Below the pieces are notes generated by a model. The model did not search any database. It saw only the letters and a program-made list of their open reading frames with translations, and was not told where the DNA came from. From a virus (taxonomy: Duplodnaviria; Caudoviricetes): a stretch of 64,000 nt of DNA. The position numbers and the translations under genes were made by a program. Location of the stretch: IMG/VR virus record IMGVR_UViG_3300027740_000003, positions 352,001 through 416,000 of that record, one strand, 5' to 3'. Of this stretch, positions 1 to 64,000 are shown piece after piece; positions within the stretch are counted from its first letter, which is position 1, and each line of letters begins with the position of its first letter.

Positions 1-807
1 GTTCAGCTTATTATATACTTCCTCCCCACTCTTCAAATAAAAATCATCTAAAATTCCATTGGCACCAGAATACTTAAGCCTATTCCCCGAATCCACTGGA
101 GAACCAGAGGCTATTGCTAATAATACATCATGCGCCTTTGCTTGTTCTGGGTTTAGATAGTGAACATCCGTTGACACAACACATTTAATATCTAGTTCTA
201 TAGCTATTTCTCTTAATCTATCATTGGTAAATTGTTGGTCAATTTCTCCAGAATATGCGTTATTTGCTCTCTTTAATGCATGAGCTTGAAGCTCTATTCC
301 TAAATCATCTCCAAATATCTTTTTTAATTTAATTGCATTGTCTTTTGCTTCATCATATTTTTTCTGATTGATGAGTTGTCCTAGGATGCCATTAGAGCAG
401 GCTGTTAGGCAAATTAAACCATCTGCATACTTCTCTAGTATCCTCCAGTCAACCCGAGGCATAACCCTTTTAAAAAGCACTATAGAATTATCATAGCCCT
501 CTGCCGAAGCTTCCAACAAATGTCTATATCCAATCTCATTCTTTGACAACAATATAACATGACGCATTCTGGCGTCTTTATCTGCCACATCATCAACAAA
601 GTAGAATTCACATCCTGGAATAAGCTTTACACCAGTTGACTTGGCTTCTTTTAAAGAATCCCACATTGCGGCCAATGTGCCATGGTCTGTGATGGCAATT
701 GCTGTTTGACCAAGCTCTTTGGCTCTTTTGAATAAATCAGCAGGCTTAACAAGACTATCTAGAATTGAGAATGTTGTGTGATTATGTAATGATACATATT
801 CGTTCAT
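1..807 (-). CDS. dnaE: DNA polymerase III alpha subunit (DnaE), N-terminal PHP domain; runs off window start
   Basis: Not in ORF track; manual translation from ATG 807: MNEYVSLHNHTTFSILDSLVKPADLFKRAKELGQTAIAITDHGTL...KLIPGCEFYF...STDVHYL, classic DnaE PHP motifs. Confidence 0.93.
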   Translation of the reverse strand, partial: MNEYVSLHNHTTFSILDSLVKPADLFKRAKELGQTAIAITDHGTLAAMWDSLKEAKSTGVKLIPGCEFYFVDDVADKDARMRHVILLSKNEIGYRHLLEASAEGYDNSIVLFKRVMPRVDWRILEKYADGLICLTACSNGILGQLINQKKYDEAKDNAIKLKKIFGDDLGIELQAHALKRANNAYSGEIDQQFTNDRLREIAIELDIKCVVSTDVHYLNPEQAKAHDVLLAIASGSPVDSGNRLKYSGANGILDDFYLKSGEEVYNKLN

Positions 808-846
808 GATTGATGAAGATATGGATCTAGAATGGCTCGAATGGAA

Positions 847-1155
847 CTAGAGTCTTCTTGGTTTGTTGCCACCTGGCTCATTTTCTATTGCCCTGAGGAC
901 AGCTTCGAATTCATTAATGATATTATCACAATTTGCACCATTACAACGTACATTAACATTACAGATACCAAAAGTACAAGTTCCTATGAAATTTTCTTTT
1001 TTAGCATAAAGAAGACCAGCTTTAATGTAATTGTCTGGACAAATAAACCCAGCTTGTTGGAATAGTATAACATGATTATTTCTTACTGGACGCAAAGTAG
1101 TCATCACAATCGACTTTCTTCCACAACAACCTTTTGTAATTCTTCGTTCTACCAT
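847..1155 (-). CDS. hypothetical protein, Cys-containing
   Basis: 102-aa ORF on coding strand, AGG 4 nt before ATG; no family recognised. Confidence 0.6.
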   Translation of the reverse strand: MVERRITKGCCGRKSIVMTTLRPVRNNHVILFQQAGFICPDNYIKAGLLYAKKENFIGTCTFGICNVNVRCNGANCDNIINEFEAVLRAIENEPGGNKPRRL

Positions 1156-1162
1156 GATACCT

Positions 1163-1456
1163 TTATTCTATTATATCCTTAATGATTAGTTCTTCATTTG
1201 ATAACTTTTTAATATATTCTCCCACAAACAATTTGGGCAATATTTCCCACCAATAACGAATTAAAACTGAGCCTGACTTTTTATATTCTTCAATGTAAAC
1301 AAACCAAATACCATTAGTATACATATCTGTGTTGCCATCAATGTTTTTAACAAATCCAATAACATAACAATTGTTTTCCTCAAAAGAAATCGGGCCTCCT
1401 ATATTATAAGTTTTATTACAATAATAAACTCCCCCTAACTCTGGACCCAATATCAT
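1163..1456 (-). CDS. IKDIIE-tail small protein (class C)
   Basis: Ends LSNEELIIKDIIE*; YxCxK...ExNxCY body shared with neighbour. Confidence 0.85.
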   Translation of the reverse strand: MILGPELGGVYYCNKTYNIGGPISFEENNCYVIGFVKNIDGNTDMYTNGIWFVYIEEYKKSGSVLIRYWWEILPKLFVGEYIKKLSNEELIIKDIIE

Positions 1457-1731
1457 TCAATTATATCCTTAATCATTACTTCTTCATCCGAAAGTTTTTC
1501 CAACACTCCAGATTCTATTAATTGGTTTAATATCCATTGAGTTGTCGTAAAACAATAACAGCTATTTTCTTCTGTTAATATACAATATAGCTCGTCATCC
1601 TCCCAATGGGTTTCTATATAACATTCATTTTCTATCAAAGTCATATTTAAATTAGACTTTAGACACAAGTAAACATTATAAAAATAGGCCTGAACTTCCC
1701 CAGAAAGAATATTCAGGCCCATCTTTTTCAT
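1453..1731 (-). CDS. IKDIIE-tail small protein (class C)
   Basis: Ends LSDEEVMIKDIIE*; ATGA overlap with next gene. Confidence 0.85.
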   Translation of the reverse strand: MKKMGLNILSGEVQAYFYNVYLCLKSNLNMTLIENECYIETHWEDDELYCILTEENSCYCFTTTQWILNQLIESGVLEKLSDEEVMIKDIIE

Positions 1732-1732
1732 T

Positions 1733-2062
1733 TTACAGCGACTTCTTTATAAACACACAATATCTTGCTTTAGCCTCATTAACTTTAATTCCATCCTTGT
1801 AAACCCTCGCCGCATCCTGATACACTTCCTTCTTTTCCTGCAAATCAGTATCAGCATCCATGTCTTTTTCAAAATCAGCAATATTCTCACTGTATTTTAC
1901 AATCATGCCATTTAAGTCTTCTTTATTTGCCTGCTGAGCTACGTCTAGAAAATCATCTGCTTTTCCAGATCCGTCATCATTTAAACAAAGCTTCTCTAAT
2001 ACTGTCCTCCACTTCTTTGGAAAATTATCTAACCTGGGATCTGTTGCTTTCTTTTTTGCCAT
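1733..2062 (-). CDS. hypothetical helical protein
   Basis: 109-aa ORF tightly packed between tig and the tail genes. Confidence 0.75.
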   Translation of the reverse strand: MAKKKATDPRLDNFPKKWRTVLEKLCLNDDGSGKADDFLDVAQQANKEDLNGMIVKYSENIADFEKDMDADTDLQEKKEVYQDAARVYKDGIKVNEAKARYCVFIKKSL

Positions 2063-2066
2063 TTTA

Positions 2067-3281
2067 TTATACTCCTACAATCTTTGTATTATCTACCAGC
2101 CACTGCAATGTATAGTCTACTTTTGCTTTAGCAATTAGGCCTATTAATGTTCCGTCCTGTGATGCTCTCTGTATCCAAGCATCAACATTCTGTATTCCCC
2201 TTTGGGCTAATGTCTGTTTTAGCATAGACACTGCCTCCAATTCAGAAATTACAGTCTCTGGTTCAGCTTTATTAATAGAATCAAGAATTAAAGTAAACTT
2301 AACGTTGTCTTTTCCTCTAGCAAGGTATGCAGTTTTAATATCTTCTTCTATTGTCTCCCAAAGTTTAAATCCTTCCATCATTGACATATGTTGAGCTTCC
2401 ATTAATACAGACCATGTTGGAGGCTCAAAATCATGTGAAGAAACCAATGTTGCCTTTATCTGCTCAGCAATCAATGAATCTCTATTTGATTTAAATTGGT
2501 TTTGAGCAATTGTTTTTGCCGTATTAAATAATTCTTCCAAACTATTCAAACCAACTTTTTTAGCCAATTCATCGTCAAGCGGAGCAGCAACCTGCTTCAT
2601 TCCCATATGAAAATTAACTTTACATGAAGTTTTCTTTCCATTAATATCCAACTCAAACTCTCGTGTTTCACCAGGAGACATTCCAAACAAGTTTTCATCA
2701 AATTCAGGATAGATCTTCTGCCCAACTTGATATAACTGACCCTCTTTTGTTTCTTCTCCTACAGTGTAGTCTAATGTGATTCTGTCTCCAGCTTGGATAA
2801 AATCACCGTCGCCATATGGAGTTATATCAGAATGTTGTGTTCTAACGCCTTGAACGATCTGCTCTGCCATTTCGTCCACTGTTTTAGGAGAATGTGGTTC
2901 TGGAACCTCAATTCCTTTATACTGTTTCAATTCAAAATCTGGTTTCTTAAGATAAACCAACTGACAAGAGAATTCATTGCCTTTTAATGAATGTTTTTCT
3001 ACTTGTGGTTGACCAAGAGGAGTCATTTTTGTTTCATAAATGACATCATCATTGGCTTGATTGAGCATTTCTCTTTCAACCCATTGCTTGATCTTATCTT
3101 TGAAATGAACTTTAATAGCAACATCTGTTGCTTTTCCTGGTCTAAAACCAGGAACCGGCAGCTTCTTAAGGTTATAAATTGCTTCCTTATTCTTTTCGGA
3201 AACCACCTTAGAATCTGCCGTGTAATTAACTCTAACTTTACAATATTCAATTTCTTCTGTTGATACTTGTAGTTCTGACAT
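2067..3281 (-). CDS. tig: trigger factor (ribosome-associated chaperone)
   Basis: Ribosome-binding loop VPGFRPGK, FKBP-like middle (GDRITLDY...PEFDENLFGMSPGETREFEL), helical C-terminal domain; start set at MSELQV (track start 3293). Confidence 0.9.
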   Translation of the reverse strand: MSELQVSTEEIEYCKVRVNYTADSKVVSEKNKEAIYNLKKLPVPGFRPGKATDVAIKVHFKDKIKQWVEREMLNQANDDVIYETKMTPLGQPQVEKHSLKGNEFSCQLVYLKKPDFELKQYKGIEVPEPHSPKTVDEMAEQIVQGVRTQHSDITPYGDGDFIQAGDRITLDYTVGEETKEGQLYQVGQKIYPEFDENLFGMSPGETREFELDINGKKTSCKVNFHMGMKQVAAPLDDELAKKVGLNSLEELFNTAKTIAQNQFKSNRDSLIAEQIKATLVSSHDFEPPTWSVLMEAQHMSMMEGFKLWETIEEDIKTAYLARGKDNVKFTLILDSINKAEPETVISELEAVSMLKQTLAQRGIQNVDAWIQRASQDGTLIGLIAKAKVDYTLQWLVDNTKIVGV

Positions 3282-3286
3282 ATTTT

Positions 3287-4132
3287 TTACCACTCCGTTT
3301 CACCAAACTTTTTTGAAGTTCCTGACTTTTTGTTTTTTCTTTCTTCGGCTTGTTTAATCCATTTCAAACCATCTGGACAATGTTCTGAATAATCACAATA
3401 AGGACAAAGAGGCCCAGTGTCTGGCCTAAATAATTTTTCTGCTGCTATCTCGGCAGTATAATCTCGAAAATCTTGTTCTATAGACATTACATTCTCTCGA
3501 CTAAATTCAAACTTAATTTCTTCAAAATCAAGCTTGAGCATAATATAAGATCCCCGAACTTTTTCTAATTTAGGATCCTCCAAACACATAGCATAAGCAT
3601 ATGTCTGTAATTGTAAATAATCCTTTTTTAGATACAAACCAGTTTTGCTTGTTTTATAATCATCTAGATGCAAAACTCCATCTGCATCCAATTTAACCAA
3701 ATCAATAAATCCATTCAATAAAACATTATCGCCAATATCTATTGTAAACTCTTTTTCCGCCGCAATTGGAACATAATTATATGTAATTCTTTTTTTCAAA
3801 TATGAGCAAAGAATATCAAAAGCTTCTTTTTTTTGTTCCTGTGTTATTTGTGGCCAATTTTTCAATGCATTGGCAAAAATTGCTTTCATTAAAATATGAT
3901 ATTTTTCTTTATTCCCTGCAATAATGGCCTTTTCAAATTTTTCTAAACACTCATGAAGAAATTTTCCAAAAACCTGGAACTCCCATTCCTTTTTCGGCAA
4001 TTTCTTAATATAATTAAATAGATACTTAGCTTTGCATTGTTTAAATGTTTTTGCTTTGCTTACGGATAGATGAAAATAATTACGTCTATCCTGTGGCAGG
4101 ACCGTTAACAACTTACCTTGATTTTTTATCAT
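3287..4132 (-). CDS. PD-(D/E)XK nuclease, RecB/AddB/Cas4-like with Fe-S staple cysteines
   Basis: LSVSKAKTFKQC, GFIDLV...DDYKTS, QLQTYA, C-terminal CPYCDYSEHC. Confidence 0.88.
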   Translation of the reverse strand: MIKNQGKLLTVLPQDRRNYFHLSVSKAKTFKQCKAKYLFNYIKKLPKKEWEFQVFGKFLHECLEKFEKAIIAGNKEKYHILMKAIFANALKNWPQITQEQKKEAFDILCSYLKKRITYNYVPIAAEKEFTIDIGDNVLLNGFIDLVKLDADGVLHLDDYKTSKTGLYLKKDYLQLQTYAYAMCLEDPKLEKVRGSYIMLKLDFEEIKFEFSRENVMSIEQDFRDYTAEIAAEKLFRPDTGPLCPYCDYSEHCPDGLKWIKQAEERKNKKSGTSKKFGETEW

Positions 4133-5115
4133 CTGTATACAGATCTCTTAAATGGAATCCACTTAAATACTTTACCAGAACTAACCTGGCGTGGAAAAAG
4201 AACATCACTCATTGCACTAACCGTAGTGGATTGTCTAACCGGCTCAATCGACATTATCCACCGATTTGTTTCTGAGTCCCTGTAGTAGAACGTATAAGTG
4301 TTATCTTTTTCATTGTACTGAGGTCTTAATAATGACCCCGTGTTTCCATTTCCTTCAAATGCAGTCGTGTTATACATTATTCCATTTCGAAGCCTTTCCT
4401 GATCCCCAAGAGAAAAGAATTGCCTGTTTATTAATGGATTAACCGGATTTTCATTTTCCTCCCTACCATCCTGAATAATCACTAAAGCCCTAGCGTCAAA
4501 TAATCTACTATTTGCATCCGACATTGTAGGTGGAGGTGGTCTTTGAAGAATAACCACATGGGCAGGTAAATTTCCTATATTTCTTCCTGTTTCACCTTTC
4601 CAATTAGATTCAGAATACTTTATATCATAATTAGTTCTATGATATGACTCTAATGGCTCAACAACAACAGTTCCGGTAGCTGTTCCATCATATCCATCAG
4701 GAACACCAACAACACCTTCTTTTTCTACAATTACACCGGCCGTATTGCCATAACTTACATGTATGTTAGGAAATCCCGAACCAAATGCTTTATTATCTGT
4801 GTATGTGCTCGCCGGATCTAAACCTATCACAACATCATGAGCCTGACGCAAACCAGACCATGTATGTCCATATGTATATGTAATTACTGGTCCGATATCA
4901 ATCCCGTCAGTAGCAAACAATTTTAAATTAACAGTATTTTGATCTGTAGGTAAAGTTATTGGTCCCACAGATATATCTGAATCAAAAGTTGGGTTAGTTC
5001 CATCAGTAGTATAATACACAGTTGCAGGTATATTAGTGCCAATAACAATAGTTTTAGGAATACCAGCAATAACCTGGATAGGGCTGTCTGTAATTGTAAT
5101 AAGGACTACTGCCAT
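4129..5115 (-). CDS. putative virion/structural protein with Fn3-associated (chitobiase C-terminal-like) Ig domain
   Basis: N-terminal ATVYYTTDGTNPTFDS motif; beta-rich, Thr/Gly-rich. Confidence 0.55.
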   Translation of the reverse strand: MAVVLITITDSPIQVIAGIPKTIVIGTNIPATVYYTTDGTNPTFDSDISVGPITLPTDQNTVNLKLFATDGIDIGPVITYTYGHTWSGLRQAHDVVIGLDPASTYTDNKAFGSGFPNIHVSYGNTAGVIVEKEGVVGVPDGYDGTATGTVVVEPLESYHRTNYDIKYSESNWKGETGRNIGNLPAHVVILQRPPPPTMSDANSRLFDARALVIIQDGREENENPVNPLINRQFFSLGDQERLRNGIMYNTTAFEGNGNTGSLLRPQYNEKDNTYTFYYRDSETNRWIMSIEPVRQSTTVSAMSDVLFPRQVSSGKVFKWIPFKRSVYR

Positions 5116-5421
5116 TTAACCAACCATATGCAAAAACTTCTCGGAAGTTTTCTTATTTTCATTAAGTTTTAATAATCTACGATAAACAGTATGAGCGGCT
5201 CTTCGGAATACCTTTCCTAATTCAAAATAACCCTCTTCTCCGGAGCCTCTATATAAAGCAAAAAATGATTCAGAAACAAGAAGCATATCTAAATCCGGAT
5301 TTGCTCCTGGAGTTATTCCTTTAAGAAGTCCATCTCCAATTAACTCAGAATACACCCCGTCTCTTCCTTTTGCTTTGAGGAGATTGGTATAGTGGTTTAG
5401 GGTTGTGTTTTTGAGTTTCAT
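5116..5421 (-). CDS. hypothetical protein
   Basis: 101-aa ORF abutting next gene. Confidence 0.7.
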   Translation of the reverse strand: MKLKNTTLNHYTNLLKAKGRDGVYSELIGDGLLKGITPGANPDLDMLLVSESFFALYRGSGEEGYFELGKVFRRAAHTVYRRLLKLNENKKTSEKFLHMVG

Positions 5422-5436
5422 TATGTATTTATACCA

Positions 5437-6285
5437 TTATATACCTATGGTTTTTAACACTTTAGTTTTAAGATCATCTAAAGTTCCATTATTTTCAACC
5501 ACATAATCCCAGGGCGAATTCGGATCATTTGTCTTGTATTTGTTTAAATCGTTTTCGCTTATATGATCTAAATTTGGTCCGGCAGGCAGTTTTTCTACAG
5601 GTCTAACTATTAATAATATTTTCCCGCCATTTGATCTGATACAACTTATTTCATTAAAAAACCTTACATCACTAAATACAACGTTTTCCGTCCTATAATT
5701 TTTAGCTAGATTTTGTGGTTCTGAAACTCCTTTAATTTGATTATATCGAGAATACGCTTTTCCTATATACCTTTCTTCTGGTCCAGAATAAAATTTAGGT
5801 TGTACATAAACGTATTCATGAGGAACGCCGTCTATTAATTGTTTTGCAATATTCATTGCGAAATTGGCCCAAGTATCAGTATAACAGTCTCTGCCCCAAT
5901 CTGTCCCAAGCTGTTGTATTGCATATCTTGGTGTAAGATAACATTGTGGTATTTCTGCATTATGCTTTATAATTTCATATCCGCAACATTTGCATTTTCT
6001 AAACTCATTAAATGAATGTTCTCTTGGATACCTTTTATCTAATTCATTTCTTTTTTCTGACGGTCCCCATAATTGATCTTCAGAAAATCCATAAACTTTT
6101 ACACAAATTCTTTTTATTTCATCTGCCAAAGTAATTTTTGTGAACCTATATTGTTCAACCAAAATATCTGTTGCTTTATCTTTTCCTGTGCCCATAGAAC
6201 ACATATTACCATTTGGGTCAACAGATCTTCCTATAATACCAAGAATCATATCCAATCCTCCGGAATTTTTTCTGGGAAATACCAC
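5437..6285 (-). CDS. deoxynucleoside monophosphate kinase (T4 gp1-like) with insertions
   Basis: P-loop-like GIIG...GTGKD, TPRYAIQQLGTDWGRD, FSDVRFFNE, HISE, VENNGTLDDL. Confidence 0.85.
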   Translation of the reverse strand: MVFPRKNSGGLDMILGIIGRSVDPNGNMCSMGTGKDKATDILVEQYRFTKITLADEIKRICVKVYGFSEDQLWGPSEKRNELDKRYPREHSFNEFRKCKCCGYEIIKHNAEIPQCYLTPRYAIQQLGTDWGRDCYTDTWANFAMNIAKQLIDGVPHEYVYVQPKFYSGPEERYIGKAYSRYNQIKGVSEPQNLAKNYRTENVVFSDVRFFNEISCIRSNGGKILLIVRPVEKLPAGPNLDHISENDLNKYKTNDPNSPWDYVVENNGTLDDLKTKVLKTIGI

Positions 6286-6599
6286 CTAACTGGTTTACCT
6301 GTCCTAACAGCATGTTTTATCTCTCTTCTTGTACTTTCGCCAATATAACCATCTTTATTTATAACAAGGATTTCGCCTGCCAAATCTATTTTTTGAAGAT
6401 GTAGTTTGTCCAGCATCTCTTTCTGTTCATCAGAGCATCCAACGTGTTGGCCGTGTGTTTTTTCTGAAGAATGCATGAAAAAACCAACAGAAAGAACTAT
6501 ATTCCCCAGCATAGTTTCTTCATAATTAGCCTTCATAAAATCTTCATAGAACTTAGTCGAACCGCACAAACAAACTATTTTTGGTTTCTTTTCTATCAT
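6246..6599 (-). CDS. nucleoside 2-deoxyribosyltransferase-like (NDT/DUF4406-type) protein
   Basis: IVCLCGSTKF...HLQKIDLAGEILVINKDGYIGESTRREI. Confidence 0.6.
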   Translation of the reverse strand: MIEKKPKIVCLCGSTKFYEDFMKANYEETMLGNIVLSVGFFMHSSEKTHGQHVGCSDEQKEMLDKLHLQKIDLAGEILVINKDGYIGESTRREIKHAVRTGKPVRWYFPEKIPEDWI

Positions 6600-8749
6600 A
6601 TGTTCACCAATTTACCTGTTGCCCCGTCGCTATCTTTCTCGACCACAATTGCATAATTAAATTTATCCTTCAGCCTGTTGTCATGAGTTATAACAAGAAT
6701 TTTATACTTTTTCTGATATTTTTTCACAATTTCAACAAAAGCATCTTTTCCTTCTTCATCCAAAGGTTGATCTATTTCGTCAAACTCTAGTAATTTAATA
6801 TCTACAGAAAGCCTGTTATAAATTACTTTTGACATTCCTAAACGTAAAGCAAATGAAATATATGCCTTCTGTCCTCCAGAAAGCTGATTATATTCTAATT
6901 CCACCCCATTGTCATTATAAGAAATATCAAGTATATCTTTGTCTTCTTTTTCAATAAGAAATCTTAAAGATAGTTCTGGCCTTATATCTTGAAGTATTTT
7001 ATTCGCTTCTAATTGAAGATCGTCTAGAATAGTATGTATAATCATTGTTGGTATTCCAGAAGAAGAAAATGCTTTAACTACTCTGGACCATTTTCTTACA
7101 CCATTTTCTAAACCTACCAACTGACCATTTAATATTTCTAATTGACAATAATCATCTTCTTTTTTTCTTTTTCTCTCATCTAAAATACCTTTTTGCGTAC
7201 TATTATTAGAAAGATCTTTTATTAATTTATTGTCCTGATCTTCTGCAACTATAATATTTTGCTTTATTTTTACAAGTTCAGAATTTATATCAGCAAAATT
7301 GAACTTTTCAGCTTTCTTATTTAGTTCCTTTTCTTGTTTTTCCAAATCTAATAAATCATTAGAACACACCTTAACATCATTTAAAAGCTTTTTCGCTAAT
7401 TCTTCAACTTTGTTTAGGTATTGCTTGTTCTGATCTATTTTTGTTTCAATAGAAGATACAACAGATTCTAGTTGTTTTACTTGATGTTTATGTTCCAATA
7501 TAACATTCTTCTCAGAATTAAAACCAGTTCTCTTAGTATGTAATGTTGTAAGTTTCTTTTTAGAAATCTCTAGTTGTTTTTGAGCTTCTTCCGCCTTTTT
7601 TGCGTTTTCTTTTGAAACTTTTTCTCTATATTCATCATTAAGTTCATTAAAACACACCTCACATTCTGCTCCTGTTGGCAGAACTTTACTCCATTTGTTA
7701 TAATTTACTTGAATTGATGCTACATATTCATTTCCTTTCTTTATTTTTGTATCAACTTCTTCTACATCTTTTTGTATTTCCGTTTCTTCTCTTATCTTTT
7801 TCTCTAATAAATTTTTATATTTAGATTTATTTTCTTCTAAAGATTTGTTTAACTCAACAATTTGAGAGTTATATTTATTTATTTCGTTTTTATATTGTAA
7901 AGCTTGTTGTTGCAGCCTTACAATGGCATCTTTTTTATTTTTCTTTTGATTATTTATTTCAACAATCTTTTCAGATATCTTTGCATCATCAGATGATAAT
8001 AAATTTTCTAGTTCAGAACATTTTTTTCTATTTTCTTCTAACAGTTTCTTTATTTGCTGCCTGTTATTTTCAGTTGTCTTTATAAAATTTTCTATATCTT
8101 TAGAAGCTGTATCAATAGCTTTGATATCTTCTTGTGGATTTCCTAAAGTATCAATAATGGTTTTTATTTTATTATATTCTTTTTCTACTTCGGAGTGTTT
8201 TACTTTAGCAGTTTTCTCAAATTTAGAATAAATAGCAAGAGAAAGAGGCTCTTTGAACAAATCTCTTCTCTTTCCTTCCGTTGCTTCCGCTATTTCAGAA
8301 AATGATCCTTGAGAAAACAAAACAGAATTAGTAAATGATTTATAGTTTATTTTTATTAAATCTTTTATATCTTCTTCCATTTGAGAAGAAGTTCTAGTGT
8401 CATCTTTTTTCCACTCACCGTTATCTAAATGTTTAAGAAGAACTTCTTTGGTTGTTTTATTATTTCTTTTCCTAGAAATCTGCCAATCTATACCGTCTTG
8501 TTCAAATTCATAAATTACTTCACATATTTTCTGACCATTTTTAACAAGTTTGCTTACTGATTTTAAATTGGTTTCATTAAATAAAACCCAAGATATGGCG
8601 TCATATATTGTTGTTTTGCCTGTAGCGTTAGATTTTCTTGGATTAGATTTATATTGACCAATAATAAGACAAGAATCAAATTTAGAAAAATCAATAATTG
8701 TCTCTTTATGGCCTTTAAAGTTCCTTATTATTAATTTTTTTGGTAGCAT
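6596..8749 (-). CDS. sbcC: SbcC/Rad50 SMC-like ATPase
   Basis: Walker A SNATGKTT, long coiled coil with CEVC zinc hook, signature LSGGQ, Walker B FDEID, H-loop VITHD. Confidence 0.93.
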   Translation of the reverse strand: MLPKKLIIRNFKGHKETIIDFSKFDSCLIIGQYKSNPRKSNATGKTTIYDAISWVLFNETNLKSVSKLVKNGQKICEVIYEFEQDGIDWQISRKRNNKTTKEVLLKHLDNGEWKKDDTRTSSQMEEDIKDLIKINYKSFTNSVLFSQGSFSEIAEATEGKRRDLFKEPLSLAIYSKFEKTAKVKHSEVEKEYNKIKTIIDTLGNPQEDIKAIDTASKDIENFIKTTENNRQQIKKLLEENRKKCSELENLLSSDDAKISEKIVEINNQKKNKKDAIVRLQQQALQYKNEINKYNSQIVELNKSLEENKSKYKNLLEKKIREETEIQKDVEEVDTKIKKGNEYVASIQVNYNKWSKVLPTGAECEVCFNELNDEYREKVSKENAKKAEEAQKQLEISKKKLTTLHTKRTGFNSEKNVILEHKHQVKQLESVVSSIETKIDQNKQYLNKVEELAKKLLNDVKVCSNDLLDLEKQEKELNKKAEKFNFADINSELVKIKQNIIVAEDQDNKLIKDLSNNSTQKGILDERKRKKEDDYCQLEILNGQLVGLENGVRKWSRVVKAFSSSGIPTMIIHTILDDLQLEANKILQDIRPELSLRFLIEKEDKDILDISYNDNGVELEYNQLSGGQKAYISFALRLGMSKVIYNRLSVDIKLLEFDEIDQPLDEEGKDAFVEIVKKYQKKYKILVITHDNRLKDKFNYAIVVEKDSDGATGKLVNI

Positions 8750-9303
8750 TATTTAACCAATGAGTGAAAAACTTCTAAAAACATCTTTTCTGCTTGCTTT
8801 TGAGTCCAAGGTTCTATTTTAGACTTTAAAGGTTTTACATTAAAATTAATATGATTATTATTCATCAAATCTCTTATCTCAGTAGCTCTAACAATAAGGT
8901 CATATTTTAAAACTTCTTCTGGCTCTTTTTCTGGCAATCCGTACTTTTTGCATATACATTTAAGAACTTTATCCTCCATTATTTTATAAGCTAGCAATTC
9001 CATTTTTATTGGTGCTGGCAAATCAGATACATATGCTTCTGCTGAATCATGCAGTAAACCCCATAACCTATTCTTTTTTGAACATTCAGCAGCAACCCTA
9101 ACACAATGCTCAGCAACTGATGAAAATATATCCAAATGTCCATTAAACCTACACTGCATTGATAAAGAATGAGCAATATCTATTATATTTATCTCGTCTT
9201 CTCTCGGATCCATGGGCCAAAAAGTAATGCCCGTATAAGTTATTATAGCTCTGCCTTTTCTAACTTTATCTTTAAAACCATTTATGTCTTTAGCTGTGTT
9301 CAT
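8749..9303 (-). CDS. HD-domain 5'-deoxynucleotidase (YfbR-like)
   Basis: DIAHSLSMQCRFNGH, SVAEHC, LLHDSAEAYVSDLPAPIK. Confidence 0.85.
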   Translation of the reverse strand: MNTAKDINGFKDKVRKGRAIITYTGITFWPMDPREDEINIIDIAHSLSMQCRFNGHLDIFSSVAEHCVRVAAECSKKNRLWGLLHDSAEAYVSDLPAPIKMELLAYKIMEDKVLKCICKKYGLPEKEPEEVLKYDLIVRATEIRDLMNNNHINFNVKPLKSKIEPWTQKQAEKMFLEVFHSLVK

Positions 9304-10447
9304 TTACCACCTCAATGCAAGCAGAAATAAACTCATCCCGTTCATCATCAGGAAAGTCCTGTTTGCTAGCCCAGAGTTTTACTGCCGCTTTAGGCTCTAT
9401 AGCTTGCCACTCTTCTTGTTTATCATCAGATATTATTCTGCTAGACCTGGACTCAGAAAAACCACTCACATAATAAGCTCCTAATTTATATAATCTATTT
9501 ACTATCTTATCTCTGTCTATTTCAACAGCATTAGGATCAATTAGTTTTATTTCAATTTTAACAATTGCATCATTAAATGATTGTTTATTTATTTCATTTA
9601 ATAAACAATCTGTTGGATTTTCTTCTTTTGGAATATCTAAACGAATCCTTTTTAAAGGCCTTGTTGGTAATTTTATTTCCTCAAAACCATCACTATCAAA
9701 TAAAACAACAACCTTTTCTTGTTCGGTTTCGCCAAAATCTGAAATATCAATACTTCCTATATGAGCAATATAAGGTTTCTTGCTAAAAACTTGAGGTTTA
9801 TGCACATGTCCCATCCAAACATAATCATATCCTTCAAAAGAAGGAAGCGGCACCATTATTTCATTAGTAAGATCGTCTATTTCATCTGTCCAAAATGATT
9901 TTTCTATAGCCAAATGACCAATAAGAACCTTTGTTTTTGATATTGATGTTGATTCAAAAGACAATAATATATTAATTTTATCTATTGCCTCATCTATTGT
10001 ATTAGCATCTAACGATCTTCTGTCCCTAAATGGAAAAAATGTAAAACTCGCATCCTCAGTATGCAAAGTATACACCCTATTATAGATAAAAATGTTCTCT
10101 AATTCGGCAGCTTCAATAATGTTTAATATTGAGGTATATCTGTTTCCTATACGCTTAAGATCATGATTGCCAAAAATTATATGAACATCAAGCCCGTAAT
10201 CTTGACAATGCTTTAACCAATCCATAAAAATAACGACCATATTGGCGTCTGGTTTCAACTCATCAAAAACATCTCCAGTAATAATAATTCTCGAAGCATC
10301 TTTAGAAATAGCTAAGTCTAAACACCAATTAAGCAGCCTAATTTGATCGGCCAGCCTGCTATTTAAAGATCCGTCAATAGATGGTCTGCCAATAGACAGG
10401 CCTTTTCCTAAATGAAGGTCTCCAACTATTAATGTTCTATCTGCCAT
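9290..10447 (-). CDS. sbcD: SbcD/Mre11 metallophosphoesterase nuclease
   Basis: GDLHLG, TGDVFD, GNHD, GHL, GHVHKPQ motifs; near sbcC. Confidence 0.92.
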   Translation of the reverse strand: MADRTLIVGDLHLGKGLSIGRPSIDGSLNSRLADQIRLLNWCLDLAISKDASRIIITGDVFDELKPDANMVVIFMDWLKHCQDYGLDVHIIFGNHDLKRIGNRYTSILNIIEAAELENIFIYNRVYTLHTEDASFTFFPFRDRRSLDANTIDEAIDKINILLSFESTSISKTKVLIGHLAIEKSFWTDEIDDLTNEIMVPLPSFEGYDYVWMGHVHKPQVFSKKPYIAHIGSIDISDFGETEQEKVVVLFDSDGFEEIKLPTRPLKRIRLDIPKEENPTDCLLNEINKQSFNDAIVKIEIKLIDPNAVEIDRDKIVNRLYKLGAYYVSGFSESRSSRIISDDKQEEWQAIEPKAAVKLWASKQDFPDDERDEFISACIEVVNEHS

Positions 10448-11111
10448 ATTCCTGCAATCTTAACTTTAATTTGCGTAATCTCTCAGCTAAGTTTGTCTCG
10501 TCAATGGTTCCGCTCGGCAGATGCTTCTGAATGTAAATATCCAGCATCTCTGTTGTCCTTTCTACAAAGGATAGACCAACAGAACCATTGTTGTTTTTTA
10601 TAAAATCGTGCACGTAATTGGAAAAATCCAAGAGCAGATCTTCTATTTTTGAATTGCTATCTTCGCCAGTCTCAATATAGAGGTCAATTGAGACATTGGC
10701 ACTATTAAGAAGGATTTCGGCAGCATCAGAGAAAGTAATATTCTCCATATAAGAGACAAATTGAACAGATCTGCCCCCTTTATTGCATCCGAAACAAAAG
10801 AATCTATCTTCTTCTTTGTTATAATGGAAAGATGGAGTAGAGTCTCTATGGTTTGGGAAAGGACAACTCCTTACAAAGGACCAACCACTTGGACTATATC
10901 TTTCCTCAAAATCTATTTTATACCTATTTTTGAATAAAGTTTCTAATGGAACTTTTTTAGAAGCAAATTCAATAAGCTCTTTTGTTATTTTAAACTTCTC
11001 GCTTGGGAAAGAAGTTTCTGTTTCCCAGCCAGAAATTTCTCCAACAGATCCACTCTCGTTTTCGAGACTGCAATAGCCGTCGGATCCGGAGTTATCAAAA
11101 ACCTTGAACAT
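10437..11111 (-). CDS. stand-alone DnaG-type CHC2 zinc-finger protein
   Basis: CPFPNHRDSTPSFHY...FFCFGCNKGG; no TOPRIM domain in 224 aa. Confidence 0.8.
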   Translation of the reverse strand: MFKVFDNSGSDGYCSLENESGSVGEISGWETETSFPSEKFKITKELIEFASKKVPLETLFKNRYKIDFEERYSPSGWSFVRSCPFPNHRDSTPSFHYNKEEDRFFCFGCNKGGRSVQFVSYMENITFSDAAEILLNSANVSIDLYIETGEDSNSKIEDLLLDFSNYVHDFIKNNNGSVGLSFVERTTEMLDIYIQKHLPSGTIDETNLAERLRKLKLRLQEYGR

Positions 11112-11194
11112 AACGAGATATACTTATTTATCGCTTCCTTCTCTTCAGTTAGAAGCTCAACAATGTCATCTCTAGAATGTGGCTCAAGAACCAT
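10985..11194 (-). CDS. small helical protein overlapping the 5' end of the CHC2 gene in another frame
   Basis: MVLEPHSRDDIVELLTEEKEAINKY...; ATG overlaps end of upstream gene; amphipathic composition. Confidence 0.5.
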   Translation of the reverse strand: MVLEPHSRDDIVELLTEEKEAINKYISLCSRFLITPDPTAIAVSKTRVDLLEKFLAGKQKLLSQARSLK

Positions 11195-11705
11195 CCTCGG
11201 CATCTTCGTCAATAGCTTTCTTGATATCAGACAAAACCTTCTTCATTTGAACTACCTGATAAGCAAGGTCATTTATTGTATCTCTTTGGATTAAAATTGC
11301 TCTAAATAATAGATTGTTAAGACCAATTGATCCTAATCCCTCTGGCTGGCTCTGATCATTATTCATCCTTAAACCAACATCACATAGTTGATTTATTAAT
11401 TCGCTTTCATAATCCTTCTTAATTGGACCTTTATTTTCTTCTAAAGTCCTGTCTTTTAATGTTGATTTAAATTTTCCAGATAACTCCATTACCCTTTGTC
11501 TAATATCATTTTCATTCTTTTGATGATTTATAACCTCTTTATCAAAATCTATAGCTGTCTTCTTAACAGGCGCATCATCATCTTTCGCGAATCTAGATTT
11601 CTTTACCAGATTTTCTTTCAAATTAGCTTTTGGAGGAGCTGCGTCTGTCTGATCATCTGTAAATGCATTATAATTTATCTTTTCTGGCTTATTCATTTTA
11701 TTCAA
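11184..11705 (-). CDS. hypothetical coiled-coil protein
   Basis: 173-aa ORF in operon. Confidence 0.75.
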   Translation of the reverse strand: MNKMNKPEKINYNAFTDDQTDAAPPKANLKENLVKKSRFAKDDDAPVKKTAIDFDKEVINHQKNENDIRQRVMELSGKFKSTLKDRTLEENKGPIKKDYESELINQLCDVGLRMNNDQSQPEGLGSIGLNNLLFRAILIQRDTINDLAYQVVQMKKVLSDIKKAIDEDAEDGS

Positions 11706-12081
11706 TATCCAATATTACTGCTCCCGAATCTTCACCTGGGAGTTTAGGTTCACAGGATCCTATATCACCAGATACGCCTGCTGCTTTACGAATATTATCA
11801 ACAATCTCATTTTCAAAATAATCTACAATACTTTGAGCTTTTTCTGAAGAAATATACATTCCATGGAAATCAGCTGTTCTAATAACTAAATTCCATAAAG
11901 AATCCTGGATATCCTGTTTAAAATCAGATACAGGATAAGTATAAGAAGCTGACGCTTCTCTTACAGGATTTTTTTCAACCTGCCTCGTAATATTTTCAGC
12001 AAGTTTGGTTAATTGAAGTTTATCGGCTTCATCTGCTTCTGCTACTAACCTGTCCCTATAAATCTCTGATATTGTTCTCAT
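11698..12081 (-). CDS. hypothetical protein
   Basis: 127-aa ORF in operon. Confidence 0.75.
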   Translation of the reverse strand: MRTISEIYRDRLVAEADEADKLQLTKLAENITRQVEKNPVREASASYTYPVSDFKQDIQDSLWNLVIRTADFHGMYISSEKAQSIVDYFENEIVDNIRKAAGVSGDIGSCEPKLPGEDSGAVILDIE

Positions 12082-12083
12082 TT

Positions 12084-12296
12084 TTAACCCTTGTTTACTT
12101 CGTGTTGCTCTGCATAACCATAATTGCTAGTATTTCTTTCTGTTGGAGAATAATATTCACGCCTAGCTCCACCAAGAGGATTTGATAAATATAAATCAGA
12201 ATTATCTTTATTATTAAATAATGAATTGATTATTTTATTTAATAATATTCTGCGTAATTTTCTCCTACGTTTTCTTTTTTCAAAATCCTCATCCAC
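12084..12296 (-). CDS. hypothetical basic small protein
   Basis: 70-aa ORF filling operon gap. Confidence 0.6.
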   Translation of the reverse strand: MDEDFEKRKRRRKLRRILLNKIINSLFNNKDNSDLYLSNPLGGARREYYSPTERNTSNYGYAEQHEVNKG

Positions 12297-12310
12297 AGAG
12301 AAATACGAGA

Positions 12311-12808
12311 TTATTCATCATCATCTTTCTCTAATTTCCCGGAAAGCATTTTTGAATTCATAATTTCTTGTTTCAAAGCGGTTTCAATATCGTTATCATT
12401 CATATCCAGGTCGGAATCTTCTTCATCATCTTCGTCCTCGAAATTGCCCATTAGAATCATTTTCTGGCTAGCCTGCTGTGCCAGTGCTAGACGCCTTGAA
12501 AACTCTTCTGGGGAGACCTCAGTAGGCTGCAAAAGGGGTTGTGGTGTTTTATCGTCCTCTCCAGCCCTTCGGAACATTTTTCCTTTTGGCTTTAGGGCTG
12601 TTTTTGGATCTGCTGTAGATGCCGCAAAAATAATCTTTCTTGCGGTAAATTCTTGCTCAAGAAAATCTAATATGCCCTCAACTGGACTTTCTCCAGCTAA
12701 TATTTCATAAATTTTCTGTTTATATTGCTCTCTATCAGATTTGTCAAATTTAAATGCTTTTTCCGTTAATCTGTGCAGCGTAAAATAGTCAATATCAACT
12801 TCACTCAT
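12311..12808 (-). CDS. hypothetical protein with acidic C-terminus
   Basis: Start re-set to MSEVDI (AAGGA SD) to avoid overlap with upstream gene. Confidence 0.7.
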   Translation of the reverse strand: MSEVDIDYFTLHRLTEKAFKFDKSDREQYKQKIYEILAGESPVEGILDFLEQEFTARKIIFAASTADPKTALKPKGKMFRRAGEDDKTPQPLLQPTEVSPEEFSRRLALAQQASQKMILMGNFEDEDDEEDSDLDMNDNDIETALKQEIMNSKMLSGKLEKDDDE

Positions 12809-12818
12809 GATTATTTCC

Positions 12819-13442
12819 TTAAATAGTAATCCAACAATTAGAAGAACAAGAGTTTCTAGAATCAGGCAATATTGCCTCACAAAATTCACTGAACCCTTCA
12901 ATTGACACAGAATCATCATTAATTAATGATTCTGCATATTCTTTTATTATATTTCCCGGCTCCCGACCATCTTTTACTTTATTATGTAGTTCTTTATTAT
13001 ATGAATTCAAATCATAAAATATTACAGATATATTAGAATTATTTTCATAATGTTCCATAATCAAATTGATTATTTTTTCGTCCTTTTTAGTAATAACTCC
13101 ACAATAATTATGATCCTCTACCTGAATAGAATAACAAAGATACTTTGTTGGCCTTGATGTAGATTTTGAAACAGATTTTAAATTTTTCAAAATCATATTT
13201 AATTTTTTATTCAAATCATCATCCAATATTGACAGAAAAACACCCTCTTTAATATCAAACATTCTATATGCTTTATTAAGAAACGTATTTAATAAATCAA
13301 TATTATTTTCTGCTTTCTCCGTATTTTTTCTAAATACAGACCAGAGAGTATTTGATAACTTTCCACTAGGAATAGAAATGCTATCTACAACAGCTTTGCG
13401 TATTTCATCAAGAAACTCTTTTTCTGTATCAAAATTCAACAT
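12819..13442 (-). CDS. hypothetical protein
   Basis: 207-aa ORF. Confidence 0.7.
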   Translation of the reverse strand: MLNFDTEKEFLDEIRKAVVDSISIPSGKLSNTLWSVFRKNTEKAENNIDLLNTFLNKAYRMFDIKEGVFLSILDDDLNKKLNMILKNLKSVSKSTSRPTKYLCYSIQVEDHNYCGVITKKDEKIINLIMEHYENNSNISVIFYDLNSYNKELHNKVKDGREPGNIIKEYAESLINDDSVSIEGFSEFCEAILPDSRNSCSSNCWITI

Positions 13443-13886
13443 TTACCTAAAACCTCTTATCTTATTTAATTTAACTTTGGTTTTCTTTATATTACTTTTA
13501 GCAACTATTTTTATTTGTTTTTCTTCTAATTGTTTTGATTCTTCTTGCGTCAATAATAATTTTAAATACAAGCCACAAGATTTGTGTTCAAGCAAGAATT
13601 TTTGAAATAATTGTATTTTTTGTTCCGACCACAAATGCCTACTAGAAACAACCTGATCGAATTTATTCTGCATATTTTGAAGAATATGTCTTATTGCATT
13701 AAAATCCAGTGCTGCTTTCGAAAACAACTCACAATTATCTAAATAATCCATAATTTCATTATAGTTGTCTAACCCCGAATGCACCAATAGTATTCTGTTT
13801 TCGCAGGAGCTACAGCTTATAAAACCATCATCAGACCTGCCAAAACAACCTAACACTAAATATAGTTGTTCTGTTTCAGAAACCAC
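13443..13886 (-). CDS. hypothetical protein (CxxC)
   Basis: 147-aa ORF, GTG start. Confidence 0.65.
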   Translation of the reverse strand: MVSETEQLYLVLGCFGRSDDGFISCSSCENRILLVHSGLDNYNEIMDYLDNCELFSKAALDFNAIRHILQNMQNKFDQVVSSRHLWSEQKIQLFQKFLLEHKSCGLYLKLLLTQEESKQLEEKQIKIVAKSNIKKTKVKLNKIRGFR

Positions 13887-13899
13887 ATGGACTTATATA

Positions 13900-14268
13900 T
13901 CAGAGAAGTTTCTTCCTGAGTATTTTCTCAACTTTTCCTCTACGCTGATAATAAACATAATCATCATCAGCTACTGGTACCGTTTCAACCCGCTCCACAG
14001 TAATAAAACCACCATCTGTAGCGTTTACAGTATATTTGCTTCCAATAGCACTTCCTAAAGATGCTATTACTGCCTGAGATTTTGGCTTAAGAAAAAGCAC
14101 ATCACCAGGAACAGGCTTCATTTCTACATGGTTTCTTACTGTTTGATCGGCTAAAGCGTACATGTCAATTGGAAGATCCTTGATTTCTTTCCAAATCTTT
14201 CCAGCAACTCCCAGCTTTTCACAAAGTTCTTCCTCTGATACGGTCTTTTTTGTTTCTTTCTCGGTCAT
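13900..14268 (-). CDS. hypothetical protein
   Basis: 122-aa ORF with GAGG SD. Confidence 0.75.
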   Translation of the reverse strand: MTEKETKKTVSEEELCEKLGVAGKIWKEIKDLPIDMYALADQTVRNHVEMKPVPGDVLFLKPKSQAVIASLGSAIGSKYTVNATDGGFITVERVETVPVADDDYVYYQRRGKVEKILRKKLL

Positions 14269-14295
14269 GATATCCCTCTTGCTATGGTATATATC

Positions 14296-14607
14296 TTAAG
14301 CTGCTAACAATTCTCTAAAAACTTTCCTCATCGGCTCGATAAGTGTCATTCCATTAATTCTTTTTACCTCTTCCCCATCTTTTAATAAAATCACCGAAGG
14401 AAGACTCTTAACTTTAAATCTTTGAACAATCTCTGGAGCTTGTTCTATTTCTACAGAAATAAATTTTATATCTGGAAATTCTTCTTCTAATTTCAACATT
14501 GATGGGTGCATTTGTTTACAAGGCCCGCACCAGGTTGCCCAAAACTTTACGGCAATAAATTTTCCATCAGAAACATTAAATTCATTAGAATCAAGAATTG
14601 GTTGCAT
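14296..14607 (-). CDS. trxA: thioredoxin
   Basis: FWATWCGPCK active site, cis-Pro motif VKSLPS. Confidence 0.95.
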   Translation of the reverse strand: MQPILDSNEFNVSDGKFIAVKFWATWCGPCKQMHPSMLKLEEEFPDIKFISVEIEQAPEIVQRFKVKSLPSVILLKDGEEVKRINGMTLIEPMRKVFRELLAA

Positions 14608-14619
14608 ATTACCTCTTTA

Positions 14620-14656
14620 TATAAGAAACGGACCCAATCGACAAAATTGGACCCGT
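14620..14656 (-). terminator. putative intrinsic terminator
   Basis: Minus-strand RNA ACGGGUCCAAU/AUUGGGUCCGU 11-bp stem (two G-U pairs) followed by UUCUUAU. Confidence 0.55.
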
Positions 14657-14671
14657 TGAAGTTATTTCAGT

Positions 14672-14866
14672 TTACTGCAAGACTTTGTTATGTTTCTGCT
14701 CCGAAATCATTTGTTCCATAAGTTTCTGGAACTCATTTGCTGAACCCTTTAATGACTCAACATAATCCTCTTTTGTTATTACCCCTTTGTCAATAAGTAC
14801 CTTCTCCAAGGATGATAATCTTAAAAGAATATCTGCTAACGTTTCAAAAACTTTATCTTGCATCAA
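14672..14866 (-). CDS. hypothetical small coiled-coil protein
   Basis: 64-aa ORF with GGAG SD. Confidence 0.65.
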   Translation of the reverse strand: MMQDKVFETLADILLRLSSLEKVLIDKGVITKEDYVESLKGSANEFQKLMEQMISEQKHNKVLQ

Positions 14867-14889
14867 TGATATCTCTCCATATGCCTATA

Positions 14890-15405
14890 TTATTTTCCAC
14901 AACACTTTTTGCTCTTAATTCCCGATCCACAAGGACATAAATCATTAGGCCTAACCTTGTTTTTCTTTACAACATCTTCTTTAATCGCAACGTCAGGCAA
15001 AAGAACTCCTCTTAAATGATCAGATTCGTGTTGTACTACAACAGCAAGCATATCTGTTGCAACAAAACCGTTAGGATAACATCCGTTAATTACATGAATT
15101 TCATTATATCTTCTAGTCTTTTCTCTCTTGCCAGGAAAAGAGAGACACCCTTCGCCATCAACAATTTTTAAATCAAACTGCTTTTCAATTATTGGATTAA
15201 CTAAATCAATTGATATCTTTCCCGGCCTAATAATTGCCATCTTTTTATAGATACCAATTTGAGGCGCCGCTAAGCCAACCCCCTCATTGCCTCTTTCTCC
15301 AGATAGCTTTAGTTCTTTTTCTAAAGCAACACGTATTTCTTCTACTTCTTCTGGTAAAACATCTTCACATTTTATTCGAAGAAGTTTTTCATCGGTTATA
15401 ATCAT
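14890..15405 (-). CDS. def: peptide deformylase with C-terminal SEC-C zinc motif
   Basis: GVGLAAPQIG, EGCLSF, QHESDH; tail RPNDLCPCGSGIKSKKCCG. Confidence 0.93.
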   Translation of the reverse strand: MIITDEKLLRIKCEDVLPEEVEEIRVALEKELKLSGERGNEGVGLAAPQIGIYKKMAIIRPGKISIDLVNPIIEKQFDLKIVDGEGCLSFPGKREKTRRYNEIHVINGCYPNGFVATDMLAVVVQHESDHLRGVLLPDVAIKEDVVKKNKVRPNDLCPCGSGIKSKKCCGK

Positions 15406-15406
15406 A

Positions 15407-15655
15407 TTATTCTTTCTTCAGAAATGTTCTATAAGTTAACATTTCTCTATCACCACTAGATTTTGAAGATTGTATAAAATCATTTTCACTTAAAATGAGT
15501 TTAAGCTCTTTTTCAGAAACGTCTATTTCTAAACAATTATAATCAACTAAAGTGTCATCAACAATATCGACATAATTAAATAATTTGGATACAACAAAAT
15601 CTTTATAATCTTGATCTTGCAAATACGGAAATTTTATATTTAGCTTATACCACAT
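15407..15655 (-). CDS. hypothetical protein
   Basis: 82-aa ORF. Confidence 0.65.
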   Translation of the reverse strand: MWYKLNIKFPYLQDQDYKDFVVSKLFNYVDIVDDTLVDYNCLEIDVSEKELKLILSENDFIQSSKSSGDREMLTYRTFLKKE

Positions 15656-15878
15656 CTTGTTTTAATTCCACTTCACAATCAATATCAGTAAATCTTTTGG
15701 CCAACTCATCTGCTTCCGGTCTTGACAAATCAGATCCCACACAAATTGGCAATTTTGTCAACATACTAAATGCATCTGGCGTCTTCACTCCCAATACGTC
15801 CCTAAGAAGCTTCATTGTTTCAAATTTTTCATCAAATGACGTCAAATAACATTTGTAAGAACTTAGTTCATCAGTCAT
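15645..15878 (-). CDS. ribosomal protein bL12 (L7/L12) C-terminal-domain-like protein
   Basis: KFETMKLLRDVLGVKTPDAFSMLTKLPICVGSDLSRPEADELAKRFTDIDCEVEL parallels the L12 CTD pattern. Confidence 0.6.
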   Translation of the reverse strand: MTDELSSYKCYLTSFDEKFETMKLLRDVLGVKTPDAFSMLTKLPICVGSDLSRPEADELAKRFTDIDCEVELKQDVV

Positions 15879-16360
15879 TTATTATCCTTTATGTTTTTTA
15901 TTAACCACACCATTGATGGAAGATTTTTTGATATTTCTTCGGAAATATCATCTCCTTTACTAACAAATTCTATAACAGAATGGAAAGATCCGTCTTTCAA
16001 CCTTTCCTCAAATAATCTAAATTCAACAGGCTCATAACTATTTGTTTTCAACCCTACATTTGTTTTATAAGTCAACGAAACATTAACTAACGGATTTTGT
16101 CTAAATGTTTTAGTGTTTAAACCAGACTTAATTAATTTTTCTTTCAAATTCTCTAAATGAGACTGGGTTTGTTTTAATTCTTCTTTCAAAGAATTTGATT
16201 TTTTTAAATAGCACTCATTACATAGCCACATTGTTCCCCAACCCAAACCACCACCAAGCAAAACTGGAAACGTTTGTTGTTGCTCATGTAGTGTTTTAGG
16301 ATCATCACAAAGCTCACATAAACCACAATTATCTTCTAATGAAGAAAACGCTTTCGTCAT
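15875..16360 (-). CDS. hypothetical protein with split CxxC/CxxC zinc site
   Basis: CELCD...LCNEC. Confidence 0.65.
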   Translation of the reverse strand: MTKAFSSLEDNCGLCELCDDPKTLHEQQQTFPVLLGGGLGWGTMWLCNECYLKKSNSLKEELKQTQSHLENLKEKLIKSGLNTKTFRQNPLVNVSLTYKTNVGLKTNSYEPVEFRLFEERLKDGSFHSVIEFVSKGDDISEEISKNLPSMVWLIKNIKDNK

Positions 16361-16914
16361 GATGCCTTTGCTTCCTTTTTCTTACCAAGAGTTGCAGAAA
16401 GAACCTTTCCCTGCATTGAAGGCACATCTAGAAATTCAGCATTTGGAATCATTTCCAAAAACTTGTTCAAAGTCTGCATTCCAACTTCCCTGTGAGTAAT
16501 CTCCCTGCCTCTGAAAATAATGAATACCTTGACCTTGTCCCCATCGGCTAAAAACTCAGAAGCTTTATTTGCCTTGGTCCTAAGATCATTAATATCTGTT
16601 GTCGGTCGGAATTTAAGCTCTTTAATCTTTATAACAGCTTCCCTGTTCTTTTTTTCGGACTCTTTACGCTTTTTTGTCTGCTCATACTTGAATTTGCCAT
16701 AATCTAATATTTTACAAACCGGAATTCCTTGCTGACCATCAGCAATAAGAACAAGATCTAGTTCTTGCTCCTTTGCTTTATTTATAGCCTCTTCCTTGGT
16801 TAGTGTCCCAAGGTTATTACCATCCTTATCTATGCAAACAACTTGTGTTGCCCTAATTCGGTAATTAATCGGTTTGTCCTTATCTGTCCTATTAAAATTT
16901 TTGTTATATACCAT
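16357..16914 (-). CDS. infC: translation initiation factor IF-3
   Basis: INYRIR, LDLVLIA, PVCKILDYGKFKYE, IKELKFRP, GDKVKVFIIFRGRE. Confidence 0.96.
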   Translation of the reverse strand: MVYNKNFNRTDKDKPINYRIRATQVVCIDKDGNNLGTLTKEEAINKAKEQELDLVLIADGQQGIPVCKILDYGKFKYEQTKKRKESEKKNREAVIKIKELKFRPTTDINDLRTKANKASEFLADGDKVKVFIIFRGREITHREVGMQTLNKFLEMIPNAEFLDVPSMQGKVLSATLGKKKEAKAS

Positions 16915-16936
16915 ATACTTAACTTATTTCTCCTGT

Positions 16937-17089
16937 TTAAAACAGTTCAATTATTACAACTCCTCTTTCTGAGGGTTTTTCCTTTTTATCTTCTTTTTCT
17001 ATTGGTTCTAACGGATATTCCTCAATTTGAAGTTGTTCCTGAATGAAACTTTCTTTTTTCTTGCCCGGATTTGTTGGGAAAGGAAACAT
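16937..17089 (-). CDS. small protein (50 aa) missed by ORF track
   Basis: AGGAG SD then MFPFPTNPGKKKESFIQEQLQIEEYPLEPIEKEDKKEKPSERGVVIIELF*; directly below a consensus promoter. Confidence 0.65.
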   Translation of the reverse strand: MFPFPTNPGKKKESFIQEQLQIEEYPLEPIEKEDKKEKPSERGVVIIELF

Positions 17090-17112
17090 TTTAGCTCCTA
17101 TGTGAATGCCTC

Positions 17113-17141
17113 AATATAACCATTCCCGCCGGTTCTGTCAA
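17113..17141 (-). promoter_or_regulatory. sigma70-type promoter
   Basis: TTGACA-17nt-TATATT; member of six-copy TTGACAGA family. Confidence 0.75.
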
Positions 17142-18112
17142 AGCCCAAATCTCACCCCTAGCATTACAGCCACATCACCCTTTAGACTTGTTGAAACAGT
17201 CGGTCCCAAAAATACATTATTAACTAATGGCAACGGATGACCAATATTATAATTCACAGGACTAACCACAAATACAAATCTGTCCTGTACCGCTTCGTAG
17301 CCCCCACCAAGCCCTAGGAAGGTCCAATTAGGGTCAGGCCTAGTCCTGCCAAAAGAAAGCAAAGACAGCTCTAGGCTGGGAGTAAACGCCACCGAGGGTT
17401 CTGTAAAGTATGCCCCAACATCTGCTCCCGCATACAAACGAGGATCCCAACGAAACTTAGCTTTTGGATACTGCTCCACAAACTTTGCTTCATTCACCTT
17501 AAGATCATACTTCTTTCCATCTACTGTTATAGAAAACTTATTATATACATAATGTCTTCCTTCTTCGTCTTGGCCAAGAACATTTACTACACCATATTCT
17601 CTCTTGTCTATCTCAAGATCCCAAGGCTTATCCTTCCAAGCAGAGAAGCCTACAGAACCAAATGGAACAGCTTTGTCAGCAAAAGGTTCAGTTAAAGCTA
17701 ATTCTTGCCTTTTCGCATTATATTCAAATGGATCTGGATTAGTAGGATCGATAGGAGTTGGGTTGTCATTAGGAGTAGTTGTAGTAGAAGGAAGATTTGT
17801 TCCAGAATAACCGGAAGAAATAACCTGAACAGTTGATATCCCTTCTATCTTTGCCCCGAGTTTCTTTAAATCTTCCTGAATTGGTTTTAAATCAATATCC
17901 GACTTTTTTGCGAAAACTTCTAAATCTTTCTTCTGAATATAATAAGACTGAGCTCGAATGATATCATCTGACAATTGCTTCTGGGCAACAACAGACTTTT
18001 CTATTGTTTGAAGTTTATCCATCTGATCATTTTGACATTTAATAACACATAACAGGCTTGCTATAACGGCAGCAATTCCCGTTCCAACACCAACTTTTTC
18101 TTTCCAGTTCAT
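17138..18112 (-). CDS. membrane-anchored protein with possible C-terminal beta-barrel
   Basis: N-terminal hydrophobic helix, helical segment, C-terminal alternating beta-strands ending VMLGVRFGL. Confidence 0.6.
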   Translation of the reverse strand: MNWKEKVGVGTGIAAVIASLLCVIKCQNDQMDKLQTIEKSVVAQKQLSDDIIRAQSYYIQKKDLEVFAKKSDIDLKPIQEDLKKLGAKIEGISTVQVISSGYSGTNLPSTTTTPNDNPTPIDPTNPDPFEYNAKRQELALTEPFADKAVPFGSVGFSAWKDKPWDLEIDKREYGVVNVLGQDEEGRHYVYNKFSITVDGKKYDLKVNEAKFVEQYPKAKFRWDPRLYAGADVGAYFTEPSVAFTPSLELSLLSFGRTRPDPNWTFLGLGGGYEAVQDRFVFVVSPVNYNIGHPLPLVNNVFLGPTVSTSLKGDVAVMLGVRFGL

Positions 18113-18408
18113 AGTTCCATGTCCTTATCTATATCTCGTATAGCTTGTTCAACTTTTTCTATAATTTCTTTATGCTTTGCTTCAGGTTCTCTCGAAAAAA
18201 GAATTATCAATTGACCATATTCTTGTCCGACCGATTTGATTAAATCCGAACACCTAAATTTGCCAAGCATTTCGTCAATTAAAACAATCCAAGCAACCGG
18301 AATATTAGATATACAAACAGATGGATATCTTTCTCTTATGACATCCGTCTCGGATTCATTAAACTCATGACGGGAATCAAATATCTTTTTGTATTCAAAT
18401 AGAGTCAT
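18109..18408 (-). CDS. hypothetical protein
   Basis: 99-aa ORF, ATGA overlap. Confidence 0.7.
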   Translation of the reverse strand: MTLFEYKKIFDSRHEFNESETDVIRERYPSVCISNIPVAWIVLIDEMLGKFRCSDLIKSVGQEYGQLIILFSREPEAKHKEIIEKVEQAIRDIDKDMEL

Positions 18409-18991
18409 AGTATTTTATGAATGAAAGAACTGTTGCTAAATCTTTTGCTGCATCAACTTTTGCCGCTGGATTACGTAATAGGTATGATGGGTGATAGACG
18501 GGGAAAACAGAAACGTCCCAATCCTCAGACGCACCATTATCTATTTTTGTTGTAAATCTCTGACCGTGTCTTTTGGTTATACCTTCTCCGGGACCAATTA
18601 GAGCCTCCATAGCTGTTCCACCAAGAGCAACAATACATATTGGTTGGATTACCTGAAGCTGCATTTTTAAATAAGGCAAACATAATTCTATTTCATCTGG
18701 TTCCGGTTTTCTGTTGTCTGGAGGACGACAATGAACCGTATTGCTTATAAAAACATCTTCCCTTTTCAATCCCATGTTTGCAATCATCTTATCAAGTAAT
18801 TTGCCTGCTCGGCCTACAAAAGGCCGGCCAGAAATATTTTCATCGGCACCGGGCCCTTCGCCCACCATAGCAATCTTTGCATTAGGATTCCCCTCTCCAG
18901 GAACAGTTAAGGTTCTTCCTTCACATAATTTACACTTCTCACATTGAGAAATATCTATTGCTATTAAATCAAGAAGGTTTTGTTTTATCAT
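18395..18991 (-). CDS. uracil-DNA glycosylase family 4 (Fe-S)
   Basis: CEKCKLC, GEGPGADE, FVGRAGKLL, CRPPDNRKP, YHPSYLLRN. Confidence 0.93.
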   Translation of the reverse strand: MIKQNLLDLIAIDISQCEKCKLCEGRTLTVPGEGNPNAKIAMVGEGPGADENISGRPFVGRAGKLLDKMIANMGLKREDVFISNTVHCRPPDNRKPEPDEIELCLPYLKMQLQVIQPICIVALGGTAMEALIGPGEGITKRHGQRFTTKIDNGASEDWDVSVFPVYHPSYLLRNPAAKVDAAKDLATVLSFIKYYDSI

Positions 18992-19578
18992 TGGTCCTCT
19001 TTGTTATATTCGGGGACATATACGAATCTACTAATTTTTCCTTTAAAATTCATTTCAACACCAATTCTTCCCCAGTCGTCTTCGCACCCAACCAATCCAT
19101 TTAAAACACCCAAGAAACCAATTCGTGGGTTTATATTATTTCCATCACAATCTTTATCAACTATAACAGTTAAATCTTCATTATTTGCCAAATCCCAATT
19201 AATTGAAACTCTTTCATTAACTAAACCTTTTATTGCCTCGGGATCTTTTTCAAGAAGATCATTGAAAAAATCTATTATTGGTTGAGGATCTGCTTTGTTG
19301 TTATCATATGGAGCTTCTGTTGAGGTCATTCCAGCCAAGGCCCCGAATATTGTTAATTTATCGTCATAAAAATGAATTGTAGGATGTTGACGCAGATCAT
19401 TATTAACTGGTACTTTAATTAATAAAATCTTCTCTGTTGCTTCTGGATCTAACCTTCGCATTGTATCCAAAAGATCTGCTACATATTGAGGATGAATTAC
19501 CGGATTATCCATATTACTTATCTCCACTTGACCCAAAACCGGCCCTATTGCCAGTTCTTTCAGAACAAAGTTTTTCAA
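18988..19578 (-). CDS. hypothetical protein
   Basis: 196-aa ORF. Confidence 0.65.
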   Translation of the reverse strand: MKNFVLKELAIGPVLGQVEISNMDNPVIHPQYVADLLDTMRRLDPEATEKILLIKVPVNNDLRQHPTIHFYDDKLTIFGALAGMTSTEAPYDNNKADPQPIIDFFNDLLEKDPEAIKGLVNERVSINWDLANNEDLTVIVDKDCDGNNINPRIGFLGVLNGLVGCEDDWGRIGVEMNFKGKISRFVYVPEYNKEDQ

Positions 19579-20038
19579 ACTCTTCAGTTGATATTATCAA
19601 TATATGCATCTCTTGCCGTTTTACTGGAATTATTTGTCCAATACGTTCTCCAAAATCTATCTTTAACTCATTATCATTAAAATATTCTTCTAAATCAGAA
19701 GAAACAATATCATTTGGCCCACCAAAATGGAATATTGGCGGGATCCATTGAACGGCAAGTTTCCAATTGTAAGAAAACGTTTCATCAATTGTACCATAAA
19801 GACAATGCAATGATTTCTTTGCAAATGTAGAAGATCTCGGTTTTAATTCCGCCCACCATTCATTTGGCGCAAAAGCTCTAAACCCAAGATTTATTAATGC
19901 TTTATCAAATGGTCGAAGAACAACACCATTCTTTTCTGCACATCTTACATCCCAACCAGTAGCATTAGGTTCACTTCTAGTAGGAAGAAAACTATTATCT
20001 AATCCTTCGTCAAGAACAAATTTAAAGTATGGAATCAT
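19514..20038 (-). CDS. dut: trimeric dUTPase (divergent)
   Basis: ATGWDV, KPRSS, GTID, GERIGQII, RAGFGSSG. Confidence 0.85.
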   Translation of the reverse strand: MIPYFKFVLDEGLDNSFLPTRSEPNATGWDVRCAEKNGVVLRPFDKALINLGFRAFAPNEWWAELKPRSSTFAKKSLHCLYGTIDETFSYNWKLAVQWIPPIFHFGGPNDIVSSDLEEYFNDNELKIDFGERIGQIIPVKRQEMHILIISTEEFEKLCSERTGNRAGFGSSGDK

Positions 20039-20439
20039 AGTTTTGTCTCACAGCTGGCTATGATAGCATCTGTATAGTTGTGAATGTTTATTTGGAATTC
20101 ATTATAATCTGGAGCTTCATATTTACATGTTAAAGAATAGTTTACTACAGTTCCTGGCTTAACACAAGTAATCCACCTAAGCACATGGGCGGTAGTTGTA
20201 GTCTTTGTTCCAGAATATTCACAAAACCATCCAAAAGGAGGATTATACACTATACCAGGAGGATCATTATATCCAATTATTTGGTCATTAATTATCCAAG
20301 TAGTATCATAATAATTCCATGCCGAAGTTGCTGGGATTGGAGCCCCTTGTTGATAATAGGTATATTCATGACAACTTGTTAATGCTAGAGACGCTATTAT
20401 TGCCGCTAATATCTTTTTCATTTCTTTCCTCTTTTTCAA
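20035..20439 (-). CDS. putative lipoprotein
   Basis: Basic N-terminus, hydrophobic stretch, lipobox LTSC. Confidence 0.65.
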   Translation of the reverse strand: MKKRKEMKKILAAIIASLALTSCHEYTYYQQGAPIPATSAWNYYDTTWIINDQIIGYNDPPGIVYNPPFGWFCEYSGTKTTTTAHVLRWITCVKPGTVVNYSLTCKYEAPDYNEFQINIHNYTDAIIASCETKL

Positions 20440-20966
20440 ATCTGAAAATCAAGTATATTTTCTTCCAAATCATTTAACCTAATACTCACAACAGACCCTG
20501 GAACCATAAACTTGTGGCTTAAAGTACAAATGTTTTTATTACAAGCATAAGCTTCTTTTAAGAAAACTGTTTTTGGCATTAAAAATGCCCAAGCCCACCA
20601 ATTTGCTTCCCATTCAACTCTATTATTCCCACCATATCTATCGGCTTCTACTTCTAGTTTTCCACGCTTACTATGGAGTACATAATGAGCAAGATCATGA
20701 GTTAAACTAGTATTGTCTCTAGACAAAGAGAAACAATCCAAAATATTAATAACAAACTCCGTTTTTGAAAATACCCTTAATGATGGTGTATTTTCATATT
20801 CTTCTTTATTTGTGCATCTGGGATTAAAATATTCAACTTTCCCACCTAATCTAGAAATAACCAAATTAACATTGACAGGAATATAACATTCCATTTCCTT
20901 GTGGAAATCTTCAGCTAATTCCTGAATTTCAGCTTTAGATAGGTTAGTTGGTTTAACTTTTTCCAT
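20436..20966 (-). CDS. ImmA/IrrE-family metallopeptidase-like protein
   Basis: SLTHDLAHYVLH and EWEANWWAWAFLMP; HExxH reads HDLAH. Confidence 0.75.
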   Translation of the reverse strand: MEKVKPTNLSKAEIQELAEDFHKEMECYIPVNVNLVISRLGGKVEYFNPRCTNKEEYENTPSLRVFSKTEFVINILDCFSLSRDNTSLTHDLAHYVLHSKRGKLEVEADRYGGNNRVEWEANWWAWAFLMPKTVFLKEAYACNKNICTLSHKFMVPGSVVSIRLNDLEENILDFQI

Positions 20967-20975
20967 CTTTTATTT

Positions 20976-21278
20976 TCAACCATGTATTATTTCTAATTTC
21001 TCACAAGGAACCAGTGCTTGTGGTCCATGTCCCCGATGGTGGCATTCCGTCCAAACAAAACACAAATTTTTATTAATATCTTTTACATAAAAAGTACAAG
21101 AATCAATTCTTTCCACCACTTCCCATCCTTGAGGAAGATTTAACCTTCCAAAAGGCACACAATAGTTAGGCAAAATATTTGGATTATCAGGCTTTGGTTC
21201 TTGCTCAACTAGAGAAGTAGGATCTGGTTCGCACCCAACTAGACAGATCAATAAACAAAATAGTTTTATGAAATTCAT
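20976..21278 (-). CDS. putative lipoprotein
   Basis: MNFIKLFCLLICLVGC lipobox. Confidence 0.65.
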   Translation of the reverse strand: MNFIKLFCLLICLVGCEPDPTSLVEQEPKPDNPNILPNYCVPFGRLNLPQGWEVVERIDSCTFYVKDINKNLCFVWTECHHRGHGPQALVPCEKLEIIHG

Positions 21279-21281
21279 ATT

Positions 21282-21656
21282 TCAATCCCACCAAAATCTA
21301 AATTCGCCCGTTTTTGCATTAAATTTAAGTTCATCCGCCCCAAGACCAAGTAATTTTATAGTATATGAAAACCATTCTCTTAATTGCTTTTTGGAATAAT
21401 TAGAAGGTAATATTCCATATACAGTATCTATCGAGTCTCCTTCATTCAACCCAACATAAACAAATGGAAATTTCTTCATATATAAAAGTAAATCTTCGCC
21501 AGGCCTATTATTCGTCTCCCACTCTAATTTCAAGCCTTTTTTAATATATTTGTTAAGTAATTTATAGTCTATATCAATTTCTTTTTCAGAAATTTCATCA
21601 TACAACATATCAGAAAGCTTTTTTGAGAAAAGCTCTTTTTCTTTTCTATTTCTCAT
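21282..21656 (-). CDS. hypothetical protein
   Basis: 124-aa ORF. Confidence 0.7.
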   Translation of the reverse strand: MRNRKEKELFSKKLSDMLYDEISEKEIDIDYKLLNKYIKKGLKLEWETNNRPGEDLLLYMKKFPFVYVGLNEGDSIDTVYGILPSNYSKKQLREWFSYTIKLLGLGADELKFNAKTGEFRFWWD

Positions 21657-22475
21657 TTATCCCTCGTCAATCAAAAGTTCTCTCTGCAAATTGCTATACA
21701 ACACATCGGGGTCATTTTCTGAAATTCCTGACATCGTTCCGTCATTCAACTCGATAACAATCCAATCACCTTTAACCGGCTTCGCCACATCAATTACATA
21801 ATACACAGGAGGCTCCGACAATTCTGTATTTTGAATTGTATCAATTACTGTTTCTAAAAACTCAATCGGCACCTCTTCTACATTAATCTGACCAGCAAGT
21901 TCCTCGACATGTGAGGACCAATAAAAGCCTCCAGACAGTATCTTCCGTTTATAAACAAAAAACCGATACTCGCGGCTTATTGGCAATCCTTGCAGCCCAT
22001 CTGCCAATTTCTCCAATGGCACATACTCTCTTACATAGATTTTTTGATACTGTAGCAAACTGTCTTGCAACAATCTACTCTCTACAGCAATGGCTTCTTT
22101 TTTATCCCTGGCAAAGAAATGGCTGTTCCATAAAAACTTCTTTGAATTAGTTTCTCCCTTTAGTATAAATTGTTTTCCTTCTGGCAAATAAACTGTGCTG
22201 TCCCAAGTCTTCGGAGTAAATTTCTCTAAATCCTGATACCAGTTGCCTAAATCAGCAATATACCTGTGTTGTTCATAACTATTTATTAGTTTTGCGCCAA
22301 TATATTTAACATCATCCTCTAATTCTTTAAAGAATGGCAACGCGGAAAATCTTGGGATAACTAAATCATTGGATTTAATTTCCATTCGTGAAGAGATACA
22401 TGGAAAATATTTCCTAACTATATTGGATTCTTGTCGCCAATCGACATCATCTCTAAATAGAATTACCGGTCTCAT
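21657..22475 (-). CDS. ATP-grasp protein (R2K/DUF4343-like)
   Basis: FILKG, EYRFFV, YYVIDVA...WIVIELNDGTMSG. Confidence 0.75.
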   Translation of the reverse strand: MRPVILFRDDVDWRQESNIVRKYFPCISSRMEIKSNDLVIPRFSALPFFKELEDDVKYIGAKLINSYEQHRYIADLGNWYQDLEKFTPKTWDSTVYLPEGKQFILKGETNSKKFLWNSHFFARDKKEAIAVESRLLQDSLLQYQKIYVREYVPLEKLADGLQGLPISREYRFFVYKRKILSGGFYWSSHVEELAGQINVEEVPIEFLETVIDTIQNTELSEPPVYYVIDVAKPVKGDWIVIELNDGTMSGISENDPDVLYSNLQRELLIDEG

Positions 22476-23194
22476 ATATTGATCTTGTCAAAAGTTGGTT
22501 TGTGTCCTTCTACAAAAACAAATTTTCTGCCCAATTTATCAGCAACTTTACTGACATTTGCTGTTCCAGCAAACAAATCAAGCACTGTATCTCCTAGATT
22601 AGTATGTGTTTCAACCATAATTTCGCTTAATCTTTTTGGTTTTTCACATTTATGTGTTTTTCCTCGTAGAATTTCCGTAATATCCGTCCAAACGTTAGTT
22701 CTTCTTTTGTATTCGCTTTTAGCGGGATGTTTCTTATCATATCCATCATAACCACGTTTTTCATTCAACAAAGGAATGTTAAACACTAATGGTTTATCTC
22801 CTTTTACTAGCCAGGCTATTTCTTCTCTGGTAAAGAGATAATCGTCTTTCTTACCATAAGCTCTCTTTTTATTCCATGTAATGACATTTTTTAATGTCAA
22901 AGACGTTTGTTCTTCTACTTCAGAAAGGAATTTAAAAAATTGTCTATTATGTTTTGTTCCAATTCCTCCCCAAATATAGGCACTTCCACCATTGCACAGG
23001 AGATCTTCACATAATTCTGCTAGTTTTATATAGTTTTCCCATGTCCATGACCTGTCCCAATTATCAGAGACAATGCCACCATAAGGAGGATCTGCAATAA
23101 GTAGTTTATATTCTTCTAATTCTTTAAAAAGATCTTCATCAAATACATCACAGCAGTATCCTGTGCCATTTGCAAATTGTTTCTTTTCTAACAT
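22472..23194 (-). CDS. orphan DNA N4-C/N6-A methyltransferase (beta class)
   Basis: IADPPY before HKCEKP...VLDLFAGT; no adjacent restriction gene seen. Confidence 0.88.
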   Translation of the reverse strand: MLEKKQFANGTGYCCDVFDEDLFKELEEYKLLIADPPYGGIVSDNWDRSWTWENYIKLAELCEDLLCNGGSAYIWGGIGTKHNRQFFKFLSEVEEQTSLTLKNVITWNKKRAYGKKDDYLFTREEIAWLVKGDKPLVFNIPLLNEKRGYDGYDKKHPAKSEYKRRTNVWTDITEILRGKTHKCEKPKRLSEIMVETHTNLGDTVLDLFAGTANVSKVADKLGRKFVFVEGHKPTFDKINI

Positions 23195-23514
23195 GTCCTC
23201 TTCTTTCTGTGGCAATCAAAGAAGTCTTTTGCAAAATGCCATTTGTCATCGAGTCTTTCTTTTTTAGTAATTCGTAAATCTCTTGCCATATTCTTCAATC
23301 TAACCTCTGTTAGAAAATCAGAATTTGTAGAAAAATTCATCCTGTCCAAAAAACCATCCGAAAATAAAGACATGAAAAATGGAAGATTTATAATGTCTTT
23401 ATTCTTCCAACCACATTCTTTTGCAGCAATCATTATATGAATTGCTTTTAACGCGGCCAATTCAGATTTGAAATCTTTTACAAATGGAGGATTGCCTTTC
23501 ATTTTATTACCCAT
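23188..23514 (-). CDS. hypothetical protein
   Basis: 108-aa ORF. Confidence 0.65.
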   Translation of the reverse strand: MGNKMKGNPPFVKDFKSELAALKAIHIMIAAKECGWKNKDIINLPFFMSLFSDGFLDRMNFSTNSDFLTEVRLKNMARDLRITKKERLDDKWHFAKDFFDCHRKKRTC

Positions 23515-23600
23515 CTTTTTTTATGCACACACCAAAAAAAACAACTGTCTGTGAAGTTCTATAGAGACTTCAACAAATTCGTAATCAGAGCCGTACACAA

Positions 23601-24785
23601 TTATGCCTCTTCTTTTTGAATTACTTCCATCAAAACATCCATAATAAAATCTCTTAAAGATGAAAGCTGATGAATTCCAACTTCATATTTAAATGCCTTA
23701 TTGATCATTTGTGCTGGTTTTGCTATTACAACCTCTTTAGAAGCTACACCAACAAAGTTCAATCTTCGCTGGCCTCCCAAGCAATCTGCATCACCTTCAC
23801 GCAAAACCAGACCGTACATATTAAAATCTTCATGGCCTTTATTAACTAATAGATTACAAAGCCTACCAGATTCTTTTCTTCGAGTCTTCATATCAAGACG
23901 AGTAGTTCCGTATTTAAAATCTCCAGAATCTCCCATGCCCGTATAATGTTTTCTATCTGGATCTTCTCTCCTATCAAACCCCAGATGATCATATATCGGA
24001 TTCATAAGATAAGCAAACATAGCTTCTCCATCTATTGTATCCAACCTAGACCCCCTATGATTTCTCTCCATAACAATTTGATTATGATCTTTGTTTTCTT
24101 TAGAATCAGGTTCAATTAACATAGAGAAAGTAATAAACCCATCATTTGCTATATTAATTTCTTTATTTTGAAGATCTTTAAAGATTCTGTGAAGCTGATT
24201 GTCAAAATCTAAAATGAAATTCTTTAGATTTTCTTTCCTTTGCTCTAAAGGAATAGATGGTTTTTTTGGAGCAGCAGGAATCTCTGGGGCCAGCTTTGCT
24301 ACAAATTTTTGTTTTTCCGCAGCAACGAGAGCTTTTAAATCATCAAATTCACTTGGTTTTGAAGGTATAGGAAGTGGAACGGGGGACCAGGTTGCTTTGT
24401 TATTGTTTTCGCAAGGAAGAAAAGTAAACCCAAGCATTCCATGTGCTTGTCTGCTTTCTTTGCCAGACTTGTATTGTATAAGATCTTCATCAATTGGAAT
24501 AAACTCATCTGAATCTTTTAACCACAACTCTGTTATGTTATTTTCATCAAGTGTAAACTTTGCTTCAGTATTAGCGTGGGTTTTTAAAAATTCTATTTGT
24601 TCCTCGGTAAGTTTGTCTAAAGAATAAGACGACACAGAAAATTTCTTTCCAAGCATCTTAATAGACCAATGATATCCAAATTGGTTTTTAGAAACAGTTA
24701 ATTTATCAGTAATATAATTTTCCGTTTTATAATAAATATTATCAGCGACTAGATCTAGTTCAGAAAGAAGATTAGTTTGATTCAT
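23601..24785 (-). CDS. hypothetical protein
   Basis: 394-aa ORF, GGAG SD, Pro-rich linker between two domains. Confidence 0.8.
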   Translation of the reverse strand: MNQTNLLSELDLVADNIYYKTENYITDKLTVSKNQFGYHWSIKMLGKKFSVSSYSLDKLTEEQIEFLKTHANTEAKFTLDENNITELWLKDSDEFIPIDEDLIQYKSGKESRQAHGMLGFTFLPCENNNKATWSPVPLPIPSKPSEFDDLKALVAAEKQKFVAKLAPEIPAAPKKPSIPLEQRKENLKNFILDFDNQLHRIFKDLQNKEINIANDGFITFSMLIEPDSKENKDHNQIVMERNHRGSRLDTIDGEAMFAYLMNPIYDHLGFDRREDPDRKHYTGMGDSGDFKYGTTRLDMKTRRKESGRLCNLLVNKGHEDFNMYGLVLREGDADCLGGQRRLNFVGVASKEVVIAKPAQMINKAFKYEVGIHQLSSLRDFIMDVLMEVIQKEEA

Positions 24786-24885
24786 CCAATATCTCCAACG
24801 TCATGAAACAGTTTTGTACCTGTCCTTTTGATATTGAAGATACACATCTAAGGTCTCTCGATTATTGAGATTCCTTTCTTGATAT

Positions 24886-25263
24886 TCAAAACCACATCCG
24901 GTGAAGGTTTTTAGCAAGCAACAGTGTGGCTTTTTCAAACCTAATTCGATCACAATCTTCTACCAGAGCATCACACTCGATTGTCTTTTCTAGCATCCAC
25001 ACTATTTCTTTAAATGCCTCTATGGCTTCCGGCCGACTAAACGGATCTATTTTGATAAGCCTTTTTAACCTTGGCAACATAAATTTAGCAACAGTAATGT
25101 CTAAACTCCACAGCTCATCATCTGAGAATCCTCGAGTCAATTTTTGTTTCCATAATTGTAAACGACGTTTCAAAAGTCCAATGTCCAAACAGGGCCATCT
25201 TATTGATAAATTAAATCCTTTTATAAAATCAAACTCTCCTATCAAACCATATGGAAAAATCAT
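24886..25263 (-). CDS. hypothetical protein
   Basis: 125-aa ORF. Confidence 0.65.
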   Translation of the reverse strand: MIFPYGLIGEFDFIKGFNLSIRWPCLDIGLLKRRLQLWKQKLTRGFSDDELWSLDITVAKFMLPRLKRLIKIDPFSRPEAIEAFKEIVWMLEKTIECDALVEDCDRIRFEKATLLLAKNLHRMWF

Positions 25264-25580
25264 TTTTCTTTGCTTTCTTCTAACTGTTTTTCTGCAATTT
25301 TGCGCAGAGTTTTATATATTTCTTCGTATTGCTTAAATTGACCCTCTGTATTATTGCCTTTTCCCCAGATATTATGAAACTGATCATGACATATTTTACA
25401 AAGAGACACGCCATTTACTAGTAAATATCGTTTTTCAGGATAAGCATTCCAGGCCCAAACATGATGACTTTCTAAATAAACATCCTTTGCCAAACAAATT
25501 GCACATTGGAAATTACCGGCAGTTTTTACTGCTCTTGACCATTGTTTATACTTTTCATCATTATCTCTGTCATCTGACAT
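25260..25580 (-). CDS. HNH endonuclease
   Basis: CAIC...ESHHVW...NGVSLCKICHDQFH. Confidence 0.85.
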   Translation of the reverse strand: MSDDRDNDEKYKQWSRAVKTAGNFQCAICLAKDVYLESHHVWAWNAYPEKRYLLVNGVSLCKICHDQFHNIWGKGNNTEGQFKQYEEIYKTLRKIAEKQLEESKEK

Positions 25581-25585
25581 ACATT

Positions 25586-25819
25586 TCACTTCACATTTTT
25601 GCTTATCTTAGCGCCTCGGAAGATAATCACCGGATCCCTTCCTTGTGCAGCCCTAACTTTAATTTCTGTATTATATTTGTCATCTAGATATACTAGTCTG
25701 CTCCAATCATCATGGCCCAAATCAGTAAAATCATTGATTATTACAATTACTCCGTTGCTTTCATCATATTCAGCAACAGCAATTACTCCACCAACACTAG
25801 CAAAAATATCTTCTATCAT
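25586..25819 (-). CDS. hypothetical protein
   Basis: 77-aa ORF, overlapping neighbours. Confidence 0.6.
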   Translation of the reverse strand: MIEDIFASVGGVIAVAEYDESNGVIVIINDFTDLGHDDWSRLVYLDDKYNTEIKVRAAQGRDPVIIFRGAKISKNVK

Positions 25820-26271
25820 TTCAACAAATCCTGTAATCTTCCTTTATTTTGTTCAATCCATTGAGAAACTTTTTGTTCCTCAGATTCGGCCGGACTTTCT
25901 CCTCCAACAAATCCTTGATCCTGATTATAAGATTTCGTGTGCGCAGCTTCATGAGCCACTGTTAATGCTGCCTGAATAATTGCCTCTGGCCCTTGTCCTA
26001 ATCCTTTTATTTTACCAATATTTATATTTAGAATAGCAGGATCTTTGTTTGGACCTGATTGCACAAATCCATAATACATAGATGCCGGAGAAACTTGAAT
26101 CTGCCTTATTCCTTTGAAATAAGTCGGGTCCATTCTCTTAAGAAGTTCTACCGCTTTATTTATTGTTGGTTCCATTGGTTGAACAACAACATTGGGAGAT
26201 TCTAACGCTTGGTCTATAATTTGACCATATTTTGCTAAAAAATACTTGGCCAATATATTAATTTTGCTCAT
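25816..26271 (-). CDS. hypothetical protein with HExxH motif
   Basis: TVAHEAAH plus downstream Glu. Confidence 0.6.
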   Translation of the reverse strand: MSKINILAKYFLAKYGQIIDQALESPNVVVQPMEPTINKAVELLKRMDPTYFKGIRQIQVSPASMYYGFVQSGPNKDPAILNINIGKIKGLGQGPEAIIQAALTVAHEAAHTKSYNQDQGFVGGESPAESEEQKVSQWIEQNKGRLQDLLK

Positions 26272-26285
26272 GTATATATGTTATT

Positions 26286-26570
26286 TTATTCTATTATATC
26301 TTTAATCATCATTTCTACACAAAGCAAAACGTCATTATTCCCATAATATGAACCCTTGTAAATATAATAAAAAGGATATTTTGTTGACATTGGCCTTAAC
26401 TGAGATATAATCTGAAAAAATTCTATATCAGTATCAGTATCAGAATGATTAATACAACGCATACCACATTTTTTACAATTATAAACTCTCGATTCGTTAG
26501 AATTATCTAAAGGTTTATAATTGTCGTCTATGATAAATTCATGATCCTTCTTTGCTTCTTCCGGCAGCAT
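26286..26570 (-). CDS. IKDIIE-tail small protein (class B, Zn-binding)
   Basis: KKDHEF...CKKC...LLCVEMMIKDIIE*. Confidence 0.88.
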   Translation of the reverse strand: MLPEEAKKDHEFIIDDNYKPLDNSNESRVYNCKKCGMRCINHSDTDTDIEFFQIISQLRPMSTKYPFYYIYKGSYYGNNDVLLCVEMMIKDIIE

Positions 26571-26794
26571 TATTCTATTATATCCTTGATAATATATTCG
26601 TCATATCTAAGACACGGATAATAATCATCTAACAAAAGCCAGTCAGCAATCTTTAATCTTCTCAATACATCTCCTTGATTTTGATCTAAAGAATTTAATA
26701 AAAGAGCATAAAATTTTCCACAATGTATACATTTCCCATCAATAAAACGATGTCTTATTCTGTCTCCCGTTATTTCTATTCTGTTATTTTTCAT
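26570..26794 (-). CDS. IKDIIE-tail small protein (class B)
   Basis: HRF...CIHCGK...YYPCLRYDEYIIKDIIE*. Confidence 0.88.
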   Translation of the reverse strand: MKNNRIEITGDRIRHRFIDGKCIHCGKFYALLLNSLDQNQGDVLRRLKIADWLLLDDYYPCLRYDEYIIKDIIE

Positions 26795-26803
26795 CTAAAT
26801 TCA

Positions 26804-27097
26804 TTATTCTATTATATTTTTTATAATTATCTCATCACAAGAAAGCTCCTGTAATTCATAAGACGTTTCCCATAAAATTGGTTTTCCATATCCAACATAA
26901 AACCCTTGATCTAAAGCTTTCATGTTGTATATGTTTTCTTGCCAATCGTTTTCATTTTTATAAAGACGTAAAACTAAACCACATTTTTTACATTTATAAT
27001 TGATAAAATCAAAATCATAAGCTCTATTACCTAGGGAAAAACCTTGATCATAAAAAATTACAAATTCGTGATCCTTCTTTCCTTCTTCCAGCAACAT
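26804..27097 (-). CDS. IKNIIE-tail small protein (class B)
   Basis: KKDHEF...CKKC...LSCDEIIIKNIIE*. Confidence 0.88.
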   Translation of the reverse strand: MLLEEGKKDHEFVIFYDQGFSLGNRAYDFDFINYKCKKCGLVLRLYKNENDWQENIYNMKALDQGFYVGYGKPILWETSYELQELSCDEIIIKNIIE

Positions 27098-27384
27098 TAT
27101 TCTATTATGTCCTTTATAACCATATCAATACACGACATTTGTTGAGCTTCATATGAAAGTTTATATGTTCTAAAATCATAATACCAGCCCTGTTCATATG
27201 CCAAACTGTTATATACATTTTTAATACACAATTCCGGATTTTCAATTACACATAATGTAATTTTACATTTGCTGCATCTATAATAATGCATGTCAGAATT
27301 TTTACATTCGGGAAGATCATATCTTTCAGTTGAAATGAAAACAAAATTATGATCAGCAATGGCACTTTCAGGAATTGGTCTCAT
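27097..27384 (-). CDS. IKDIIE-tail small protein (class B)
   Basis: ADHNF...CSKC...MSCIDMVIKDIIE*. Confidence 0.88.
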   Translation of the reverse strand: MRPIPESAIADHNFVFISTERYDLPECKNSDMHYYRCSKCKITLCVIENPELCIKNVYNSLAYEQGWYYDFRTYKLSYEAQQMSCIDMVIKDIIE

Positions 27385-27614
27385 TCAATAATGTCCTTTA
27401 TCATTGCTTCACTCTCTGTTAAACATGGATAATATTTGTCTAAAACGGAATCTATAATATCAAATGTTTGTCCGAAAGAACGACTATATTCTTTTTCATG
27501 TTCTTTTTTTAATTTGTTCAATAACAAAAAATAACTTTTCCCGCAAATTCTGCACCCATATCCATTTTGGTTTTGAAAATGAACAAACCTATGATTCATT
27601 CTCTTTTCTGGCAT
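27381..27614 (-). CDS. IKDIIE-tail small protein (class B)
   Basis: NHRF...CRICGK...YYPCLTESEAMIKDIIE*. Confidence 0.88.
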   Translation of the reverse strand: MPEKRMNHRFVHFQNQNGYGCRICGKSYFLLLNKLKKEHEKEYSRSFGQTFDIIDSVLDKYYPCLTESEAMIKDIIE

Positions 27615-27867
27615 TTAAATCTCTTTTTAATTCTTCTTTAAATTCCTCTGTAAAATATCTACAATATCCCATTATTAGTCCAAAACACCTCTTGCAAACA
27701 TAATTCGTGGCCGGATGTCTTGCATATTTTACCCATTCGTCAGAATACATCTCCGGAGAAGGATATGGCCAAACAATCTCTTCAGAAATCTTCACCTCAG
27801 CAGAAGTTGTTTTTCCAAATAAATTCCTGCATAATGAACAAGTTTCTCCAGTACATTCATCTGTCAT
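27589..27867 (-). CDS. hypothetical zinc-finger protein
   Basis: CSLC...CKRC. Confidence 0.65.
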   Translation of the reverse strand: MTDECTGETCSLCRNLFGKTTSAEVKISEEIVWPYPSPEMYSDEWVKYARHPATNYVCKRCFGLIMGYCRYFTEEFKEELKRDLNARKENES

Positions 27868-28026
27868 TCTCTACCTCGTTTAATCTTTTAATACATTCAT
27901 CCGCAATCTGTTGGTGCCTGGCATCATCAAGCTTTGCCTGCATATATGCATCCATCCAAAATAAAGCCTTATATGATGTAAACATCAAACATAATAGAAT
28001 AAATACCAAAAATATATAATATTGTT

Positions 28027-28356
28027 TCACTTGTCTTCTCCAAAATATTCATCAACTATTTTTAAAGCATCAACCTCTTGCTGCTTCGTCATTCCGTTGC
28101 TTCTTTGATCATAAATTAAATTACAATGAATGTTTTTCAAAGTTTCCCGATCAACATAAAAATATAACAAATGAATCCATCCAAAAAACACCAGGGCCAA
28201 TATAGACAATATTGTGTCTTTAATAGACAGTTTTTCATAATTGCCAGTTGTACTAATTGTTTTCTGAATATCAAAACTCAGCTTGGCAGAATTCCAAACC
28301 GATGTAATTGTAAACATTATATATATTAAAACAAACAAACAAATATAAAATATCAA
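28027..28356 (-). CDS. hypothetical membrane protein
   Basis: Two hydrophobic helices. Confidence 0.65.
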
Positions 28357-28805
28357 GGTATTTTTCCTCCGTTGCTATCAATTATATTTTCAAGCCCTAA
28401 AAACCATGGTTTAGGAATTTCGTCTCTTTTTACCCATCTCCACTCTTCACATTTATTAGGCTCCATAATTTTAGCAAAAACCCTATTAACAAGAATACAC
28501 TTCATAAACAAATTAATATATCTTTTATCATCTGAAAATTCGTCTACAGTAAACCCTACTTCTTTACAACTACTACTATCTATAGCAATTCCTGTCTCTT
28601 CAGCAAGTTCCCTAACAGCCGCAACATTAGGCAATTCTCCAGGCTCCATATGCCCTCCTGGAAATGCCCAGGTTCCTGCTCCATGAGATCCTTTCCTTAA
28701 ACCAACAAGAACATGTCCATCATGCTCTAAAATTAAAGAAACCCCAAGTTTAAATGGGGATGCCGCTTTAGGAAAATTACTACCTCTAGTCGTCATCATA
28801 TACAA
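28353..28805 (-). CDS. Nudix hydrolase (MutT/NUDT15-like)
   Basis: Nudix box [23 protein letters not shown]; [10 protein letters not shown]. Confidence 0.92.
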
Positions 28806-28811
28806 ACTCCT

Positions 28812-29186
28812 TTAAAACCATTTGTCCCACTTTTCATCGCATCCACCATCATAATCTTCCCAATCATCAACATTTGTACCATATTTTTTCAGAGCTTCTA
28901 AAACTCTTTTTCCTTTTTGTGTCAGCCAATAATAGCTAATTGCCCCGCCATGATCAATTAATCTAATGTGGTCTAAATAATAAGCGAACGCCCACCAATA
29001 TGACATATGCTCATCTGGAAGATCTTTAGGAAAACTCTTTGTTTCTCCACCCTCTAACCAAATTAGTAATAATTTCGAAACAGAATCCGGATCCCCACAT
29101 CCACAAAAATGTTGGGAAAACCACTCAGACAAATATCCGCTAGGTGGAATTTCTTCTTCATTCATCATTGTATTCTCCTTCGTCAT
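28812..29186 (-). CDS. hypothetical protein
   Basis: 124-aa ORF, AGGAG SD. Confidence 0.7.
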   Translation of the reverse strand: MTKENTMMNEEEIPPSGYLSEWFSQHFCGCGDPDSVSKLLLIWLEGGETKSFPKDLPDEHMSYWWAFAYYLDHIRLIDHGGAISYYWLTQKGKRVLEALKKYGTNVDDWEDYDGGCDEKWDKWF

Positions 29187-29373
29187 TGGTAAACATTGAT
29201 ATTATAATCTCTGGTTTAATACCTTTTAGAGAATTATCATCTGAAAATTTTTCCACGAGAGGCCCTAAAACTTTTGCTAATATAGATCCTGTTGGAAAGA
29301 TAACCTTCTCAATTTCCTTCTTATCTTCCTCAGAAGCCGTTTTCAGCCACTCTAATACATCATACAACTCCAT
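29158..29373 (-). CDS. hypothetical small protein, probably near-leaderless
   Basis: ATG 9 nt below -10 box, no SD. Confidence 0.6.
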   Translation of the reverse strand: MELYDVLEWLKTASEEDKKEIEKVIFPTGSILAKVLGPLVEKFSDDNSLKGIKPEIIISMFTNDEGEYNDE

Positions 29374-29382
29374 AGCTGTACC

Positions 29383-29411
29383 AATCTAATCATCTACACG
29401 GCCTCTGTCAA
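29383..29411 (-). promoter_or_regulatory. sigma70-type promoter
   Basis: TTGACA-17nt-TAGATT. Confidence 0.72.
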
Positions 29412-29914
29412 GCCTGGCCCAAATAGACCTGCCACTCGGGATGAATATCATTAATCAAATATAACTCGCCTGCCAAATCAGAATTTGGCACCGTAGGCTG
29501 TTTTAATATTTTCATTCCTGCTTGCTCTGGAGTTCTATCTCCTTTTTTGCTATTACATGAATAACAAGAACAAACACAGTTCTGCCAACTTAAATGTCCT
29601 CCCTGGCTTTTTGGGAGAATATGATCTATTGTTAACTCACTTGTTTTAAACTGCCCCCCGCAATACATACATATAAATCTATCTCTTTTAAATAGACCAA
29701 TTCTGTTAAATCTGCTCTTTTTTGGGATCCACTTAACATAATATAACAAACGAACTATTGCTGGGAAATTAATTTCTCCACTTCCCCAGCGTAGTATTTC
29801 GTTGTCCCAACTTGATACTATCTCTACTTTTTTCTTAAAAAATAGCCTTATTGCTCTTCTTTCATTAAGAAAAGCAATTGGTTGATATGTTGAATTTAAT
29901 AGAAGGACTTTCAC
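29408..29914 (-). CDS. HNH endonuclease (McrA-like)
   Basis: VLLLNSTYQP, CMYCG, TIDHILPKSQGG, NCVCSCYSCNSKKG. Confidence 0.92.
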   Translation of the reverse strand: MKVLLLNSTYQPIAFLNERRAIRLFFKKKVEIVSSWDNEILRWGSGEINFPAIVRLLYYVKWIPKKSRFNRIGLFKRDRFICMYCGGQFKTSELTIDHILPKSQGGHLSWQNCVCSCYSCNSKKGDRTPEQAGMKILKQPTVPNSDLAGELYLINDIHPEWQVYLGQA

Positions 29915-29929
29915 TGAACTAGGTTCTTT

Positions 29930-30721
29930 CTATGCTTTTCCGTCAATTTTATTTTTAAGAGCTGACCATTGTTCCATACTTAAAAGAGTAATGTCTGCTT
30001 CTGGATACTTACTAAATACCTCAAGATATTTTGTTGGAGACTTTGTATATTCTATAGGAAGCTTTCCTGTATCAATATGACCAATAATTTTTTGAATTGT
30101 ATTTAGTGTATTTGCAACTGATTGTCTCATTGCAACTTCTTCTTGAGGATTACGTGGATTCCTCTTGAATAGAGAAATTAATTCTTTTCTCTGTGAATAA
30201 GCAAATAATCTACGATAAAGCTGTGTAAAATAATTCTGTAATCCGGTTTTTAATTCAATTGTCAAAGTAATTGCATTTGATGCATTTTGTGTAGCAGTAG
30301 GTTGTGCAAACGTTGAAGCTGGCTTTGGAGCCTCTTCAGGTTCCGGAGTAGTTTTCGGCTTCGCAGCGGGTTTGTCAAGATACTGAACCATAGCTTGTGC
30401 AGAAGGGCCCTCTGTATCTGCTGAGTTTATATTTTTAGTCAATTCTTTCCATGATTTATATGATTCTACATAATCAAGAGTATCTGTTCTTGCCGCAGCA
30501 ATTCCTCTTTTATACGCTTCTTGATTAAATCCTTCCGGCAAAATATTTTTTAGTGGTGGAACTCCAACTGTTGCCGCATGATATCCTAAATAAAACGAAT
30601 TCCATGGTTCTCTAGTAAGTTCTGCTGATTTTGCGGCCTTTGCCTCTTCTTCGGCCGAAAGCTGAGCTTGTTTTATCATCCCACGATAAATTGTCTTGAA
30701 AATATAATCTAGTTTGTCCAT
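29930..30721 (-). CDS. hypothetical protein
   Basis: 263-aa ORF with Pro/Ala/Thr linker. Confidence 0.75.
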   Translation of the reverse strand: MDKLDYIFKTIYRGMIKQAQLSAEEEAKAAKSAELTREPWNSFYLGYHAATVGVPPLKNILPEGFNQEAYKRGIAAARTDTLDYVESYKSWKELTKNINSADTEGPSAQAMVQYLDKPAAKPKTTPEPEEAPKPASTFAQPTATQNASNAITLTIELKTGLQNYFTQLYRRLFAYSQRKELISLFKRNPRNPQEEVAMRQSVANTLNTIQKIIGHIDTGKLPIEYTKSPTKYLEVFSKYPEADITLLSMEQWSALKNKIDGKA

Positions 30722-30742
30722 AACCGAATGTCCAAAAAGTAG

Positions 30743-31438
30743 TTATTGATTTTTAAATTTTTCTAAAGCTTCCCTTATATCTAGCCCATCAATATCATTT
30801 CCTAAAACTTCCCATCCTTTTCTAGGTCTTCTACCAAATAATTCAAGCTTTACTATACTTTCGCCCGGAAACATAATATCTAACCTGTCTTGCAACTCCT
30901 CCGGCTTTTGTGAGTGTTTTGATAAAGCGGGTCCAATATATACAGATCTTTGAGAACGATTCTTTAATAATTTCGTATACTTACCTTTGGTTGCAACCAA
31001 AGCAATCTCATGAGTTTGTCGGAAACAATGTCCCATAAAGAAATTTAAAACATCGCTAATATCAAATTCCTCTATTTTTTCTGAAATAAGTTTTTTAAAA
31101 TCGTTCTTATCTTCTTTTTTTAGAATTTTATATATGTCTTTTCCTAGGTTAACCAATGGATTTTGTTTAGTTTTTACCCAAATAAAAGTTTGAGAAACAG
31201 TAAATCCCCATTTATTACAGCATTCTATACCAACTTCAATTTTAGAAGAAGGAACCCATAATACAAGTACACACTCAGACGCACACACGCCTGGAACATC
31301 TAGATTTATAATATCTTTATCCGTCATTACGGAATAATTACTTTCAGCTCCCCTTTTTGTTGCGGACATAAGGAGACGGTCCGAAAAACTCCACGCAGGA
31401 TCACAAGCAATTACGTTAGCTTTCACCAAAATCTCCAC
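30743..31438 (-). CDS. MT-A70 family adenine methyltransferase
   Basis: CDPAWSF, NYSVM, LVLWV, FIWVKT, HSQKPE, KLELFGR, GWEVLGND. Confidence 0.88.
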   Translation of the reverse strand: MEILVKANVIACDPAWSFSDRLLMSATKRGAESNYSVMTDKDIINLDVPGVCASECVLVLWVPSSKIEVGIECCNKWGFTVSQTFIWVKTKQNPLVNLGKDIYKILKKEDKNDFKKLISEKIEEFDISDVLNFFMGHCFRQTHEIALVATKGKYTKLLKNRSQRSVYIGPALSKHSQKPEELQDRLDIMFPGESIVKLELFGRRPRKGWEVLGNDIDGLDIREALEKFKNQ

Positions 31439-31725
31439 CAGGGCTTTTTAAACTCTACCCCTGTATTTCCCTCAATTGGTCTAAGATCAATTAATCTTCT
31501 TGATAACCTGCCTAATAAATTATTTAAAACAAACATGTGATATTTTTCCGGCAAAGAATCAAATTGATCGGCATTTAATAGAATATCACATTTCCATTCT
31601 GAACCATCTTCCAAAATAACAGTTAACACATCAGTTATTTTAAAACAGTCAGTTTTAATAGTCATCCCCCCGTTTGTAGTAAAACTTATACCGCTACTCA
31701 TCTTCTTTCTCTCCAAGAATATCAA
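31423..31725 (-). CDS. hypothetical protein
   Basis: about 100-aa ORF ending KKPWWRFW. Confidence 0.6.
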   Translation of the reverse strand: MIFLERKKMSSGISFTTNGGMTIKTDCFKITDVLTVILEDGSEWKCDILLNADQFDSLPEKYHMFVLNNLLGRLSRRLIDLRPIEGNTGVEFKKPWWRFW

Positions 31726-32146
31726 TCAAGGCCTCTATTTTTGTTTGCAATAAATCAATATAAACAACTTTTGATTTTGCCACCAATTCCTCTTTGCTCT
31801 CAATTGCTTCCAGGGCCTTTTTTCTCAACTCTCCTGCTTGCAACACATCTCTAAACTGGGTTTTCTTCACTCGACCGAATTTTTCTACATCAATCAAATC
31901 CCTTATCGACTCAATTGATAAATCTTGAATCGTTCCCTCATTCATCTTTATGTTCTTTGCAGCTGTTAAATAATTATTCGACAACCTACTAACTTCATCA
32001 TTAGCCCGGTTCACCTCAGAAATTATTCCGTCATGTTCTGCTAGTTTCTTATTAACCTCCGGATGTTCATCAATCCTTTGTAAGGTATCTTTGAATTTTT
32101 CTCTAGCACGACGTTTTATCCACGGATTTTTTCTAGGTTTCTTCAT
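31694..32146 (-). CDS. hypothetical protein
   Basis: 150-aa ORF. Confidence 0.7.
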   Translation of the reverse strand: MKKPRKNPWIKRRAREKFKDTLQRIDEHPEVNKKLAEHDGIISEVNRANDEVSRLSNNYLTAAKNIKMNEGTIQDLSIESIRDLIDVEKFGRVKKTQFRDVLQAGELRKKALEAIESKEELVAKSKVVYIDLLQTKIEALIDILGEKEDE

Positions 32147-32541
32147 CTTAGAATAATTTTATATCCTTCTTTCTCTAAATAACTCGATAACATAGGTCTA
32201 ATTGATGTATATCCGTATCTTTCCCAGGTCAAAAATGTATCTCCATCCTGGAAAGGAAGAATGTCTTGAACAGTCTTTTCTTGTTTTGTAGCAGATTCCT
32301 TTATCTCATAAAAGAAATCATCCAATTGTTTTTTGTAGTTGGAAACAAAGAAATCGGACGCCTTCTTTTGATCTTCCAATTGCAATCGGCGATATTCGTC
32401 AGTAATTTCTTGCAAGGGAACAAATGGTTTAAATGCGCCATCTATTTTTGTTTCGTCTGGCTTTGAAGTAGCTATAGCTATCTTTTTTCCAGATCCGTGG
32501 TTCTGAGTTTCTCGATATGATGCAAAATATAGTGTTGTCAT
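32143..32541 (-). CDS. hypothetical protein (DUF488-like N-terminus possible)
   Basis: LYFASY...KKIAIA; weak pattern only. Confidence 0.55.
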   Translation of the reverse strand: MTTLYFASYRETQNHGSGKKIAIATSKPDETKIDGAFKPFVPLQEITDEYRRLQLEDQKKASDFFVSNYKKQLDDFFYEIKESATKQEKTVQDILPFQDGDTFLTWERYGYTSIRPMLSSYLEKEGYKIILR

Positions 32542-33140
32542 TTTACCTGTATTGGGTTTAAATTGATTGTTTCGCCACCGTTTTCTGGAACAACAATATT
32601 CATTTCAGCACTAACTGTCGGTATGCCAGCTGAGCCCTTTTTAAATACTTTTACAATATAGTTTCCGGGAGGTAAGGCTCCAAACCATTTGCCTGCCGTA
32701 TTCGTTTTTTTATTATCCATTAGGACCAAACTATTACTTCCAGGAGACATTGTGAATATTTCTACTTTAGCAGAAGGGACAGCTTGCCCATTTGAAAAAC
32801 ATACCTTCTGTTGAACGGTAGTATTGCCAGCTGGAGATTGAACATATCTCAAATCTCTCCTCTTTCCTTTTGGCAAATCATCCTCTGTTGCTTGTAGAAA
32901 CTCATATTCCTCTTCCTTAACCGCAGGAACAAACTGTGCATTTCCCAAATTAACACCCGATTTTATTCCAGGCATCTGAGATTGAACAGGTTTTGGAGGA
33001 GCAATTGATGCTGTAGGTTTTTCTAATTTGGATATTCTGTTAGCAAGATTTTTTAATAAAGAATCATTGTTCCTAAGGTGTCCAAGAACCTCGTCCAATT
33101 TAGATTCAATATCTAACAATATTTCTGACGCTTTTCTCAT
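32538..33140 (-). CDS. hypothetical protein, coiled coil plus C-terminal transthyretin-like beta-sandwich
   Basis: KTNTAGKWFGALPPGNYIVKV; start re-set to MRKASE. Confidence 0.65.
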   Translation of the reverse strand: MRKASEILLDIESKLDEVLGHLRNNDSLLKNLANRISKLEKPTASIAPPKPVQSQMPGIKSGVNLGNAQFVPAVKEEEYEFLQATEDDLPKGKRRDLRYVQSPAGNTTVQQKVCFSNGQAVPSAKVEIFTMSPGSNSLVLMDNKKTNTAGKWFGALPPGNYIVKVFKKGSAGIPTVSAEMNIVVPENGGETINLNPIQVK

Positions 33141-33314
33141 ATTAATATATCGTCTCGATTTACAAGGCATCGAGCTGCCTTTGTAGCTTCTATTATCGCG
33201 CCGGTTGGAAACGATCTAGTCCTGTCTCTAATTATTTTAATCACACCTGATACAATTTAATAAACCGATTTTGTATCAACTGAATTAGTAATTGGTCTGT
33301 TAGATATATTTTTA

Positions 33315-33962
33315 TTACCCCTCATCTACCAACAATCCATATTTTAAATTAACCCTCTTTAACAAAAGAAATTCAGAAACATCAGCTTCTTCGCTATTTT
33401 CTAATAGCTCTACTAACGTTTCCACAACTTTCTTTTTACTTCCAGCTACTACAACACTTTCCTCATGAAGCAGTATATATTCCCCAATATTAACCTGAGA
33501 AAAAGAAAATTCTTCATCGTCTTCTAGTGCCTGTTGGGCAGGAGTTAATGGTGGAGAAAAAACCTCCTCAACTTCAATTGGTTCATTATAAACTTTTTTC
33601 CCTGTTATTACCTGATCTTTTGTCCAAACAAGGTCTTCATTCTGCCCAACAGATAAAGCTCTTTCTCGCTTTATTTCCATTGAAGCATCTTCTAAAACAT
33701 CTGTTCCAAGAACCTCTTCTAATTCCTCTTTGGAAATCTTGCCATTCCTATAATCTTTAACAAAAGAAATTAAAGCCTGGTTCCTTTGTTTATTTGTGTC
33801 TTCTTTTTTTATAAGCTTATTATATTTCTCAAAATCAGCCGGGTCAGATTCTCTGACCTGTGCCGGAGTTATCCCTAGACGTTTATACTCAGGCGTGTAT
33901 GCCTTCTTTTGAACATCTTGAACCACCCTTCGCCTATTATTTTTAATAAAGATTTCGCTCAT
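33315..33962 (-). CDS. hypothetical protein
   Basis: 215-aa ORF, GGAG SD. Confidence 0.75.
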   Translation of the reverse strand: MSEIFIKNNRRRVVQDVQKKAYTPEYKRLGITPAQVRESDPADFEKYNKLIKKEDTNKQRNQALISFVKDYRNGKISKEELEEVLGTDVLEDASMEIKRERALSVGQNEDLVWTKDQVITGKKVYNEPIEVEEVFSPPLTPAQQALEDDEEFSFSQVNIGEYILLHEESVVVAGSKKKVVETLVELLENSEEADVSEFLLLKRVNLKYGLLVDEG

Positions 33963-33965
33963 AAT

Positions 33966-34262
33966 TTATTCTCCACGACCCTGTTGTCTACGTTCCTGCT
34001 TCTTCTTCATTCTCTTTCCCCATTCACCAGATTGAACGAGTCTCATTTTATATTCATATGCAAGCCTCTTCTCAGTAGCCTCCCTTGCCTTCCGACGTTT
34101 CTTCACAGAAGGTTTTTCGTATTGCTGTCTTTCCTTGTATTCAGCAATAACTCCCTCCCTTTGAACTAAATTTTTAAAAGCTTTTGCTGATTGTTCAAAA
34201 TCATCTGGGTTTCTAACTATTACCTGCAATGGTTTAAACTTGTTTAGATAATCATCATTCAT
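33966..34262 (-). CDS. rpsU: ribosomal protein bS21 homolog
   Basis: VIVRNPDDFEQSAKAFKNLVQREGVIAEYKERQQYEKPSVKKRRK. Confidence 0.88.
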   Translation of the reverse strand: MNDDYLNKFKPLQVIVRNPDDFEQSAKAFKNLVQREGVIAEYKERQQYEKPSVKKRRKAREATEKRLAYEYKMRLVQSGEWGKRMKKKQERRQQGRGE

Positions 34263-34264
34263 TT

Positions 34265-35584
34265 TTACTCTATTCCTATTTTTGTTTGATTTTCCGAGAT
34301 AAAGTCTGAATCAACATTTTTCTTGTCAGATAAAAGTTGCTTCATAGCTTTTTCTATGTCCTTCTTCTGTGGGTTTTCTCTTCCAGAAGATAAAGCATGG
34401 AATGCTGAAGTAATATATAACTCCTTAAGATAAGCATATGAAAACTTTCTTTCGACCGCAATTTTTACAATATAATTCAAATTATTCTGTCTAATAGAAT
34501 TACCATACCATTTTTGAAGATATTTCATTGCCAAATCCTCTGTTGGCAAAGGAAATTCCCATTTTCTATCAAATCGAGACGGTCTGTTAAGAACAGCTCC
34601 GCCTAACCTTGATAAATCATTTGCGGTAGCAACAACCAATATTCCATTCCTAGAATATACCCCATCCATTAAATTCAAAAAATGAGACAGGCTAACATTG
34701 CCATTCCCCAACAAAGTATCTAAATCCTCAAAATAAAGCAATGCCGGCTCTTGATCTTGCGCATATTCAAATGCATCTGTTATTACTTCGTCATTGGTCT
34801 GTTGGCCAGTCATAACCGTCACTGGCTTGAAATCATAGTTGGAAATAATCGTTTTAATGCAGCTGGACTTACCCAGGCCTACATCACCATACAAAAGCAC
34901 ACCCCGCTTCCAAGGAATTTGCTTTTTTGCATACATTTCTTTAGCAGAAAGGAACCCTTCTACAGTACCTCTAATCTGGTCTTTAAGATCTTCTGGTAAG
35001 AACAAATCATCCCAAGACATATTCTTCTCATAAGGAATACTCTCAGCACCAACCACATGGATCTCTAAATTGTTCCTATCTCTCTCCGTAAGCCAGTCAT
35101 CAAACGTATTTCTTAATTCAATATACTTTTCATAATCTTTGTCATCCATAATTGCAAAAAAAGACACCTCGTCCTCATTCTGATTTCCTTTATGAAATAA
35201 AGCTGCATGTAGGAACTGTAGCTTCTTATAAGAAATTTTAAATACTCCTTGGGCCATAAAATGTTCATTATGGTTATCACTCCTCCAAGAAGCAACTGAA
35301 TCTCGATATAAACACTCTATCTTTACACCTACTTGTTCAGAAAATTCAAAAAAAGCCCCATCCATAACTATTTTATTATGGATCCAACAATGTAATAGAC
35401 CTACATTGTTAGTTATACTAGTTCCAAAAGTATCTTTGGCCCAATGCATTAACTCAATTAAATTTTGAGTTGGTCTTTGATTAAAGGTCCAGTTATTTTT
35501 TGGATTTAATAAATCAAGTCTTTTTGCACTAAGATGTTCTTGTAAATCAACCTGCTCTTCAGTTAAATAGTTATTTTCAGCCAT
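34265..35584 (-). CDS. AAA+ ATPase (BCS1/FtsH-like ATPase module, no protease domain)
   Basis: WKRGVLLYGDVGLGKS, YFEDLD, ATAN, LNRPSRFD. Confidence 0.9.
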   Translation of the reverse strand: MAENNYLTEEQVDLQEHLSAKRLDLLNPKNNWTFNQRPTQNLIELMHWAKDTFGTSITNNVGLLHCWIHNKIVMDGAFFEFSEQVGVKIECLYRDSVASWRSDNHNEHFMAQGVFKISYKKLQFLHAALFHKGNQNEDEVSFFAIMDDKDYEKYIELRNTFDDWLTERDRNNLEIHVVGAESIPYEKNMSWDDLFLPEDLKDQIRGTVEGFLSAKEMYAKKQIPWKRGVLLYGDVGLGKSSCIKTIISNYDFKPVTVMTGQQTNDEVITDAFEYAQDQEPALLYFEDLDTLLGNGNVSLSHFLNLMDGVYSRNGILVVATANDLSRLGGAVLNRPSRFDRKWEFPLPTEDLAMKYLQKWYGNSIRQNNLNYIVKIAVERKFSYAYLKELYITSAFHALSSGRENPQKKDIEKAMKQLLSDKKNVDSDFISENQTKIGIE

Positions 35585-37772
35585 TTGTCTTTTTCTTAGC
35601 CTTCTTTGTTGTTCTTGCCTTTAATGCCTTTTGAACAGCCCCCGGTTTTTTATTAAATTGTTGTTGCTTCCTTAATGCAGTTGGGTCGTTCCAACCACCC
35701 TTATCTTCTCCAGGAAGATCCTCGACATGTTTACAATTGTGTTTTTCAAAATACCCCATGCAAGTCAATTTTCTTTGTCCACTAAATACATTAACAAATA
35801 ACTCACATCCACAATCTGGACACTTCTTTCCATATGGCACCTTCCTGTTTCCTTTACATTTAGGATAATTAGAACAATAATAGAATGGTCCAAACTTGCC
35901 CGCACTATTCAAAAACATGCCAGCGCCACACTTGGGACAACTAACTCCATCTACTACTTTTCTTTCTTCCTTTGCTTTAATTATATATTTCCCATCAATT
36001 AACTCAACCGCATGGGAACCTTTACAATCAGGCCTTTTTACACATGCAACATAAAACCCATACGGACCATGCTTTAATACAGTCTTCTCACCACATTTCG
36101 GACACGGTATTCCTATATCTTCACCCGATAATGCAGACGCTTTCTTGCACTCCTTCTGGAATGGAATAAAAAATTCATCTAAAGCCTTTACATATCCTAA
36201 CTTTCCTTCAGCAATTTTATCTAATTGCTCTTCCATATTGGCCGTATATTGATAATCCATAAAGGTAAAATTATCCTTTAACTTGGCTATCACCTTTTTC
36301 CCTAAATCCGTAGCATGATAAGTCTTATTCTTTATCTCTACATAATCTCTGCCTTTTATTGTTTCTATAATTGTTGCATATGTAGAGGGCCGGCCTATTC
36401 CACGTTTTTCTAATTCATTTACTAGAGTGGCTTCACCATACCTGTTTGGTGGTTGGGTGAACTTTTGTTCAGCTACTATTTTTGGATCTACCAGATGCAA
36501 ATTATCTTTAGCATCCAAAGATGGAAGCATTTCATCTGCACCATCTTCTTTCTTCAAATCCCCGGCAACCGACAGCCAACCCTCATATTTCAAAGATCTT
36601 CCATTGGCTTTTAGCTCATGGCCCGAAGAGGATTTAATAACCACAGACATTGTGTCATAGACAGCAGGTTCCATCTGAGAGGCCACGAAACGCTCCCAGA
36701 TTAGCCTGTAAAGCTTTTTATGGTCATCGTCGAGGAATACTGCATCCGGCTTCTTAAACACGTCTGAGGGCCGTATAGCCTCATGTGCATCCTGTGCTGA
36801 ATCTTTTGATTTATAAAAATTAGCCGTTTTTGGCAAAGACATATTATTTTTCTGAAGAAAATCCCTAACGGAAGTTATTGCTTCCGGAGATATTCTTACC
36901 GAATCGGTTCTCATATATGTAATTAATCCAGTCTCATAAAGTGATTGCGCCAATTGCATCGTTTTCTTTACCGGGAATCCGTATCTTCCTGATGCCGATT
37001 GTTGCAATTTAGATGTAGTCAAAGGTGGGTAAGGATTTCTATTCTTTTCTTTTCTTTCAACCGATTCGACAACATATGAATCTGTATCAAGTTGAGACTT
37101 AATTTTATTTGCTTTTTCCTCATTATTAACTTTGCCGGTATATTTTGCAACAAAACTTTCTGTAGTTTTGGCCAAGGTTGCATTTATGTTCCAATATTCT
37201 TCTGGGACGAAGGCTTCTATTTCTAATTCTCGGTCTACGATAAGTCTTGCTGCAACAGACTGGACTCTTCCAGCGGAAAGATTTTGTCCAACCCCTTCTC
37301 GTAAATAATCAGAGGCAAGGAATCCTACAAGACGATCTACTACACGCCGAGCCTGTTGGGCATCAAAAAGATCTTCGTCGATGTCTCTTGGGTTAGCGAC
37401 TGCATTTTGCAGCACCGTTTTCGTAATTTCATTAAAAGTAATACGTTTTATTGGTTTTCCAGTTGATTCTAAACATGATCTTAAATGCCAAGCAATGCTC
37501 TCACCTTCCCTATCGGGATCAGAAGCTAATAATATCAATCCAACATCACTGGCCGCATCAATGATTGATTGAATTTTATCTTTTTTATCTGGCATTAATT
37601 TATATTTGGGCTTATAATCATGTTCAATATCTACGCCTAATCTGCAAGTTTTATCTCCAGTTGCAAGATCTCTAATGTGTCCATAAGAGGCTCTAAGAAT
37701 ATAATTAGAGCCCAGATATGAAGATATTTTTTTCATTTTACTGGGAGACTCCACAATTATTAGTGTTTTCAT
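35577..37772 (-). CDS. topA: DNA topoisomerase IA with C-terminal zinc ribbons
   Basis: IIVESPSK, DPDREGE, AGRVQS, LITYMRTDS, GIGRPSTY, three C4 ribbons. Confidence 0.96.
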   Translation of the reverse strand: MKTLIIVESPSKMKKISSYLGSNYILRASYGHIRDLATGDKTCRLGVDIEHDYKPKYKLMPDKKDKIQSIIDAASDVGLILLASDPDREGESIAWHLRSCLESTGKPIKRITFNEITKTVLQNAVANPRDIDEDLFDAQQARRVVDRLVGFLASDYLREGVGQNLSAGRVQSVAARLIVDRELEIEAFVPEEYWNINATLAKTTESFVAKYTGKVNNEEKANKIKSQLDTDSYVVESVERKEKNRNPYPPLTTSKLQQSASGRYGFPVKKTMQLAQSLYETGLITYMRTDSVRISPEAITSVRDFLQKNNMSLPKTANFYKSKDSAQDAHEAIRPSDVFKKPDAVFLDDDHKKLYRLIWERFVASQMEPAVYDTMSVVIKSSSGHELKANGRSLKYEGWLSVAGDLKKEDGADEMLPSLDAKDNLHLVDPKIVAEQKFTQPPNRYGEATLVNELEKRGIGRPSTYATIIETIKGRDYVEIKNKTYHATDLGKKVIAKLKDNFTFMDYQYTANMEEQLDKIAEGKLGYVKALDEFFIPFQKECKKASALSGEDIGIPCPKCGEKTVLKHGPYGFYVACVKRPDCKGSHAVELIDGKYIIKAKEERKVVDGVSCPKCGAGMFLNSAGKFGPFYYCSNYPKCKGNRKVPYGKKCPDCGCELFVNVFSGQRKLTCMGYFEKHNCKHVEDLPGEDKGGWNDPTALRKQQQFNKKPGAVQKALKARTTKKAKKKTNG

Positions 37773-38568
37773 CTATTATTTCTCGATTTCCTTTTAAAAG
37801 GTTTTCTTTGGCTGATAGGGGGCGAAGGTTCTCTAAAGCCCAACATTTCTTAAAATTTTCATCTTCCATTGATGTATATATCAATTTAGATTGCGGAATT
37901 ATATGATCAATTTGCCAAGTCCAAGTTGTTGAATTATTATCGTCCCATGTAGCCACGCGATATATTCCATAATTTGACCAATTCATCCACGGTTCAAATT
38001 GTTTTTCTAAATGTTCTTTAAGTTCTATTGGTGTATATGGCAAATGTTTAAAAGACGAACCGCCATTTTTAGAAGATCCAGCTCTATGCAAAGCTTCCAG
38101 AATCATATGAGAAATACCGTGTCTCATTATTAATTCTGGTTTTGATTTAATCCAATTACGTTGTTTTTTATTAATTTTTTTTCTATTTTTCTGTGAATAA
38201 ATTCTGTCTTGCCGTTTTTTCTTTATTTTATTTTCTGGTTTTGAATAATGTTTTTGTTTTTCAATTTTTATTTTATCTGGATGTTTTTCTCTATATTTTC
38301 TTTTTGATTTTAGAACTTTGTCTCTATTTTTTGATCTCCAGTTCTGTTTCCTTTGGCGATCTAATTCTTTGTGTGAATTTTTGTATTTTTTATCAATTTG
38401 TTTAGAAACTTCTTTTCTACATTCTATACAATATAAAAGTCTAATATCTGAAGATCTCCAAAAATCCTCTGTTAAAGGAAGAAATTTATGACAACGTTTA
38501 CATTCTTTATTTACTTTCTCGTCCCAATTCTTGCATACCATTAATATCACCCAATAATTCGTCTGCAA
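37738..38568 (-). mobile_element. free-standing HNH homing-endonuclease-like gene
   Basis: CKRC/CIEC, K/R-rich repeats, WQIDHIIP...CWALENLRPLSAKENLLKG. Confidence 0.75.
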
Positions 38569-38695
38569 GGATATCAGTTATCTGAGCATAAGCCCTCGAT
38601 AACAATTCTCTTTTCTCTATTGATTCTTCGGAACCCATTTTACTTTTGCATTCCTCCGCTGCCTCTACTAGCATTTCCATCGTGAATCTTTTCAT
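38507..38695 (-). CDS. hypothetical small protein
   Basis: 62-aa ORF. Confidence 0.55.
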   Translation of the reverse strand: MKRFTMEMLVEAAEECKSKMGSEESIEKRELLSRAYAQITDILADELLGDINGMQELGRESK

Positions 38696-38709
38696 AAGAT
38701 TATGCCTTT

Positions 38710-39009
38710 TTATTCTATTATATCTTTTATCATCATGTCAACACACGTATAGTTGCAATATTCTGACCCATCTATATAATACCACGAATCATTAATCCAT
38801 TTATCCCGTGATAATTCATTAACCAATCCGCCATAAACAGTATCTATAAACGTTTTTAAATCTAAAACATAAATACATTTAATATTGCATTTATTACATT
38901 TATATACAATAAAACTTTTATAACTATAATCAATATAGAATTTATGATCTTTCTTTACTTCTTTTGGAATAATTACATTGGTTGTTTTATAATATCCTTT
39001 ATAACTCAT
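38710..39009 (-). CDS. IKDIIE-tail small protein (class B)
   Basis: KKDHKF...CNKC...YTCVDMMIKDIIE*; start re-set to ATGA-coupled MSYKG. Confidence 0.88.
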   Translation of the reverse strand: MSYKGYYKTTNVIIPKEVKKDHKFYIDYSYKSFIVYKCNKCNIKCIYVLDLKTFIDTVYGGLVNELSRDKWINDSWYYIDGSEYCNYTCVDMMIKDIIE

Positions 39010-39260
39010 TCTATAATATCCTTTATCATCATATCTACACACGTATAATTATTTATACTTTTACCATTATACATATACCACCACTGTTTTCCTTTGGAAG
39101 TTAAAGGTCTTAAAAAATCCTCAGCATTATCTAAAACAACTACACAAATTAGTTTGCATTTGCTACATACATAATACGTATAATATATTCCTTCAAAATG
39201 AAAATCAAAATTATGATCTTTCTTTGCCCCGTCCGGTAATGGAAATTTGTTCTCAGTCAT
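39006..39260 (-). CDS. IKDIIE-tail small protein (class B)
   Basis: KKDHNF...CSKC...YTCVDMMIKDIIE*. Confidence 0.88.
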   Translation of the reverse strand: MTENKFPLPDGAKKDHNFDFHFEGIYYTYYVCSKCKLICVVVLDNAEDFLRPLTSKGKQWWYMYNGKSINNYTCVDMMIKDIIE

Positions 39261-39727
39261 TCTATAATATCTTTTATAGCCAAATTATCTAATATTTCTT
39301 GTTCGTATTCTGTATTTATTAAATATTTAGCGCAAAAAACAACTATTTCTTCATCATATTTAGATTCATTTATAGCTAACATGCATAGTTCTTTGGACGG
39401 TTTTCTTATCCATATAATTGCTCTAGGATAGTTTTTAATAATTTCCATTTTGTATTCTTCAGAAAGGTTTGCCGTATCAACATTAGTTAATATGGATTCA
39501 TTTGTACTACCTATCGCATAAAGAATAACTTCAAGCGACGGTTCTTCTATATGAAATAGAGAATCTTCATCATTTTCCACTGCCACTTTTTGTAATCTAA
39601 TTGTTTGTTGTTCTTTAGGAAGAAAATAAATATTATAAGGGTTGTCTTTAATCATTGATAATATTTGTTTTTTATTTTTTGGATCATATTCTATCGTTTT
39701 AACAATAAGATCATTTAAAGATTTCAT
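39257..39727 (-). CDS. IKDIIE-tail protein with short helical repeats (class D, DUF4116-like)
   Basis: Repeats IKDNPYNIYFL / VENDEDSLFHIEEPSLEVILYAI / IKNYPRAIIWIRKPSKELCMLAI; ends LAIKDIIE*. Confidence 0.85.
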   Translation of the reverse strand: MKSLNDLIVKTIEYDPKNKKQILSMIKDNPYNIYFLPKEQQTIRLQKVAVENDEDSLFHIEEPSLEVILYAIGSTNESILTNVDTANLSEEYKMEIIKNYPRAIIWIRKPSKELCMLAINESKYDEEIVVFCAKYLINTEYEQEILDNLAIKDIIE

Positions 39728-39728
39728 T

Positions 39729-40493
39729 TCACAAATCCTTTATCACAACACGTTCCTTGCCAGGAGAAGCAATACAAGCAGTCATTGATTCCAATTCAAC
39801 ACAAGCTAATTTATCACTACCAGACATATCAATCATTAAATACTTCGGATGAACAAATATACCTTTATAATTATGTCCACATATTATTTTCTTTTCCCAC
39901 GAAACATTTTTCTTTCTATTTATTTGCATAAAATTCCACATGCTACGATCCCATAACAAAACATCATTTCCCTGCTCATCCAAAGGAATATTTGGATCAC
40001 ATCCGGCATGAACAAATATATACTTTTCCGTTTCATAAAACTGATATAATGCCTCTAGAAATTCAACATGTTTTTTAGGCATTATGCCTTTATAACGAGT
40101 AAGAGGAATTGCCATAGTTTCCTCTACAGATAACCCTATTTTTGTAGCATAGGATATAAGAGTATCTATTCCACCATTAGATAGCCATACTTGTTCCGGT
40201 CTAGGATCTCCTGGCAACCATAAAATTTTCATAATTCCTACAGAAACCATTAACATCCATTCATGATTTCCAGACAAACAAGTTATATTCGGTTGTTTGT
40301 CCAGTTCTGATAACGTCTCTATTACTTCGTAATTTCGTTGTCCACGGTCAATATAATCTCCAAGGAAAACCAATTCATCTTTGGGACGAAGAGGAATAAT
40401 TCGATCAAGGATTTTCTTCAAACATTGGTAATTTCCATGAATATCACCAATGACATATGTGTTCTTTTCTGCGGAAGGTCGCCATTTACTCAT
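39729..40493 (-). CDS. PPP-family metallophosphoesterase (lambda PP/ApaH-like)
   Basis: GDIHG, GDYIDRG, GNHE, FVHAG, CGH. Confidence 0.92.
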   Translation of the reverse strand: MSKWRPSAEKNTYVIGDIHGNYQCLKKILDRIIPLRPKDELVFLGDYIDRGQRNYEVIETLSELDKQPNITCLSGNHEWMLMVSVGIMKILWLPGDPRPEQVWLSNGGIDTLISYATKIGLSVEETMAIPLTRYKGIMPKKHVEFLEALYQFYETEKYIFVHAGCDPNIPLDEQGNDVLLWDRSMWNFMQINRKKNVSWEKKIICGHNYKGIFVHPKYLMIDMSGSDKLACVELESMTACIASPGKERVVIKDL

Positions 40494-40728
40494 TTACATC
40501 ACATGATATCATCTTTACAACAACTTTTCCAGATTTATATTCCACTGTTTCTCCCCGGTCTCTAATATAAAAAGGTATTGTACCGTCCCATGTAAAACCA
40601 AATATTGCTTCCTTTACCCATCTTTTAAGGATATTAACCATTCTTATATTTTTTCGTTTATTTTTAAACTTCTCCACCAAAGGAACCGTGATTTCAAAAA
40701 CAAATTTAATTTCACCATTGTTATTCAT
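40486..40728 (-). CDS. hypothetical protein
   Basis: 80-aa coupled ORF. Confidence 0.6.
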   Translation of the reverse strand: MNNNGEIKFVFEITVPLVEKFKNKRKNIRMVNILKRWVKEAIFGFTWDGTIPFYIRDRGETVEYKSGKVVVKMISCDVNE

Positions 40729-40988
40729 TATTGTATTTCTCCCAACTCTTCTAAACTTACCTCCGCCGTCAACTTTTTTTTCATTTCGTTGGAAATAATA
40801 TACTCTGCTTTAATACAACTATCTGTTTCCCATTCATTGTATTTAATTATTAATTTAGAACTAGGATAAGTTTCACTATATGTTGGTTCACCCCAATTAA
40901 ACATATCACACCTATCATAACATAATCCTGAAGAACAATATTTTTCTTTCATTTCAAATTGTCCCGATGTATTTTCATTATATTCCAA
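40728..40988 (-). CDS. hypothetical protein
   Basis: 86-aa coupled ORF. Confidence 0.6.
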   Translation of the reverse strand: MEYNENTSGQFEMKEKYCSSGLCYDRCDMFNWGEPTYSETYPSSKLIIKYNEWETDSCIKAEYIISNEMKKKLTAEVSLEELGEIQ

Positions 40989-41314
40989 ATATTGGTTTCG
41001 CCCCCACCCTCTAAAGGCTGTATAACAATAAGATTTCTAGCAACTTCCGAATAATTCAACCTTCTTCTTAACGGGGCAGCAAATAGCCCGGCTTTTACAC
41101 GATTCCTCAAAGAAACCGGTTTTATCTTATTTACCAAAATCCATTTAATTTTTCCTCTAGAATTTACTCTGGCTAACCCTGCCCTAACATCATCTAAATC
41201 TGCTGATTCAAAACAATATCTAACTAAAGATCTTTTAATCAAATTATCTTCATTAAATAATGATATAATTTTATCCGTTCCACCAAAACTGTTTACGAAA
41301 TCTATATTATTCAT
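40949..41314 (-). CDS. hypothetical protein
   Basis: 121-aa ORF. Confidence 0.6.
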   Translation of the reverse strand: MNNIDFVNSFGGTDKIISLFNEDNLIKRSLVRYCFESADLDDVRAGLARVNSRGKIKWILVNKIKPVSLRNRVKAGLFAAPLRRRLNYSEVARNLIVIQPLEGGGETNIWNIMKIHRDNLK

Positions 41315-41676
41315 CTTGTGCCTTTAATCCTGTCTATCCACGTCTCTAATACATTAATTATCTTTGCCGCGTTCTCAATACCTTTTTCATCTGGAGATAA
41401 TATAAATGAATTAGTATCATTTTTGTCATAATCATTTTCTTGATAAACGGACATGAATGCATATGAGTCGGCGTCAATAGATATTCCAATTGATCCGCCA
41501 TTGTCATCTTCACAATCTTCTAATAGTTCTAAACTCATCTTATTAATCTCCTTATATGCGTCATTTTTTTCCACAGCAAGGGCATTTTTGTCTTTCTTCC
41601 TGTAGGTGTTTTCCAAGTGGACAATCACAATATTTATATTCGCTCCACGAATAATCCGACGACATACTTCCGTCAT
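41311..41676 (-). CDS. hypothetical protein
   Basis: 121-aa ORF; true start uncertain. Confidence 0.55.
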   Translation of the reverse strand: MTEVCRRIIRGANINIVIVHLENTYRKKDKNALAVEKNDAYKEINKMSLELLEDCEDDNGGSIGISIDADSYAFMSVYQENDYDKNDTNSFILSPDEKGIENAAKIINVLETWIDRIKGTR

Positions 41677-41941
41677 TACTTTGACAATGATACTTTATCT
41701 GTCCTTCGCCTCCACACTTGTGGCATCCCTTAGGTGGGTCCGGCCACGGAGTAAAACTTTTACATTGCAGATTTTCGGCGCAGTCCCGACTTACAGCATT
41801 AGGCGCAGTACATCCCAACATCCACGACGGGGTGGATGTGTATCCTCTACTATATTAGCAAGTATAAGAACGCTCCCTAGCCAGCCTTTGCCTATCCTCG
41901 TAATTCATGGTGTTTTTCTTGGCGTCTTTATTTTCTGTCAT
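41561..41941 (-). pseudogene. Cys-rich ORF interrupted by one in-frame TAA (41855-41857)
   Basis: ATG 41941 with AGGGAG SD is in frame with track ORF 41561-41821 across a single TAA. Confidence 0.45.
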
Positions 41942-42105
41942 ATTACTCTCCCTAATGCTTTCCGGTTTTTCACAACCGGACAACGCAAAGTTTCTTTTAC
42001 TTTATCCGACATTTTTATACTACCCATTCTACAAATTACATTTCCACTCTCATCCACAGAATCCCATTTATCATATCCTAAAACCAACCCTGGATTATCA
42101 TACAT
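41938..42105 (-). CDS. truncated paralog of 42584-42871 (55 aa), missed by track
   Basis: MYDNPGLVLGYDKWDSVDESGNVICRMGSIKMSDK vs MFDNPGIVLGYDEWDSVDGNGKVICRKALCKMSEK. Confidence 0.7.
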   Translation of the reverse strand: MYDNPGLVLGYDKWDSVDESGNVICRMGSIKMSDKVKETLRCPVVKNRKALGRVI

Positions 42106-42183
42106 TACTGTCCTTGGTAGATACTAATCGCGCTACATCCATGAACCGTTTATCCCAGTTATCCACTTTCTCTACTTTTTCAT
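42098..42183 (-). pseudogene. remnant of dCMP-deaminase-like gene 5' end
   Basis: Frame reads VEKVDNWDKRFMDVARLVSTKD then stops; ATG 42183 is out of frame by one base in an A-run. Confidence 0.45.
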
Positions 42184-42225
42184 ACCTTCTTTTTTTTTAC
42201 TAGAGCGATGTACTACTTCCCGGCT

Positions 42226-42498
42226 TTAGAAGCCAGAATTGAACTCGTTTTCGCGGTGGACCCCACCCTCGCTGCCGGCGACGCCGCCACGACCACCACC
42301 ACTACCACTGGAACGGCATCGGTTACAACGCAAGGGGTAACCAAAGTCCCAGCTCTCGTTGAGGATGTGGTCATAGCACTCTGTTTCAAAGTATTGGCAC
42401 GCCGAAAACCGGCCGCGGCTTTTCAAGCCCGGGCAGTTACGGGGGCAGTGCTTGTCCCCCGGATTGCAAGGAATCTCAACACTGAGATTGATTTTCAT
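42226..42498 (-). CDS. hypothetical Cys-rich protein with Gly-rich tail
   Basis: 90-aa ORF; locally GC-rich. Confidence 0.55.
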   Translation of the reverse strand: MKINLSVEIPCNPGDKHCPRNCPGLKSRGRFSACQYFETECYDHILNESWDFGYPLRCNRCRSSGSGGGRGGVAGSEGGVHRENEFNSGF

Positions 42499-42587
42499 AT
42501 TACCATACCTTCGTGCGCTTCACGGTACCACTTCTCTTTCTTAAACTTTGGTTTCTTTTTCGGAGACTCTAATTCTGTTTCTGTCAT
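42495..42587 (-). CDS. 30-aa basic micro-ORF
   Basis: GGAG SD, MTETELESPKKKPKFKKEKWYREAHEGMVI*, ATGA overlaps at both ends. Confidence 0.5.
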   Translation of the reverse strand: MTETELESPKKKPKFKKEKWYREAHEGMVI

Positions 42588-42871
42588 CTTATTAATCTCC
42601 TTATATCTTTTCTTGTTAAAGGTTTCATATTCTTAATCTCATCATTATATTTTTCCGACATTTTACACAATGCCTTTCTACAAATAACTTTTCCATTCCC
42701 GTCTACAGAATCCCACTCATCATACCCTAAAACAATTCCAGGATTATCAAACATTATTGTTCTTGTTGGTGGCTCTAATTCTGCTTGTGTCAATCTTTTT
42801 TCATTAATCTTTTCCTTTTTCCATAATAAGGAAAATGCTAATAATAACTGTTTTTTAATCCATTGAATCAT
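42584..42871 (-). CDS. hypothetical protein
   Basis: 95-aa ORF with nearby paralog fragment. Confidence 0.7.
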   Translation of the reverse strand: MIQWIKKQLLLAFSLLWKKEKINEKRLTQAELEPPTRTIMFDNPGIVLGYDEWDSVDGNGKVICRKALCKMSEKYNDEIKNMKPLTRKDIRRLIR

Positions 42872-42980
42872 TTATTATAGCCTTCTGGTGGGTGATTTGT
42901 CATTAAAAAATATCCACATACATCTTTTTTACTTTCTTCTAAGCATATTTTGCCATAATAAAAGGATTAGAAATAATCCA

Positions 42981-43003
42981 ATTCGGGTTGGAACAACCCG
43001 AAT
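42981..43003. other. perfect hairpin, possible terminator/processing site
   Basis: ATTCGGGTTG-GAA-CAACCCGAAT in intergenic gap; weak U-tract. Confidence 0.4.
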
Positions 43004-43023
43004 CAAAATGCCTTGAGATTATA

Positions 43024-43251
43024 TCAAAAGGAAGCCCTAGCTTTTAAGTGAGGGCAGTTCACCCTATTTACTTCCACTGCACAGGTAGCAATCGTCTCTT
43101 CACATTTAAGAACATGATATGGTGCACAATCTGGAATACAGTTATTTAACTTATAATGTTCCTTTATAAATATTGCACATACAATTATTGTAGCTATTAA
43201 GCTGGCCAAAATAATAAAAGGCAAAATATTTTCAACAAATAATCTTTTCAT
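43024..43251 (-). CDS. hypothetical membrane-anchored Cys-rich protein
   Basis: N-terminal TM helix, 5 downstream Cys. Confidence 0.6.
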   Translation of the reverse strand: MKRLFVENILPFIILASLIATIIVCAIFIKEHYKLNNCIPDCAPYHVLKCEETIATCAVEVNRVNCPHLKARASF

Positions 43252-43466
43252 TGTTTTTCACTTTCTTTTATTGACTTTCTAAATCTATCAGCAAGTTCTT
43301 TAGCATAATCTGCCAAATGACCATTAGTAAATATTACTGAATCAGCTTTAATATCTGTTTCCAAAATTTTCATCAATCTCTCAACTTCACCCGCTGGAGC
43401 AGCGTCTCTTAAAAGATCATAAAAGAAATTTTGAATTGGATCATATTGGTATTGTTTCTTTTCCAT
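43248..43466 (-). CDS. hypothetical protein
   Basis: 72-aa ORF. Confidence 0.65.
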   Translation of the reverse strand: MEKKQYQYDPIQNFFYDLLRDAAPAGEVERLMKILETDIKADSVIFTNGHLADYAKELADRFRKSIKESEKQ

Positions 43467-43519
43467 ATCAGAACCTTTCTTCTACAGAGATTATTATATA
43501 AAAACAATATATTAACAGA

Positions 43520-43750
43520 TTATGGGGCCCATGTCCAAACCCAATCCTGAGGCCAATTATCATCCGCACTAATAAGTGCGCATTCTTCACACTCCAAAAT
43601 TATACTCCAGCCATTCTTTGTTTCAACATATCCCATCAGAGGAGAAAAATTACCATGTCCCAGCAAACTTGGCCTTAACACCACTATATTAGCCCTCTTA
43701 TTTATTAAGAGCCTTGGGTCTTCTCTTTTCCAAATATCCATCAGAACCAT
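43520..43750 (-). CDS. hypothetical protein
   Basis: 76-aa ORF. Confidence 0.6.
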   Translation of the reverse strand: MVLMDIWKREDPRLLINKRANIVVLRPSLLGHGNFSPLMGYVETKNGWSIILECEECALISADDNWPQDWVWTWAP

Positions 43751-44814
43751 TCTTCTCCAGGAATCATCATATTTGGTGCATAATTAAAATTCCTGCACAA
43801 ATGTGCAGGGTGGCTTACTGCTTTAAATAATATCGAAGCGATCTCAATTGGTTTGTCAATTTTCCATCTGTAAGAAACGGCTATATGGTTAAAAGAAGTA
43901 TGCAACATGGCTCCTGAGCATTCATCACCTAGTTTCCACAAACTAGCATGGCATATAATTGGCCGATCTGATATTGGTGCCGGCTCATACTTCTTCCTCT
44001 CCTCAGGTGGCAACAAAGCCAGTTTACCACGGTCAGGTACGTTCGCCAAGGGCACGGCAGAGAGGAACCATATTGCCCATGCTGGTTGCTCAGAAGGGTC
44101 CCTAAATGTCATTAAAACCTCATCAGAAGCCACATAGTATTTCCCATCCCCTAACCTTATTGAATACTTATCTGCTATCTTTACTACATCTGCATAAATA
44201 TCATCAGCATCTTTCAATATTGAAATCACTTTTCCGTCTTTTATGAATTTTTTCAAAGCTTCTTTCATCTTTGGCTCCAAATTAATCTTTTCTTTTTGAA
44301 TCTTATCATCTGTCATTCCATAAATCGCTTTTAACACATCTCTTTGTAATATATCTTCCACCGACGCATAAAAACAAAGAAGCTTAATATGTTGTTCCAA
44401 AGTAATGGCCGGGTCTATTCTATCATCGACAGAACACATCTTATATGCTTGTGCTGTGGCGGACAATATAGAAACCTGTCTATCCTCCTCTTCTTCTCCT
44501 AATTGCAAAGCCAACGCATCATTTTTTGATAAATGCCATTGTGGTTTAAATCTATTAAATAGTTTTTCGTTTAAGTGGCCAGCATGTTGATTAATAAGCA
44601 ATTCTAATTCTGGGAGAGTAAGATCTTCTGCATTATATATATTCTTTTCTTGAAGAATTGCCGGGCCGATGCTGAGGTATTTTTTTAACTCATCAGTAGA
44701 CATTTCTTCAAATTTGGCACCATTATCACTTCCTTCGGATTTTCCATATCCTTCGAAAGACTTATTCCCCCTTGCAATTGGAGTCATTGGCTTTAATATA
44801 TTACTTGTCGCCAT
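43741..44814 (-). CDS. hypothetical protein
   Basis: 357-aa ORF. Confidence 0.8.
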   Translation of the reverse strand: MATSNILKPMTPIARGNKSFEGYGKSEGSDNGAKFEEMSTDELKKYLSIGPAILQEKNIYNAEDLTLPELELLINQHAGHLNEKLFNRFKPQWHLSKNDALALQLGEEEEDRQVSILSATAQAYKMCSVDDRIDPAITLEQHIKLLCFYASVEDILQRDVLKAIYGMTDDKIQKEKINLEPKMKEALKKFIKDGKVISILKDADDIYADVVKIADKYSIRLGDGKYYVASDEVLMTFRDPSEQPAWAIWFLSAVPLANVPDRGKLALLPPEERKKYEPAPISDRPIICHASLWKLGDECSGAMLHTSFNHIAVSYRWKIDKPIEIASILFKAVSHPAHLCRNFNYAPNMMIPGEEWF

Positions 44815-45295
44815 AATAATCTTCTAGCTCTTTTTCAGCAATTTCTTTTTCTGTTTTAAAATACTCTTTTACTTTATTTATTATAACATCAGATATCCCA
44901 TATATAACAAATTTTTCTTGCCAATCCTTATCAGGTCTATCACCATAACTACTAGCTTCACCGACAGTAAGACAACAAGGATTAGAATAAACCTTAAATC
45001 CATCTATTTCCAGATATGGCCAAACTTCAACAGGGGAATCACCACAACAACCACAATCATGTCCAATTTCACATTTGTCCACCAATGAATTGACAGATTT
45101 AGAATACCACCTTTCTCTTTTCCACCGATTGGTATGTTTTTTAAGATCAGGATATAAAACTGCTAATTTTCTTAGCTCGGCCATTTTATTTAATATTAGC
45201 GACGCCTCTTTCTTTAATAATTCTATTTGATAATCTATACATAATAATCTTTCTTGTTCCGCTAAGAATTCATCTTGTTCTTCTTTAGTTCTCAT
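44801..45295 (-). CDS. hypothetical protein (CGCCG motif)
   Basis: 164-aa ORF. Confidence 0.7.
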   Translation of the reverse strand: MRTKEEQDEFLAEQERLLCIDYQIELLKKEASLILNKMAELRKLAVLYPDLKKHTNRWKRERWYSKSVNSLVDKCEIGHDCGCCGDSPVEVWPYLEIDGFKVYSNPCCLTVGEASSYGDRPDKDWQEKFVIYGISDVIINKVKEYFKTEKEIAEKELEDYYGDK

Positions 45296-46191
45296 AACAA
45301 ATTCCTGTTCTTTTCAATTATTTGTTGAATGTCTCTTAATGCCTGGACGGCCTTGTCTGGATTAACAATTGCATCGGAAAGAGATCCGTAATGTTCTTCA
45401 AGGCAGTTCAAAAGGAGTTGTTTTATAGCGCCTTCATCTGGAGAGTGGCGCAGGGTAGATTCTTCGTAAAGTTTATCTAGATACTTCTCTTTCTGGGAGA
45501 ACCATTCGTTTATATCTTCCATGGACTTTTCTCCTCGACGAACGGCTTTTAGAATTTCTCTATTTCTTTCGAGGTCAAGATCTCCTTCTAGAAGAATTTG
45601 CTCTGCTTGCATGGCCAGCCGCAGAACGTGATAGGCGAATTTTGTTTCTAGTCCGTACTTTTCTACGTTTGCCGCCCTCTTTGATCCGGGCTGATATCCT
45701 TCTATTTTCATTTTATGTAATTGTGAAAATGAGTATCCGATGTACTTTTGTTTCGCCCCCCGATGAAGGAACATCTTTCTTTTTTCTCTAATCATTTGTC
45801 CAATACGAGTAATATGCAATACGCATCTTTCTGGAACAAATAAAGAGTCAATCATGTTTGGATTATTCTCCATACATAATTGAAAGTATTTAACAATACT
45901 ATACACAGAACAATCATATTCTTTTCCTTTATCCGGATCTTTAATATGATGTTCTTGATATTGTTCAAATCTTTTTATTTGATTTCCGAATCCGGGAATT
46001 TCTCCACGAAGATGGGGAAAAATCATATCTTTTGGAGGGATACAGAATCCATAGATATCGATATCACTATCATTGGAAGAAACACCATAAGCCTCTGATC
46101 CCATAATGACTTCGTAATGAATATTAGAAGGAAGCCATTGTGGCGGATGAATAATCTGATTTTGAGCTAATCTTGATACTACACTTGGCAT
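45292..46191 (-). CDS. Pol-beta-superfamily nucleotidyltransferase (YcgL/RlaP-like)
   Basis: GSEAYGVSSNDSDIDIYG, ENNPNMIDSLF, KFAYHVLRL. Confidence 0.85.
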   Translation of the reverse strand: MPSVVSRLAQNQIIHPPQWLPSNIHYEVIMGSEAYGVSSNDSDIDIYGFCIPPKDMIFPHLRGEIPGFGNQIKRFEQYQEHHIKDPDKGKEYDCSVYSIVKYFQLCMENNPNMIDSLFVPERCVLHITRIGQMIREKRKMFLHRGAKQKYIGYSFSQLHKMKIEGYQPGSKRAANVEKYGLETKFAYHVLRLAMQAEQILLEGDLDLERNREILKAVRRGEKSMEDINEWFSQKEKYLDKLYEESTLRHSPDEGAIKQLLLNCLEEHYGSLSDAIVNPDKAVQALRDIQQIIEKNRNLL

Positions 46192-46202
46192 TTTATTATT
46201 CC

Positions 46203-46502
46203 TTATTCTATTATATCTTTTATCATTAACTCGTTTTTAGATAATACAAATATTTCTGCATCCTCAGAAAGTACCGCCAACATAATTTCTTCCGGAAAAT
46301 CTTCGTTAAAAGCTATATATATTTTATAACTATTATTAAAGTTTTGAGAGATATGTTCTTTAATACAATCTCTAATTTCAACTTCAAGACAGAAACTTTT
46401 AAATTTTGGCCAGTGAAGCCAACTCATTTTACCATTATTATAACTAATATAGAATCGTTCTCCAGATTTAATACATAAAGTTTTACACCCAACACATCCC
46501 AT
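46203..46502 (-). CDS. IKDIIE-tail small protein (class A)
   Basis: GCKTLCIKSGE...LSKNELMIKDIIE*. Confidence 0.88.
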   Translation of the reverse strand: MGCVGCKTLCIKSGERFYISYNNGKMSWLHWPKFKSFCLEVEIRDCIKEHISQNFNNSYKIYIAFNEDFPEEIMLAVLSEDAEIFVLSKNELMIKDIIE

Positions 46503-46786
46503 TATTCTATTATATCCTTAATTATCATCTCTTCTTTGGAAAGAATTTTAACACAATTTATATATTGTTCTTCAATAAAATAACCTAGAAATAAACAATC
46601 TTGAAAAAAACAAACTAATGAATAAAAATCTTCTTTTTTAGAATTAAAATCATTAAACCAATATCCGCATGTGGAAAAATCAACTTTGTTTACATCGTCT
46701 CCTGTTTTATACAGCTTTTTTATATTAGATAAGTATACTCCCTCTCCTTCTTTCAAAATAATAACTTTATGTCCTATACAAGGCAT
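46502..46786 (-). CDS. IKDIIE-tail small protein (class A)
   Basis: GHKVIILKEGE...LSKEEMIIKDIIE*. Confidence 0.88.
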   Translation of the reverse strand: MPCIGHKVIILKEGEGVYLSNIKKLYKTGDDVNKVDFSTCGYWFNDFNSKKEDFYSLVCFFQDCLFLGYFIEEQYINCVKILSKEEMIIKDIIE

Positions 46787-47154
46787 TATTCTATTATATC
46801 CTTAATTATCATTTCATCTTCTGACAATATTTTATATCTTGTATCAGACCATTCTGATACAACAAACATTGAATATGCCCCATCTTCCCAATTTACAATA
46901 ACCATTTTAGGATCCAAACAATTCAATTTTGCAATTTCCTCAAATACACATAACATAGTTTCATAATACCAATTATACGAAACGCTATTAGTATATATTT
47001 TATTAGGATAAAATATATCGTTTTTCGTAATAGTTCCACCGACTTTGTTTTTAATATTTAAAAATTTACACATCCCCGACATTGATAAATCAAACATAAT
47101 ATCATTATGATTAAGATCAAAAACAACCTCCCATTGAGATTCCTTCTTGGCCAT
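46786..47154 (-). CDS. IKDIIE-tail small protein (class A-like)
   Basis: MVIVNWEDG...LSEDEMIIKDIIE*. Confidence 0.88.
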   Translation of the reverse strand: MAKKESQWEVVFDLNHNDIMFDLSMSGMCKFLNIKNKVGGTITKNDIFYPNKIYTNSVSYNWYYETMLCVFEEIAKLNCLDPKMVIVNWEDGAYSMFVVSEWSDTRYKILSEDEMIIKDIIE

Positions 47155-47432
47155 TATTCTATAATGTCCTTAATCATCATTTCATCTTCGGTAAGAATTA
47201 CTATTTTTTCCCAATCATATGCTATAATAAAATTGTAATAATTTTTCCACATAAAAGTATATATTATTGTAGGATCGGGCAAAGTTTGAAACCCTTTATA
47301 TATATCTTTATAATTCACATGTTGGTTATAACCAAGCCTTTTATTAAACAAACGTATATATTTTTTATTACCATGCACAATAAAACCTTCATCTCCATCA
47401 TTCATAATAACAGTTTTACAAGCAATAATCAT
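47154..47432 (-). CDS. IKDIIE-tail small protein (class A)
   Basis: ACKTVIMNDGDE...LTEDEMMIKDIIE*. Confidence 0.88.
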   Translation of the reverse strand: MIIACKTVIMNDGDEGFIVHGNKKYIRLFNKRLGYNQHVNYKDIYKGFQTLPDPTIIYTFMWKNYYNFIIAYDWEKIVILTEDEMMIKDIIE

Positions 47433-47712
47433 TCAATGATGTCCTTTATCATTATTTCGTCTTCAGTAAGAATTTGAATCATTTCTATTTGATTTGGTTT
47501 TAAAAAACCACAAGTATAACAGCCATCATCATAAAAAATTATATACGACATCACTTCTTCGTCTTTATTTAAACCCCATTAATCCATTGAGTATAGTGCT
47601 TAAAAACATCTTCTAAAAATGGGGATTTATTAAGCCATCCATTGCCTAAATAACCACTACAACGTGCTAGCTTTCCTCCTTTAACATAAAATGTTTTATG
47701 ACCAACCAACAT
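47429..47712 (-). pseudogene. frameshifted IKDIIE-tail gene, recent duplicate of 48464-48748
   Basis: MLVGHKTFYVKGGKLARCSGYLGNGWLNKSPFLEDVFKHY then 1-nt loss in T-run (A3 at 47571-47573 vs A4 at 48606-48609); other frame continues ...QILTEDEIMIKDIIE*. Confidence 0.85.
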
Positions 47713-48011
47713 TATTCAATGATGTCCTTTATCATTAAATCATCTTCGGTAAGAATTATATATTTTAAATATTTAGAGTGTACCACCAATAAATAAGAAC
47801 CTTCTTCCCAAAACACATTTAAAAATATTAAACTCAGATTATATAACTCTCTACTATGAATCCAAATTTTATTTTCTCGGAAAAATTTTGAATCACCCTC
47901 TCTAATTTCATGTGGATTTTTAACGATTGACGGTTCGTCTGAAGGAAGACTACGATCAATAAATAAACACTGATCGTCTTTTAAAACAATTGTTTTAAAC
48001 TCAAAATCCAT
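47712..48011 (-). CDS. IKDIIE-tail small protein (class A)
   Basis: MDFEFKTIVLKDD...LTEDDLMIKDIIE*. Confidence 0.88.
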   Translation of the reverse strand: MDFEFKTIVLKDDQCLFIDRSLPSDEPSIVKNPHEIREGDSKFFRENKIWIHSRELYNLSLIFLNVFWEEGSYLLVVHSKYLKYIILTEDDLMIKDIIE

Positions 48012-48012
48012 A

Positions 48013-48288
48013 TTATTCAATGATATCTTTAATTATCAAATCGTCTTCGGTAAGAATGTTTATTTTATCAAGTCGTTCTAAAGGAACAATTCCGGCACTG
48101 CAAAAACCATCATCATAGAAAATGAAATACAAAACCTCCGAACAATCTATATGGCGCTGTTCTATTATTTTATTTATAAACTGAAAAGTATCCGAAAAAT
48201 CACTCTTCACAATGTCAAGATTTTCATCTGAAAAATAAGCCCGCTTTGCTCCTTTTACATATTCAAATGCTTTAACATTATAATTCAC
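48013..48288 (-). CDS. IKDIIE-tail small protein (class A)
   Basis: GTGA-coupled start; YFIFYDDG...LTEDDLIIKDIIE*. Confidence 0.88.
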   Translation of the reverse strand: MNYNVKAFEYVKGAKRAYFSDENLDIVKSDFSDTFQFINKIIEQRHIDCSEVLYFIFYDDGFCSAGIVPLERLDKINILTEDDLIIKDIIE

Positions 48289-48467
48289 TTGTTTTTGTCC
48301 CACTCTCTCTTAACAATCTCTCTAATAAATTCTTTTGAAATATGAGAGTCCTCAATTGCCAAATTGCCATAAACAAATGATACGGCTTGCTCAAACCTTT
48401 CTTCATCAGTCATTTTATAATCTTTAACTGATTCAAGCAATTCTTTAAGCTCTTTAGACATCGTCAT
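48285..48467 (-). CDS. small protein without tail embedded in the array
   Basis: 60 aa, coupled on both sides. Confidence 0.7.
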   Translation of the reverse strand: MTMSKELKELLESVKDYKMTDEERFEQAVSFVYGNLAIEDSHISKEFIREIVKREWDKNK

Positions 48468-48748
48468 TCTATTATATCCTTAATCATTAAGTCGTCTTCG
48501 GTAAGAATTTGCATCATTTTTATTTGATTTAGTGTTAAAAATCCATTAGTATAATAACCGTCATCATAAAAAATTATATACGACATCATTTCTTCATCTC
48601 CATTTAAAACCACTTCAATCCAATGATTATAGTGCTTAAAAACATCTTCTAAAAATGGGGATTTAATAAACCACCCATCACCAAAATAACCACTACAACG
48701 TGCTAATTTTCCTCCCTTAACATAAAATGTTTTATGACCAACCAACAT
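48464..48748 (-). CDS. IKDIIE-tail small protein (class A)
   Basis: MLVGHKTFYVKGG...YIIFYDDG...LTEDDLMIKDIIE*. Confidence 0.9.
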   Translation of the reverse strand: MLVGHKTFYVKGGKLARCSGYFGDGWFIKSPFLEDVFKHYNHWIEVVLNGDEEMMSYIIFYDDGYYTNGFLTLNQIKMMQILTEDDLMIKDIIE

Positions 48749-49023
48749 TATTCAATAATATCCTTTATCATTATTTCGTCTTCAGTGAGAATTTGTAATG
48801 AATCCAGCATTTCCTCAGAAAGAAAACCAGAACCCACTTTACCATCTTCAAAAAAAATTATATATGATATAAACTCTTCGGTTTGAGACAAAATATGCTT
48901 CATCCTATTTGCATAAAACTTCAATGTTTCTTGAGTATTTTCCTTAATAATTTTAAACTTAGCAGGCCCAACGTAAGCCTCTTTGCCATCTTTAACATAA
49001 AATGTTTTATGACCAACCAACAT
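48748..49023 (-). CDS. IKDIIE-tail small protein (class A)
   Basis: MLVGHKTFYVKDG...YIIFFEDG...LTEDEIMIKDIIE*. Confidence 0.9.
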   Translation of the reverse strand: MLVGHKTFYVKDGKEAYVGPAKFKIIKENTQETLKFYANRMKHILSQTEEFISYIIFFEDGKVGSGFLSEEMLDSLQILTEDEIMIKDIIE

Positions 49024-49301
49024 TATTCAATAATGTCCTTAATCATTAAATCATCATCAGTCAATACATAAATGTTAGTTTCTCTGTTAGAAAAATATCT
49101 ATAATCAACATTACCTTCGGGCCAGAAAATTGTTAAAAATAAAAAACAATAATTATCTTTTTTATTTAATGCTTTAATAGCATTATCACAACACCAATTC
49201 CTTTCCTCACTATTATTACGTAATTCCTTATTAAAATTAAATAGATGATCTCCTTCCTTTAAAACAATTACTTTATAGTTAAATTCATCTGGGGCTTCCA
49301 T
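49023..49301 (-). CDS. IKDIIE-tail small protein (class A)
   Basis: NYKVIVLKEGD...TIFWPEG...LTDDDLMIKDIIE*. Confidence 0.9.
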   Translation of the reverse strand: MEAPDEFNYKVIVLKEGDHLFNFNKELRNNSEERNWCCDNAIKALNKKDNYCFLFLTIFWPEGNVDYRYFSNRETNIYVLTDDDLMIKDIIE

Positions 49302-50074
49302 TTGTCTTCACCCTTCCACCCGCCAAAAACATACCCTCGATCCTTATAACCATTCCCGCTAGCGTTGTCAATAAGCCGAATTGAACAATTCCCCGGCCCT
49401 CTCTCTTCCTCAAACCACTCATATCTATAATGCAACCATGTCATCGTAAATAACCTAGATACAGTTCCGTGGCAAACAATTATATGGTCTTGAATTCCTT
49501 GCTCCTCATCCCGGTTCAATGTTCCATTAAATTGTCTCAACCTACAACATACATCAAATGCACTCTCCCCCATCGGGTATCTGGCCCAAAATTTTCCATT
49601 TGCCTCTTTCTGCCTCATAAAACATTCGTTCTCACCAGGGAATTTACTCTGCTGTTCCTCATCACTTAATCCATCAAATAACCCAAATTGCTGCTCGCAT
49701 AACAACACATCCTCCCTGGTGTCTTTAATATTCTCCCCAATCAATCCTCCAATTATTGAGGCAGTTTCCCTGGCTCTTCGATATGGAGAGTTCCACAATC
49801 TAGACTTATACATCTCGTTCTTTATTTTATTAATATCTTGTCCTTGTTGTCCAGCAAGACTCATTATTGTTCCAAACAAATTCTCAGCCAACGCATTTTG
49901 CATAACTATTGCTGGAGGATGATCTTTCAGGAATTTATTTAAAAATTGTCCAGCTGCTTGTGCTTGTTCCATTCCCCGATTAGAAAGAGGAATATCGTGG
50001 TCTGGAGCGGATTTGTGCAAATTTTGATTTGCGTTCGCTTCTGATTCACCATGTCTAATTAGAAATATTCTCAT
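49268..50074 (-). CDS. histidine phosphatase (phosphoglycerate mutase family)
   Basis: RHGESEAN, SPYRRARET, EQQFG, GES, VCHG. Confidence 0.92.
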   Translation of the reverse strand: MRIFLIRHGESEANANQNLHKSAPDHDIPLSNRGMEQAQAAGQFLNKFLKDHPPAIVMQNALAENLFGTIMSLAGQQGQDINKIKNEMYKSRLWNSPYRRARETASIIGGLIGENIKDTREDVLLCEQQFGLFDGLSDEEQQSKFPGENECFMRQKEANGKFWARYPMGESAFDVCCRLRQFNGTLNRDEEQGIQDHIIVCHGTVSRLFTMTWLHYRYEWFEEERGPGNCSIRLIDNASGNGYKDRGYVFGGWKGEDKWKPQMNLTIK

Positions 50075-50111
50075 TTTCTAAACCTCCAAATTACAATGTT
50101 CTTATAAAAAA

Positions 50112-50339
50112 CTACGGTAGCATTTCATCAAGATCACAAACTTTGCCAGTTGTAATATACACATATAACAAATATATAGGAACCATAATTAAAAGCAGAA
50201 ATAAAAACAGCAAACACAACGCAAATAATAAAACGCCCCATATTGGACATGTTAATACTACTAATGTTCTAAATAATATTCCTGCCCAATCTTTTCTATT
50301 TTCTAAATTTTTCCACAACTTTTGCAATTTCTTCCACAT
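50112..50339 (-). CDS. hypothetical membrane protein
   Basis: Long hydrophobic segment. Confidence 0.6.
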   Translation of the reverse strand: MWKKLQKLWKNLENRKDWAGILFRTLVVLTCPIWGVLLFALCLLFLFLLLIMVPIYLLYVYITTGKVCDLDEMLP

Positions 50340-50871
50340 TTGCCATTGCTCCTATTCCAACTGTTCCACAAGCCAATTGTTTTTCCACCGGACCAACAAA
50401 AACACATTTTGGATCATATATTCTATAATTGTGATTATTTTCCAACAGCTTTATGCACTTATCCGTAGACGGATGTTTCCACATATTCGTATTCATTGCT
50501 GGCGCCAACACAACTGGTTTGTCTATATCATAGCACCTATAGATACATGTAAGTAGATTATCACAAATACCATTAGCTATTTTACCCAATGTATTTGCAG
50601 ACAAAGGCGCAATAACAAGAACATCTGCCCATTCAGCAAGATCTACATGAAAGACAGGGTCTCCTTTTTTATTCCATTGCCATTCTTTATTATCATATAA
50701 TATTTCTTTAAACCAAGACTCTGTGTCAACGGACCAATCTACTGTATCTAAAATTTTTGCGGCAGATTGTGTTGCAACTGTTTTTACATCTCCAATATCT
50801 AAAAGTCTGCGTTCTAACTTCTGTGCTACTATTGTCGCTACTGAACCAGTTAGACCCAAAAGTATATTCAT
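50296..50871 (-). CDS. coaC: phosphopantothenoylcysteine decarboxylase (HFCD flavoprotein)
   Basis: LGLTGSVA, HVDLAEWADVLVIAPLSANTLGKIANGICDNLLT, PAMNTNMW, LACG..G.GAM. Confidence 0.9.
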   Translation of the reverse strand: MNILLGLTGSVATIVAQKLERRLLDIGDVKTVATQSAAKILDTVDWSVDTESWFKEILYDNKEWQWNKKGDPVFHVDLAEWADVLVIAPLSANTLGKIANGICDNLLTCIYRCYDIDKPVVLAPAMNTNMWKHPSTDKCIKLLENNHNYRIYDPKCVFVGPVEKQLACGTVGIGAMANVEEIAKVVEKFRK

Positions 50872-50877
50872 TCAGTT

Positions 50878-51402
50878 TTATAGTTCCTTTCCATCAACAA
50901 ACAACTTGACTTCAACCTTTGCTACAACATATATATCTTCGTCGTTATCAATATCATAAACCTCAATATCAAACCCTTCATCACTATTACTTTCTGCTTC
51001 TTGTGTATATAAATCTACTAAATCATTTCTATCGCAAAAAGATCCGTTTGATCCGCTTCCCCAAGAACATTTGGCATAATATGGTTTTTCCGTATTTTCT
51101 TTTAAAGAAAATCTCTCAATTGTATCTTTTGTAATATTTTTTAATTTTATATTTAGAAAATTTTCAGCAACCCTAATTGCCCTATCATCTAATTGTAGGA
51201 ATTTTGCTTCCTTTTTCTTTTGTTCCGCTAATAAATTATCATGTTCTTCTTTGGAAATTATTTTATAGTTAGAAATTTTCTTTTTTGGGGCACTAACAAT
51301 ACAATAAGCTTTTACATATTCTTCGGCCTCCTCAAATGAATCCTTTCTAATTTCCATCCATTTTCCCAAACCATCCCTCTTTATCAAAGCAAAATAGAAC
51401 AT
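50878..51402 (-). CDS. hypothetical protein
   Basis: 174-aa ORF between coaB and coaC. Confidence 0.7.
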   Translation of the reverse strand: MFYFALIKRDGLGKWMEIRKDSFEEAEEYVKAYCIVSAPKKKISNYKIISKEEHDNLLAEQKKKEAKFLQLDDRAIRVAENFLNIKLKNITKDTIERFSLKENTEKPYYAKCSWGSGSNGSFCDRNDLVDLYTQEAESNSDEGFDIEVYDIDNDEDIYVVAKVEVKLFVDGKEL

Positions 51403-51403
51403 A

Positions 51404-52084
51404 TTATTTTCTCACCTTCTTTATTACTTTTTCCAATTCCCGAGGCAACCAATTTCTGCAAACTGGTTTATTTATTCCATCGGCCAATATTATAGCCCGG
51501 TCTTTTGCCCATTCAAGACAATTTGCTACAATTATGTCGGCACCAGATGCTACCCGACTCTTTTCTGCTATTTCAATCAATTCCTCATCAGATATTCCTA
51601 CCTGCAATTTAAATTTTACCAACGTTCCTTTAAAACCCCATTCTCTAATCTTATCAATAATCTTTTCTGTTTTTACTAACTTTAAATATAATACATCATG
51701 ATCTGAGGATATCTTGGCAGAATTATCTATTTGTACTAAATTTCCCCCAACAACACCATCTACTTTATAATCGCTTACAGCAGCAGAATGTATTATTACA
51801 TCATAGCGTTCGGTTTTAATCGATTGTTCCATAATAGTATAGAGCTCATCATATGTTCTATAAGAAGAACAAACATAATCTAAATGCCAATAAATTTCAT
51901 TGTCCATCAGTTTTTCAGTAATGTTTTTGTTTGAAATTAAATGAATATAATTTTTCTTATCAAGAAAGTGTTGAGCCAAATCATAGCCCGTTTTTCCTTT
52001 AAAAATATTTGTTATACTTCTAACTTTATCTATCGGGACTTCTGTATGCCCACCTGTTATTAATATTCTCATAGTTCGTTCCAT
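51404..52084 (-). CDS. coaB: phosphopantothenate-cysteine ligase
   Basis: ITGGHTEVPIDKVRSITN...G, HSAAVSDY, KTEKII, VKFKL, ADIIVAN. Confidence 0.88.
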   Translation of the reverse strand: MERTMRILITGGHTEVPIDKVRSITNIFKGKTGYDLAQHFLDKKNYIHLISNKNITEKLMDNEIYWHLDYVCSSYRTYDELYTIMEQSIKTERYDVIIHSAAVSDYKVDGVVGGNLVQIDNSAKISSDHDVLYLKLVKTEKIIDKIREWGFKGTLVKFKLQVGISDEELIEIAEKSRVASGADIIVANCLEWAKDRAIILADGINKPVCRNWLPRELEKVIKKVRK

Positions 52085-53571
52085 TTATCTAGAGGTAAAA
52101 CGTCTGGTCTTTGTTGTTTATGCAACCTCTTATAAATACTGGACACTAGCCGTTTACGGCTGCGTTGTAAAAACACTAGACTCTTCATCTCATAATGTGA
52201 TGGAATCCTATAATGCTTCACAGACACTTTGGTTCCAGGTTCTACCCCTTGCATATTTATCTGAACAAAAGAATAATCTTTTATTTTGCTTTTCAAGCTA
52301 TTACCAGATTCATCTTTAATATCAATAACTAATCCAATGAAACATGGACCATAATTTTTGAACTTCCTTCCTCCCATATAACACTCTTTTGTGTTATTAG
52401 GAATTGTTCCATCACATCTGACCACTGCATCGAATTCACTTATTCCATCAAATAAAGATATCTTATCATCTAATAAAGATACAACATCGTATAATTTCCC
52501 ATCTTTCTCTATTTTGCAAGGCAGGGAGTCTTGTATTAAAATTACATATTCCTGGAATATTCTGGCTTGCAACGGAAAATCAGCGCTCTGTTTTAGATGG
52601 GCCAAATAAGATATCATCTCTTCTGGATACTTATCCACCATTTTAGCATATGCCTCATACATAGACACTTTTTGAAGCATTGTTCCTTTAGAATTTGTTC
52701 TTTTCACCTGTTCTAATTGTTGTTCAATTACTTCTTTTATTATAGCTAATTCTGATTCAAAACTTTGATTAACCTGAATTTTTAAATCTGGGTTGGCAAT
52801 CTCTTCTTTTATTAGATCTAATAATTCAACACCATCACTTGATTCATTAATATTATTTCTAGCTGGAGATTGCAAACTTATGTTGTATTGTTTTCCTTGT
52901 CCAACAGGATGATTCATCTTCTCCAAATCAGCTAAGCTTCCAAAAAAGAAACAATCTGGATATGGGCAAACAATACCAGAATCACTATTAGAGGATTCAG
53001 GAATAAACCTAGCACATTCAGGACATTTATATCCTTTCTTTGTATGATATTCAAATGCCCGATGTAGTTTAATTTTTGATTCCAAAGACATTGATATGTC
53101 TTTATTATTTAGAATCATTTTTGATATTGTTTCAATTTTATTGGAACATTCTGGACATTTCCAAAGTGCACCATGAGCTTGAAGATATTCTTTTTGATTA
53201 TCATATTTACATCCCGGACAAACGAGAAAATTGGTCTTTTTTTGACCTTCTACGTTTGATTTTATTGATCCGGTTAAAGTAGATAAACATTTAAGAAGAT
53301 AAGTATTTATATCTCTTCCCTGACGCCAATGTTCATATTTAAACAAATATGTATTTAAAGCAGACCTAAATTCTTCTTTTGCTCTTTCTGTAAATGCTTT
53401 TAATGGCAAAGATGCTCCATCAGCAAAAGCCTCCCGGCCATAAGCAAAATAAGCAAACTGACGTATTTTCGGCTCGTAATATTCTAAAAGCTTAGGAACT
53501 ATCCACTCATCTATATCATTTTCAGAAAGAAATGCTGCAACTTGATTTATTTGTTGTGTTATATCGCCCAT
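52069..53571 (-). CDS. large zinc-ribbon protein, possible divergent sigma70-like factor
   Basis: Four CxxC-type pairs; region-2-like N-terminus and region-3-like ISLQSP...ELLDLI by eye only. Confidence 0.45.
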   Translation of the reverse strand: MGDITQQINQVAAFLSENDIDEWIVPKLLEYYEPKIRQFAYFAYGREAFADGASLPLKAFTERAKEEFRSALNTYLFKYEHWRQGRDINTYLLKCLSTLTGSIKSNVEGQKKTNFLVCPGCKYDNQKEYLQAHGALWKCPECSNKIETISKMILNNKDISMSLESKIKLHRAFEYHTKKGYKCPECARFIPESSNSDSGIVCPYPDCFFFGSLADLEKMNHPVGQGKQYNISLQSPARNNINESSDGVELLDLIKEEIANPDLKIQVNQSFESELAIIKEVIEQQLEQVKRTNSKGTMLQKVSMYEAYAKMVDKYPEEMISYLAHLKQSADFPLQARIFQEYVILIQDSLPCKIEKDGKLYDVVSLLDDKISLFDGISEFDAVVRCDGTIPNNTKECYMGGRKFKNYGPCFIGLVIDIKDESGNSLKSKIKDYSFVQINMQGVEPGTKVSVKHYRIPSHYEMKSLVFLQRSRKRLVSSIYKRLHKQQRPDVLPLDKWNEL

Positions 53572-53594
53572 GTTTTACGTTTCTTATGGAGACT

Positions 53595-54218
53595 TTAGCA
53601 ATCATCTGCAACGCTCCATGGAAGTTCTTTTCTTAGATCATTTATTCTAAAATCTGGGAATAAAGACCCGTTAGTAATCACAAAATCATTTATAGATCTA
53701 ATTACGGGTGCTAAATAAGTTTCTACAATAGACCCATAGAAACCAATTAGCACAGCTTCTTCTTTTGTTATTTTGCGACAATAATGATTCCAGTGAGGAT
53801 TGGTGGTTAGAAATAACGCCAGCACGTCTGCTGAATCGACATCTAAAACAATTGCTTGATGTATTTTCCCACCATCAATATGATCAACAACGGACCCAGA
53901 TTGGATTTTAATACAACCCTCTCCTCCTAACTTAACACTATATTGATCGTAAAGTCTATTAGCTTCACTTTCGGCATCTTTAAATGTTTTAAATGCCCTA
54001 TAATGATATTCTATAATTTCTGACCCCCTTGAGTCATATTTCTTCAATATATTGTTCTTTTTAGATGATTTTGCAAAGAAAGATACAATCTTTCCTCTCT
54101 CATTTCTAGCAACTCCAAAAATCCACTCCTCTAAATTTTCCATATGATTTATCATCCAAACCAAATGTGTTATTTTATTATATCTTTTAGCTTTAGTATT
54201 ATCTTTATTACTACGCAT
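53595..54218 (-). CDS. hypothetical protein
   Basis: TAATG-coupled to FtsK-like gene; start re-set to MRSNKD. Confidence 0.7.
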   Translation of the reverse strand: MRSNKDNTKAKRYNKITHLVWMINHMENLEEWIFGVARNERGKIVSFFAKSSKKNNILKKYDSRGSEIIEYHYRAFKTFKDAESEANRLYDQYSVKLGGEGCIKIQSGSVVDHIDGGKIHQAIVLDVDSADVLALFLTTNPHWNHYCRKITKEEAVLIGFYGSIVETYLAPVIRSINDFVITNGSLFPDFRINDLRKELPWSVADDC

Positions 54219-55219
54219 TATATTTTGCCTACAAAAGCACATTGAAACCTAACAAAGTCATGAACTGGACTTTTAATAATAGCATCTCCTCTTCCAAGAA
54301 GATTCTCTGCCCCGACCTGATCTAAAATAACTTTAGAATCAATTCCAGAACTCACTTTGCAAGCCAACCGTGCGGGGAAGTTGGTTTTAATCAAACCCGT
54401 AAGTACATCAACACTAGGCCTCTGTGTTGCCAGAATAATATAAATTCCCGCAGCCCTTGCTTTCGCAGCTAAAGAACATAAACTCTCCTCAAATCCTCCC
54501 CGCCGCGGATTCTTCTTTCTAGAATCCTGAATCATTAAATCAGCAACCTCATCAATTATTACAATTATTTTATTAAATACATTAGGACAATCAATTACAT
54601 TTCTTATTCCCATAACTTCCATAAGAGAATATCTCTTGTCCATAATAATCCGCAATACATCAAGCATTGCCATCGTTTCATCATAATCTTTAGCAATACA
54701 AGCAGAATCTTTATAAATTCCAAATTCTACACCAAATTTAGGATCAGAAAGATATAAATCAACATCCTTCCTGGCTAAAGCATTCGCAATAATAACATGC
54801 AATAAACAGCTTTTACCACTGCCGCTTGCCCCCGACACCAGCAAATGAGGTAGCGTGGCCATGTCAAGCCATAGGAGCTCCCCAGAATCGCTTTCACCAA
54901 TCAGGAAGGGTAGGATGCCGTGTGGCACCAGCTCCCTTTTAAAAAGCCCGTCAAGAGGCAGAATATCTGCTTCTCGGAAAGCCACCTTAACTCTAACCAC
55001 TCCCTTCTCAGGGTAAGGAACAACAATAGGAGTCGTCTTGCTCTTTAAGAGCAATCCCAACTCCCGCGCCGACATCTCTATTTTTCTTATCCTAGAACCT
55101 TGGTCTAAATAAAGATCGAAAAAAGCCAAATGTCTGTGCTGCTTTGCATTGACACATCTTGCATTGATATCCAAAGATCTCAATGCTTCGTTCATCTGAA
55201 CAACTAGATCCTGTGTCAT
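54218..55219 (-). CDS. FtsK/SpoIIIE-family ATPase motor domain (no TM, no gamma domain)
   Basis: PHLLVSGASGSGKS, DPK, IIDEVADL, ARAAGIYIILATQRPSVDV, GAENLLGRGD. Confidence 0.92.
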   Translation of the reverse strand: MTQDLVVQMNEALRSLDINARCVNAKQHRHLAFFDLYLDQGSRIRKIEMSARELGLLLKSKTTPIVVPYPEKGVVRVKVAFREADILPLDGLFKRELVPHGILPFLIGESDSGELLWLDMATLPHLLVSGASGSGKSCLLHVIIANALARKDVDLYLSDPKFGVEFGIYKDSACIAKDYDETMAMLDVLRIIMDKRYSLMEVMGIRNVIDCPNVFNKIIVIIDEVADLMIQDSRKKNPRRGGFEESLCSLAAKARAAGIYIILATQRPSVDVLTGLIKTNFPARLACKVSSGIDSKVILDQVGAENLLGRGDAIIKSPVHDFVRFQCAFVGKI

Positions 55220-55225
55220 GTGGTC

Positions 55226-55254
55226 AATCTAACCCGTCCCGAGCCGTCTGTCAA
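55226..55254 (-). promoter_or_regulatory. sigma70-type promoter, leaderless
   Basis: TTGACA-17nt-TAGATT-6nt-ATG. Confidence 0.78.
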
Positions 55255-55445
55255 CCCAACCCCACGGAACCATTCCAGATTCCTAAATACATCGCCTGTT
55301 CAACCAGTCGCTTGAAAACATTTATATCTATACTGTCATCCCCGTCTAACACATCCGTCGATGTCTGGAGCAATCGCTCTACCTCAGGGTGGTTCACGTA
55401 TAGTTTAATTAACTGTTGCATTATTCTTTCAAATCCTCTCCCCAA
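55251..55445 (-). CDS. hypothetical small protein
   Basis: 64-aa ORF; its TGA stop lies within TTGACA. Confidence 0.55.
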   Translation of the reverse strand: MGRGFERIMQQLIKLYVNHPEVERLLQTSTDVLDGDDSIDINVFKRLVEQAMYLGIWNGSVGLG

Positions 55446-55642
55446 TATAAAGAATCCACATTGATAACGTATGGATTAATTATATTAGCAACAACTTCCA
55501 TTATCCTTTTGTCGGAATTGTTTTTAAACAATACAACCTCATCTGGCCCCAACTCAGAATGAATTTTATCTAAAATTTTATTACAACTCTGTCCATTTCC
55601 AGAGGCAATTAGTGTTGAAAAACATTGGGCTATGGTTGGCAT
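55421..55642 (-). CDS. hypothetical small protein, leaderless
   Basis: 73-aa ORF 6 nt below -10 box. Confidence 0.6.
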   Translation of the reverse strand: MPTIAQCFSTLIASGNGQSCNKILDKIHSELGPDEVVLFKNNSDKRIMEVVANIINPYVINVDSLYWGEDLKE

Positions 55643-55648
55643 GATGCT

Positions 55649-55677
55649 AACTTAACCACCAACTAGCGATCTGTCAA
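55649..55677 (-). promoter_or_regulatory. sigma70-type promoter, leaderless
   Basis: TTGACA-17nt-TAAGTT-6nt-ATG. Confidence 0.75.
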
Positions 55678-55685
55678 GTGTTTAA

Positions 55686-56066
55686 TTATAGTTTTGTTTC
55701 GTAATGCTTGGCCAAAGTAGGAACAGACAGGTGAAGTTTAACATTATCTCCCGGATGGAAAGCATGTTTTGATGAAGTACCGGCCGGCAGTTCAATAACT
55801 AGATCTGTTGGTTCATTGGGTCCAACAAACTTTTCTGAAAGAGGTTCTCCAGAACATATTTGAACAATCTTTCCCGCTTTACAGAATATAATATCCAATG
55901 GAGAAACTGTATTTTTCATCCAAAATTTTCTTTTTGCTTCTGTATTAAATGGAAAAGACATTACTGGAGGAGGCCAATTAGCATACATTAAACCTCTCTC
56001 TTGTTCCTCATCTGTAATTGCTACAAGTGTTGGAAACATCCTTCCATTTATAATAATTTTATCCAT
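55686..56066 (-). CDS. DUF192 family protein
   Basis: EEQERGLMY, FWMKNTVSPLDIIF, VIELPAG; start re-set to MDKII (GGAG SD). Confidence 0.88.
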   Translation of the reverse strand: MDKIIINGRMFPTLVAITDEEQERGLMYANWPPPVMSFPFNTEAKRKFWMKNTVSPLDIIFCKAGKIVQICSGEPLSEKFVGPNEPTDLVIELPAGTSSKHAFHPGDNVKLHLSVPTLAKHYETKL

Positions 56067-57573
56067 TCTTCTCCGATTCCCCACTAATAGATTTTCCCTG
56101 CATATCTTGAACATCATTAACAAGCTTCTTTACTTCATTAGCCATGCTTGTTATGTCAATCTGATTGATTGGACCAATATCATGCTTCTCGCCCGAGGCC
56201 CTCTGTTGTCCATAAAAGGTATTATGATTGTTAGCAAATTGAACAAAATCATAAGCAATTACAGCAATTTCCTTATATAAATCAGAAAGCATAATAAATA
56301 ATTCGGCAATTTTAGTATCTTTCCTCTCCAAAAGATCCATGACAGCATTCATAAGAAGAGAAAGATTCCTTAACTTCTTTACTGTATCTAATTTAGATTT
56401 TGAGAATTCATCAAAATAAAGACTCAATGTCATTCTTCGCATCCATCTTTCAAATTCCCTCGCTGCTACTTTTTCAAACACTCTATCTGCTTTCTTTATT
56501 TGCATTAATAGATTATATAATTCTTCAAAAGAACTTGCTTTTTGATTTAATTTCTTATTTAGAACGCTTAACAAATCTTTATATCCTTTTTGAAAAGCAT
56601 TAAAGTCAACTTCTTTCTCAGCCACAATAGCTGTTGCTATCTTTATTAACTCATTAGCTAATGATTTAAACTCATTGATATCAACAATTTCTCCTTCTAT
56701 AGCCTTTAATTCAACCAAAGAATTATGTCTAGCAATAGTAGGTTTAATGCTCTGAAGATCGGCAACTATATTCTTAGCCCTAACTATTTGTTCTGCTTTT
56801 GTATCAATTGGACCTTCTGGTTTAGGAAGAGTGTCTGGCTTAGCAGCATCTTCTTGTTCTGCTTTATTCCTGCTTTCTTCTAATTTTTTCTTAGTTTCCT
56901 GAAAAGCTTCGGATGGGTTTTTAACTTCAACAGTTTTTAATAGATTATCAAACTCTTCTTTTTTAACACCAGTAAGTTCTTGTCTTTGCCTATCAACTTC
57001 AAAATTAATCTTGTCAATAAATCTATTTCTGAACAGACCAAGAAATCTTAAATATGTAAAGAAGGAATGAGTTAGGGCTTTTTTGTCTTGTCCGGCAAGA
57101 ACATACTCAACATCATTAATTTGTTCTTGAAGTTCTGACAATGATGATAACAAACGAAGTCTAGTTTTAGTAGCTTTATCGTCTTTGAACCATGGTGTTT
57201 GAGTCCAGATTGACCATATCCTAGATAAAGGAGTCGAAGCCATTTTATAAGAAGCTTGAATTGGTTGAATTTCTTTTTGGCTATGTCGCCGAGTTTTGGA
57301 ATATTCTTCCTGATGTTCGACAATCTGTCTGGCTATATTGGCTAAATTATTGAATCTACTAGACATTTCTTCAATGTATGTAGAAATTTCAGGAGGAAGA
57401 GGATCTTTAATATTGGATGGAGGAAGCCCGGCCTGGGCATCACCTCTACCAGCAATACCCCTTTTTAAAGCAATGGATTGGGCAATGAAAACCTTCATTT
57501 CCTTTTGCCATTCCTTTTTGAGGTCCCGTAGGGATTGTTGCTTGGGGTCAGTGGATCTCGCTAATTTCTCCAT
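56059..57573 (-). CDS. hypothetical large helical protein
   Basis: 504-aa ORF. Confidence 0.8.
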   Translation of the reverse strand: MEKLARSTDPKQQSLRDLKKEWQKEMKVFIAQSIALKRGIAGRGDAQAGLPPSNIKDPLPPEISTYIEEMSSRFNNLANIARQIVEHQEEYSKTRRHSQKEIQPIQASYKMASTPLSRIWSIWTQTPWFKDDKATKTRLRLLSSLSELQEQINDVEYVLAGQDKKALTHSFFTYLRFLGLFRNRFIDKINFEVDRQRQELTGVKKEEFDNLLKTVEVKNPSEAFQETKKKLEESRNKAEQEDAAKPDTLPKPEGPIDTKAEQIVRAKNIVADLQSIKPTIARHNSLVELKAIEGEIVDINEFKSLANELIKIATAIVAEKEVDFNAFQKGYKDLLSVLNKKLNQKASSFEELYNLLMQIKKADRVFEKVAAREFERWMRRMTLSLYFDEFSKSKLDTVKKLRNLSLLMNAVMDLLERKDTKIAELFIMLSDLYKEIAVIAYDFVQFANNHNTFYGQQRASGEKHDIGPINQIDITSMANEVKKLVNDVQDMQGKSISGESEKNG

Positions 57574-57591
57574 GCTATAATGTAATATTAT

Positions 57592-57939
57592 TCAGTGTTT
57601 AAATCTTTCAACAAACTTTCTGTTATTGCAACAGTCTTGTTTCATGCTATAAATGTTGAAGCATTTAGAACATTGTGTTGCAAATTTAGAGATCTCTTTA
57701 TATTTAAAAGAGGAAGAACGAAAATATAAAAATTCTCTAGAAAGAAAATTCTCACTATATATACTATAGTAAGAAAATTTATACCTTGGTATATTCGACC
57801 AATGCCTGGAATAATCTTTCCCCACTACTATAAAATCAGCAGCAGAACATAACAACAATTCAGAACCACAATTCTTGCATCTTGTGTGAAGATGCAATGT
57901 AGGTGGACCCATTCTACATTGTGCAATTCTTTTTCTCAT
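57592..57939 (-). CDS. split zinc-ribbon protein, paralog 1
   Basis: CKNCGSELL...CSKC. Confidence 0.7.
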   Translation of the reverse strand: MRKRIAQCRMGPPTLHLHTRCKNCGSELLLCSAADFIVVGKDYSRHWSNIPRYKFSYYSIYSENFLSREFLYFRSSSFKYKEISKFATQCSKCFNIYSMKQDCCNNRKFVERFKH

Positions 57940-58343
57940 CTAACTCTGTATACTTTACTTGTCATGTTGCATTTTTTACAAGAAACTTGTAAAAAAGTAT
58001 TTCCAATACGATAATTAGTCCACATATCAGAATTAACCAATACAGCCACTTGTGTCCCAAATAGAAGATTATATCTTTTCTGATTAAAAATATAAAATCT
58101 TATGTCTGTCAAATCTCGGGCATCGTAATGAACTTGTTTATATCTATTAAATGCATTTAATTTCTCTCTTTTTATTAAGAGAGAAGATTTAAAAGGTCTA
58201 TTCTCACACAAAACTAATTCCCCGCCGCAAAACTTGCAACGTTCGCGGCACTGGATTAATTTTTTAACAAGATCCGTCCTAAACAAATGTTCATCAATAC
58301 TTTTCATTTTCCAAACATATGAACTGATTTGTGCCACCCACAT
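57936..58343 (-). CDS. split zinc-ribbon protein, paralog 2
   Basis: CKFCGGELV...CKKC. Confidence 0.7.
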   Translation of the reverse strand: MWVAQISSYVWKMKSIDEHLFRTDLVKKLIQCRERCKFCGGELVLCENRPFKSSLLIKREKLNAFNRYKQVHYDARDLTDIRFYIFNQKRYNLLFGTQVAVLVNSDMWTNYRIGNTFLQVSCKKCNMTSKVYRVR

Positions 58344-58654
58344 CTTTTACAAGATAAAAGAAGCTGTTTACACGTACAGTATTTACTAGAATCAACTGTA
58401 TAACATATTCTTCTAGTGGTTTTATCAACCAAATCCACAATTTTATCATTTTTCGAATCAGAATAATCTAAAGAAAAATAAACAATACTACTATGAGATT
58501 TATACATTGTTTTCGTATTATACATTTGTGCAAATCTAAGCTTAAACTTACCTTCTCCATAAGTAGAAGCGTCTATAAATGCCAAGGAGGCGCCACAATT
58601 GCCGCAGCGCCTCCTGTTGGATACAATTTTTCTAAAAAACTCTTGTCTATACAA
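58304..58654 (-). CDS. split zinc-ribbon protein, paralog 3
   Basis: CGNCGASLA...CKRC. Confidence 0.7.
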   Translation of the reverse strand: MYRQEFFRKIVSNRRRCGNCGASLAFIDASTYGEGKFKLRFAQMYNTKTMYKSHSSIVYFSLDYSDSKNDKIVDLVDKTTRRICYTVDSSKYCTCKQLLLSCKRCGWHKSVHMFGK

Positions 58655-58662
58655 GCAGTTTT

Positions 58663-59280
58663 CTATTTGCTTTTGCGGGTTTTTAATGTTTTTTCTCCAA
58701 CGATTTTATCAATTAAACCAAAATCTTTTGCTTCCTCAGCGGAAAAATAAGTTTCTTCTTTCATTAATTTTTTAACTGTTTCCAACGATTGGCCGGTAAA
58801 ATCAGATACCATACCTGCCAGCTTAGTATTTAAATTGTTAACCATTGTTGCTTTTTTTACCAAATCGGAAGTTGATTCAACAAATTCTTCAACATTTACA
58901 TTTTGAACTTCATGTATTAAAATGTGAGAATTAGGAAAAGCTCTTCTTTCTCCCTTTGCCCCAGCTCCTAAAAGTATAGCTCCACAAGAATAAGCTTTTC
59001 CAATACATGTTGTTCTCACTGGCGCTTTAATATAATTCATTGTATCGTATATTGTAAATAGTCCAGAGTGAATTCCTCCACCATTCGTATTTATATACAA
59101 ATCAATTGGATCTGTTTCACTTTTGCTATTTAAAAATAGCAAAGATGCACAAATTATTGTTGCAACCTCAGTATTGATGTCCGTTGCAAGAAATAATATT
59201 CTCTCTTTAACCAGTCTGGAAAAGATATCATATAAAACTTCACCGTCTTTTGTCTTCTCAAATACTAGTGGGTTTATCAT
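58663..59280 (-). CDS. clpP: ClpP protease subunit
   Basis: DIFSRLVKERILFL, YINTNGG, GKAYSCGAILL (Ser), ILIHEV (His), YFSAEEAKDFGLID. Confidence 0.93.
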   Translation of the reverse strand: MINPLVFEKTKDGEVLYDIFSRLVKERILFLATDINTEVATIICASLLFLNSKSETDPIDLYINTNGGGIHSGLFTIYDTMNYIKAPVRTTCIGKAYSCGAILLGAGAKGERRAFPNSHILIHEVQNVNVEEFVESTSDLVKKATMVNNLNTKLAGMVSDFTGQSLETVKKLMKEETYFSAEEAKDFGLIDKIVGEKTLKTRKSK

Positions 59281-59284
59281 TTTG

Positions 59285-59641
59285 TTATGCTTTTTTAAAT
59301 TGTTTTGCTTTATGTTCTAACTTCTCAGCACAAACAATACAGGTTATTACATCAGGTTTAGCTAAAAGCCGCTTCTCTGCAATATCTTCACCACACTCTT
59401 CACATTCACCAAATTTGTTATCGTCAATACGCTTTAAAGCTGCTTCAATGCTTCTAAGCTGTTTTAGGAGGCGAATCGACAAATCTTCCTGCATTTTAAC
59501 TAATGTGGCACCGGCAGCAACATCTATCTCGTCTCCATCCACATCATATTCATTTTCATCGTTCTTTGCAAGTTTTTTATTTATCTCTTCCCTCTGCTCA
59601 AGAAAGGATTGTTTTATTTTTTGAAGTTGGTTTTTTCTCAT
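59285..59641 (-). CDS. dksA: DksA/TraR C4 zinc-finger protein
   Basis: Coiled-coil tip DEIDVA (DxxDxA), FGECEECGEDI...RLLAKP...CIVC; start re-set to MRKNQ. Confidence 0.88.
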   Translation of the reverse strand: MRKNQLQKIKQSFLEQREEINKKLAKNDENEYDVDGDEIDVAAGATLVKMQEDLSIRLLKQLRSIEAALKRIDDNKFGECEECGEDIAEKRLLAKPDVITCIVCAEKLEHKAKQFKKA

Positions 59642-59744
59642 AGATTTATCCAATTGATCAGTTCTCAAACAATTATATGTGTTCATGCCCAGCCTGGACA
59701 AAGAAGATTCGTTCCTCACAGATCTCGACAGATTGCCACAAAAT

Positions 59745-59775
59745 GCAGAAAACCTGCCCTTGAGGGCAGGTTTTC
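59745..59775. terminator. intrinsic terminator, possibly bidirectional
   Basis: GAAAACCTGCCCT-TG-AGGGCAGGTTTTC perfect inverted repeat. Confidence 0.75.
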
Positions 59776-59794
59776 CATTTATACCAGGTTTTTA

Positions 59795-60349
59795 TTATGC
59801 GCCTTGCATCACAAGGCCATCAAGATCCTTGATGAAAGCTGCACGAGAATTCGGAAGGCTCTTCTTATCTTCCTTCATATGAGTCTTGAAAATGATCCAA
59901 CAAGAATCATCGTTGCCCTCAATAAGACGAACCGTCACGTTCCAGTCCTTATACACAGCAGTGCCGTGTCCAGGCTTAAAAACAATTGAGGTAAGATCAA
60001 TCGAAGGCCCCACCTCACGCTTTTTCTCCTTGGGAACCAATACTCCAAGGCGAGGATAGAATGGACCCTTTGTACTTACGTCCTCCTCAAGAACACCATT
60101 GGTTTTGGCAAATTCCTTTTTAGCAGCCGCAATAATAACATCACTGGGCTCGAGGGTGCCAGGCTCAGCATCATACTCAGACATTACGATTTCGTCATTA
60201 ACAATGGCAGCACACACAACCTTAACAGGTCGGGGACTCTTCGCACCACCATCCTCTACCTTTCGACGGCCTCGCCCCCGTGCCACTGGTGTTGTTTCAG
60301 TTGTCGTATTGGTTGTCTCAATTGTCGTATCGGTTGTTGAATCAGTCAT
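59795..60349 (-). CDS. hypothetical protein with Thr-rich N-terminus and RGRGRR motif
   Basis: 184 aa, AGGAG SD, below consensus promoter. Confidence 0.8.
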   Translation of the reverse strand: MTDSTTDTTIETTNTTTETTPVARGRGRRKVEDGGAKSPRPVKVVCAAIVNDEIVMSEYDAEPGTLEPSDVIIAAAKKEFAKTNGVLEEDVSTKGPFYPRLGVLVPKEKKREVGPSIDLTSIVFKPGHGTAVYKDWNVTVRLIEGNDDSCWIIFKTHMKEDKKSLPNSRAAFIKDLDGLVMQGA

Positions 60350-60388
60350 GTTTTATCTCCTTTTAGAAGCTCTCCGCCTCACTCTATG

Positions 60389-60417
60389 AACCTAAGGCCT
60401 GATCCTCCTTCTGTCAA
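60389..60417 (-). promoter_or_regulatory. sigma70-type promoter
   Basis: TTGACA-17nt-TAGGTT. Confidence 0.75.
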
Positions 60418-60472
60418 CCTCCACCACCAGCTTTTTCTCGCCAACCCCCATCACTTTGGAGCAACTCCCCTA

Positions 60473-60718
60473 CTACTCCCTATTTTCTCTTTCTAATTTA
60501 TTTTTAATCATTTTTATTAATGATATGTTGGATATAAATCTAACTACGCTTTTTCTTACACTAAATATTCCAAAATTGTTTATGTTAAATATTCCGTCTT
60601 CAATAATCTTTTGTTTTATATGTTTATTTGCTTCACTAATTACATCTTCAATTAATAATTTAGATATTGTTTTTCCTAATTTGTTATAGACTTTGTCTGT
60701 AAAATCTTTTTTCAACAT
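60473..60718 (-). CDS. HU/IHF-like small DNA-binding protein with shortened arm
   Basis: Two N-terminal helices then GIFNINNFGIFSVRK. Confidence 0.55.
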   Translation of the reverse strand: MLKKDFTDKVYNKLGKTISKLLIEDVISEANKHIKQKIIEDGIFNINNFGIFSVRKSVVRFISNISLIKMIKNKLERENRE

Positions 60719-60749
60719 AAAAGAAATGGGCCAGACTTATCTGGCCCAT
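60719..60749 (-). terminator. intrinsic terminator
   Basis: ATGGGCCAGA-4nt-TCTGGCCCAT then TTCTTTT on minus strand. Confidence 0.75.
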
Positions 60750-60768
60750 CGACAATTATCTAATAAAC

Positions 60769-61812
60769 TCAAACTGGGAAAGAAATCCAGGGAACAACAA
60801 ATCCTAGACCTTCTCTCTTCAACTTCGCTGAAACAATTTCTTCCAACGTTCCTTCGTCCTTAACAATTTTGTCTCTTAATTGCATTAAGAGTTTGCCAAG
60901 ATTATTTTCTCCATCACCTTGGCGATTAACTCCCCAATACTTATCCTTAGAGTTGCCCATAACCAATTCAGCATCTCCTGTTTCCAGAAGTCTTACCTTC
61001 ATTTCAAAGTTCTGGAATTTATCCTCAAGAATTCTTTCCATAATAATATTTTTTCTATTATCCCAGTCTGGGATAATTGGAGATTTTCTTCCTAATGATA
61101 CCGCTGTTCTAGCATCCGGAGCATCGATAATAAGTTGCTGCGCATCTTTATCAAATGTTTTATTTGCTTGATAAGCATGTTCAACAGTCTTAAAATTAAC
61201 AAAGTGTGAGCAATTTCCACATTGGTCATCGTCATAAAAACATAACGATGACTGCAAACAAAGGAAATCGTTTCTCAGAAATTCGTGATCCCCAGAAAAA
61301 TCAGATATAACCTTGCCTGATTTCGTAGGAGCAACAACTGTATCTGATGTAATTCCTCCAGCAATTCTCCTAAACATTTCAGCATCATCATAATCAAGAA
61401 TTGTTGAATATTTATGTGTTTCAACAATTGGCACACCATCATCAGGCTTAACCGGAACTATATCATTCTCGTAATCCTCTTCATCATCATCATCTGAAGT
61501 AGGGGTTGCAGACGGACCACAACCAGAACAACCACAGCAATTATTTGCCTCTCCGCCTTGTTCTTTGGCCTTAGCTTCTCTTTCCGCCTTGGCTCTTTCA
61601 AACTTCAGCATCTGGTCTTGGTTATAAAAAACATCTCCTCTGGCATTATTAGCAACCTCCGAGACAAGAGAATGCAAAACAGACTCAATTTCTCTAGTAG
61701 GAAACTCCTCCCACTTCTCAAAAAGTTCATTCATGAATGAATGAGACTCCTTATAAAAGGCATCACCTTCTGGGTTTAAAATTTCTCTATTGTCTTCAAA
61801 TAGTGTCTTCAC
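60769..61812 (-). CDS. NADAR (YbiA-like) domain protein with N-terminal extension
   Basis: FKTVEHAYQANK, WDNRKNIIME..LEDKF, LLETGDAELV, YWG...GENNLGKLLMQLR. Confidence 0.88.
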   Translation of the reverse strand: MKTLFEDNREILNPEGDAFYKESHSFMNELFEKWEEFPTREIESVLHSLVSEVANNARGDVFYNQDQMLKFERAKAEREAKAKEQGGEANNCCGCSGCGPSATPTSDDDDEEDYENDIVPVKPDDGVPIVETHKYSTILDYDDAEMFRRIAGGITSDTVVAPTKSGKVISDFSGDHEFLRNDFLCLQSSLCFYDDDQCGNCSHFVNFKTVEHAYQANKTFDKDAQQLIIDAPDARTAVSLGRKSPIIPDWDNRKNIIMERILEDKFQNFEMKVRLLETGDAELVMGNSKDKYWGVNRQGDGENNLGKLLMQLRDKIVKDEGTLEEIVSAKLKREGLGFVVPWISFPV

Positions 61813-62072
61813 TTTGATTTTCCTTTCATATTTCTAGCAATCTCTTTATCTAACTCATTGGCAAGTTTTCTCAAAATATCTGGAGTCAATGTTGATCCTA
61901 TCAAATTAAAAGAAGCAGTATTCCTATAGCTATTTAATTATAGAGTCTGATTTAAATAAATATTATTATCATCATCGCCATTATCAATAATCTCAGTTGT
62001 CAATAATAATTGTTCTCCGCCATTATCTTCCGGATTAAAACAAAAAACATGTATTTTCTTAATCTTGTCCAT
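61809..62072 (-). pseudogene. ORF interrupted by in-frame TAA (61938-61940)
   Basis: MDKIKK...IYLNQTL*LNSYRNTASFNLIGSTLTPDILRKLANELDKEIARNMKGKSK*, ending in GTGA overlap with NADAR start. Confidence 0.65.
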
Positions 62073-62094
62073 CGCTAACCTGCCCCTCAATTCA

Positions 62095-62123
62095 AACCTA
62101 ACCATCCCGCCGTTGTCTGTCAA
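62095..62123 (-). promoter_or_regulatory. sigma70-type promoter
   Basis: TTGACA-17nt-TAGGTT. Confidence 0.75.
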
Positions 62124-62731
62124 GCTAGTTCTTTAAACTTTCTTTCGTCCCCACCACAAAATTCCTTCAATTCATCAAACCAACTCTGCCGCTTCAACTT
62201 CACCATGAACGGCTGGCCGGTCTTTTTGTCCAAACTACCTTTGCATACAACCCCCTCAGATCCTAATCCTTCTAGAGTTCCGTCTTTAACCGATTGGACA
62301 AAATCATCTGTTAATGGCCCTTGGTAGAGCACAGGGGCCGTTTTTGAAAACAATTCAACGAACTGCTCCGGGATTAGAAAACCCTTTTTATAAAACGAAA
62401 TATCAATAAATGAACACTGGTGCGGTTCCGTGTGATGTTGACCAAATTTAGAATGTTCCCCATGAAATTCAAAAAAGCATATGGCGGAATCTATTTTTGT
62501 GGATAATAAAATATTATTAATATCTTTTTCTTGTTCTTTGATCAAACCAATGGATTCACCAAGAGGAACATCAGATTCTGAAATAAGTCGCGTTCTTGAA
62601 CCAAACTTGTAGAATCCTCTTTTTCGATTCCATTCTGCTCTAATATTAGAACCATCTATCTTTTGGAAAGCAACTATATGTTTTCCAACATCAGATTGTT
62701 GAAAATAACGAATTGTTGGATATGATTTCAA
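62120..62731 (-). CDS. ATP-dependent RNA ligase-like adenylyltransferase domain (Rnl2-like)
   Basis: Motif I QKIDGSN, III FFEFHG, IV EGVVCK, V MVKLK. Confidence 0.8.
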   Translation of the reverse strand: MKSYPTIRYFQQSDVGKHIVAFQKIDGSNIRAEWNRKRGFYKFGSRTRLISESDVPLGESIGLIKEQEKDINNILLSTKIDSAICFFEFHGEHSKFGQHHTEPHQCSFIDISFYKKGFLIPEQFVELFSKTAPVLYQGPLTDDFVQSVKDGTLEGLGSEGVVCKGSLDKKTGQPFMVKLKRQSWFDELKEFCGGDERKFKELA

Positions 62732-62732
62732 T

Positions 62733-63029
62733 TTAAATATATCTTTCTATCAAATACACTTCGTCTTTTTCATCATAGCCAACAACTAGAATTGGTTCGC
62801 CTTTTCTAATTTTTCTACGATATGTTTTAGACATCATTGATGTTTTTGCCATAACATGTCTATCATTTAAATAGATTAGACCGCCTTCTTCATCAATAAT
62901 TGTTTCAGCAAAAAATCTTTTTCCAATAAAATCACTTGGTTTTATTTTTGGCTCATAATAAAACATTGTTGCATAAACTGCAACAAAAACAACTATACTA
63001 ACTATTATTGGAATAATATATTGAAACAT
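62733..63029 (-). CDS. membrane protein with NfeD-like C-terminal OB segment
   Basis: N-terminal TM helix; IRKGEPILVVG. Confidence 0.55.
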   Translation of the reverse strand: MFQYIIPIIVSIVVFVAVYATMFYYEPKIKPSDFIGKRFFAETIIDEEGGLIYLNDRHVMAKTSMMSKTYRRKIRKGEPILVVGYDEKDEVYLIERYI

Positions 63030-63535
63030 TATATATTTATACTAAAATATGTGTTTCGATTATCCCAAGCTGATCCTTTCAGGATAGCTCTAAAGGTGGG
63101 AGACTTCTTTTCCTCATCCCGCATTAGAACAGATCTTTCGAATAACCATTTAATAGCCAGATATACCGGGGAAGGATCTAGACCGTCGTACCCTACTTTG
63201 TCAATTAGCTCTCTTGACGTCAAGGGCTTGGAGGAACTTTCCACAACATCAACTATTTCTTTTAATAGTTCTTTATACGAAGGATCATCCTCTGCTTCTT
63301 TTAATTCATTATTAACAATTGTAGGTTTAATTCTACGACTTCTTTTAACATCTTCATGATTAAAAGCCTTTAATACTTTTTGCAATTTGTCCCGTTCTTC
63401 TCTAAGTTCATATATCTTTTCTAGTTCAGAATCAATTTCGTTGCGTCTTTCTATGGCTTTTTTACACATATCGGCGGGTTTTGTAATACCGCTATCTACA
63501 CAGCTTGAAATGAAATCTTCGACAAAATCGGACAT
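63029..63535 (-). CDS. hypothetical protein, coiled coil plus winged-HTH-like domain
   Basis: KPLTSRELIDKVG...VYLAIKWLFERSVL. Confidence 0.6.
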   Translation of the reverse strand: MSDFVEDFISSCVDSGITKPADMCKKAIERRNEIDSELEKIYELREERDKLQKVLKAFNHEDVKRSRRIKPTIVNNELKEAEDDPSYKELLKEIVDVVESSSKPLTSRELIDKVGYDGLDPSPVYLAIKWLFERSVLMRDEEKKSPTFRAILKGSAWDNRNTYFSINI

Positions 63536-63590
63536 GCTTCTTCTCCAATGATGGGAGGAAAGGTTGTATTAGACGGAACGGCTCGACAGA

Positions 63591-63998
63591 TTAGCACATA
63601 TTGATAATTTCTTTCAAAGACTCAAATAAATCATCATATTCATCACACGGCTCCCATAACAAACCCAGAGAGCTCATTTTTTCGAAACCGGCAGATCCAA
63701 TAAGCATTTCGTACAAACCTTCCTGTTTCCATCCAGCAGGTGTTTTTAACACAAATAAACCATAATCTTCTATTCCATAAATAGCTTTTACTCCATGAAT
63801 AGGTCCTTTGTTTACGGCATAAGTGGCCAAGAATTCATGATAATCATTTTGATTATTGCAAAGATCCGTTGCAATAACTTTAACTTGCATACCTTGGTGC
63901 TTTAAAACACCACACCATAAACCAAATTTCTCCGGTGATATATTCCCTAGTTCATCTTCAAACTCTATGTTAATCGTTTTATCTAGAAGAAATTCTTT
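63591..63998 (-). CDS. hypothetical protein, 5' partial
   Basis: Frame of track ORF 63591-63890 stays open to window end. Confidence 0.65.
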   Translation of the reverse strand, partial: KEFLLDKTINIEFEDELGNISPEKFGLWCGVLKHQGMQVKVIATDLCNNQNDYHEFLATYAVNKGPIHGVKAIYGIEDYGLFVLKTPAGWKQEGLYEMLIGSAGFEKMSSLGLLWEPCDEYDDLFESLKEIINMC

Positions 63999-64000
63999 CG

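Follow-up and report, generated by a model that had tools for sequence, protein, structure and literature searches.

Megaphages of one clade appear to place a single 13-residue C-terminal tail, ending in IK(D/N)IIE, on more than 100 small, fast-evolving and structurally unrelated accessory proteins per genome. Strong selection keeps both the peptide and its terminal position while the bodies turn over, and the tail looks like a previously undescribed address or docking tag. The explanation that we favor, with a probability of about one half, is a portable helix, N-capped and C-terminal, that a single partner recognizes on all of the tagged proteins. It would then serve as their common handle, the variable bodies supplying specificity (e.g. 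for different host or defense targets) and the constant tail supplying access to one machine.

The 20 tail genes of the window, i.e. the whole 64,000-nucleotide stretch that was analyzed, are listed here. The initial annotation held that all share an IK(D/N)IIE C-terminus, and the ends of all 20 minus-strand ORFs (20/20) agree, with a single IKNIIE variant in ORF 26804.

1163–1456, minus strand: tail gene, 97 aa, singleton body, end LSNEELIIKDIIE
1453–1731, minus strand: tail gene, 92 aa, singleton body, end LSDEEVMIKDIIE; stop overlaps start of next gene
26286–26570, minus strand: tail gene, 94 aa, H/CxxC/C zinc family (pooled cluster 0)
26570–26794, minus strand: tail gene, 74 aa, small H/CxxC family, pairs with 27381
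26804–27097, minus strand: tail gene, 97 aa, H/CxxC/C zinc family, IKNIIE variant
27097–27384, minus strand: tail gene, 95 aa, H/CxxC/C zinc family; H12, C37, C40 and C85 invariant; structure modelled
27381–27614, minus strand: tail gene, 77 aa, small H/CxxC family
38710–39009, minus strand: tail gene, 99 aa, H/CxxC/C zinc family; ATG overlaps upstream stop, alternative GTG start at 39042
39006–39260, minus strand: tail gene, 84 aa, H/CxxC/C zinc family
39257–39727, minus strand: tail gene, 156 aa, DUF4116 alpha-solenoid (predicted); structure modelled
46203–46502, minus strand: tail gene, 99 aa, first of 10-gene array
46502–46786, minus strand: tail gene, 94 aa, family with 48013, 48464 and 48748
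46786–47154, minus strand: tail gene, 122 aa, singleton body
47154–47432, minus strand: tail gene, 92 aa, singleton body
47429–47715, minus strand: frameshifted duplicate of 48464–48751; tail in frame with the 3′ piece
47712–48011, minus strand: tail gene, ~99 aa; alternative TTG start at 48020
48013–48303, minus strand: tail gene, 96 aa, GTG start
48464–48748, minus strand: tail gene, 94 aa
48748–49023, minus strand: tail gene, 91 aa
49023–49301, minus strand: tail gene, 92 aa, last (5′-most) of array

The 10-gene array is flanked by RlaP-like and histidine-phosphatase genes, and the frameshift reported within it is real, with 47429–47715 sharing ~88% DNA identity with 48464–48751 apart from a 1-nt deletion. 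The tail is far commoner than these 20 genes, as is seen from the search of the full genome, its relatives and metagenomes that the initial annotation had proposed. By the ORF calls made in this analysis the whole 435-kb soil megaphage genome (G000) contains 105–111 tail genes among ~721 ORF-genes, about 15% of the ORFs or one gene in seven; its syntenic 459-kb relative (G001) contains ~115–130, and tail genes are also found on ~30 metagenome fragments of the same clade. The pattern does not arise by chance, because its DNA form has 74 genome matches compared to none with the reversed control, and because IK[DNE]I[IVL]E stands directly before a stop codon in 80/80 six-frame occurrences, with none internal. 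A search of 185,579 prokaryote genomes gave 10 hits, none of which (0/10) ends an ORF, and Bacillus phage G, the closest relative in culture, lacks the tail.

The 13 residues are L, a T/S N-cap, x, D, E, h, h, I, K, D, I, I and E, followed by the free carboxyl. Residue counts in 111 genome copies agree with the upstream pattern L-[TS]-x-[DE]-[DE]-h-h described previously, with L in 73 at position −13, T or S in 64 at −12, D in 73 at −10 and E in 60 at −9. The final residue is Glu in 80% of copies and otherwise Gln, Lys, Thr or Leu; an ssrA-like or tail-specific-protease C-degron, which needs non-polar last residues (e.g. LAA-COOH), was rejected on this ground. Synonymous variation is seen at each tail codon, and over the last six codons identity is 0.85–1.00 at codon positions 1 and 2 and 0.43–0.56 at position 3, the latter being the codon-usage equilibrium. 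Because positions 1 and 2 are kept while third positions are at equilibrium, selection acts on the tail peptide, as had been proposed from its synonymous codons. The K, D and E are 80–92% invariant across unrelated folds in the 435-kb genome; G001 tails are looser at the polar positions (K/R/Q/M, E/D/S/N/G and E/K/T), and in that genome residues −5 and −1 vary together, as an i,i+4 pair would (Fisher 6e-6). The tail is helical with high confidence in AlphaFold2 models of both a zinc and a DUF4116 protein, the hydrophobic moment of its consensus being unremarkable relative to shuffles, which weighs against docking, and in these models it reads as a short self-nucleating helix at the extreme chain end.

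Once the tails are masked, BLAST groups the bodies into 72 clusters for this genome and 141 for the pooled set, and profile–profile comparison joins zinc-knuckle clusters only. A zinc beta-sheet (H/CxxC/C) and a DUF4116 alpha-solenoid, as predicted, both bear the tail; with at least two different folds, the masked bodies do not share the single fold that would have refuted the initial annotation. Its view that the bodies are unrelated is borne out at the sequence-profile and fold levels, except that the zinc class B and the YxCxK class C belong to one zinc family or to related ones; its further view of a portable module with a fixed free C-terminus is upheld, as unrelated folds carry the tail and it precedes the stop in 80/80 cases. 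ORFs 26286, 26804, 27097, 38710 and 39006 constitute one H/CxxC/C family, and ORFs 26570 and 27381 a second, small CxxC family. Across the 83 zinc-family sequences H12, C37, C40 and C85 show little or no variation; C85 corresponds to position −11 of the tail, whose beginning would contribute a metal ligand. The model of 27097 has a three-stranded sheet and a C-terminal helix at residues 85–94; as to whether it is a zinc ribbon, its fold matches are weak only (NrdR, WRKY and TFIIS-type ribbons) and none is significant. The DUF4116 body is present in 39257–39727 and 14 other genome copies, and consists of tandem helical repeats of ~22–25 residues with an I-K-N-P-S...Q-L-x-A-V signature visible in the alignment. 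Although the Pfam DUF4116 match of 39257–39727 (E 0.0079) is below the curated level, its model is all-helical (pLDDT 87.5; the final helix, 142–155, is the tail) and the best 30 clusters in the AlphaFold DB are almost all DUF4116, with probability 1.00; on the strength of this model the body is assigned to the DUF4116 repeat proteins, with a predicted solenoid fold. Within these phages nearly all body homologues either have the tail or are frameshifted, and ORF 26804 has no homologue outside its own genome among 5.8 billion proteins.

The tail-gene bodies change far faster than the adjoining genes. In relatives whose flanking genes are 75–95% identical, the tail genes are 30–60% identical or unmatched, and a single slot contains 10, 2 or 1–2 tail genes in different relatives. 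A tail-less 21-kb backbone of distant relatives corresponds to ~51 kb here. The tail genes sit in expandable arrays between conserved core genes, and the filling of fixed slots in a conserved backbone by tagged genes represents one route of megaphage genome growth.

The DNA encoding the tail also contributes to expression of the gene that follows. For an overlapping, translationally coupled next gene, the Lys-Asp codons (AAG GAY) often act as Shine-Dalgarno site, and its start lies in the Glu codon and stop (GA-ATG-A); 70% of tail genes overlap the next start, compared to 27% of other genes. AAG accounts for 44% of Lys codons in tails versus 11% in bodies, and for 57% of tail Lys codons where the next ATG overlaps the stop versus 27% otherwise; with AAG, an AGGA falls at −13, the Shine-Dalgarno peak of the genome. 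The preference for AAG at Lys and for GAA as the final codon in part serves translation initiation of the next gene, and one stretch of DNA is at once a strongly selected peptide, a ribosome-binding site and a gene start. Neither this role nor the putative metal ligand at the tail start had been noted in the initial annotation.

It is very improbable, however, that conservation of the tail serves translation and not the protein, either as a coupling cassette (Shine-Dalgarno site, AT-rich spacer and overlapping start) or as a nascent-peptide termination context for a phage release factor. The AAG/GAA enrichment tied to overlapping downstream starts, the AGGA at the genome's optimal spacing, and the presence in the clade of genes for IF3, bS21, deformylase and trigger factor would all fit such a role, but the variation has a strict period of three, the non-wobble positions (85–100% identical) being fixed and the wobble positions at equilibrium. 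Moreover, AAA, which gives no Shine-Dalgarno match, is used in 43% of coupled tails, the 30% of tails without an overlapping downstream gene are unchanged, any ribosome-binding site would lie downstream of the conserved N-cap segment, and most coupled genes of the genome have other C-termini. A more serious alternative, although still an unlikely one, is that the tail is an integral structural helix that caps or stabilizes very small domains, after the last metal ligand in the zinc classes, and was spread by recombination as a folding aid with no common partner. The textbook N-cap and hydrophobic-staple pattern and the −5/−1 covariation, which fits an intrahelical salt bridge, are in keeping with this, and three observations both favor it and weigh against docking: the zinc family, of 83 members, has an invariant Cys at −11 that ties the tail start into the fold, the high pLDDT of the tail helix in both models fits packing on its own body, and the polar positions are relaxed in G001, as expected if the hydrophobic face alone matters structurally. 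But a structural helix has no need of the exact chain end, where all 80 occurrences lie; K, D and E are held across unrelated folds despite saturated synonymous sites, and one identical helix is unlikely to suit both a zinc beta-sheet and an alpha-solenoid core.

The tails might instead bind each other, as a homo- or hetero-oligomerization helix that gathers the tagged proteins into mixed bundles or a matrix. Four Ile/Met residues do cluster on the last two helical turns and many copies would be co-expressed from coupled arrays; we nonetheless regard this as improbable, since a net acidic helix of 10–12 residues is short for a stable bundle and a free terminus is not required. Loading of the small proteins into the prohead for co-injection, with the tail as a capsid-targeting signal, would be a special case of docking. 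HK97-fold shells take cargo via short terminal peptides, with precedents in the signals at the N-terminus of T4 internal proteins and at the C-terminus of HK97 protease and encapsulin cargo, and the major capsid protein here is of the HK97-fold lineage. Against this, only 1/130 virion-module genes has the tail, a strong membrane-spanning segment occurs in 6/325 tagged proteins, cargo of more than 100 kinds would be without precedent, and phage G shares the capsid (51% identity) but lacks the tail; we consider capsid targeting decidedly improbable.

For docking to a common partner, the candidates would be a phage AAA/ClpP pair, a phage ATPase/VWA-MIDAS pair, or a conserved host hub. The genome encodes a true ClpP (180 bits) and a Cdc48/YjoB-like AAA whose family bears a ClpP-docking-like C-terminal IG[IF] motif, which gives the protease idea some basis; a ClpX/ClpA-type AAA_2 was looked for and not found. 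A single complex prediction of the phage AAA N-domain with a tagged zinc protein scored 0.00, which is no answer. Within the densest tail array are the genes for a phage ATPase, matching AAA_5 only weakly, and for a zincin/VWA protein whose MIDAS motif is intact; both have homologues in the tail-less phage G. Carboxylate-clamp ligands of a phage-encoded PDZ or TPR reader were rejected, with 0 matches to the two models used, TPR_12 and PDZ_2, in G000 or G001 and with positive control genomes. We speculate, while thinking it rather doubtful, that ~15% of the megaphage proteins are routed by one C-terminal helix to a phage ATP-driven machine (AAA/ClpP or ATPase/VWA-MIDAS), the bodies being exchangeable adaptors that deliver host or defense proteins for unfolding or destruction, so that a virus of bacteria would have its own version of the F-box/PRANC strategy used by eukaryotic giant viruses.

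Huge phages have hundreds of small genes without assigned function, and in one clade a large share of these would be a single functional class set by a short peptide and not by fold. Finding the reader of the 13-residue tail would provide a common mechanism for more than 100 orphan genes per genome. If this reader proved to be a remodelling ATPase or a protease, the bodies would amount to a natural binder library, probably directed against host or defense proteins, and the tail a compact tag of possible use in bacteria.

Several known systems resemble this arrangement in part. The T4 internal proteins (IPI, IPII, IPIII and the hypervariable IP locus) likewise combine a fast-changing phage locus, unrelated small bodies and one short terminal peptide, the capsid targeting sequence, which routes them to one destination; however, in T4 the signal stands at the N-terminus, is cut by the prohead protease and occurs on a handful of proteins, whereas the tail is C-terminal, ends the chain and is present on more than 100 genes. 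A T4-type sequence with its cleavage site was accordingly rejected. The SspB XB tail, bound by the ClpX zinc domain, and the ESCRT-III MIM helices, bound by the Vps4 MIT domain, are also extreme C-terminal peptides or helices on variable bodies with an unfoldase N-domain as reader, but AAA+ adaptor tails have no sequence likeness to the phage tail and occur on one or few adaptors as opposed to 15% of a proteome. Action of CbbQ-CbbO (MoxR/VWA) on Rubisco needs a client C-terminal motif and an acidic client residue, the presumed ligand of the VWA MIDAS (PMC5437159). The phage ATPase and VWA/MIDAS genes in the densest tail array would provide a similar setting, although CbbQO acts on one client as opposed to hundreds. 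The poxvirus ankyrin/PRANC and giant-virus F-box/BTB expansions are likewise large viral families, in which the binding domain varies and a C-terminal adaptor element, constant throughout, links to one host machine; PRANC, however, is a domain of ~50 residues with an F-box-like fold, and it works through the ubiquitin ligases of eukaryotes. A PRANC/F-box-like adaptor was rejected, no such Pfam match being present in the 20 window proteins. Finally, Legionella Dot/Icm effectors (Glu-rich E-block) have an acidic, hydrophobic C-terminal signal common to hundreds of unrelated proteins and read by one ATPase-coupled complex, but that signal is degenerate whereas the phage tail hardly varies; the phage yielded an FtsK/SpoIIIE-like ATPase but no identified secretion system.

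We note that the tail-bearing clade is composed of soil and sediment megaphages related to Bacillus phage G, and that the sequencing runs containing the phage sequence are of soil DNA only.

A peptide ending IKDIIE, which the initial annotation had placed at the C-termini of twenty small genes, is carried by exactly twenty ORFs in the window; a six-frame scan for IK[DN]IIE-stop recovers them all on the minus strand with the ends originally read, and no occurrence of this peptide on the plus strand. Stop-to-stop translation confirmed their gene bodies and start codons (gene calls throughout are our own ORF calls). In the whole virus record, of which the window covers bases 352,001-416,000 (G000; 435,004 bp, GC 35%, 100% complete by CheckV), a degenerate DNA pattern for IKDIIE-stop has 74 matches compared to 0 for the reversed control, a strict protein pattern identifies 105 of the ~721 ORF-genes, and a looser one identifies 111 ORFs of at least 55 residues. 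The stop codon directly follows IK[DNE]I[IVL]E in 80 of 80 six-frame occurrences, with none internal. Genes with this tail (tagged genes) are unevenly spread, being frequent at 115-190 kb (53 of 162 genes) and 340-435 kb (43 of 184), with a single one among the 130 genes of the virion module (190-340 kb) and none among the 143 at 60-115 kb; their products have a median length of 96 residues, with six longer than 200 and a maximum of 439.

The ORF ending at 47429, read from the outset as frameshifted, is indeed disrupted: window 47429-47715 is a broken copy of 48464-48751 (~88% DNA identity), split by a single-base deletion into pieces of 47 and 41 codons. It is a recent tandem duplicate inactivated by the 1-nt loss, and its tail differs from that of the parent copy at three synonymous sites. 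A DUF4116 gene at G000:150169-150707 has likewise lost its tail by frameshift, leaving a 132-aa truncated ORF followed by an 8-codon ORF, M-M-IKDIIE.

The conserved stretch extends over 13 residues, listed here with counts over the 111 G000 copies.

Residues of the tail, numbered from the chain end (-1 is the last residue)
-13: L (73)
-12: T/S (64), with I and C also found
-11: variable
-10: D (73)
-9: E (60)
-8: L/M
-7: M/I
-6: I (108)
-5: K (102)
-4: D (102)
-3: I (104)
-2: I (111)
-1: E (89)

This pattern reads as a putative hydrophobic staple, N-cap and capping box leading into a three-turn helix, and the tail is helical in AlphaFold2 models of both folded body classes. In G001, a syntenic relative, positions -5 and -1 covary (Fisher 6e-6), with a basic residue at -5 in 66 of 73 copies that have E at -1 versus 18 of 36 that have K there, a pattern that helical i,i+4 pairing would produce. 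Against shuffles, the consensus has an unremarkable hydrophobic moment; we thus limit the claim to a predicted helix whose last two turns display a patch of four Ile/Met residues, and propose no stronger amphipathicity.

Selection acts on the tail peptide. Across all pairs of copies, codon positions 1 and 2 of the last six codons are 0.85-1.00 identical and position 3 only 0.43-0.56, the equilibrium expectation from the codon usage of G000 itself; the tails have thus reached synonymous saturation with hardly any change in amino acids. At wobble positions, neighbouring genes resemble each other only marginally more than random pairs do (0.64 versus 0.54), so that recent duplication or gene conversion fails to explain the identity of the tails. 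We also considered the tail as a recombination scar or cassette junction, modelled on the promoter stem-loops of T4-type phages, and rejected this because wobble saturation leaves no DNA identity on which recombination could act.

The DNA encoding the tail has a further use. An overlap with the following start codon (ATGA or TAATG) occurs in 70% of tagged genes, compared to 27% of other genes. AAG encodes the tail Lys in 44% of copies, versus 11% of Lys residues in the attached bodies; for the tail, the share rises to 57% where the next ATG overlaps the stop and falls to 27% otherwise. AAG-GAY places AGGA 13 nt before the overlapping ATG, which coincides with the AGGA peak upstream of long G000 genes. 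GAA, which creates the overlapping ATG, is the final Glu codon of 82 copies, compared to 7 with GAG. Because the codon bias tracks overlap with the next start, the tail doubles as a translation-coupling element. That this role alone accounts for its conservation is nevertheless very improbable, since strictly the wobble positions vary, AAA is the Lys codon in 43% of coupled tails, and tails that lack coupling show no change.

The proteins that carry the tail are otherwise unrelated, as the initial annotation had proposed. Once the final 13-14 residues are masked, BLASTP clustering at 1e-3 resolves the G000 bodies into 72 clusters, and 325 tagged proteins pooled from G000, G001 and metagenome loci into 141; profile-profile comparison of the 15 clusters with at least three members gives links only among those with a common zinc knuckle. 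The largest pooled cluster (100 members, including window genes 26286, 26804, 27097, 38710 and 39006) has invariant C37, C40 and C85 and a near-invariant H12; C85 falls at tail position -11, so that in this zinc class one metal ligand comes from the beginning of the tail. The predicted structure (pLDDT 71) combines a three-stranded sheet and a C-terminal helix, and fold searches with it gave no significant matches. The second cluster (26 members, including window gene 39257-39727) is a DUF4116 alpha-solenoid, modelled at pLDDT 87.5 and matching DUF4116 proteins in the AlphaFold DB with probability 1.00. Two different predicted folds thus bear the same tail, and the bodies do not reduce to a single one. 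Body homologues without a recognisable tail, within these phages, are tail variants or frameshifted copies. Database searches added little: Pfam and PHROGs returned nothing for the 20 window proteins except a weak DUF4116 match, a search of 5.8 billion proteins with one zinc-class member found only itself, and the ESM Atlas gave no usable look-alikes of one array member. A proposed likeness of the 60-aa ORF at 48285-48467 to VbhA antitoxins is unsupported by Pfam.

Tagged genes sit in fixed slots of a conserved backbone, in the order DksA/TraR, ClpP, DUF192, FtsK-like, Topo I, AAA, bS21, MT-A70, PDF/SEC-C, SbcD and SbcC; the FtsK-like gene lies at window 54218-55219. Between close relatives, identity is 75-95% for the flanking genes and 30-60% for tagged genes, some of which lack a match altogether, with the tail itself constant. 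The slot between the RlaP-like and histidine phosphatase genes holds 10 tagged genes in G000, 2 in the relatives L141 and L162 and 1-2 in L031; that between topoisomerase and metallophosphatase holds 3 in G000 and 1 in L162. The backbone spans ~51 kb in G000 (window 8700-59700), and in L132 (a 467-kb NCBI contig) and L133, which are more distantly related, it occupies 21 kb with no tagged genes. The additional length in G000 consists of accessory genes between core genes, among them NUDIX, histidine phosphatase, RlaP-like and metallophosphatase genes and the tag arrays. The turnover and slot pattern is that of an accessory gene pool, probably directed at the host.

G001 (IMGVR_UViG_3300028920_000022; 458,729 bp, GC 39.5%), with roughly 235 proteins in common with G000 and core proteins ~44-60% identical, has ~115-130 tagged genes and the tail consensus [IL]-[TS]-C-x-[ED]-h-I-I-[KR]-[ED]-I-I-[EK]-stop. 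Forty-six loci on metagenome contigs were matched; ~30 of them bear tagged ORFs and represent fragmentary relatives, 30-98% identical to G000 in protein sequence. Further IMG/VR carriers include a 131-kb contig of GC 24%, where 11 tags fall within 8 kb, and one of 38 kb with 13 tags. Carrier contigs range from 24% to 47% GC, which suggests different hosts, in which case the partner reading the tail would be encoded by the phage itself or belong to the universally conserved components of the host. The tag is absent from Bacillus phage G, the nearest cultured relative, where no C-terminal 6-mer is common to more than four genes. The major capsid protein (G000:298570-299583, L097) is 51% identical to that of phage G (498 kb), and just 44 of the ~721 G000 ORFs have phage G homologues, placing G000 on a distant, uncultured soil branch of that lineage. 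Among 185,579 prokaryote species genomes there were 10 single matches, about the chance expectation, none closing an ORF of at least 40 codons, and megablast of the array against cultured phages gave no match. A tail profile (145 sequences, last 32 residues) found nothing at E ≤ 0.001 among 1.84 billion representative proteins, a motif this short being out of reach for HMMER in a database of that size, and its best E of 0.2 against PDB sequences is meaningless. Sequencing runs containing the sequence, examined for RNA evidence, are soil DNA only.

We favour the tail as a common recognition handle, with a probability of about one half, because it is obligatorily placed at the very end of the chain, because even its polar residues are near-invariant across unrelated folds despite saturated synonymous sites, and because the bodies turn over freely. 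A purely structural role is unlikely, although the zinc-class Cys binds the tail into the fold, AlphaFold2 is confident in the tail helix, and the polar positions are looser in G001. The remaining readings are less likely: association of the tails with one another is improbable, and loading into the capsid via the tail, a special case of docking, somewhat more so. The architecture, in which a constant terminal peptide is joined to a variable body, has precedents in T4 internal proteins, SspB/ClpX and ESCRT-III/Vps4, and in PRANC proteins, Dot/Icm effectors and encapsulin cargo, but none of these has the sequence, position or scale of the megaphage tail, and a search of the accessible literature found no paper with IKDIIE used in this sense.

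If the tail is such a handle, two pairs of genes are candidates for its reader.

Candidate readers
Window 34265-35584: AAA ATPase
Window 58663-59280: ClpP
G000:417643-418836: zincin/VWA protein; DUF2201, HExxH motif (HEWLH), VWA with intact DxSxS MIDAS (DTSAS)
G000:420921-422234: ATPase; phrog_1297, weak AAA_5 match

G000 encodes a true ClpP (180 bits); a search of G000 for a ClpX/ClpA-type ATPase, considered as a ClpX-type partner of the tail, found none. The AAA adjoining Topo I belongs to the classical clade and resembles the Cdc48 D2 domain and B. subtilis YjoB, a substrate-specific chaperone (PMC9565160). It has 310 homologues on huge-phage contigs, many of 450-490 kb, and many of those inspected end [IVM]-G-[IFL]-x-COOH (IGIE, IGIR, IGFG and similar). 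This tripeptide is the ClpP-docking element of ClpX-type ATPases, but is here moved to the extreme C-terminus, which, with the phage ClpP, suggests that the two may form a phage-encoded AAA-ClpP protease of unusual design. Another subgroup of homologues ends KYFK, some contain inteins, one carries a fused Topo I zinc ribbon, and relatives have two ClpP genes. Complex prediction of the AAA N-domain (residues 1-200, 82-sequence alignment) with a tagged zinc protein (83-sequence alignment) gave a score of 0.00 in a run without controls, which speaks neither for nor against binding.

The second pair lies outside the window, within the densest array (19 of 27 genes tagged); in G001 the VWA gene has a tagged gene immediately upstream, and a second tagged gene lies at most ~300 bp upstream of the ATPase gene. 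MoxR/VWA machines such as CbbQ-CbbO depend on a C-terminal motif of the client and on one of its acidic residues, presumed to bind the MIDAS site (PMC5437159). The ATPase, the VWA protein and ClpP all have apparent homologues in the tail-less phage G, so that mere presence does not single these candidates out. A Pfam-model search found no TPR_12 or PDZ_2 domains encoded.

Six of the 325 tagged proteins contain a strongly hydrophobic 19-residue segment (Kyte-Doolittle mean 2.2-3.1) and are probably membrane-anchored.

Locations of tagged proteins with a hydrophobic segment
G000:19431-19709
G001:17401-17901
G001:155817-156146
G001:422998-423432
L054 (metagenome locus)

The first of these adjoins a second AAA paralogue (G000:19975-21330). 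The window also contains a ribosome and nascent-chain gene set (2067-3293, 14890-15405, 16357-16914 and 33966-34262) comprising trigger factor (N-domain match), a fusion of peptide deformylase with a SecA-type SEC-C zinc motif, IF3 and bS21, all of which are conserved in the 459-kb G001.

Follow-up and report, generated by a model that had tools for sequence, protein, structure and literature searches.

A C-terminal IKDIIE-stop tail is shared by about 107 small genes of a 435-kb soil phage genome, and its lysine is encoded by AAG more often where the stop codon of the tail overlaps the start of the next gene than where it does not. We consider it likely that this bias reflects a general dual-coding constraint on overlapped 3′ ends, in which a synonymous G is kept as a Shine-Dalgarno (SD) site for the downstream gene. 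Overlap was counted as an ATGA (4 nt) or TAATG (1 nt) junction with a co-directional downstream open reading frame of at least 40 codons, and it occurs at 77 of the 107 tails of the genome and at 14 of the 20 tails of the window, the 64,000-nt stretch analysed here. The preliminary description of the window had assigned AAG to overlapped and AAA to non-overlapped junctions. A Fisher test across the 101 lysine-bearing tails of the genome retains this association, with AAG/AAA counts of 42/30 at overlapped versus 9/20 at non-overlapped tails (odds ratio (OR) 3.1, p=0.016), as a tendency and not as a categorical rule, since 28 of the 69 overlapped Lys-Asp tails use AAA.

The mechanism at issue is the ordinary translation of tightly packed bacterial and phage genes, which is already known; the setting is new. 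The Lys-Asp codons of the tail, which span nt 14 to 10 before an ATGA start and nt 17 to 13 before a TAATG start, would be placed where an overlapping next gene needs its SD site, and AAG GAY would supply an AAGGA able to pair with the 16S rRNA 3′ end, which AAA GAY would not. With a start codon sitting on the stop codon, selection would tend to retain the synonymous G, which could help a ribosome that terminates at either tail stop, UGA or UAA, or else a free 30S subunit, onto the overlapping AUG. With the next gene 4–20 nt away, the site would instead lie in the spacer and the lysine codon could relax to the usual AAA. Judged from sequence, AAGGA probably raises downstream translation, either via reinitiation or via de novo initiation. 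Such a constraint stands out in this genome solely because the last six codons are common to 107 genes.

The tail peptide and its lysine codon

The tail is primarily a conserved C-terminal peptide. A six-frame scan of the window matched all 20 tails at the coordinates first assigned to them, 19 of them IKDIIE-stop and one (26804) IKNIIE-stop, and the genes that bear them lie on the minus strand, like all genes there. The third positions of all tail codons vary (ATA/ATT/ATC, AAA/AAG, GAT/GAC) and are mostly unlinked, which points to selection on the peptide and indicates that the tails did not arise as one recent DNA copy. All three tail Ile codons favour ATA (59%, compared with 36% in gene bodies), whether or not the tail is overlapped. 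A near-identity search of the region against a phage collection gave no match, a full-text literature search for IKDIIE returned one irrelevant match, and none of the ten proteins of the 46–49 kb array scored above threshold against Pfam and PHROGs.

Within the window, AAG is found in 13 of 14 overlapped tails and AAA in five of six non-overlapped ones (Fisher p=0.0022), and the distance from AAGGA to the next start, read directly from the sequence, is 9 nt for ATGA and 12 nt for TAATG junctions; in these points the preliminary description was accurate, as it was in taking AAG for the minor lysine codon (25.5% overall, 19.8% before GA). Relative to the latter expectation, AAG is strongly over-represented in overlapped Lys-Asp tails across the genome (41/69, p=6e-13), and non-overlapped tails carry it in 9 of 26 cases (p=0.08). 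The AAGGA motif is present in 59% of overlapped Lys-Asp tails and absent from 41%. The class richest in AAG is that of the TAATG tails (11/13), nine of these 13 tails belonging to the window's own arrays.

The motif itself is one that this genome uses at its starts. Ahead of starts with a spacer of 15 nt or more, the 5-mers TAAGG, AGGAG and AAGGA show the strongest enrichment, and AAGGA at such spaced starts is enriched 4-fold at 5–9 nt with a minor group at 12–13 nt, which places the 12-nt spacing of TAATG junctions at the edge of the range used in the genome. The predicted duplex is −5.9 kcal/mol for AAG and −0.9 kcal/mol for AAA, calculated with the canonical anti-SD, which may not be that of the host. 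Because AAG is the minor codon, AAGGA is enriched at spaced starts and the spacings match, a putative SD site embedded in the tail is the best reading of these data. No RNA structure occluding the junction was found, the mean folding z-score of junction windows being 0.0. The behaviour of non-overlapped tails depends on the spacer: at 0–3 nt, where AAGGA would be 13–16 nt away, AAA is found in five of six cases, in this genome as in its relatives; at 4–20 nt they are mostly AAA and the SD-like motif lies mostly within the spacer; and beyond 20 nt AAG is found in six of nine, mostly from one protein family.

Tail-less genes carry an SD-like motif in their last 18 nt at 77 of 140 overlapped versus 105 of 387 non-overlapped ends (OR 3.3, p=7e-9). 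The earlier proposal that each tailed gene carries the ribosome-binding site for its neighbour is therefore not supported as a built-in speciality of the tail, since the same enrichment marks a general property of gene ends in this genome. The tail junctions share with described intragenic SD junctions the overlap, a motif at a spacing used in the genome, and enrichment at overlapped ends. SD motifs located within genes ahead of overlapped starts are widespread and are frequently, though not invariably, important for termination-reinitiation (Huber et al. 2019, PMC6728339), and at short spacings SD motifs sit in the 3′ end of the upstream coding sequence (Palleja et al. 2009, PMC2784483).

Junctions of the window

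The 46–49 kb array can be followed junction by junction along the minus strand. Gene 49023..49301 ends in IKDIIE-stop (tail 49023..49043) with AAG and forms TAATG with the start of gene 48748..49023, whose own AAG tail (48748..48768) forms TAATG with gene 48464..48748; the AAG tail of the latter (48464..48484) forms ATGA with the tail-less 60-aa gene 48285..48467. Next comes the AAA tail at 48013..48033, belonging to gene 48013..48288/48303, where TAA is separated by 1 nt from the ATG of gene 47712..48011; a hypothetical AAGGA at this tail would sit 14 nt from the next start. Gene 47712..48011 carries an AAG tail (47712..47732) whose TAATG opens 47569..47712, the 47-codon N-terminal fragment of a split paralogue, and this neighbour is the one departure from the original account, in which every overlapped downstream gene was full-length. 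A tail also ends the C-terminal fragment of the split gene, 47429..47554 (tail 47429..47449, AAG), and forms ATGA with gene 47154..47432. Three AAG tails then follow with TAATG junctions: that of gene 47154..47432 (47154..47174) with gene 46786..47154, that of the latter (46786..46806) with gene 46502..46786, and that of this gene in turn (46502..46522) with gene 46203..46502. The tail of gene 46203..46502 (46203..46223) has AAA, and its TAA is followed by an 11-nt spacer holding a TAAGGA site of its own for the nucleotidyltransferase-like gene 45292..46191.

The remaining window tails, also on the minus strand, include the single exception among overlapped ones, a tail of the DWKEFEQEILDN-type family at 39257..39277 that has AAA despite an ATGA overlap. 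Close to it, the tail at 39006..39026 has AAG with an ATGA overlap, and that at 38710..38730 has AAA with a 14-nt spacer containing its own AAAGG site. AAG accompanies overlap at 27381..27401 (ATGA), 27097..27117 (TAATG), 26570..26590 (TAATG) and 1453..1473 (ATGA), and AAA precedes a 14-nt spacer at 26286..26306. The IKNIIE variant at 26804..26824 reads AAA AAT, and its TAATG opens a short open reading frame only, the real start lying 9 nt downstream. The tail at 1163..1183 has AAG though non-overlapped, with its own AAAGG in a 7-nt spacer, and AAG is also found in its sister-phage counterpart (L114).

Ancestry, codon use and related phages

An alternative origin of the pattern is shared ancestry alone, whereby AAG and an overlapped junction were co-inherited in tandem duplication and the codon hitch-hiked free of selection. 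The window signal does come mainly from two arrays of distant paralogues (genome 398–401 kb and 378–379 kb), in which TAATG with the same MLVGHK start recurs three times, and in the genome minus the window the association is not significant (AAG/AAA 29/29 overlapped versus 8/15 non-overlapped; Fisher p=0.32). Among 18 related pairs the lysine codon is the same in 16, with the junction differing in about nine, so part of the pattern is due to ancestry. The codon also differs by family, LCPxC-type tails being mostly AAA and DWKEFEQEILDN-type tails mostly AAG, and the latter family retains AAG without overlap. A family-stratified permutation gave p=0.25 and is powerless because 60 of the 66 BLAST families are singletons.

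Against ancestry as the whole explanation, synonymous sites elsewhere in these tails are divergent and show no linkage with the lysine site, and in the 46–49 kb array the G is kept in eight of eight overlapped tails while Ile and Asp third positions differ. The concern that the AAG tails are one recent expansion is answered as far as a single DNA copy is concerned and stands for the part that ancestry explains. The association holds within arrays (array-stratified p=0.0016 for all tails, p=0.097 outside the window), a level of 59–79% AAG in overlapped tails cannot persist neutrally against an equilibrium of 20–25%, and the enrichment is seen equally at unrelated tail-less gene ends. We regard ancestry on its own as improbable.

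Related phages also bear on this question. Contigs from related metagenome phages have AAG/AAA counts of 38/10 at overlapped versus 13/13 at non-overlapped tails (OR 3.8, p=0.017); pooling this genome with its relatives gives a Cochran-Mantel-Haenszel OR of 3.0 (p=0.003), and 3.35 (p=0.038) without this genome. In other metagenomes, which also count against ancestry alone, the figures are 8/3 versus 1/6. A 458-kb relative, in which the orthologue comparison detected a counterpart for only one tail protein, has AAG in 11 of 15 overlapped tails compared with a 25% baseline (p=1e-4). Very AT-rich relatives have IKNIIE, encoded with AAA AAT, at overlapped junctions.

A codon-level cause unrelated to the downstream start, such as regional composition, expression class or an effect of AAG on translation or termination near the stop, appears very unlikely. 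Towards their ends, genes show a slight excess of AAG (36% in the last seven codons, 27% in bodies) and of ATA, and arrays differ in AAG use; but the gene-end shift is concentrated in overlapped pairs (AAG 45% versus 33% at codons 3–7 from the end), and local AAG use around tails is low (16–19%), with no significant difference between tails of the AAG and AAA types (p=0.19). After adjustment for the local AAG fraction the effect of overlap persists: a logistic model with local codon use and array gives an OR of 3.8, and the cluster-bootstrap 95% confidence interval of the log OR with local codon use as covariate, 0.34–3.69, excludes 0. Lys-Asn tails, which cannot form AAGGA, are mostly AAA, but as a natural control they are too few and are concentrated in relatives of 19–25% GC, where AAG is at 9–11% anyway.

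Gene turnover at tails and known systems

A more ambitious interpretation, and in our assessment an unlikely one, is that the tail is a selected cassette junction, a DNA-level module in which the same 20–40 nt would serve as peptide tag, as supplier of ribosome-binding site and start, and as crossover point of a giant-phage gene-cassette system, partly selected for modularity. With such a module, small accessory genes could enter, leave or replace one another as units without disturbing operon translation. It could be likened, as a coding-sequence equivalent, to the PeSL (promoter-early stem-loop) cassettes known from T4-type phages or to the MIRUs of mycobacteria, which are its precedents (PMC2839356, PMC12548453). 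In its favour, 64 of 92 tail genes overlap their downstream neighbour, a much larger share than among other small genes (62/322), and ATA is enriched at the tail Ile codons regardless of overlap.

Comparison of this genome (G000) with sister-phage contigs further revealed six clean indels, each spanning between one and three entire genes, with the crossover inside the tail: L118 versus the tails at 137766/136788, L118 versus 138988, L115 versus 127927, L102 versus 399429, L089 versus 343946/343694 and L084 versus 180388/180191. In each, the overlap of the paired homology blocks is confined to the tail (25–36 nt), and the gene downstream, which is the same in both phages, retains its start context. 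The gained or lost units are entire genes (about 200–980 nt) whose bodies are unrelated and which have only their last 20–40 nt in common. Six of the seven repeat-bounded indels found are at tails, and all four breakpoints lie at tails in 10 of 37 rearrangement events. In contigs of three DNA runs, many apparent joints end in a tail, but their sides are only 20–36 letters long and derive from tail-bearing loci elsewhere in the same genome or in related ones; we therefore set them aside as repeat cross-matches.

The idea of stackable units that leave downstream expression intact gains some support from these six indels, which cross over in the tail and preserve the downstream junction, but any repeat at gene ends would yield the same passively. 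A repeat of 20–40 nt at tandem gene ends attracts unequal crossing-over or slippage, so the indels are no proof of selection for shuffling. The tail synonymous sites vary freely and are mostly unlinked, leaving a tail-to-tail DNA identity of only about 80% over 21 nt, and the SD part is missing in 41% of overlapped tails. The tail also has neither a promoter or terminator component nor a conserved RNA structure: promoter-like sites number 31, against 25.8±6.1 in shuffles, and terminator-like sites 3, against 1.8±1.4. The sister contigs are metagenome assemblies, and the local, collinear nature of the events argues against chimeras without excluding them.

The dual-coding constraint that we favour reveals no new translation mechanism, and its interest in this respect is modest. 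The tails nevertheless offer a very clean natural experiment on dual coding, with more than 100 genes sharing identical last codons in which a single synonymous site decides whether a ribosome-binding site is formed, and the strength of selection for an intragenic SD can accordingly be read off as about 59–79% AAG at overlapped tails versus a 20–25% baseline. They also aid annotation in this phage clade, indicating that ATGA and TAATG starts after tails are real. That accessory-gene arrays turn over in whole-gene steps at tails bears on how giant phages renew small, fast-evolving genes; were the tail indeed a selected cassette junction, it would be a point of gain, loss and swap of whole small genes between related giant phages.

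Among known systems, the PeSL cassettes of T4-type phages (Arbiol et al. 2010, PMC2839356; PMC4122927) also consist of a short repeat flanking accessory open reading frames in variable regions of large phages, and indels or replacements between related phages break in the repeat, as they do at tails. PeSL is, however, an intergenic element with a strong promoter and a terminator stem-loop, acting on transcription, whereas the tail lacks both, is coding and would act on translation; mini-circles, moreover, are not known for tail arrays. MIRUs, non-autonomous repeats of 40–100 bp inserted at start codons (PMC12548453), resemble the tail in that their own short open reading frame ends in a 4-nt overlap with the next start and that insertion barely affects downstream expression. 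The tail unit differs from these non-coding-sized elements in being a whole protein-coding gene of 60–200 codons, of which only the last 20–40 nt are repeated. The closest correspondence is with intragenic SD motifs at ATGA- and TGATG-type overlaps (PMC6728339, PMC2784483; reviewed in PMC12548453), which share the 4- or 1-nt co-directional overlap. In them, too, the final codons of the upstream gene contain an SD-like motif that is commoner than in non-overlapping pairs and occurs in many pairs, not all. The tail, whose coupling is putative, differs from these overlaps in tying the motif to a single fixed synonymous position within a peptide common to about 107 genes, and the constraint thereby becomes visible as a switch between AAG and AAA.

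Tailed genes of the array and of the genome

Nearly all genes of the window (bases 352001-416000 of the 435,004-bp record, 35% GC) lie on the minus strand, and ten small genes (41-122 codons) are closely packed in a row at positions 46203-49301, each ending in the shared peptide IKDIIE-stop (the tail), together with one 60-codon gene that lacks it. No protein of this row had a match in Pfam or PHROGs. Because several of them share the N-terminal motif K-[TV]-h-h-h-K-x-G, the row is an array of distant paralogues. One member is broken into two fragments: at 47429-47712 (minus strand), a gene belonging to the MLVGHKTFYVK paralogues consists of an N-terminal ORF of 47 codons (47569..47712, minus) and a tailed C-terminal ORF of 41 codons (47429..47554, minus), with an apparent loss of one T, relative to the intact paralogue at 48464..48748, in a T run near 47560. 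The split may mark a pseudogene, a frameshift site or an error of sequencing. Two GTG codons lie in frame as starts of the gene that ends at 48013 (minus); of these, 48286-48288, which overlaps the TGA of the 60-codon tailless gene (GTGA), matches the paralogue N-termini better than the GTG at 48303 given by the ORF tool. The array is followed by a 299-codon gene (45292-46191, minus) with ~50% identity to nucleotidyltransferase-like proteins of Caulobacter, Rhizobium and Xanthomonas jumbo phages, and a groundwater metagenome run contains many contigs 85-95% like it.

The pattern [ILV][KR][DN]I-I-[EQ]-stop identified 107 tailed genes in the whole genome, which form 66 BLAST-separable groups once the last 13 residues are cut off. 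The tail is conserved at the peptide level; its third codon positions all vary (Ile ATA/ATT/ATC, Lys AAA/AAG, Asp GAT/GAC), mostly without linkage to one another. Each of the three Ile positions of the tail favours ATA, which makes up 59% of these codons in the 107 tails against 36% of Ile codons in gene bodies (p=1e-15), whether the next gene overlaps or not; within the window, 46502-46522 and 48464-48484 are examples. A weaker shift to ATA (45%) is seen in the last seven codons of tailless genes. Shared ancestry, codon context and an A-rich region for initiation are candidate causes.

Lysine codon and overlap with the next gene

The preliminary description rested on a manual count of tails, junctions and Lys codons in the window, and that count proved exact. 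In 14 of the 20 tails the stop shares bases, as ATGA or TAATG, with the start of a downstream ORF at least 40 codons long; AAG GAY, which spells AAGGA, occurs in 13 of these 14, and AAA in five of the six non-overlapped tails (Fisher p=0.0022). The codon and overlap observation is thereby confirmed in the window, as are the claimed distances between AAGGA and the start codon (9 nt for ATGA junctions, 12 nt for TAATG junctions) and the standing of AAG as the minor Lys codon (25.5% of all Lys codons, 19.8% where GA comes next). One detail departs from the claim of full-length downstream genes: the tail at 47712 is followed by a 47-codon fragment.

Across the whole genome the association remains, now as a tendency and no longer a rule, with AAG/AAA counts of 42/30 in overlapped against 9/20 in non-overlapped tails (OR 3.1, p=0.016). 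Tails outside the window taken separately gave no significant difference (29/29 against 8/15, p=0.32). When codons were permuted within the 16 arrays, p was 0.0016 over all tails of the genome and 0.097 for those outside the window; a logistic model with local AAG fraction as covariate gave an overlap OR of 3.8 (array-cluster bootstrap CI of the log OR 0.34-3.69). Measured against the codon baseline, AAG is strongly enriched in overlapped Lys-Asp tails (41/69, p=6e-13), and enrichment is not clear in non-overlapped tails (9/26, p=0.08). By junction type, AAG is used in 31 of 59 tails at ATGA, 11 of 13 at TAATG, 1 of 6 with a 0-3 nt spacer, 2 of 13 with a 4-20 nt spacer and 6 of 9 with a spacer above 20 nt. 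Most tails with these longest spacers belong to a single family (DWKEFEQEILDN...), which keeps AAG whatever the junction. The larger tailed members of this family contain internal sequence that repeats in tandem every ~66 nt (22 residues), seen as ladders of blastn hits, in genes at about 127200-127850, 172150-172650, 187770-188400, 340680-341080 and 341550-341960 of the whole genome (G000:C1), all outside the window; the family member within the window ends at 39257.

Viral contigs scanned with a degenerate tail pattern revealed the same tail in several fragments and in one relative of 458,729 bp, and a scan of metagenome contigs added 37 further stretches, many of them from a sister phage with aligned blocks at 66-91% nucleotide identity. 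The association replicates at moderate size, since it recurs in the metagenome contigs (AAG/AAA 38/10 overlapped against 13/13 non-overlapped; OR 3.8, p=0.017), in the 458-kb relative (AAG in 11/15 overlapped Lys-Asp tails; baseline 25%, p=1e-4) and in the pooled Cochran-Mantel-Haenszel OR, both over all sets (3.0, p=0.003) and with this genome left out (3.35, p=0.038). In relatives with a very high AT content (19-25% GC over the stretches analysed) the tail is mostly IKNIIE with codons AAA AAT, at overlapped junctions too, and the Shine-Dalgarno (SD)-like motif is thus not obligatory in the tail. Among such relatives, loci L024 and L061 (IMGVR_UViG_3300005577_000030 and _000027) are arrays of small genes ending LTCDE-h-IIKNIIE-stop, with Asp of the tag changed to Asn. 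The Lys codon is the same in 16 of 18 related pairs between genome and contigs, and the junction type differs in about nine; ancestry or a family-specific constraint contributes to the codon pattern.

AAGGA as a plausible ribosome-binding site

Ahead of starts at least 15 nt from the previous gene, the most enriched 5-mers are TAAGG (5.4x), AGGAG (5.0x) and AAGGA (4.0x), which are canonical SD sequences; AAGGA is the commonest of them (37/277 starts) and lies 5-9 nt ahead of these spaced starts, a smaller number of sites being at 12-13 nt. The AAGGA of the tail is a plausible ribosome-binding site in this genome, with a predicted duplex of -5.9 kcal/mol for the AAG tail against -0.9 kcal/mol for the AAA tail (both with the canonical anti-SD). 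Where spacers are 4-20 nt long, an SD-like motif usually lies inside the spacer and the preceding tail has AAA; AAA also predominates at 0-3 nt spacers, where the AAGGA of the tail would be 13-16 nt off the start. Secondary structure in the junction windows is not out of the ordinary (mean z 0.0) and promoter-like and terminator-like sites are not in excess in the array, which is consistent with a single transcript, on which the next gene could start either by reinitiation or by de novo initiation.

Placement of an SD site through codon choice had been attributed to the tail itself, an attribution that does not hold, as tailless genes show the same effect. Of the overlapped tailless genes, 77/140 carry an SD-like motif within their final 18 nt, compared with 105/387 of the others, which have a gap of 4 nt or more to the next gene or no next gene (OR 3.3, p=7e-9), and AAG makes up 45% of Lys codons 3-7 from the end in the overlapped genes against 33% in the others. 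With tailless overlapped genes enriched likewise, the tails follow the general behaviour of the genome. Intragenic SD motifs at overlapped gene pairs are a widespread published pattern, and in published experiments the SD contribution is variable and often dispensable (PMC6728339, PMC2784483, PMC12548453). What does set tailed genes apart is how often they overlap a neighbour, 64/92 against 62/322 other genes of up to 150 codons on crude, ORF-based gene calls; TGA is used as stop almost only where ATGA is formed.

The tail Lys codon is probably under the ordinary selection that places an SD for the overlapping next gene in the last codons. To this extent the proposed interpretation is partly supported, with a moderate effect (OR about 3) that is neither a rule nor specific to the tail. 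The mechanism is already known, and the setting is a neat new instance of it.

Gain and loss of whole genes at tails

Contigs of the sister phage (Ga0172380 contigs, loci L084-L118), which comes from another metagenome, are collinear in their conserved genes with 116-140, 340-353 and 389-428 kb of this genome, at 66-91% nucleotide identity over the aligned blocks. Within the arrays of tailed genes, many bodies have been replaced or cannot be aligned, and the tails and neighbouring conserved genes do align. Comparison of the two phages revealed six clean indels, each comprising between one and three complete genes. At every one of them, the genome without the genes has two homology blocks whose overlap is exactly the tail (25-36 nt), and the downstream gene is unchanged with its start context intact. 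In contig L118, for example, the gene equivalent to the one that ends at 137766 of the genome is joined straight to the gene after 136788, a junction that omits three tailed genes (978 nt). Tails host 6/7 repeat-bounded indels, and all four breakpoints lie at tails in 10/37 rearrangement events.

The preliminary description had proposed that each tailed gene is a self-coupling cassette, to be stacked, shuffled or inserted without breaking downstream expression. The indels show that tailed genes are gained and lost as units at the tails with the next start unbroken, in agreement with that proposal. A selected cassette function is possible but unproven, since the same indels are the passive expectation for any repeat ending tandem genes, the tail DNA is not homogenised, and the sister-phage contigs are metagenome assemblies. 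This tail-bounded gene turnover is the aspect of most further interest, and the known systems that come closest to it are the PeSL cassettes of T4-type phages (PMC2839356), from which the tail system differs in being without promoter or terminator, and MIRUs (PMC12548453), from which it differs in that its unit is a whole gene.

Follow-up and report, generated by a model that had tools for sequence, protein, structure and literature searches.

On balance, we read the gene array at 46203–49301 of the window (the whole stretch of DNA analysed, 64,000 nt from a 435-kb soil phage genome) as an old, fast-diverging and lineage-restricted tandem family with slow turnover and one later duplicate that has since been broken, and not as a rapid gene accordion. 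In the explanation that we propose, ancient tandem duplication would have produced alpha/beta proteins of ~92 residues, and distinct paralogues would have been kept both in this phage and in its relatives. All members would sit in one block that is translationally coupled through overlapping stop and start codons, and each would end in a phage-wide C-terminal helix, a capping box L-[ST]-x-x-E followed by h-M-I-K-D-I-I-E, found on ~90 genes in total. Constraint would rest on the first beta-strand and on the tail, while the bodies diverge several times faster than a flanking nucleotidyltransferase (NTase). Turnover would be slow, the genes F and H representing one lineage-specific duplication, mostly under purifying selection and followed by a later 1-nt frameshift in F, in the loop that links helix 1 to strand 4. 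Perfect 40-nt repeats (40-mers) at gene junctions would consist of the end of the invariant tail, the TAATG overlap and the opening 11 codons of H/I-subfamily genes, and the DNA-level identity of those codons may perhaps be maintained by short-tract gene conversion.

Organisation of the array

The array occupies 3,099 nt of the minus strand and holds nine intact tailed genes, the frameshifted copy F and an unrelated, untailed 60-aa gene. By coordinate, and all on the minus strand, these are A (46203–46502, 99 aa), B (46502–46786, 94 aa), C (46786–47154, 122 aa, with a longer N-terminus), D (47154–47432, 92 aa), the tailed 3' piece of F (47429–47554, 40–41 aa), the untailed 5' piece of F (47569–47712, 47 aa), E (47712–48020), G (48013–48303), the 60-aa gene (48285–48467, between H and G), H (48464–48748, 94 aa), I (48748–49023, 91 aa) and J (49023–49301, 92 aa). 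For E, the true start is probably the ATG at 48011, one base past the stop of G, which gives 99 aa, and G likely begins at the GTG at 48288 (91 aa). On one side lies an RlaP-like NTase (45292–46191, minus strand; Pfam PF10127, E = 3.5e-21), the conserved anchor of the region, and on the other a histidine phosphatase (49268–50074, minus strand; PF00300, E = 2.3e-26), whose gene is overlapped for 34 nt by the start of J. Our results confirm the original prediction of tightly packed tailed genes plus an untailed 60-aa gene in 3.1 kb, with F counted as two ORF pieces.

Neighbouring genes overlap by 1–4 nt without intergenic DNA. Stop and start codons overlap as TAATG at the junctions J/I, I/H, E/F, D/C, C/B and B/A, and as ATGA between H and the 60-aa gene and at F/D, and the junction of the 60-aa gene with G is a GTGA overlap if G begins at its sixth codon (GTG). 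Promoter-like sites are at chance level (37 vs 36.3 in shuffled sequences), and no terminator-like site was found at any array junction. The 60-aa gene stands alone in its 90% protein cluster and has no Pfam match with E < 0.05.

One body family behind a phage-wide tail

All ten tailed ORFs of the array end in IKDIIE, and all ten carry, within their last 13 codons, a capping-box-like L-[ST]-x-x-E followed by h-I-K-D-I-I-E. The same tail is found on 19 ORFs in the window and on 90 (73 under the strict pattern) in the genome. The bodies have a different distribution: a body-only profile run against the 435-kb genome gave 11 matches, all 11 inside the array, and a six-frame search with the tail included gave scores of at least 61 bits in the array only and at most 28 bits elsewhere. 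On both searches, the array bodies form one family confined to the array. The motif traces noted earlier, [HC]-K-[TV] near the N-terminus and F-[YW]-x-[DE]-G before the tail, are borne out, and BLASTP demonstrates the homology of the bodies (H–I, E = 4e-17; G–H, 7e-8; B–I, 4e-6; E–J, 7e-4), the similarity of A to B and to D being limited to the N-terminus. Apart from F and H, body identity between pairs is at most 42% aa, and in the genome's set of 90 tailed genes every pair stays below 80% aa identity in the body.

None of the ten array proteins reaches the Pfam cut-off (the best are DUF7135 with 17.7 bits against a cut-off of 27, and Tudor_5 with 16.9 against 31), and none matches a PHROG at E <= 0.01. 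The AF2 model of H (pLDDT 88.1, pTM 0.78) places the tail in a separate terminal helix, at low confidence. Foldseek on the PDB returned a best E of 1.0 and a wide VIA-align search a best Z of 3.4; the ESM Atlas, whose own model of H is poor, gave no usable feature match. The one look through the literature on arrays of paralogues in huge phages turned up unrelated papers only.

Age of the paralogues and pace of divergence

An exhaustive profile search of 1.84 billion proteins returned 18 matches, 11 of them external to this genome, and two word-indexed protein searches returned 12 and 18 matches. In a maximum-likelihood tree of 24 bodies, bootstrap values of at least 90 join five of the nine intact paralogues to a counterpart from outside the genome: E with P0015 (100/100), D with P0012 (95/89), I with P0013 (92/94), A with P0018 (91/82) and C with P0024 (90/78). 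The only within-genome pair is that of F and H (99/95). Branches for J (with P0016), B (whose nearest relative is the external P0017) and G are long or weakly supported. Seven of the nine intact genes have their closest relative outside this genome, and own and external labels on the tree need 9 changes, vs 8.0 when labels are shuffled. Because A, C, D, E and I pair with external proteins and F and H alone have their partner inside the genome, the paralogues are old, and most of those other than F and H appear to predate the split from the relatives. A phylogeny of the members was among the checks first suggested for the array, and it does not bear out the gene accordion of the original prediction: external pairing of five of the nine intact genes, a youngest pair with dS ~0.37 and the lack of any tailed pair at or above 80% aa identity in the body all speak for old paralogues.

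The relatives also provide a comparison of rates, in which orthology is judged from proteins of short contigs, and proteins are placed together solely where their contigs have the same length. The NTase is 90% identical to P0032 (270/299) and A is 51% identical to P0018 (51/100), and P0032 and P0018 are both placed on a 3,678-nt contig, if this is indeed one contig. Over nine orthologue pairs, bodies are 55% identical (398/722) and tails 73.5% (86/117). Judged by these sequences, the bodies appear to diverge several times (about five times) faster than the flanking NTase. Diversification of the kind seen in host-interaction genes had been proposed for the array, and the pattern fits, the bodies diverging far faster than a neighbouring housekeeping-type gene with the tail held fixed. 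Among strains of one relative, some array genes are 68–73% identical and others 91–99%, a spread that may point to turnover or allele exchange beyond what our word "slow" conveys.

None of 80 IMG/VR loci with an NTase homologue (mostly at <=62% identity) has an IKDIIE-type tail, and a histidine phosphatase search for relatives with synteny found none. The strict class-A tail pattern occurs in no IMG/VR stretch; the core pattern occurs in at least 103, and among the matches listed seven loci have two or more tailed ORFs and nine have one. The body family is absent from five complete related megaphage records, where the single match is to the tail only. Neither the H/I alignment nor P0024 had a match in metagenome scans, and IMG/VR scans with P0024 and P0017 were likewise empty. 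Three sequencing runs were examined, all as Logan contigs, with parts of the array lacking cover in X2 and X3. X3, which comes from another study, holds pieces of ~160 nt at 95–97% identity, from which no more than the existence of a near relative follows.

The duplicate F and its frameshift

F and H share 249 of 285 nt (87.4%). They differ by 14 synonymous and 18 non-synonymous changes (dS 0.366, dN 0.087, omega 0.24), and a binomial test gives P = 7e-4 against omega = 1 and P = 0.03 against omega = 0.6. At this divergence F cannot be called the fresh duplicate that it was taken for. It is a near copy with a 1-nt indel, as had been noted, although the proposed placement of the deletion in a T-run is one of several equally parsimonious positions within ~47566–47580 (minus strand). 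The expectation of birth and death does hold in this pair, the birth being the F/H duplication and the death the frameshift of F, which is single, with no further stop or indel.

The original prediction had weighed a real frameshift against an assembly error, and a Logan contig spanning 45800–47621 reproduces the frameshift with 0 differences and 0 gaps at ~25x word depth. It is therefore very improbable, in our view, that the frameshift is a sequencing or assembly error and F intact. The indel does sit beside short homopolymers, and all assemblies may come from one sample; however, the runs are just 3–4 nt long, and identical truncated ORFs appear in the JGI, ENA and Logan gene calls, including the 40-aa ORF of the 3' piece. 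F could also be alive, either with its 47-aa and 40-aa pieces both made and reassembling or with the frameshift bypassed during expression. Such a rescue would agree with the low dN/dS of both halves (0.26 and 0.20) in a gene with no other lesion, with a break that falls in the predicted loop between helix 33–48 and strand 54–61 of the AF2 model, and with a 3' piece that begins GTG-ATG behind a purine-rich stretch. Yet a recent frameshift would yield the same statistics, the counts are small (32 differences), and no canonical slippery heptamer was noticed when the sequence at the site was read by eye, and we hold survival of F to be improbable. We continue to regard F as a duplicate that was later broken.

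Junction repeats and the case for exchange between tails

The perfect 40-mer occurs at 47681–47720 (E tail end/F start), 48717–48756 (I tail end/H start) and 48992–49031 (J tail end/I start), all on the minus strand and at exactly the starts first given for them. These are its only three copies in the whole 435-kb genome, none lying outside the array, and its 38-nt core had 0 matches in 100 shuffles. It had been described as spanning the last tail codons of one gene and the first 11 codons of the next; both parts are present, but the upstream tail gives only 8 of the 40 nt (ATT GAA TA). Its A is shared with the ATG, and the remaining 31–32 nt are the opening 11 codons of F, H and I. In external proteins of the H/I type, M-L-[VI]-G-H-K-T-F-Y-V-K is retained at an overall identity of only ~55–65%. 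The repeat is mainly the conserved N-terminus of the H/I subfamily, kept as protein in relatives, and not the scar of recombination in tails that it was thought to be.

Since external relatives conserve the same 11 residues, selection would explain most of the identity of the 40-mer. A tentative addition, which we consider possible, is that amino-acid conservation alone is insufficient and that recent short-tract gene conversion has homogenised the junction among F, H and I. I departs abruptly from H after codon 11–12, the 40 nt before being identical, and F and H differ by 12.6% overall and at 0 of 40 nt in the 40-mer. At shared amino acids, H and I have identical codons at 9 of 10 positions in the first 11 codons vs 13 of 23 in mid-gene. 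Codon usage alone gives P = 5e-4 for 10/10 identical codons and 0.007 for at least 9/10; measured against the rate of identical codons actually seen at conserved residues (13/23), however, P rises to 0.03, and Fisher's test gives 0.05. Selection on nucleotides of the initiation region is a further possibility, though RNA folds across the junctions are inconsistent (z = -2.5, -0.5 and -2.0).

A broader role for the junctions would be that the stretch encoding the tail, alone or together with the conserved beginning of the following gene, provides homology for repeated unequal crossing-over, by which genes are duplicated, deleted and shuffled without scars in an array that is still expanding and contracting. 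At one end the F and H units cease to resemble each other precisely at the stop codon, at the other end within the tail of the upstream gene, and both genes have perfect overlapping stop/start junctions with no leftover fragments. Three tail pairs (B–C and E–F, which are adjacent, and F–I) share exact runs of 24–27 nt where 0.435 pairs are expected (P = 0.0145). The F tail matches those of E and I better than that of its sister H (a run of 8 nt), a difference that is non-significant as a three-taxon test. As for the F tail being an I/E recombinant, the informative sites are too few. The three 40-mers are perfect direct repeats, 275 and 1,036 nt apart. D-type and I-type orthologues are both found on a 575-nt contig and, if it is a single contig, are adjacent there, unlike here, where five genes lie between. 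Analogous mechanisms are documented for a conserved region within lpl paralogues (PMC2568036) and for PeSL cassettes (PMC2839356).

We nevertheless judge this crossing-over to be rather unlikely. The age of the paralogues argues against it, with external pairing of five of nine, external nearest relatives for seven of nine, dS 0.37 in the youngest pair and no tailed pair in the genome as similar as 80% in the body. Tails are not homogenised (55.8% identical codons in the array vs 52.5% genome-wide), the exact in-register match between array tails has a median of 10 nt (maximum 27), and the family never left the array. The sharp breakpoint among F, H and I falls after codon 11, within the gene and not the tail. 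The assembled contigs, which break at the 40-mers, contain no variant joint, and the joints listed (with sides of 20–36 nt) stem from tails elsewhere in the genome. The long shared tail runs are a weak signal compatible with exchange inside tails; together with the scar-free ends of F and H, the excess of runs fits tail exchange better than pure random duplication. The idea predicts deletions or duplications of 275, 1,036 and 1,311 nt between 40-mers, and whole-gene order differences among strains.

Returning to an old family with slow turnover, the tail is a coding element selected as a peptide. We infer that the array proteins may be variable "heads" delivered by the common tail to one shared partner, and that the fast divergence of the bodies may reflect interaction with host targets. 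Huge phages have hundreds of small genes of unknown function, and the array shows clearly how a family of this kind evolves, with a fixed tail and first strand, fast bodies, and duplicates born and lost only occasionally. Its nine diverged natural variants on one scaffold are a resource for finding the binding partner of the shared tail.

Comparison with known systems

A gene accordion in poxviruses was reportedly described by Elde et al. in 2012. Another concerns the csa1 genes of Staphylococcus aureus (Belikova et al. 2020, PMC7360770). The array is like these systems in having tandem copies of what may be host-interaction genes. However, the copies in an accordion are near-identical and their number shifts within populations over short times, whereas the closest copies in the array, F and H, are 87% identical with dS 0.37 and all other pairs stay at or below 42% aa in the body. 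Near-identical tandem copies are not what we find.

The internal proteins of phage T4 carry an N-terminal capsid-targeting sequence that is cleaved by the prohead protease, and they are encoded at a variable locus. What the two have in common is a short, unvarying address peptide on small proteins that are otherwise diverse, evolve fast and have neighbouring genes. All ten tailed array ORFs belong to the IKDIIE-tagged protein set of the phage. The T4 signal is N-terminal and cleaved, whereas the tag of the array, as read from the sequence, is C-terminal. The T4-type prohead protease family PF03420 has no match in this genome, nor in any control genome.

In the lpl lipoprotein cluster of S. aureus, a sequence conserved in every ORF has been proposed as a recombination site (Tsuru & Kobayashi 2008, PMC2568036). 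The array resembles lpl in its tandem diverged paralogues with a presumed host interaction, and the conserved units of lpl run from the 3' end of one ORF into the 5' end of its neighbour. In lpl, however, the conserved block is central and halves of ORFs are shuffled, as incongruent phylogenies across many genomes demonstrate; in the one genome read here, the final 13 codons form the conserved block and no spacer follows, and exchange would carry entire genes along and create no phylogenetic conflict within an ORF. The stretch conserved in every tailed ORF of the array is the tail, invariant as a peptide, and the 40-mer occurs at three junctions only.

PeSL cassettes of T4-type phages are proposed to mediate whole-gene insertion, deletion and replacement (Arbiol et al. 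2010, PMC2839356). The array and the PeSL loci both have short conserved elements where genes meet, in plastic parts of large phage genomes that are full of small genes of unknown function. A PeSL, in contrast, is an intergenic sigma-70-like promoter with a stem-loop, and the element of the array is coding; with overlapping genes, promoter-like sites at chance level and no terminator at any junction, the array junctions do not belong to this class. A doubtful extension is that the tail, which directly adjoins the following start codon through the TAATG or ATGA overlap, would be both an address and an evolvability device, exchange within it duplicating, deleting or swapping a complete, tagged and coupled gene without a scar. 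If this is true, one peptide-coding element would both target proteins and make the repertoire modular, and the tail would be the coding counterpart of the PeSL cassettes and of the lpl conserved region.

Results

The source of the window is one phage contig of 435,004 bp (G+C 35%), of which the window covers positions 352001–416000. In it, small minus-strand genes fill 3,099 nt flanked by genes for an RlaP-like nucleotidyltransferase (45292–46191; Pfam PF10127, E = 3.5e-21) and for a histidine phosphatase (49268–50074; PF00300). In order of transcription, the genes of this array (46203–49301) are J, I, H, u60, G, E, F (in two ORF pieces), D, C, B, and A, where the single letters denote genes sharing a C-terminal tail and u60 is an untailed 60-aa gene. 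The original prediction had described ten tailed ORFs, u60, overlaps between genes, and 40-bp repeats at the junctions, all of which we confirm. Six junctions overlap as TAATG and two as ATGA; the most likely start of G is a GTG overlapping the u60 stop (GTGA), and that of E an ATG one base past the stop of G. Because the junctions overlap, promoter-like sites are at chance level (37 vs. 36.3 in shuffles), and no terminator-like site lies at the array junctions, the array looks like a single translationally coupled unit. The u60 gene (48285–48467, minus strand), between H and G, is unrelated to the family; it overlaps its neighbours as ATGA and GTGA, matches nothing in Pfam below E = 0.05, and is the sole member of its 90% cluster.

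The tailed genes form one family confined to the array. With the tail removed, the remaining bodies match one another by BLASTP (H–I, E = 4e-17; G–I, 8e-9; G–H, 7e-8; B–I, 4e-6; E–J, 7e-4), and A matches B and D at the N-terminus. A body profile run over the genome had all 11 of its matches in the array (nine intact genes and both F pieces), and a six-frame search including the tail gave at least 61 bits in the array alone and at most 28 bits elsewhere in the genome. None of the ten array proteins reached a Pfam cut-off or matched a PHROG. A confident AlphaFold2 model of H (13-row alignment; pLDDT 88.1, pTM 0.78) predicts three strands, then a helix, two further strands, a short helix, and a last strand; beyond these the tail forms its own helix, modelled with low confidence. 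Structural searches with the model found no relative (best E = 1.0 with Foldseek, best Z = 3.4 with VIA-align). Since the family is absent from the five complete related megaphage records searched, it is lineage-restricted. In IMG/VR, a 131,451-nt contig of another phage carries tandem small ORFs (locus L160, 6004–9930) whose similarity to the family profile is weak (E = 0.003 to 0.3) and which end in IKDIIE or IKDLID, and locus L111 holds one member by that profile (1604–1915; E = 2.8e-5). In contrast to the strictly local array family, a second tailed family, ending in E-I-x-D-N-h-x-I-K-D-I-I-E, occupies at least ten dispersed sites at 68–85% nucleotide identity (genome 118050–188553 and 340506–342041; window 39257–39727).

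Judged by sequence comparison, the array paralogues are old. When 1.84 billion representatives were searched exhaustively with a profile, 18 matched, 11 of them external (word-indexed searches returned 12 and 18), and an external protein is the nearest relative of seven of the nine intact array genes. A phylogeny of the members had been proposed as a check, and our maximum-likelihood tree of 24 bodies (P0014, P0023, and P0025–P0029 left out) contains five pairs of an array gene with an external protein: E/P0015 (100/100), D/P0012 (95/89), I/P0013 (92/94), A/P0018 (91/82), and C/P0024 (90/78). F and H are the sole in-genome sisters (99/95), several branches, J, B, and G, are long or weak, and the own and external labels need nine changes, about the number needed after shuffling (8.0).

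Comparison with a relative bears on rates of change. The flanking nucleotidyltransferase is 90% identical (270/299) to its cluster mate P0032, with the array-proximal half nearly invariant. The contig of P0032 is 3,678 nt, equal in size to that of P0018 (A-type), P0025 (D-like), and P0027 (H-like), and we infer all co-location from equal contig sizes; the proteins P0008–P0028 of the relatives lie on contigs of 5,870, 3,678, 3,467, 1,347, 708, and 575 nt. A and P0018 are identical at 51/100 residues, and over nine orthologue pairs the bodies are 55% identical (398/722) and the 13-residue tails 73.5% (86/117). Among the relative's own contigs, P0010, P0026, P0027, and P0028, which are one gene, are 91–99% identical, P0008/P0009 68%, and P0022/P0025 73%. 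D-type and I-type orthologues each lie on a 575-nt contig; if the two share a single contig, D and I are neighbours there, with five genes between them here. By these comparisons, the array bodies are fast-evolving and the tail is fixed.

Each of the ten tailed array ORFs terminates in h-I-K-D-I-I-E, with L-[ST]-x-x-E before it, and 19 ORFs in the window and 90 in the genome (73 strict) have the same ending. Selection acts on the tail peptide, because the codons vary synonymously (AAG 14, AAA 5; GAT 13, GAC 6; ATA, ATT, or ATC; stops TAA 13, TGA 6) while the peptide is invariant. GAA-TGA, which contains ATG by construction, ends 51 of the genome's 90 tails, TAATG follows another 13, and GTGA ends three, so the last tail codon and stop often give the next gene an overlapping start. 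A tail end with ATT-ATT codons plus TAATG is able to pair as a 6-bp hairpin. In a complete related megaphage represented by one IMG/VR contig of 458,729 bp (loci L085, L086, L118, L122, and L148), several small ORFs carry I-[KR]-E-[IV]-I-E after L/E-[ST]-C-x-E, so the tag drifts between lineages. Nucleotidyltransferase-homologue loci of IMG/VR relatives without the IKDIIE tail have other recurrent C-termini (KLRWG on four L003 ORFs, LLRFG on three L073 ORFs), which may be different lineage-specific tags.

The three perfect 40-bp repeats reported at 47681, 48717, and 48992 are exactly there and nowhere else in the genome. Each combines eight bases of the upstream tail with codons 1–11 of F, H, or I, and I departs abruptly from H after codon 11–12, which places the visible H/I breakpoint inside the gene. 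Purifying selection would account for most of the repeat's identity, because external H- and I-type proteins retain the same 11 residues at a mere 55–65% overall identity. H and I share codons at 9/10 identical residues in the first 11 codons vs. 13/23 mid-gene (P = 0.007 for codon usage alone, 0.03 for the empirical rate; Fisher P = 0.05), and short-tract conversion behind the identity is possible. RNA folding at these junctions is inconsistent; perfect repeats of at least 30 nt spanning a tail stop occur at these three junctions alone in the whole genome. Outside the window, the genome has a perfect 452-nt direct repeat (21917–22368 and 22505–22956), its copies 588 nt apart.

The original prediction invoked repeated unequal crossing-over, with the tail serving as microhomology. 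Exact runs of 24–27 nt are indeed common to three tail pairs, the neighbours B–C and E–F as well as F–I (0.435 pairs expected, P = 0.0145, under a null keeping residues and column-specific codon usage), and both ends of the F/H duplicate coincide exactly with gene boundaries, its overlapping junctions being intact. However, at synonymous positions array tails match one another no more often than do those of unrelated genes (278/498, 55.8%, vs. 52.5%), exact in-register runs between them have a median of 10 nt, the family has never dispersed, and young duplicates are rare, no tailed-gene pair genome-wide reaching 80% amino acid identity in the body. We consider tail-mediated exchange possible but rather unlikely. 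Read-derived assembled contigs break at the 40-bp repeats; the listed joints have sides of just 20–36 nt, which stem from tails at other places in the genome. A groundwater sample contains fragments of 95–97% identity.

F and H are 87.4% identical (249/285) and differ by a single 1-nt indel, whose placement is arbitrary within about 47566–47580. Their 14 synonymous and 18 non-synonymous differences (dS 0.366, dN 0.087, omega 0.24) reject neutrality (P = 7e-4) and, marginally, a history in which one copy was neutral all along (P = 0.03). Since this argues against a neutral history, the break in F is either recent relative to the duplication or tolerated; its site falls in a predicted loop between helix 33–48 and strand 54–61 of the H model. 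An assembly error had been raised for 47571–47573, and the probable source run has a Logan contig that covers 45800–47621 with no differences or gaps. Together with both truncated ORFs, recorded from JGI, ENA, and Logan assemblies, this rules out an assembler artefact, although these data may share one sample. The "fresh frameshifted duplicate" is thus a duplicate and is frameshifted, but it is not fresh: the duplication is old, and the break came later.

Discussion

Birth-and-death diversification, as originally proposed, describes the array in kind and not in tempo, given its old paralogues and rare young duplicates. The name "gene accordion" does not fit: near-identical copies are the defining feature of gene accordions (PMC7360770), and the array is without them, its closest pair being F/H. 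Its pattern resembles two systems, namely the S. aureus lpl cluster, where a block conserved inside the genes is the proposed site of recombination (PMC2568036), and the PeSL-mediated shuffling of T4-type phages (PMC2839356). Unlike either system, the array has a conserved element that lies in coding sequence at the gene end and is under selection as a peptide.
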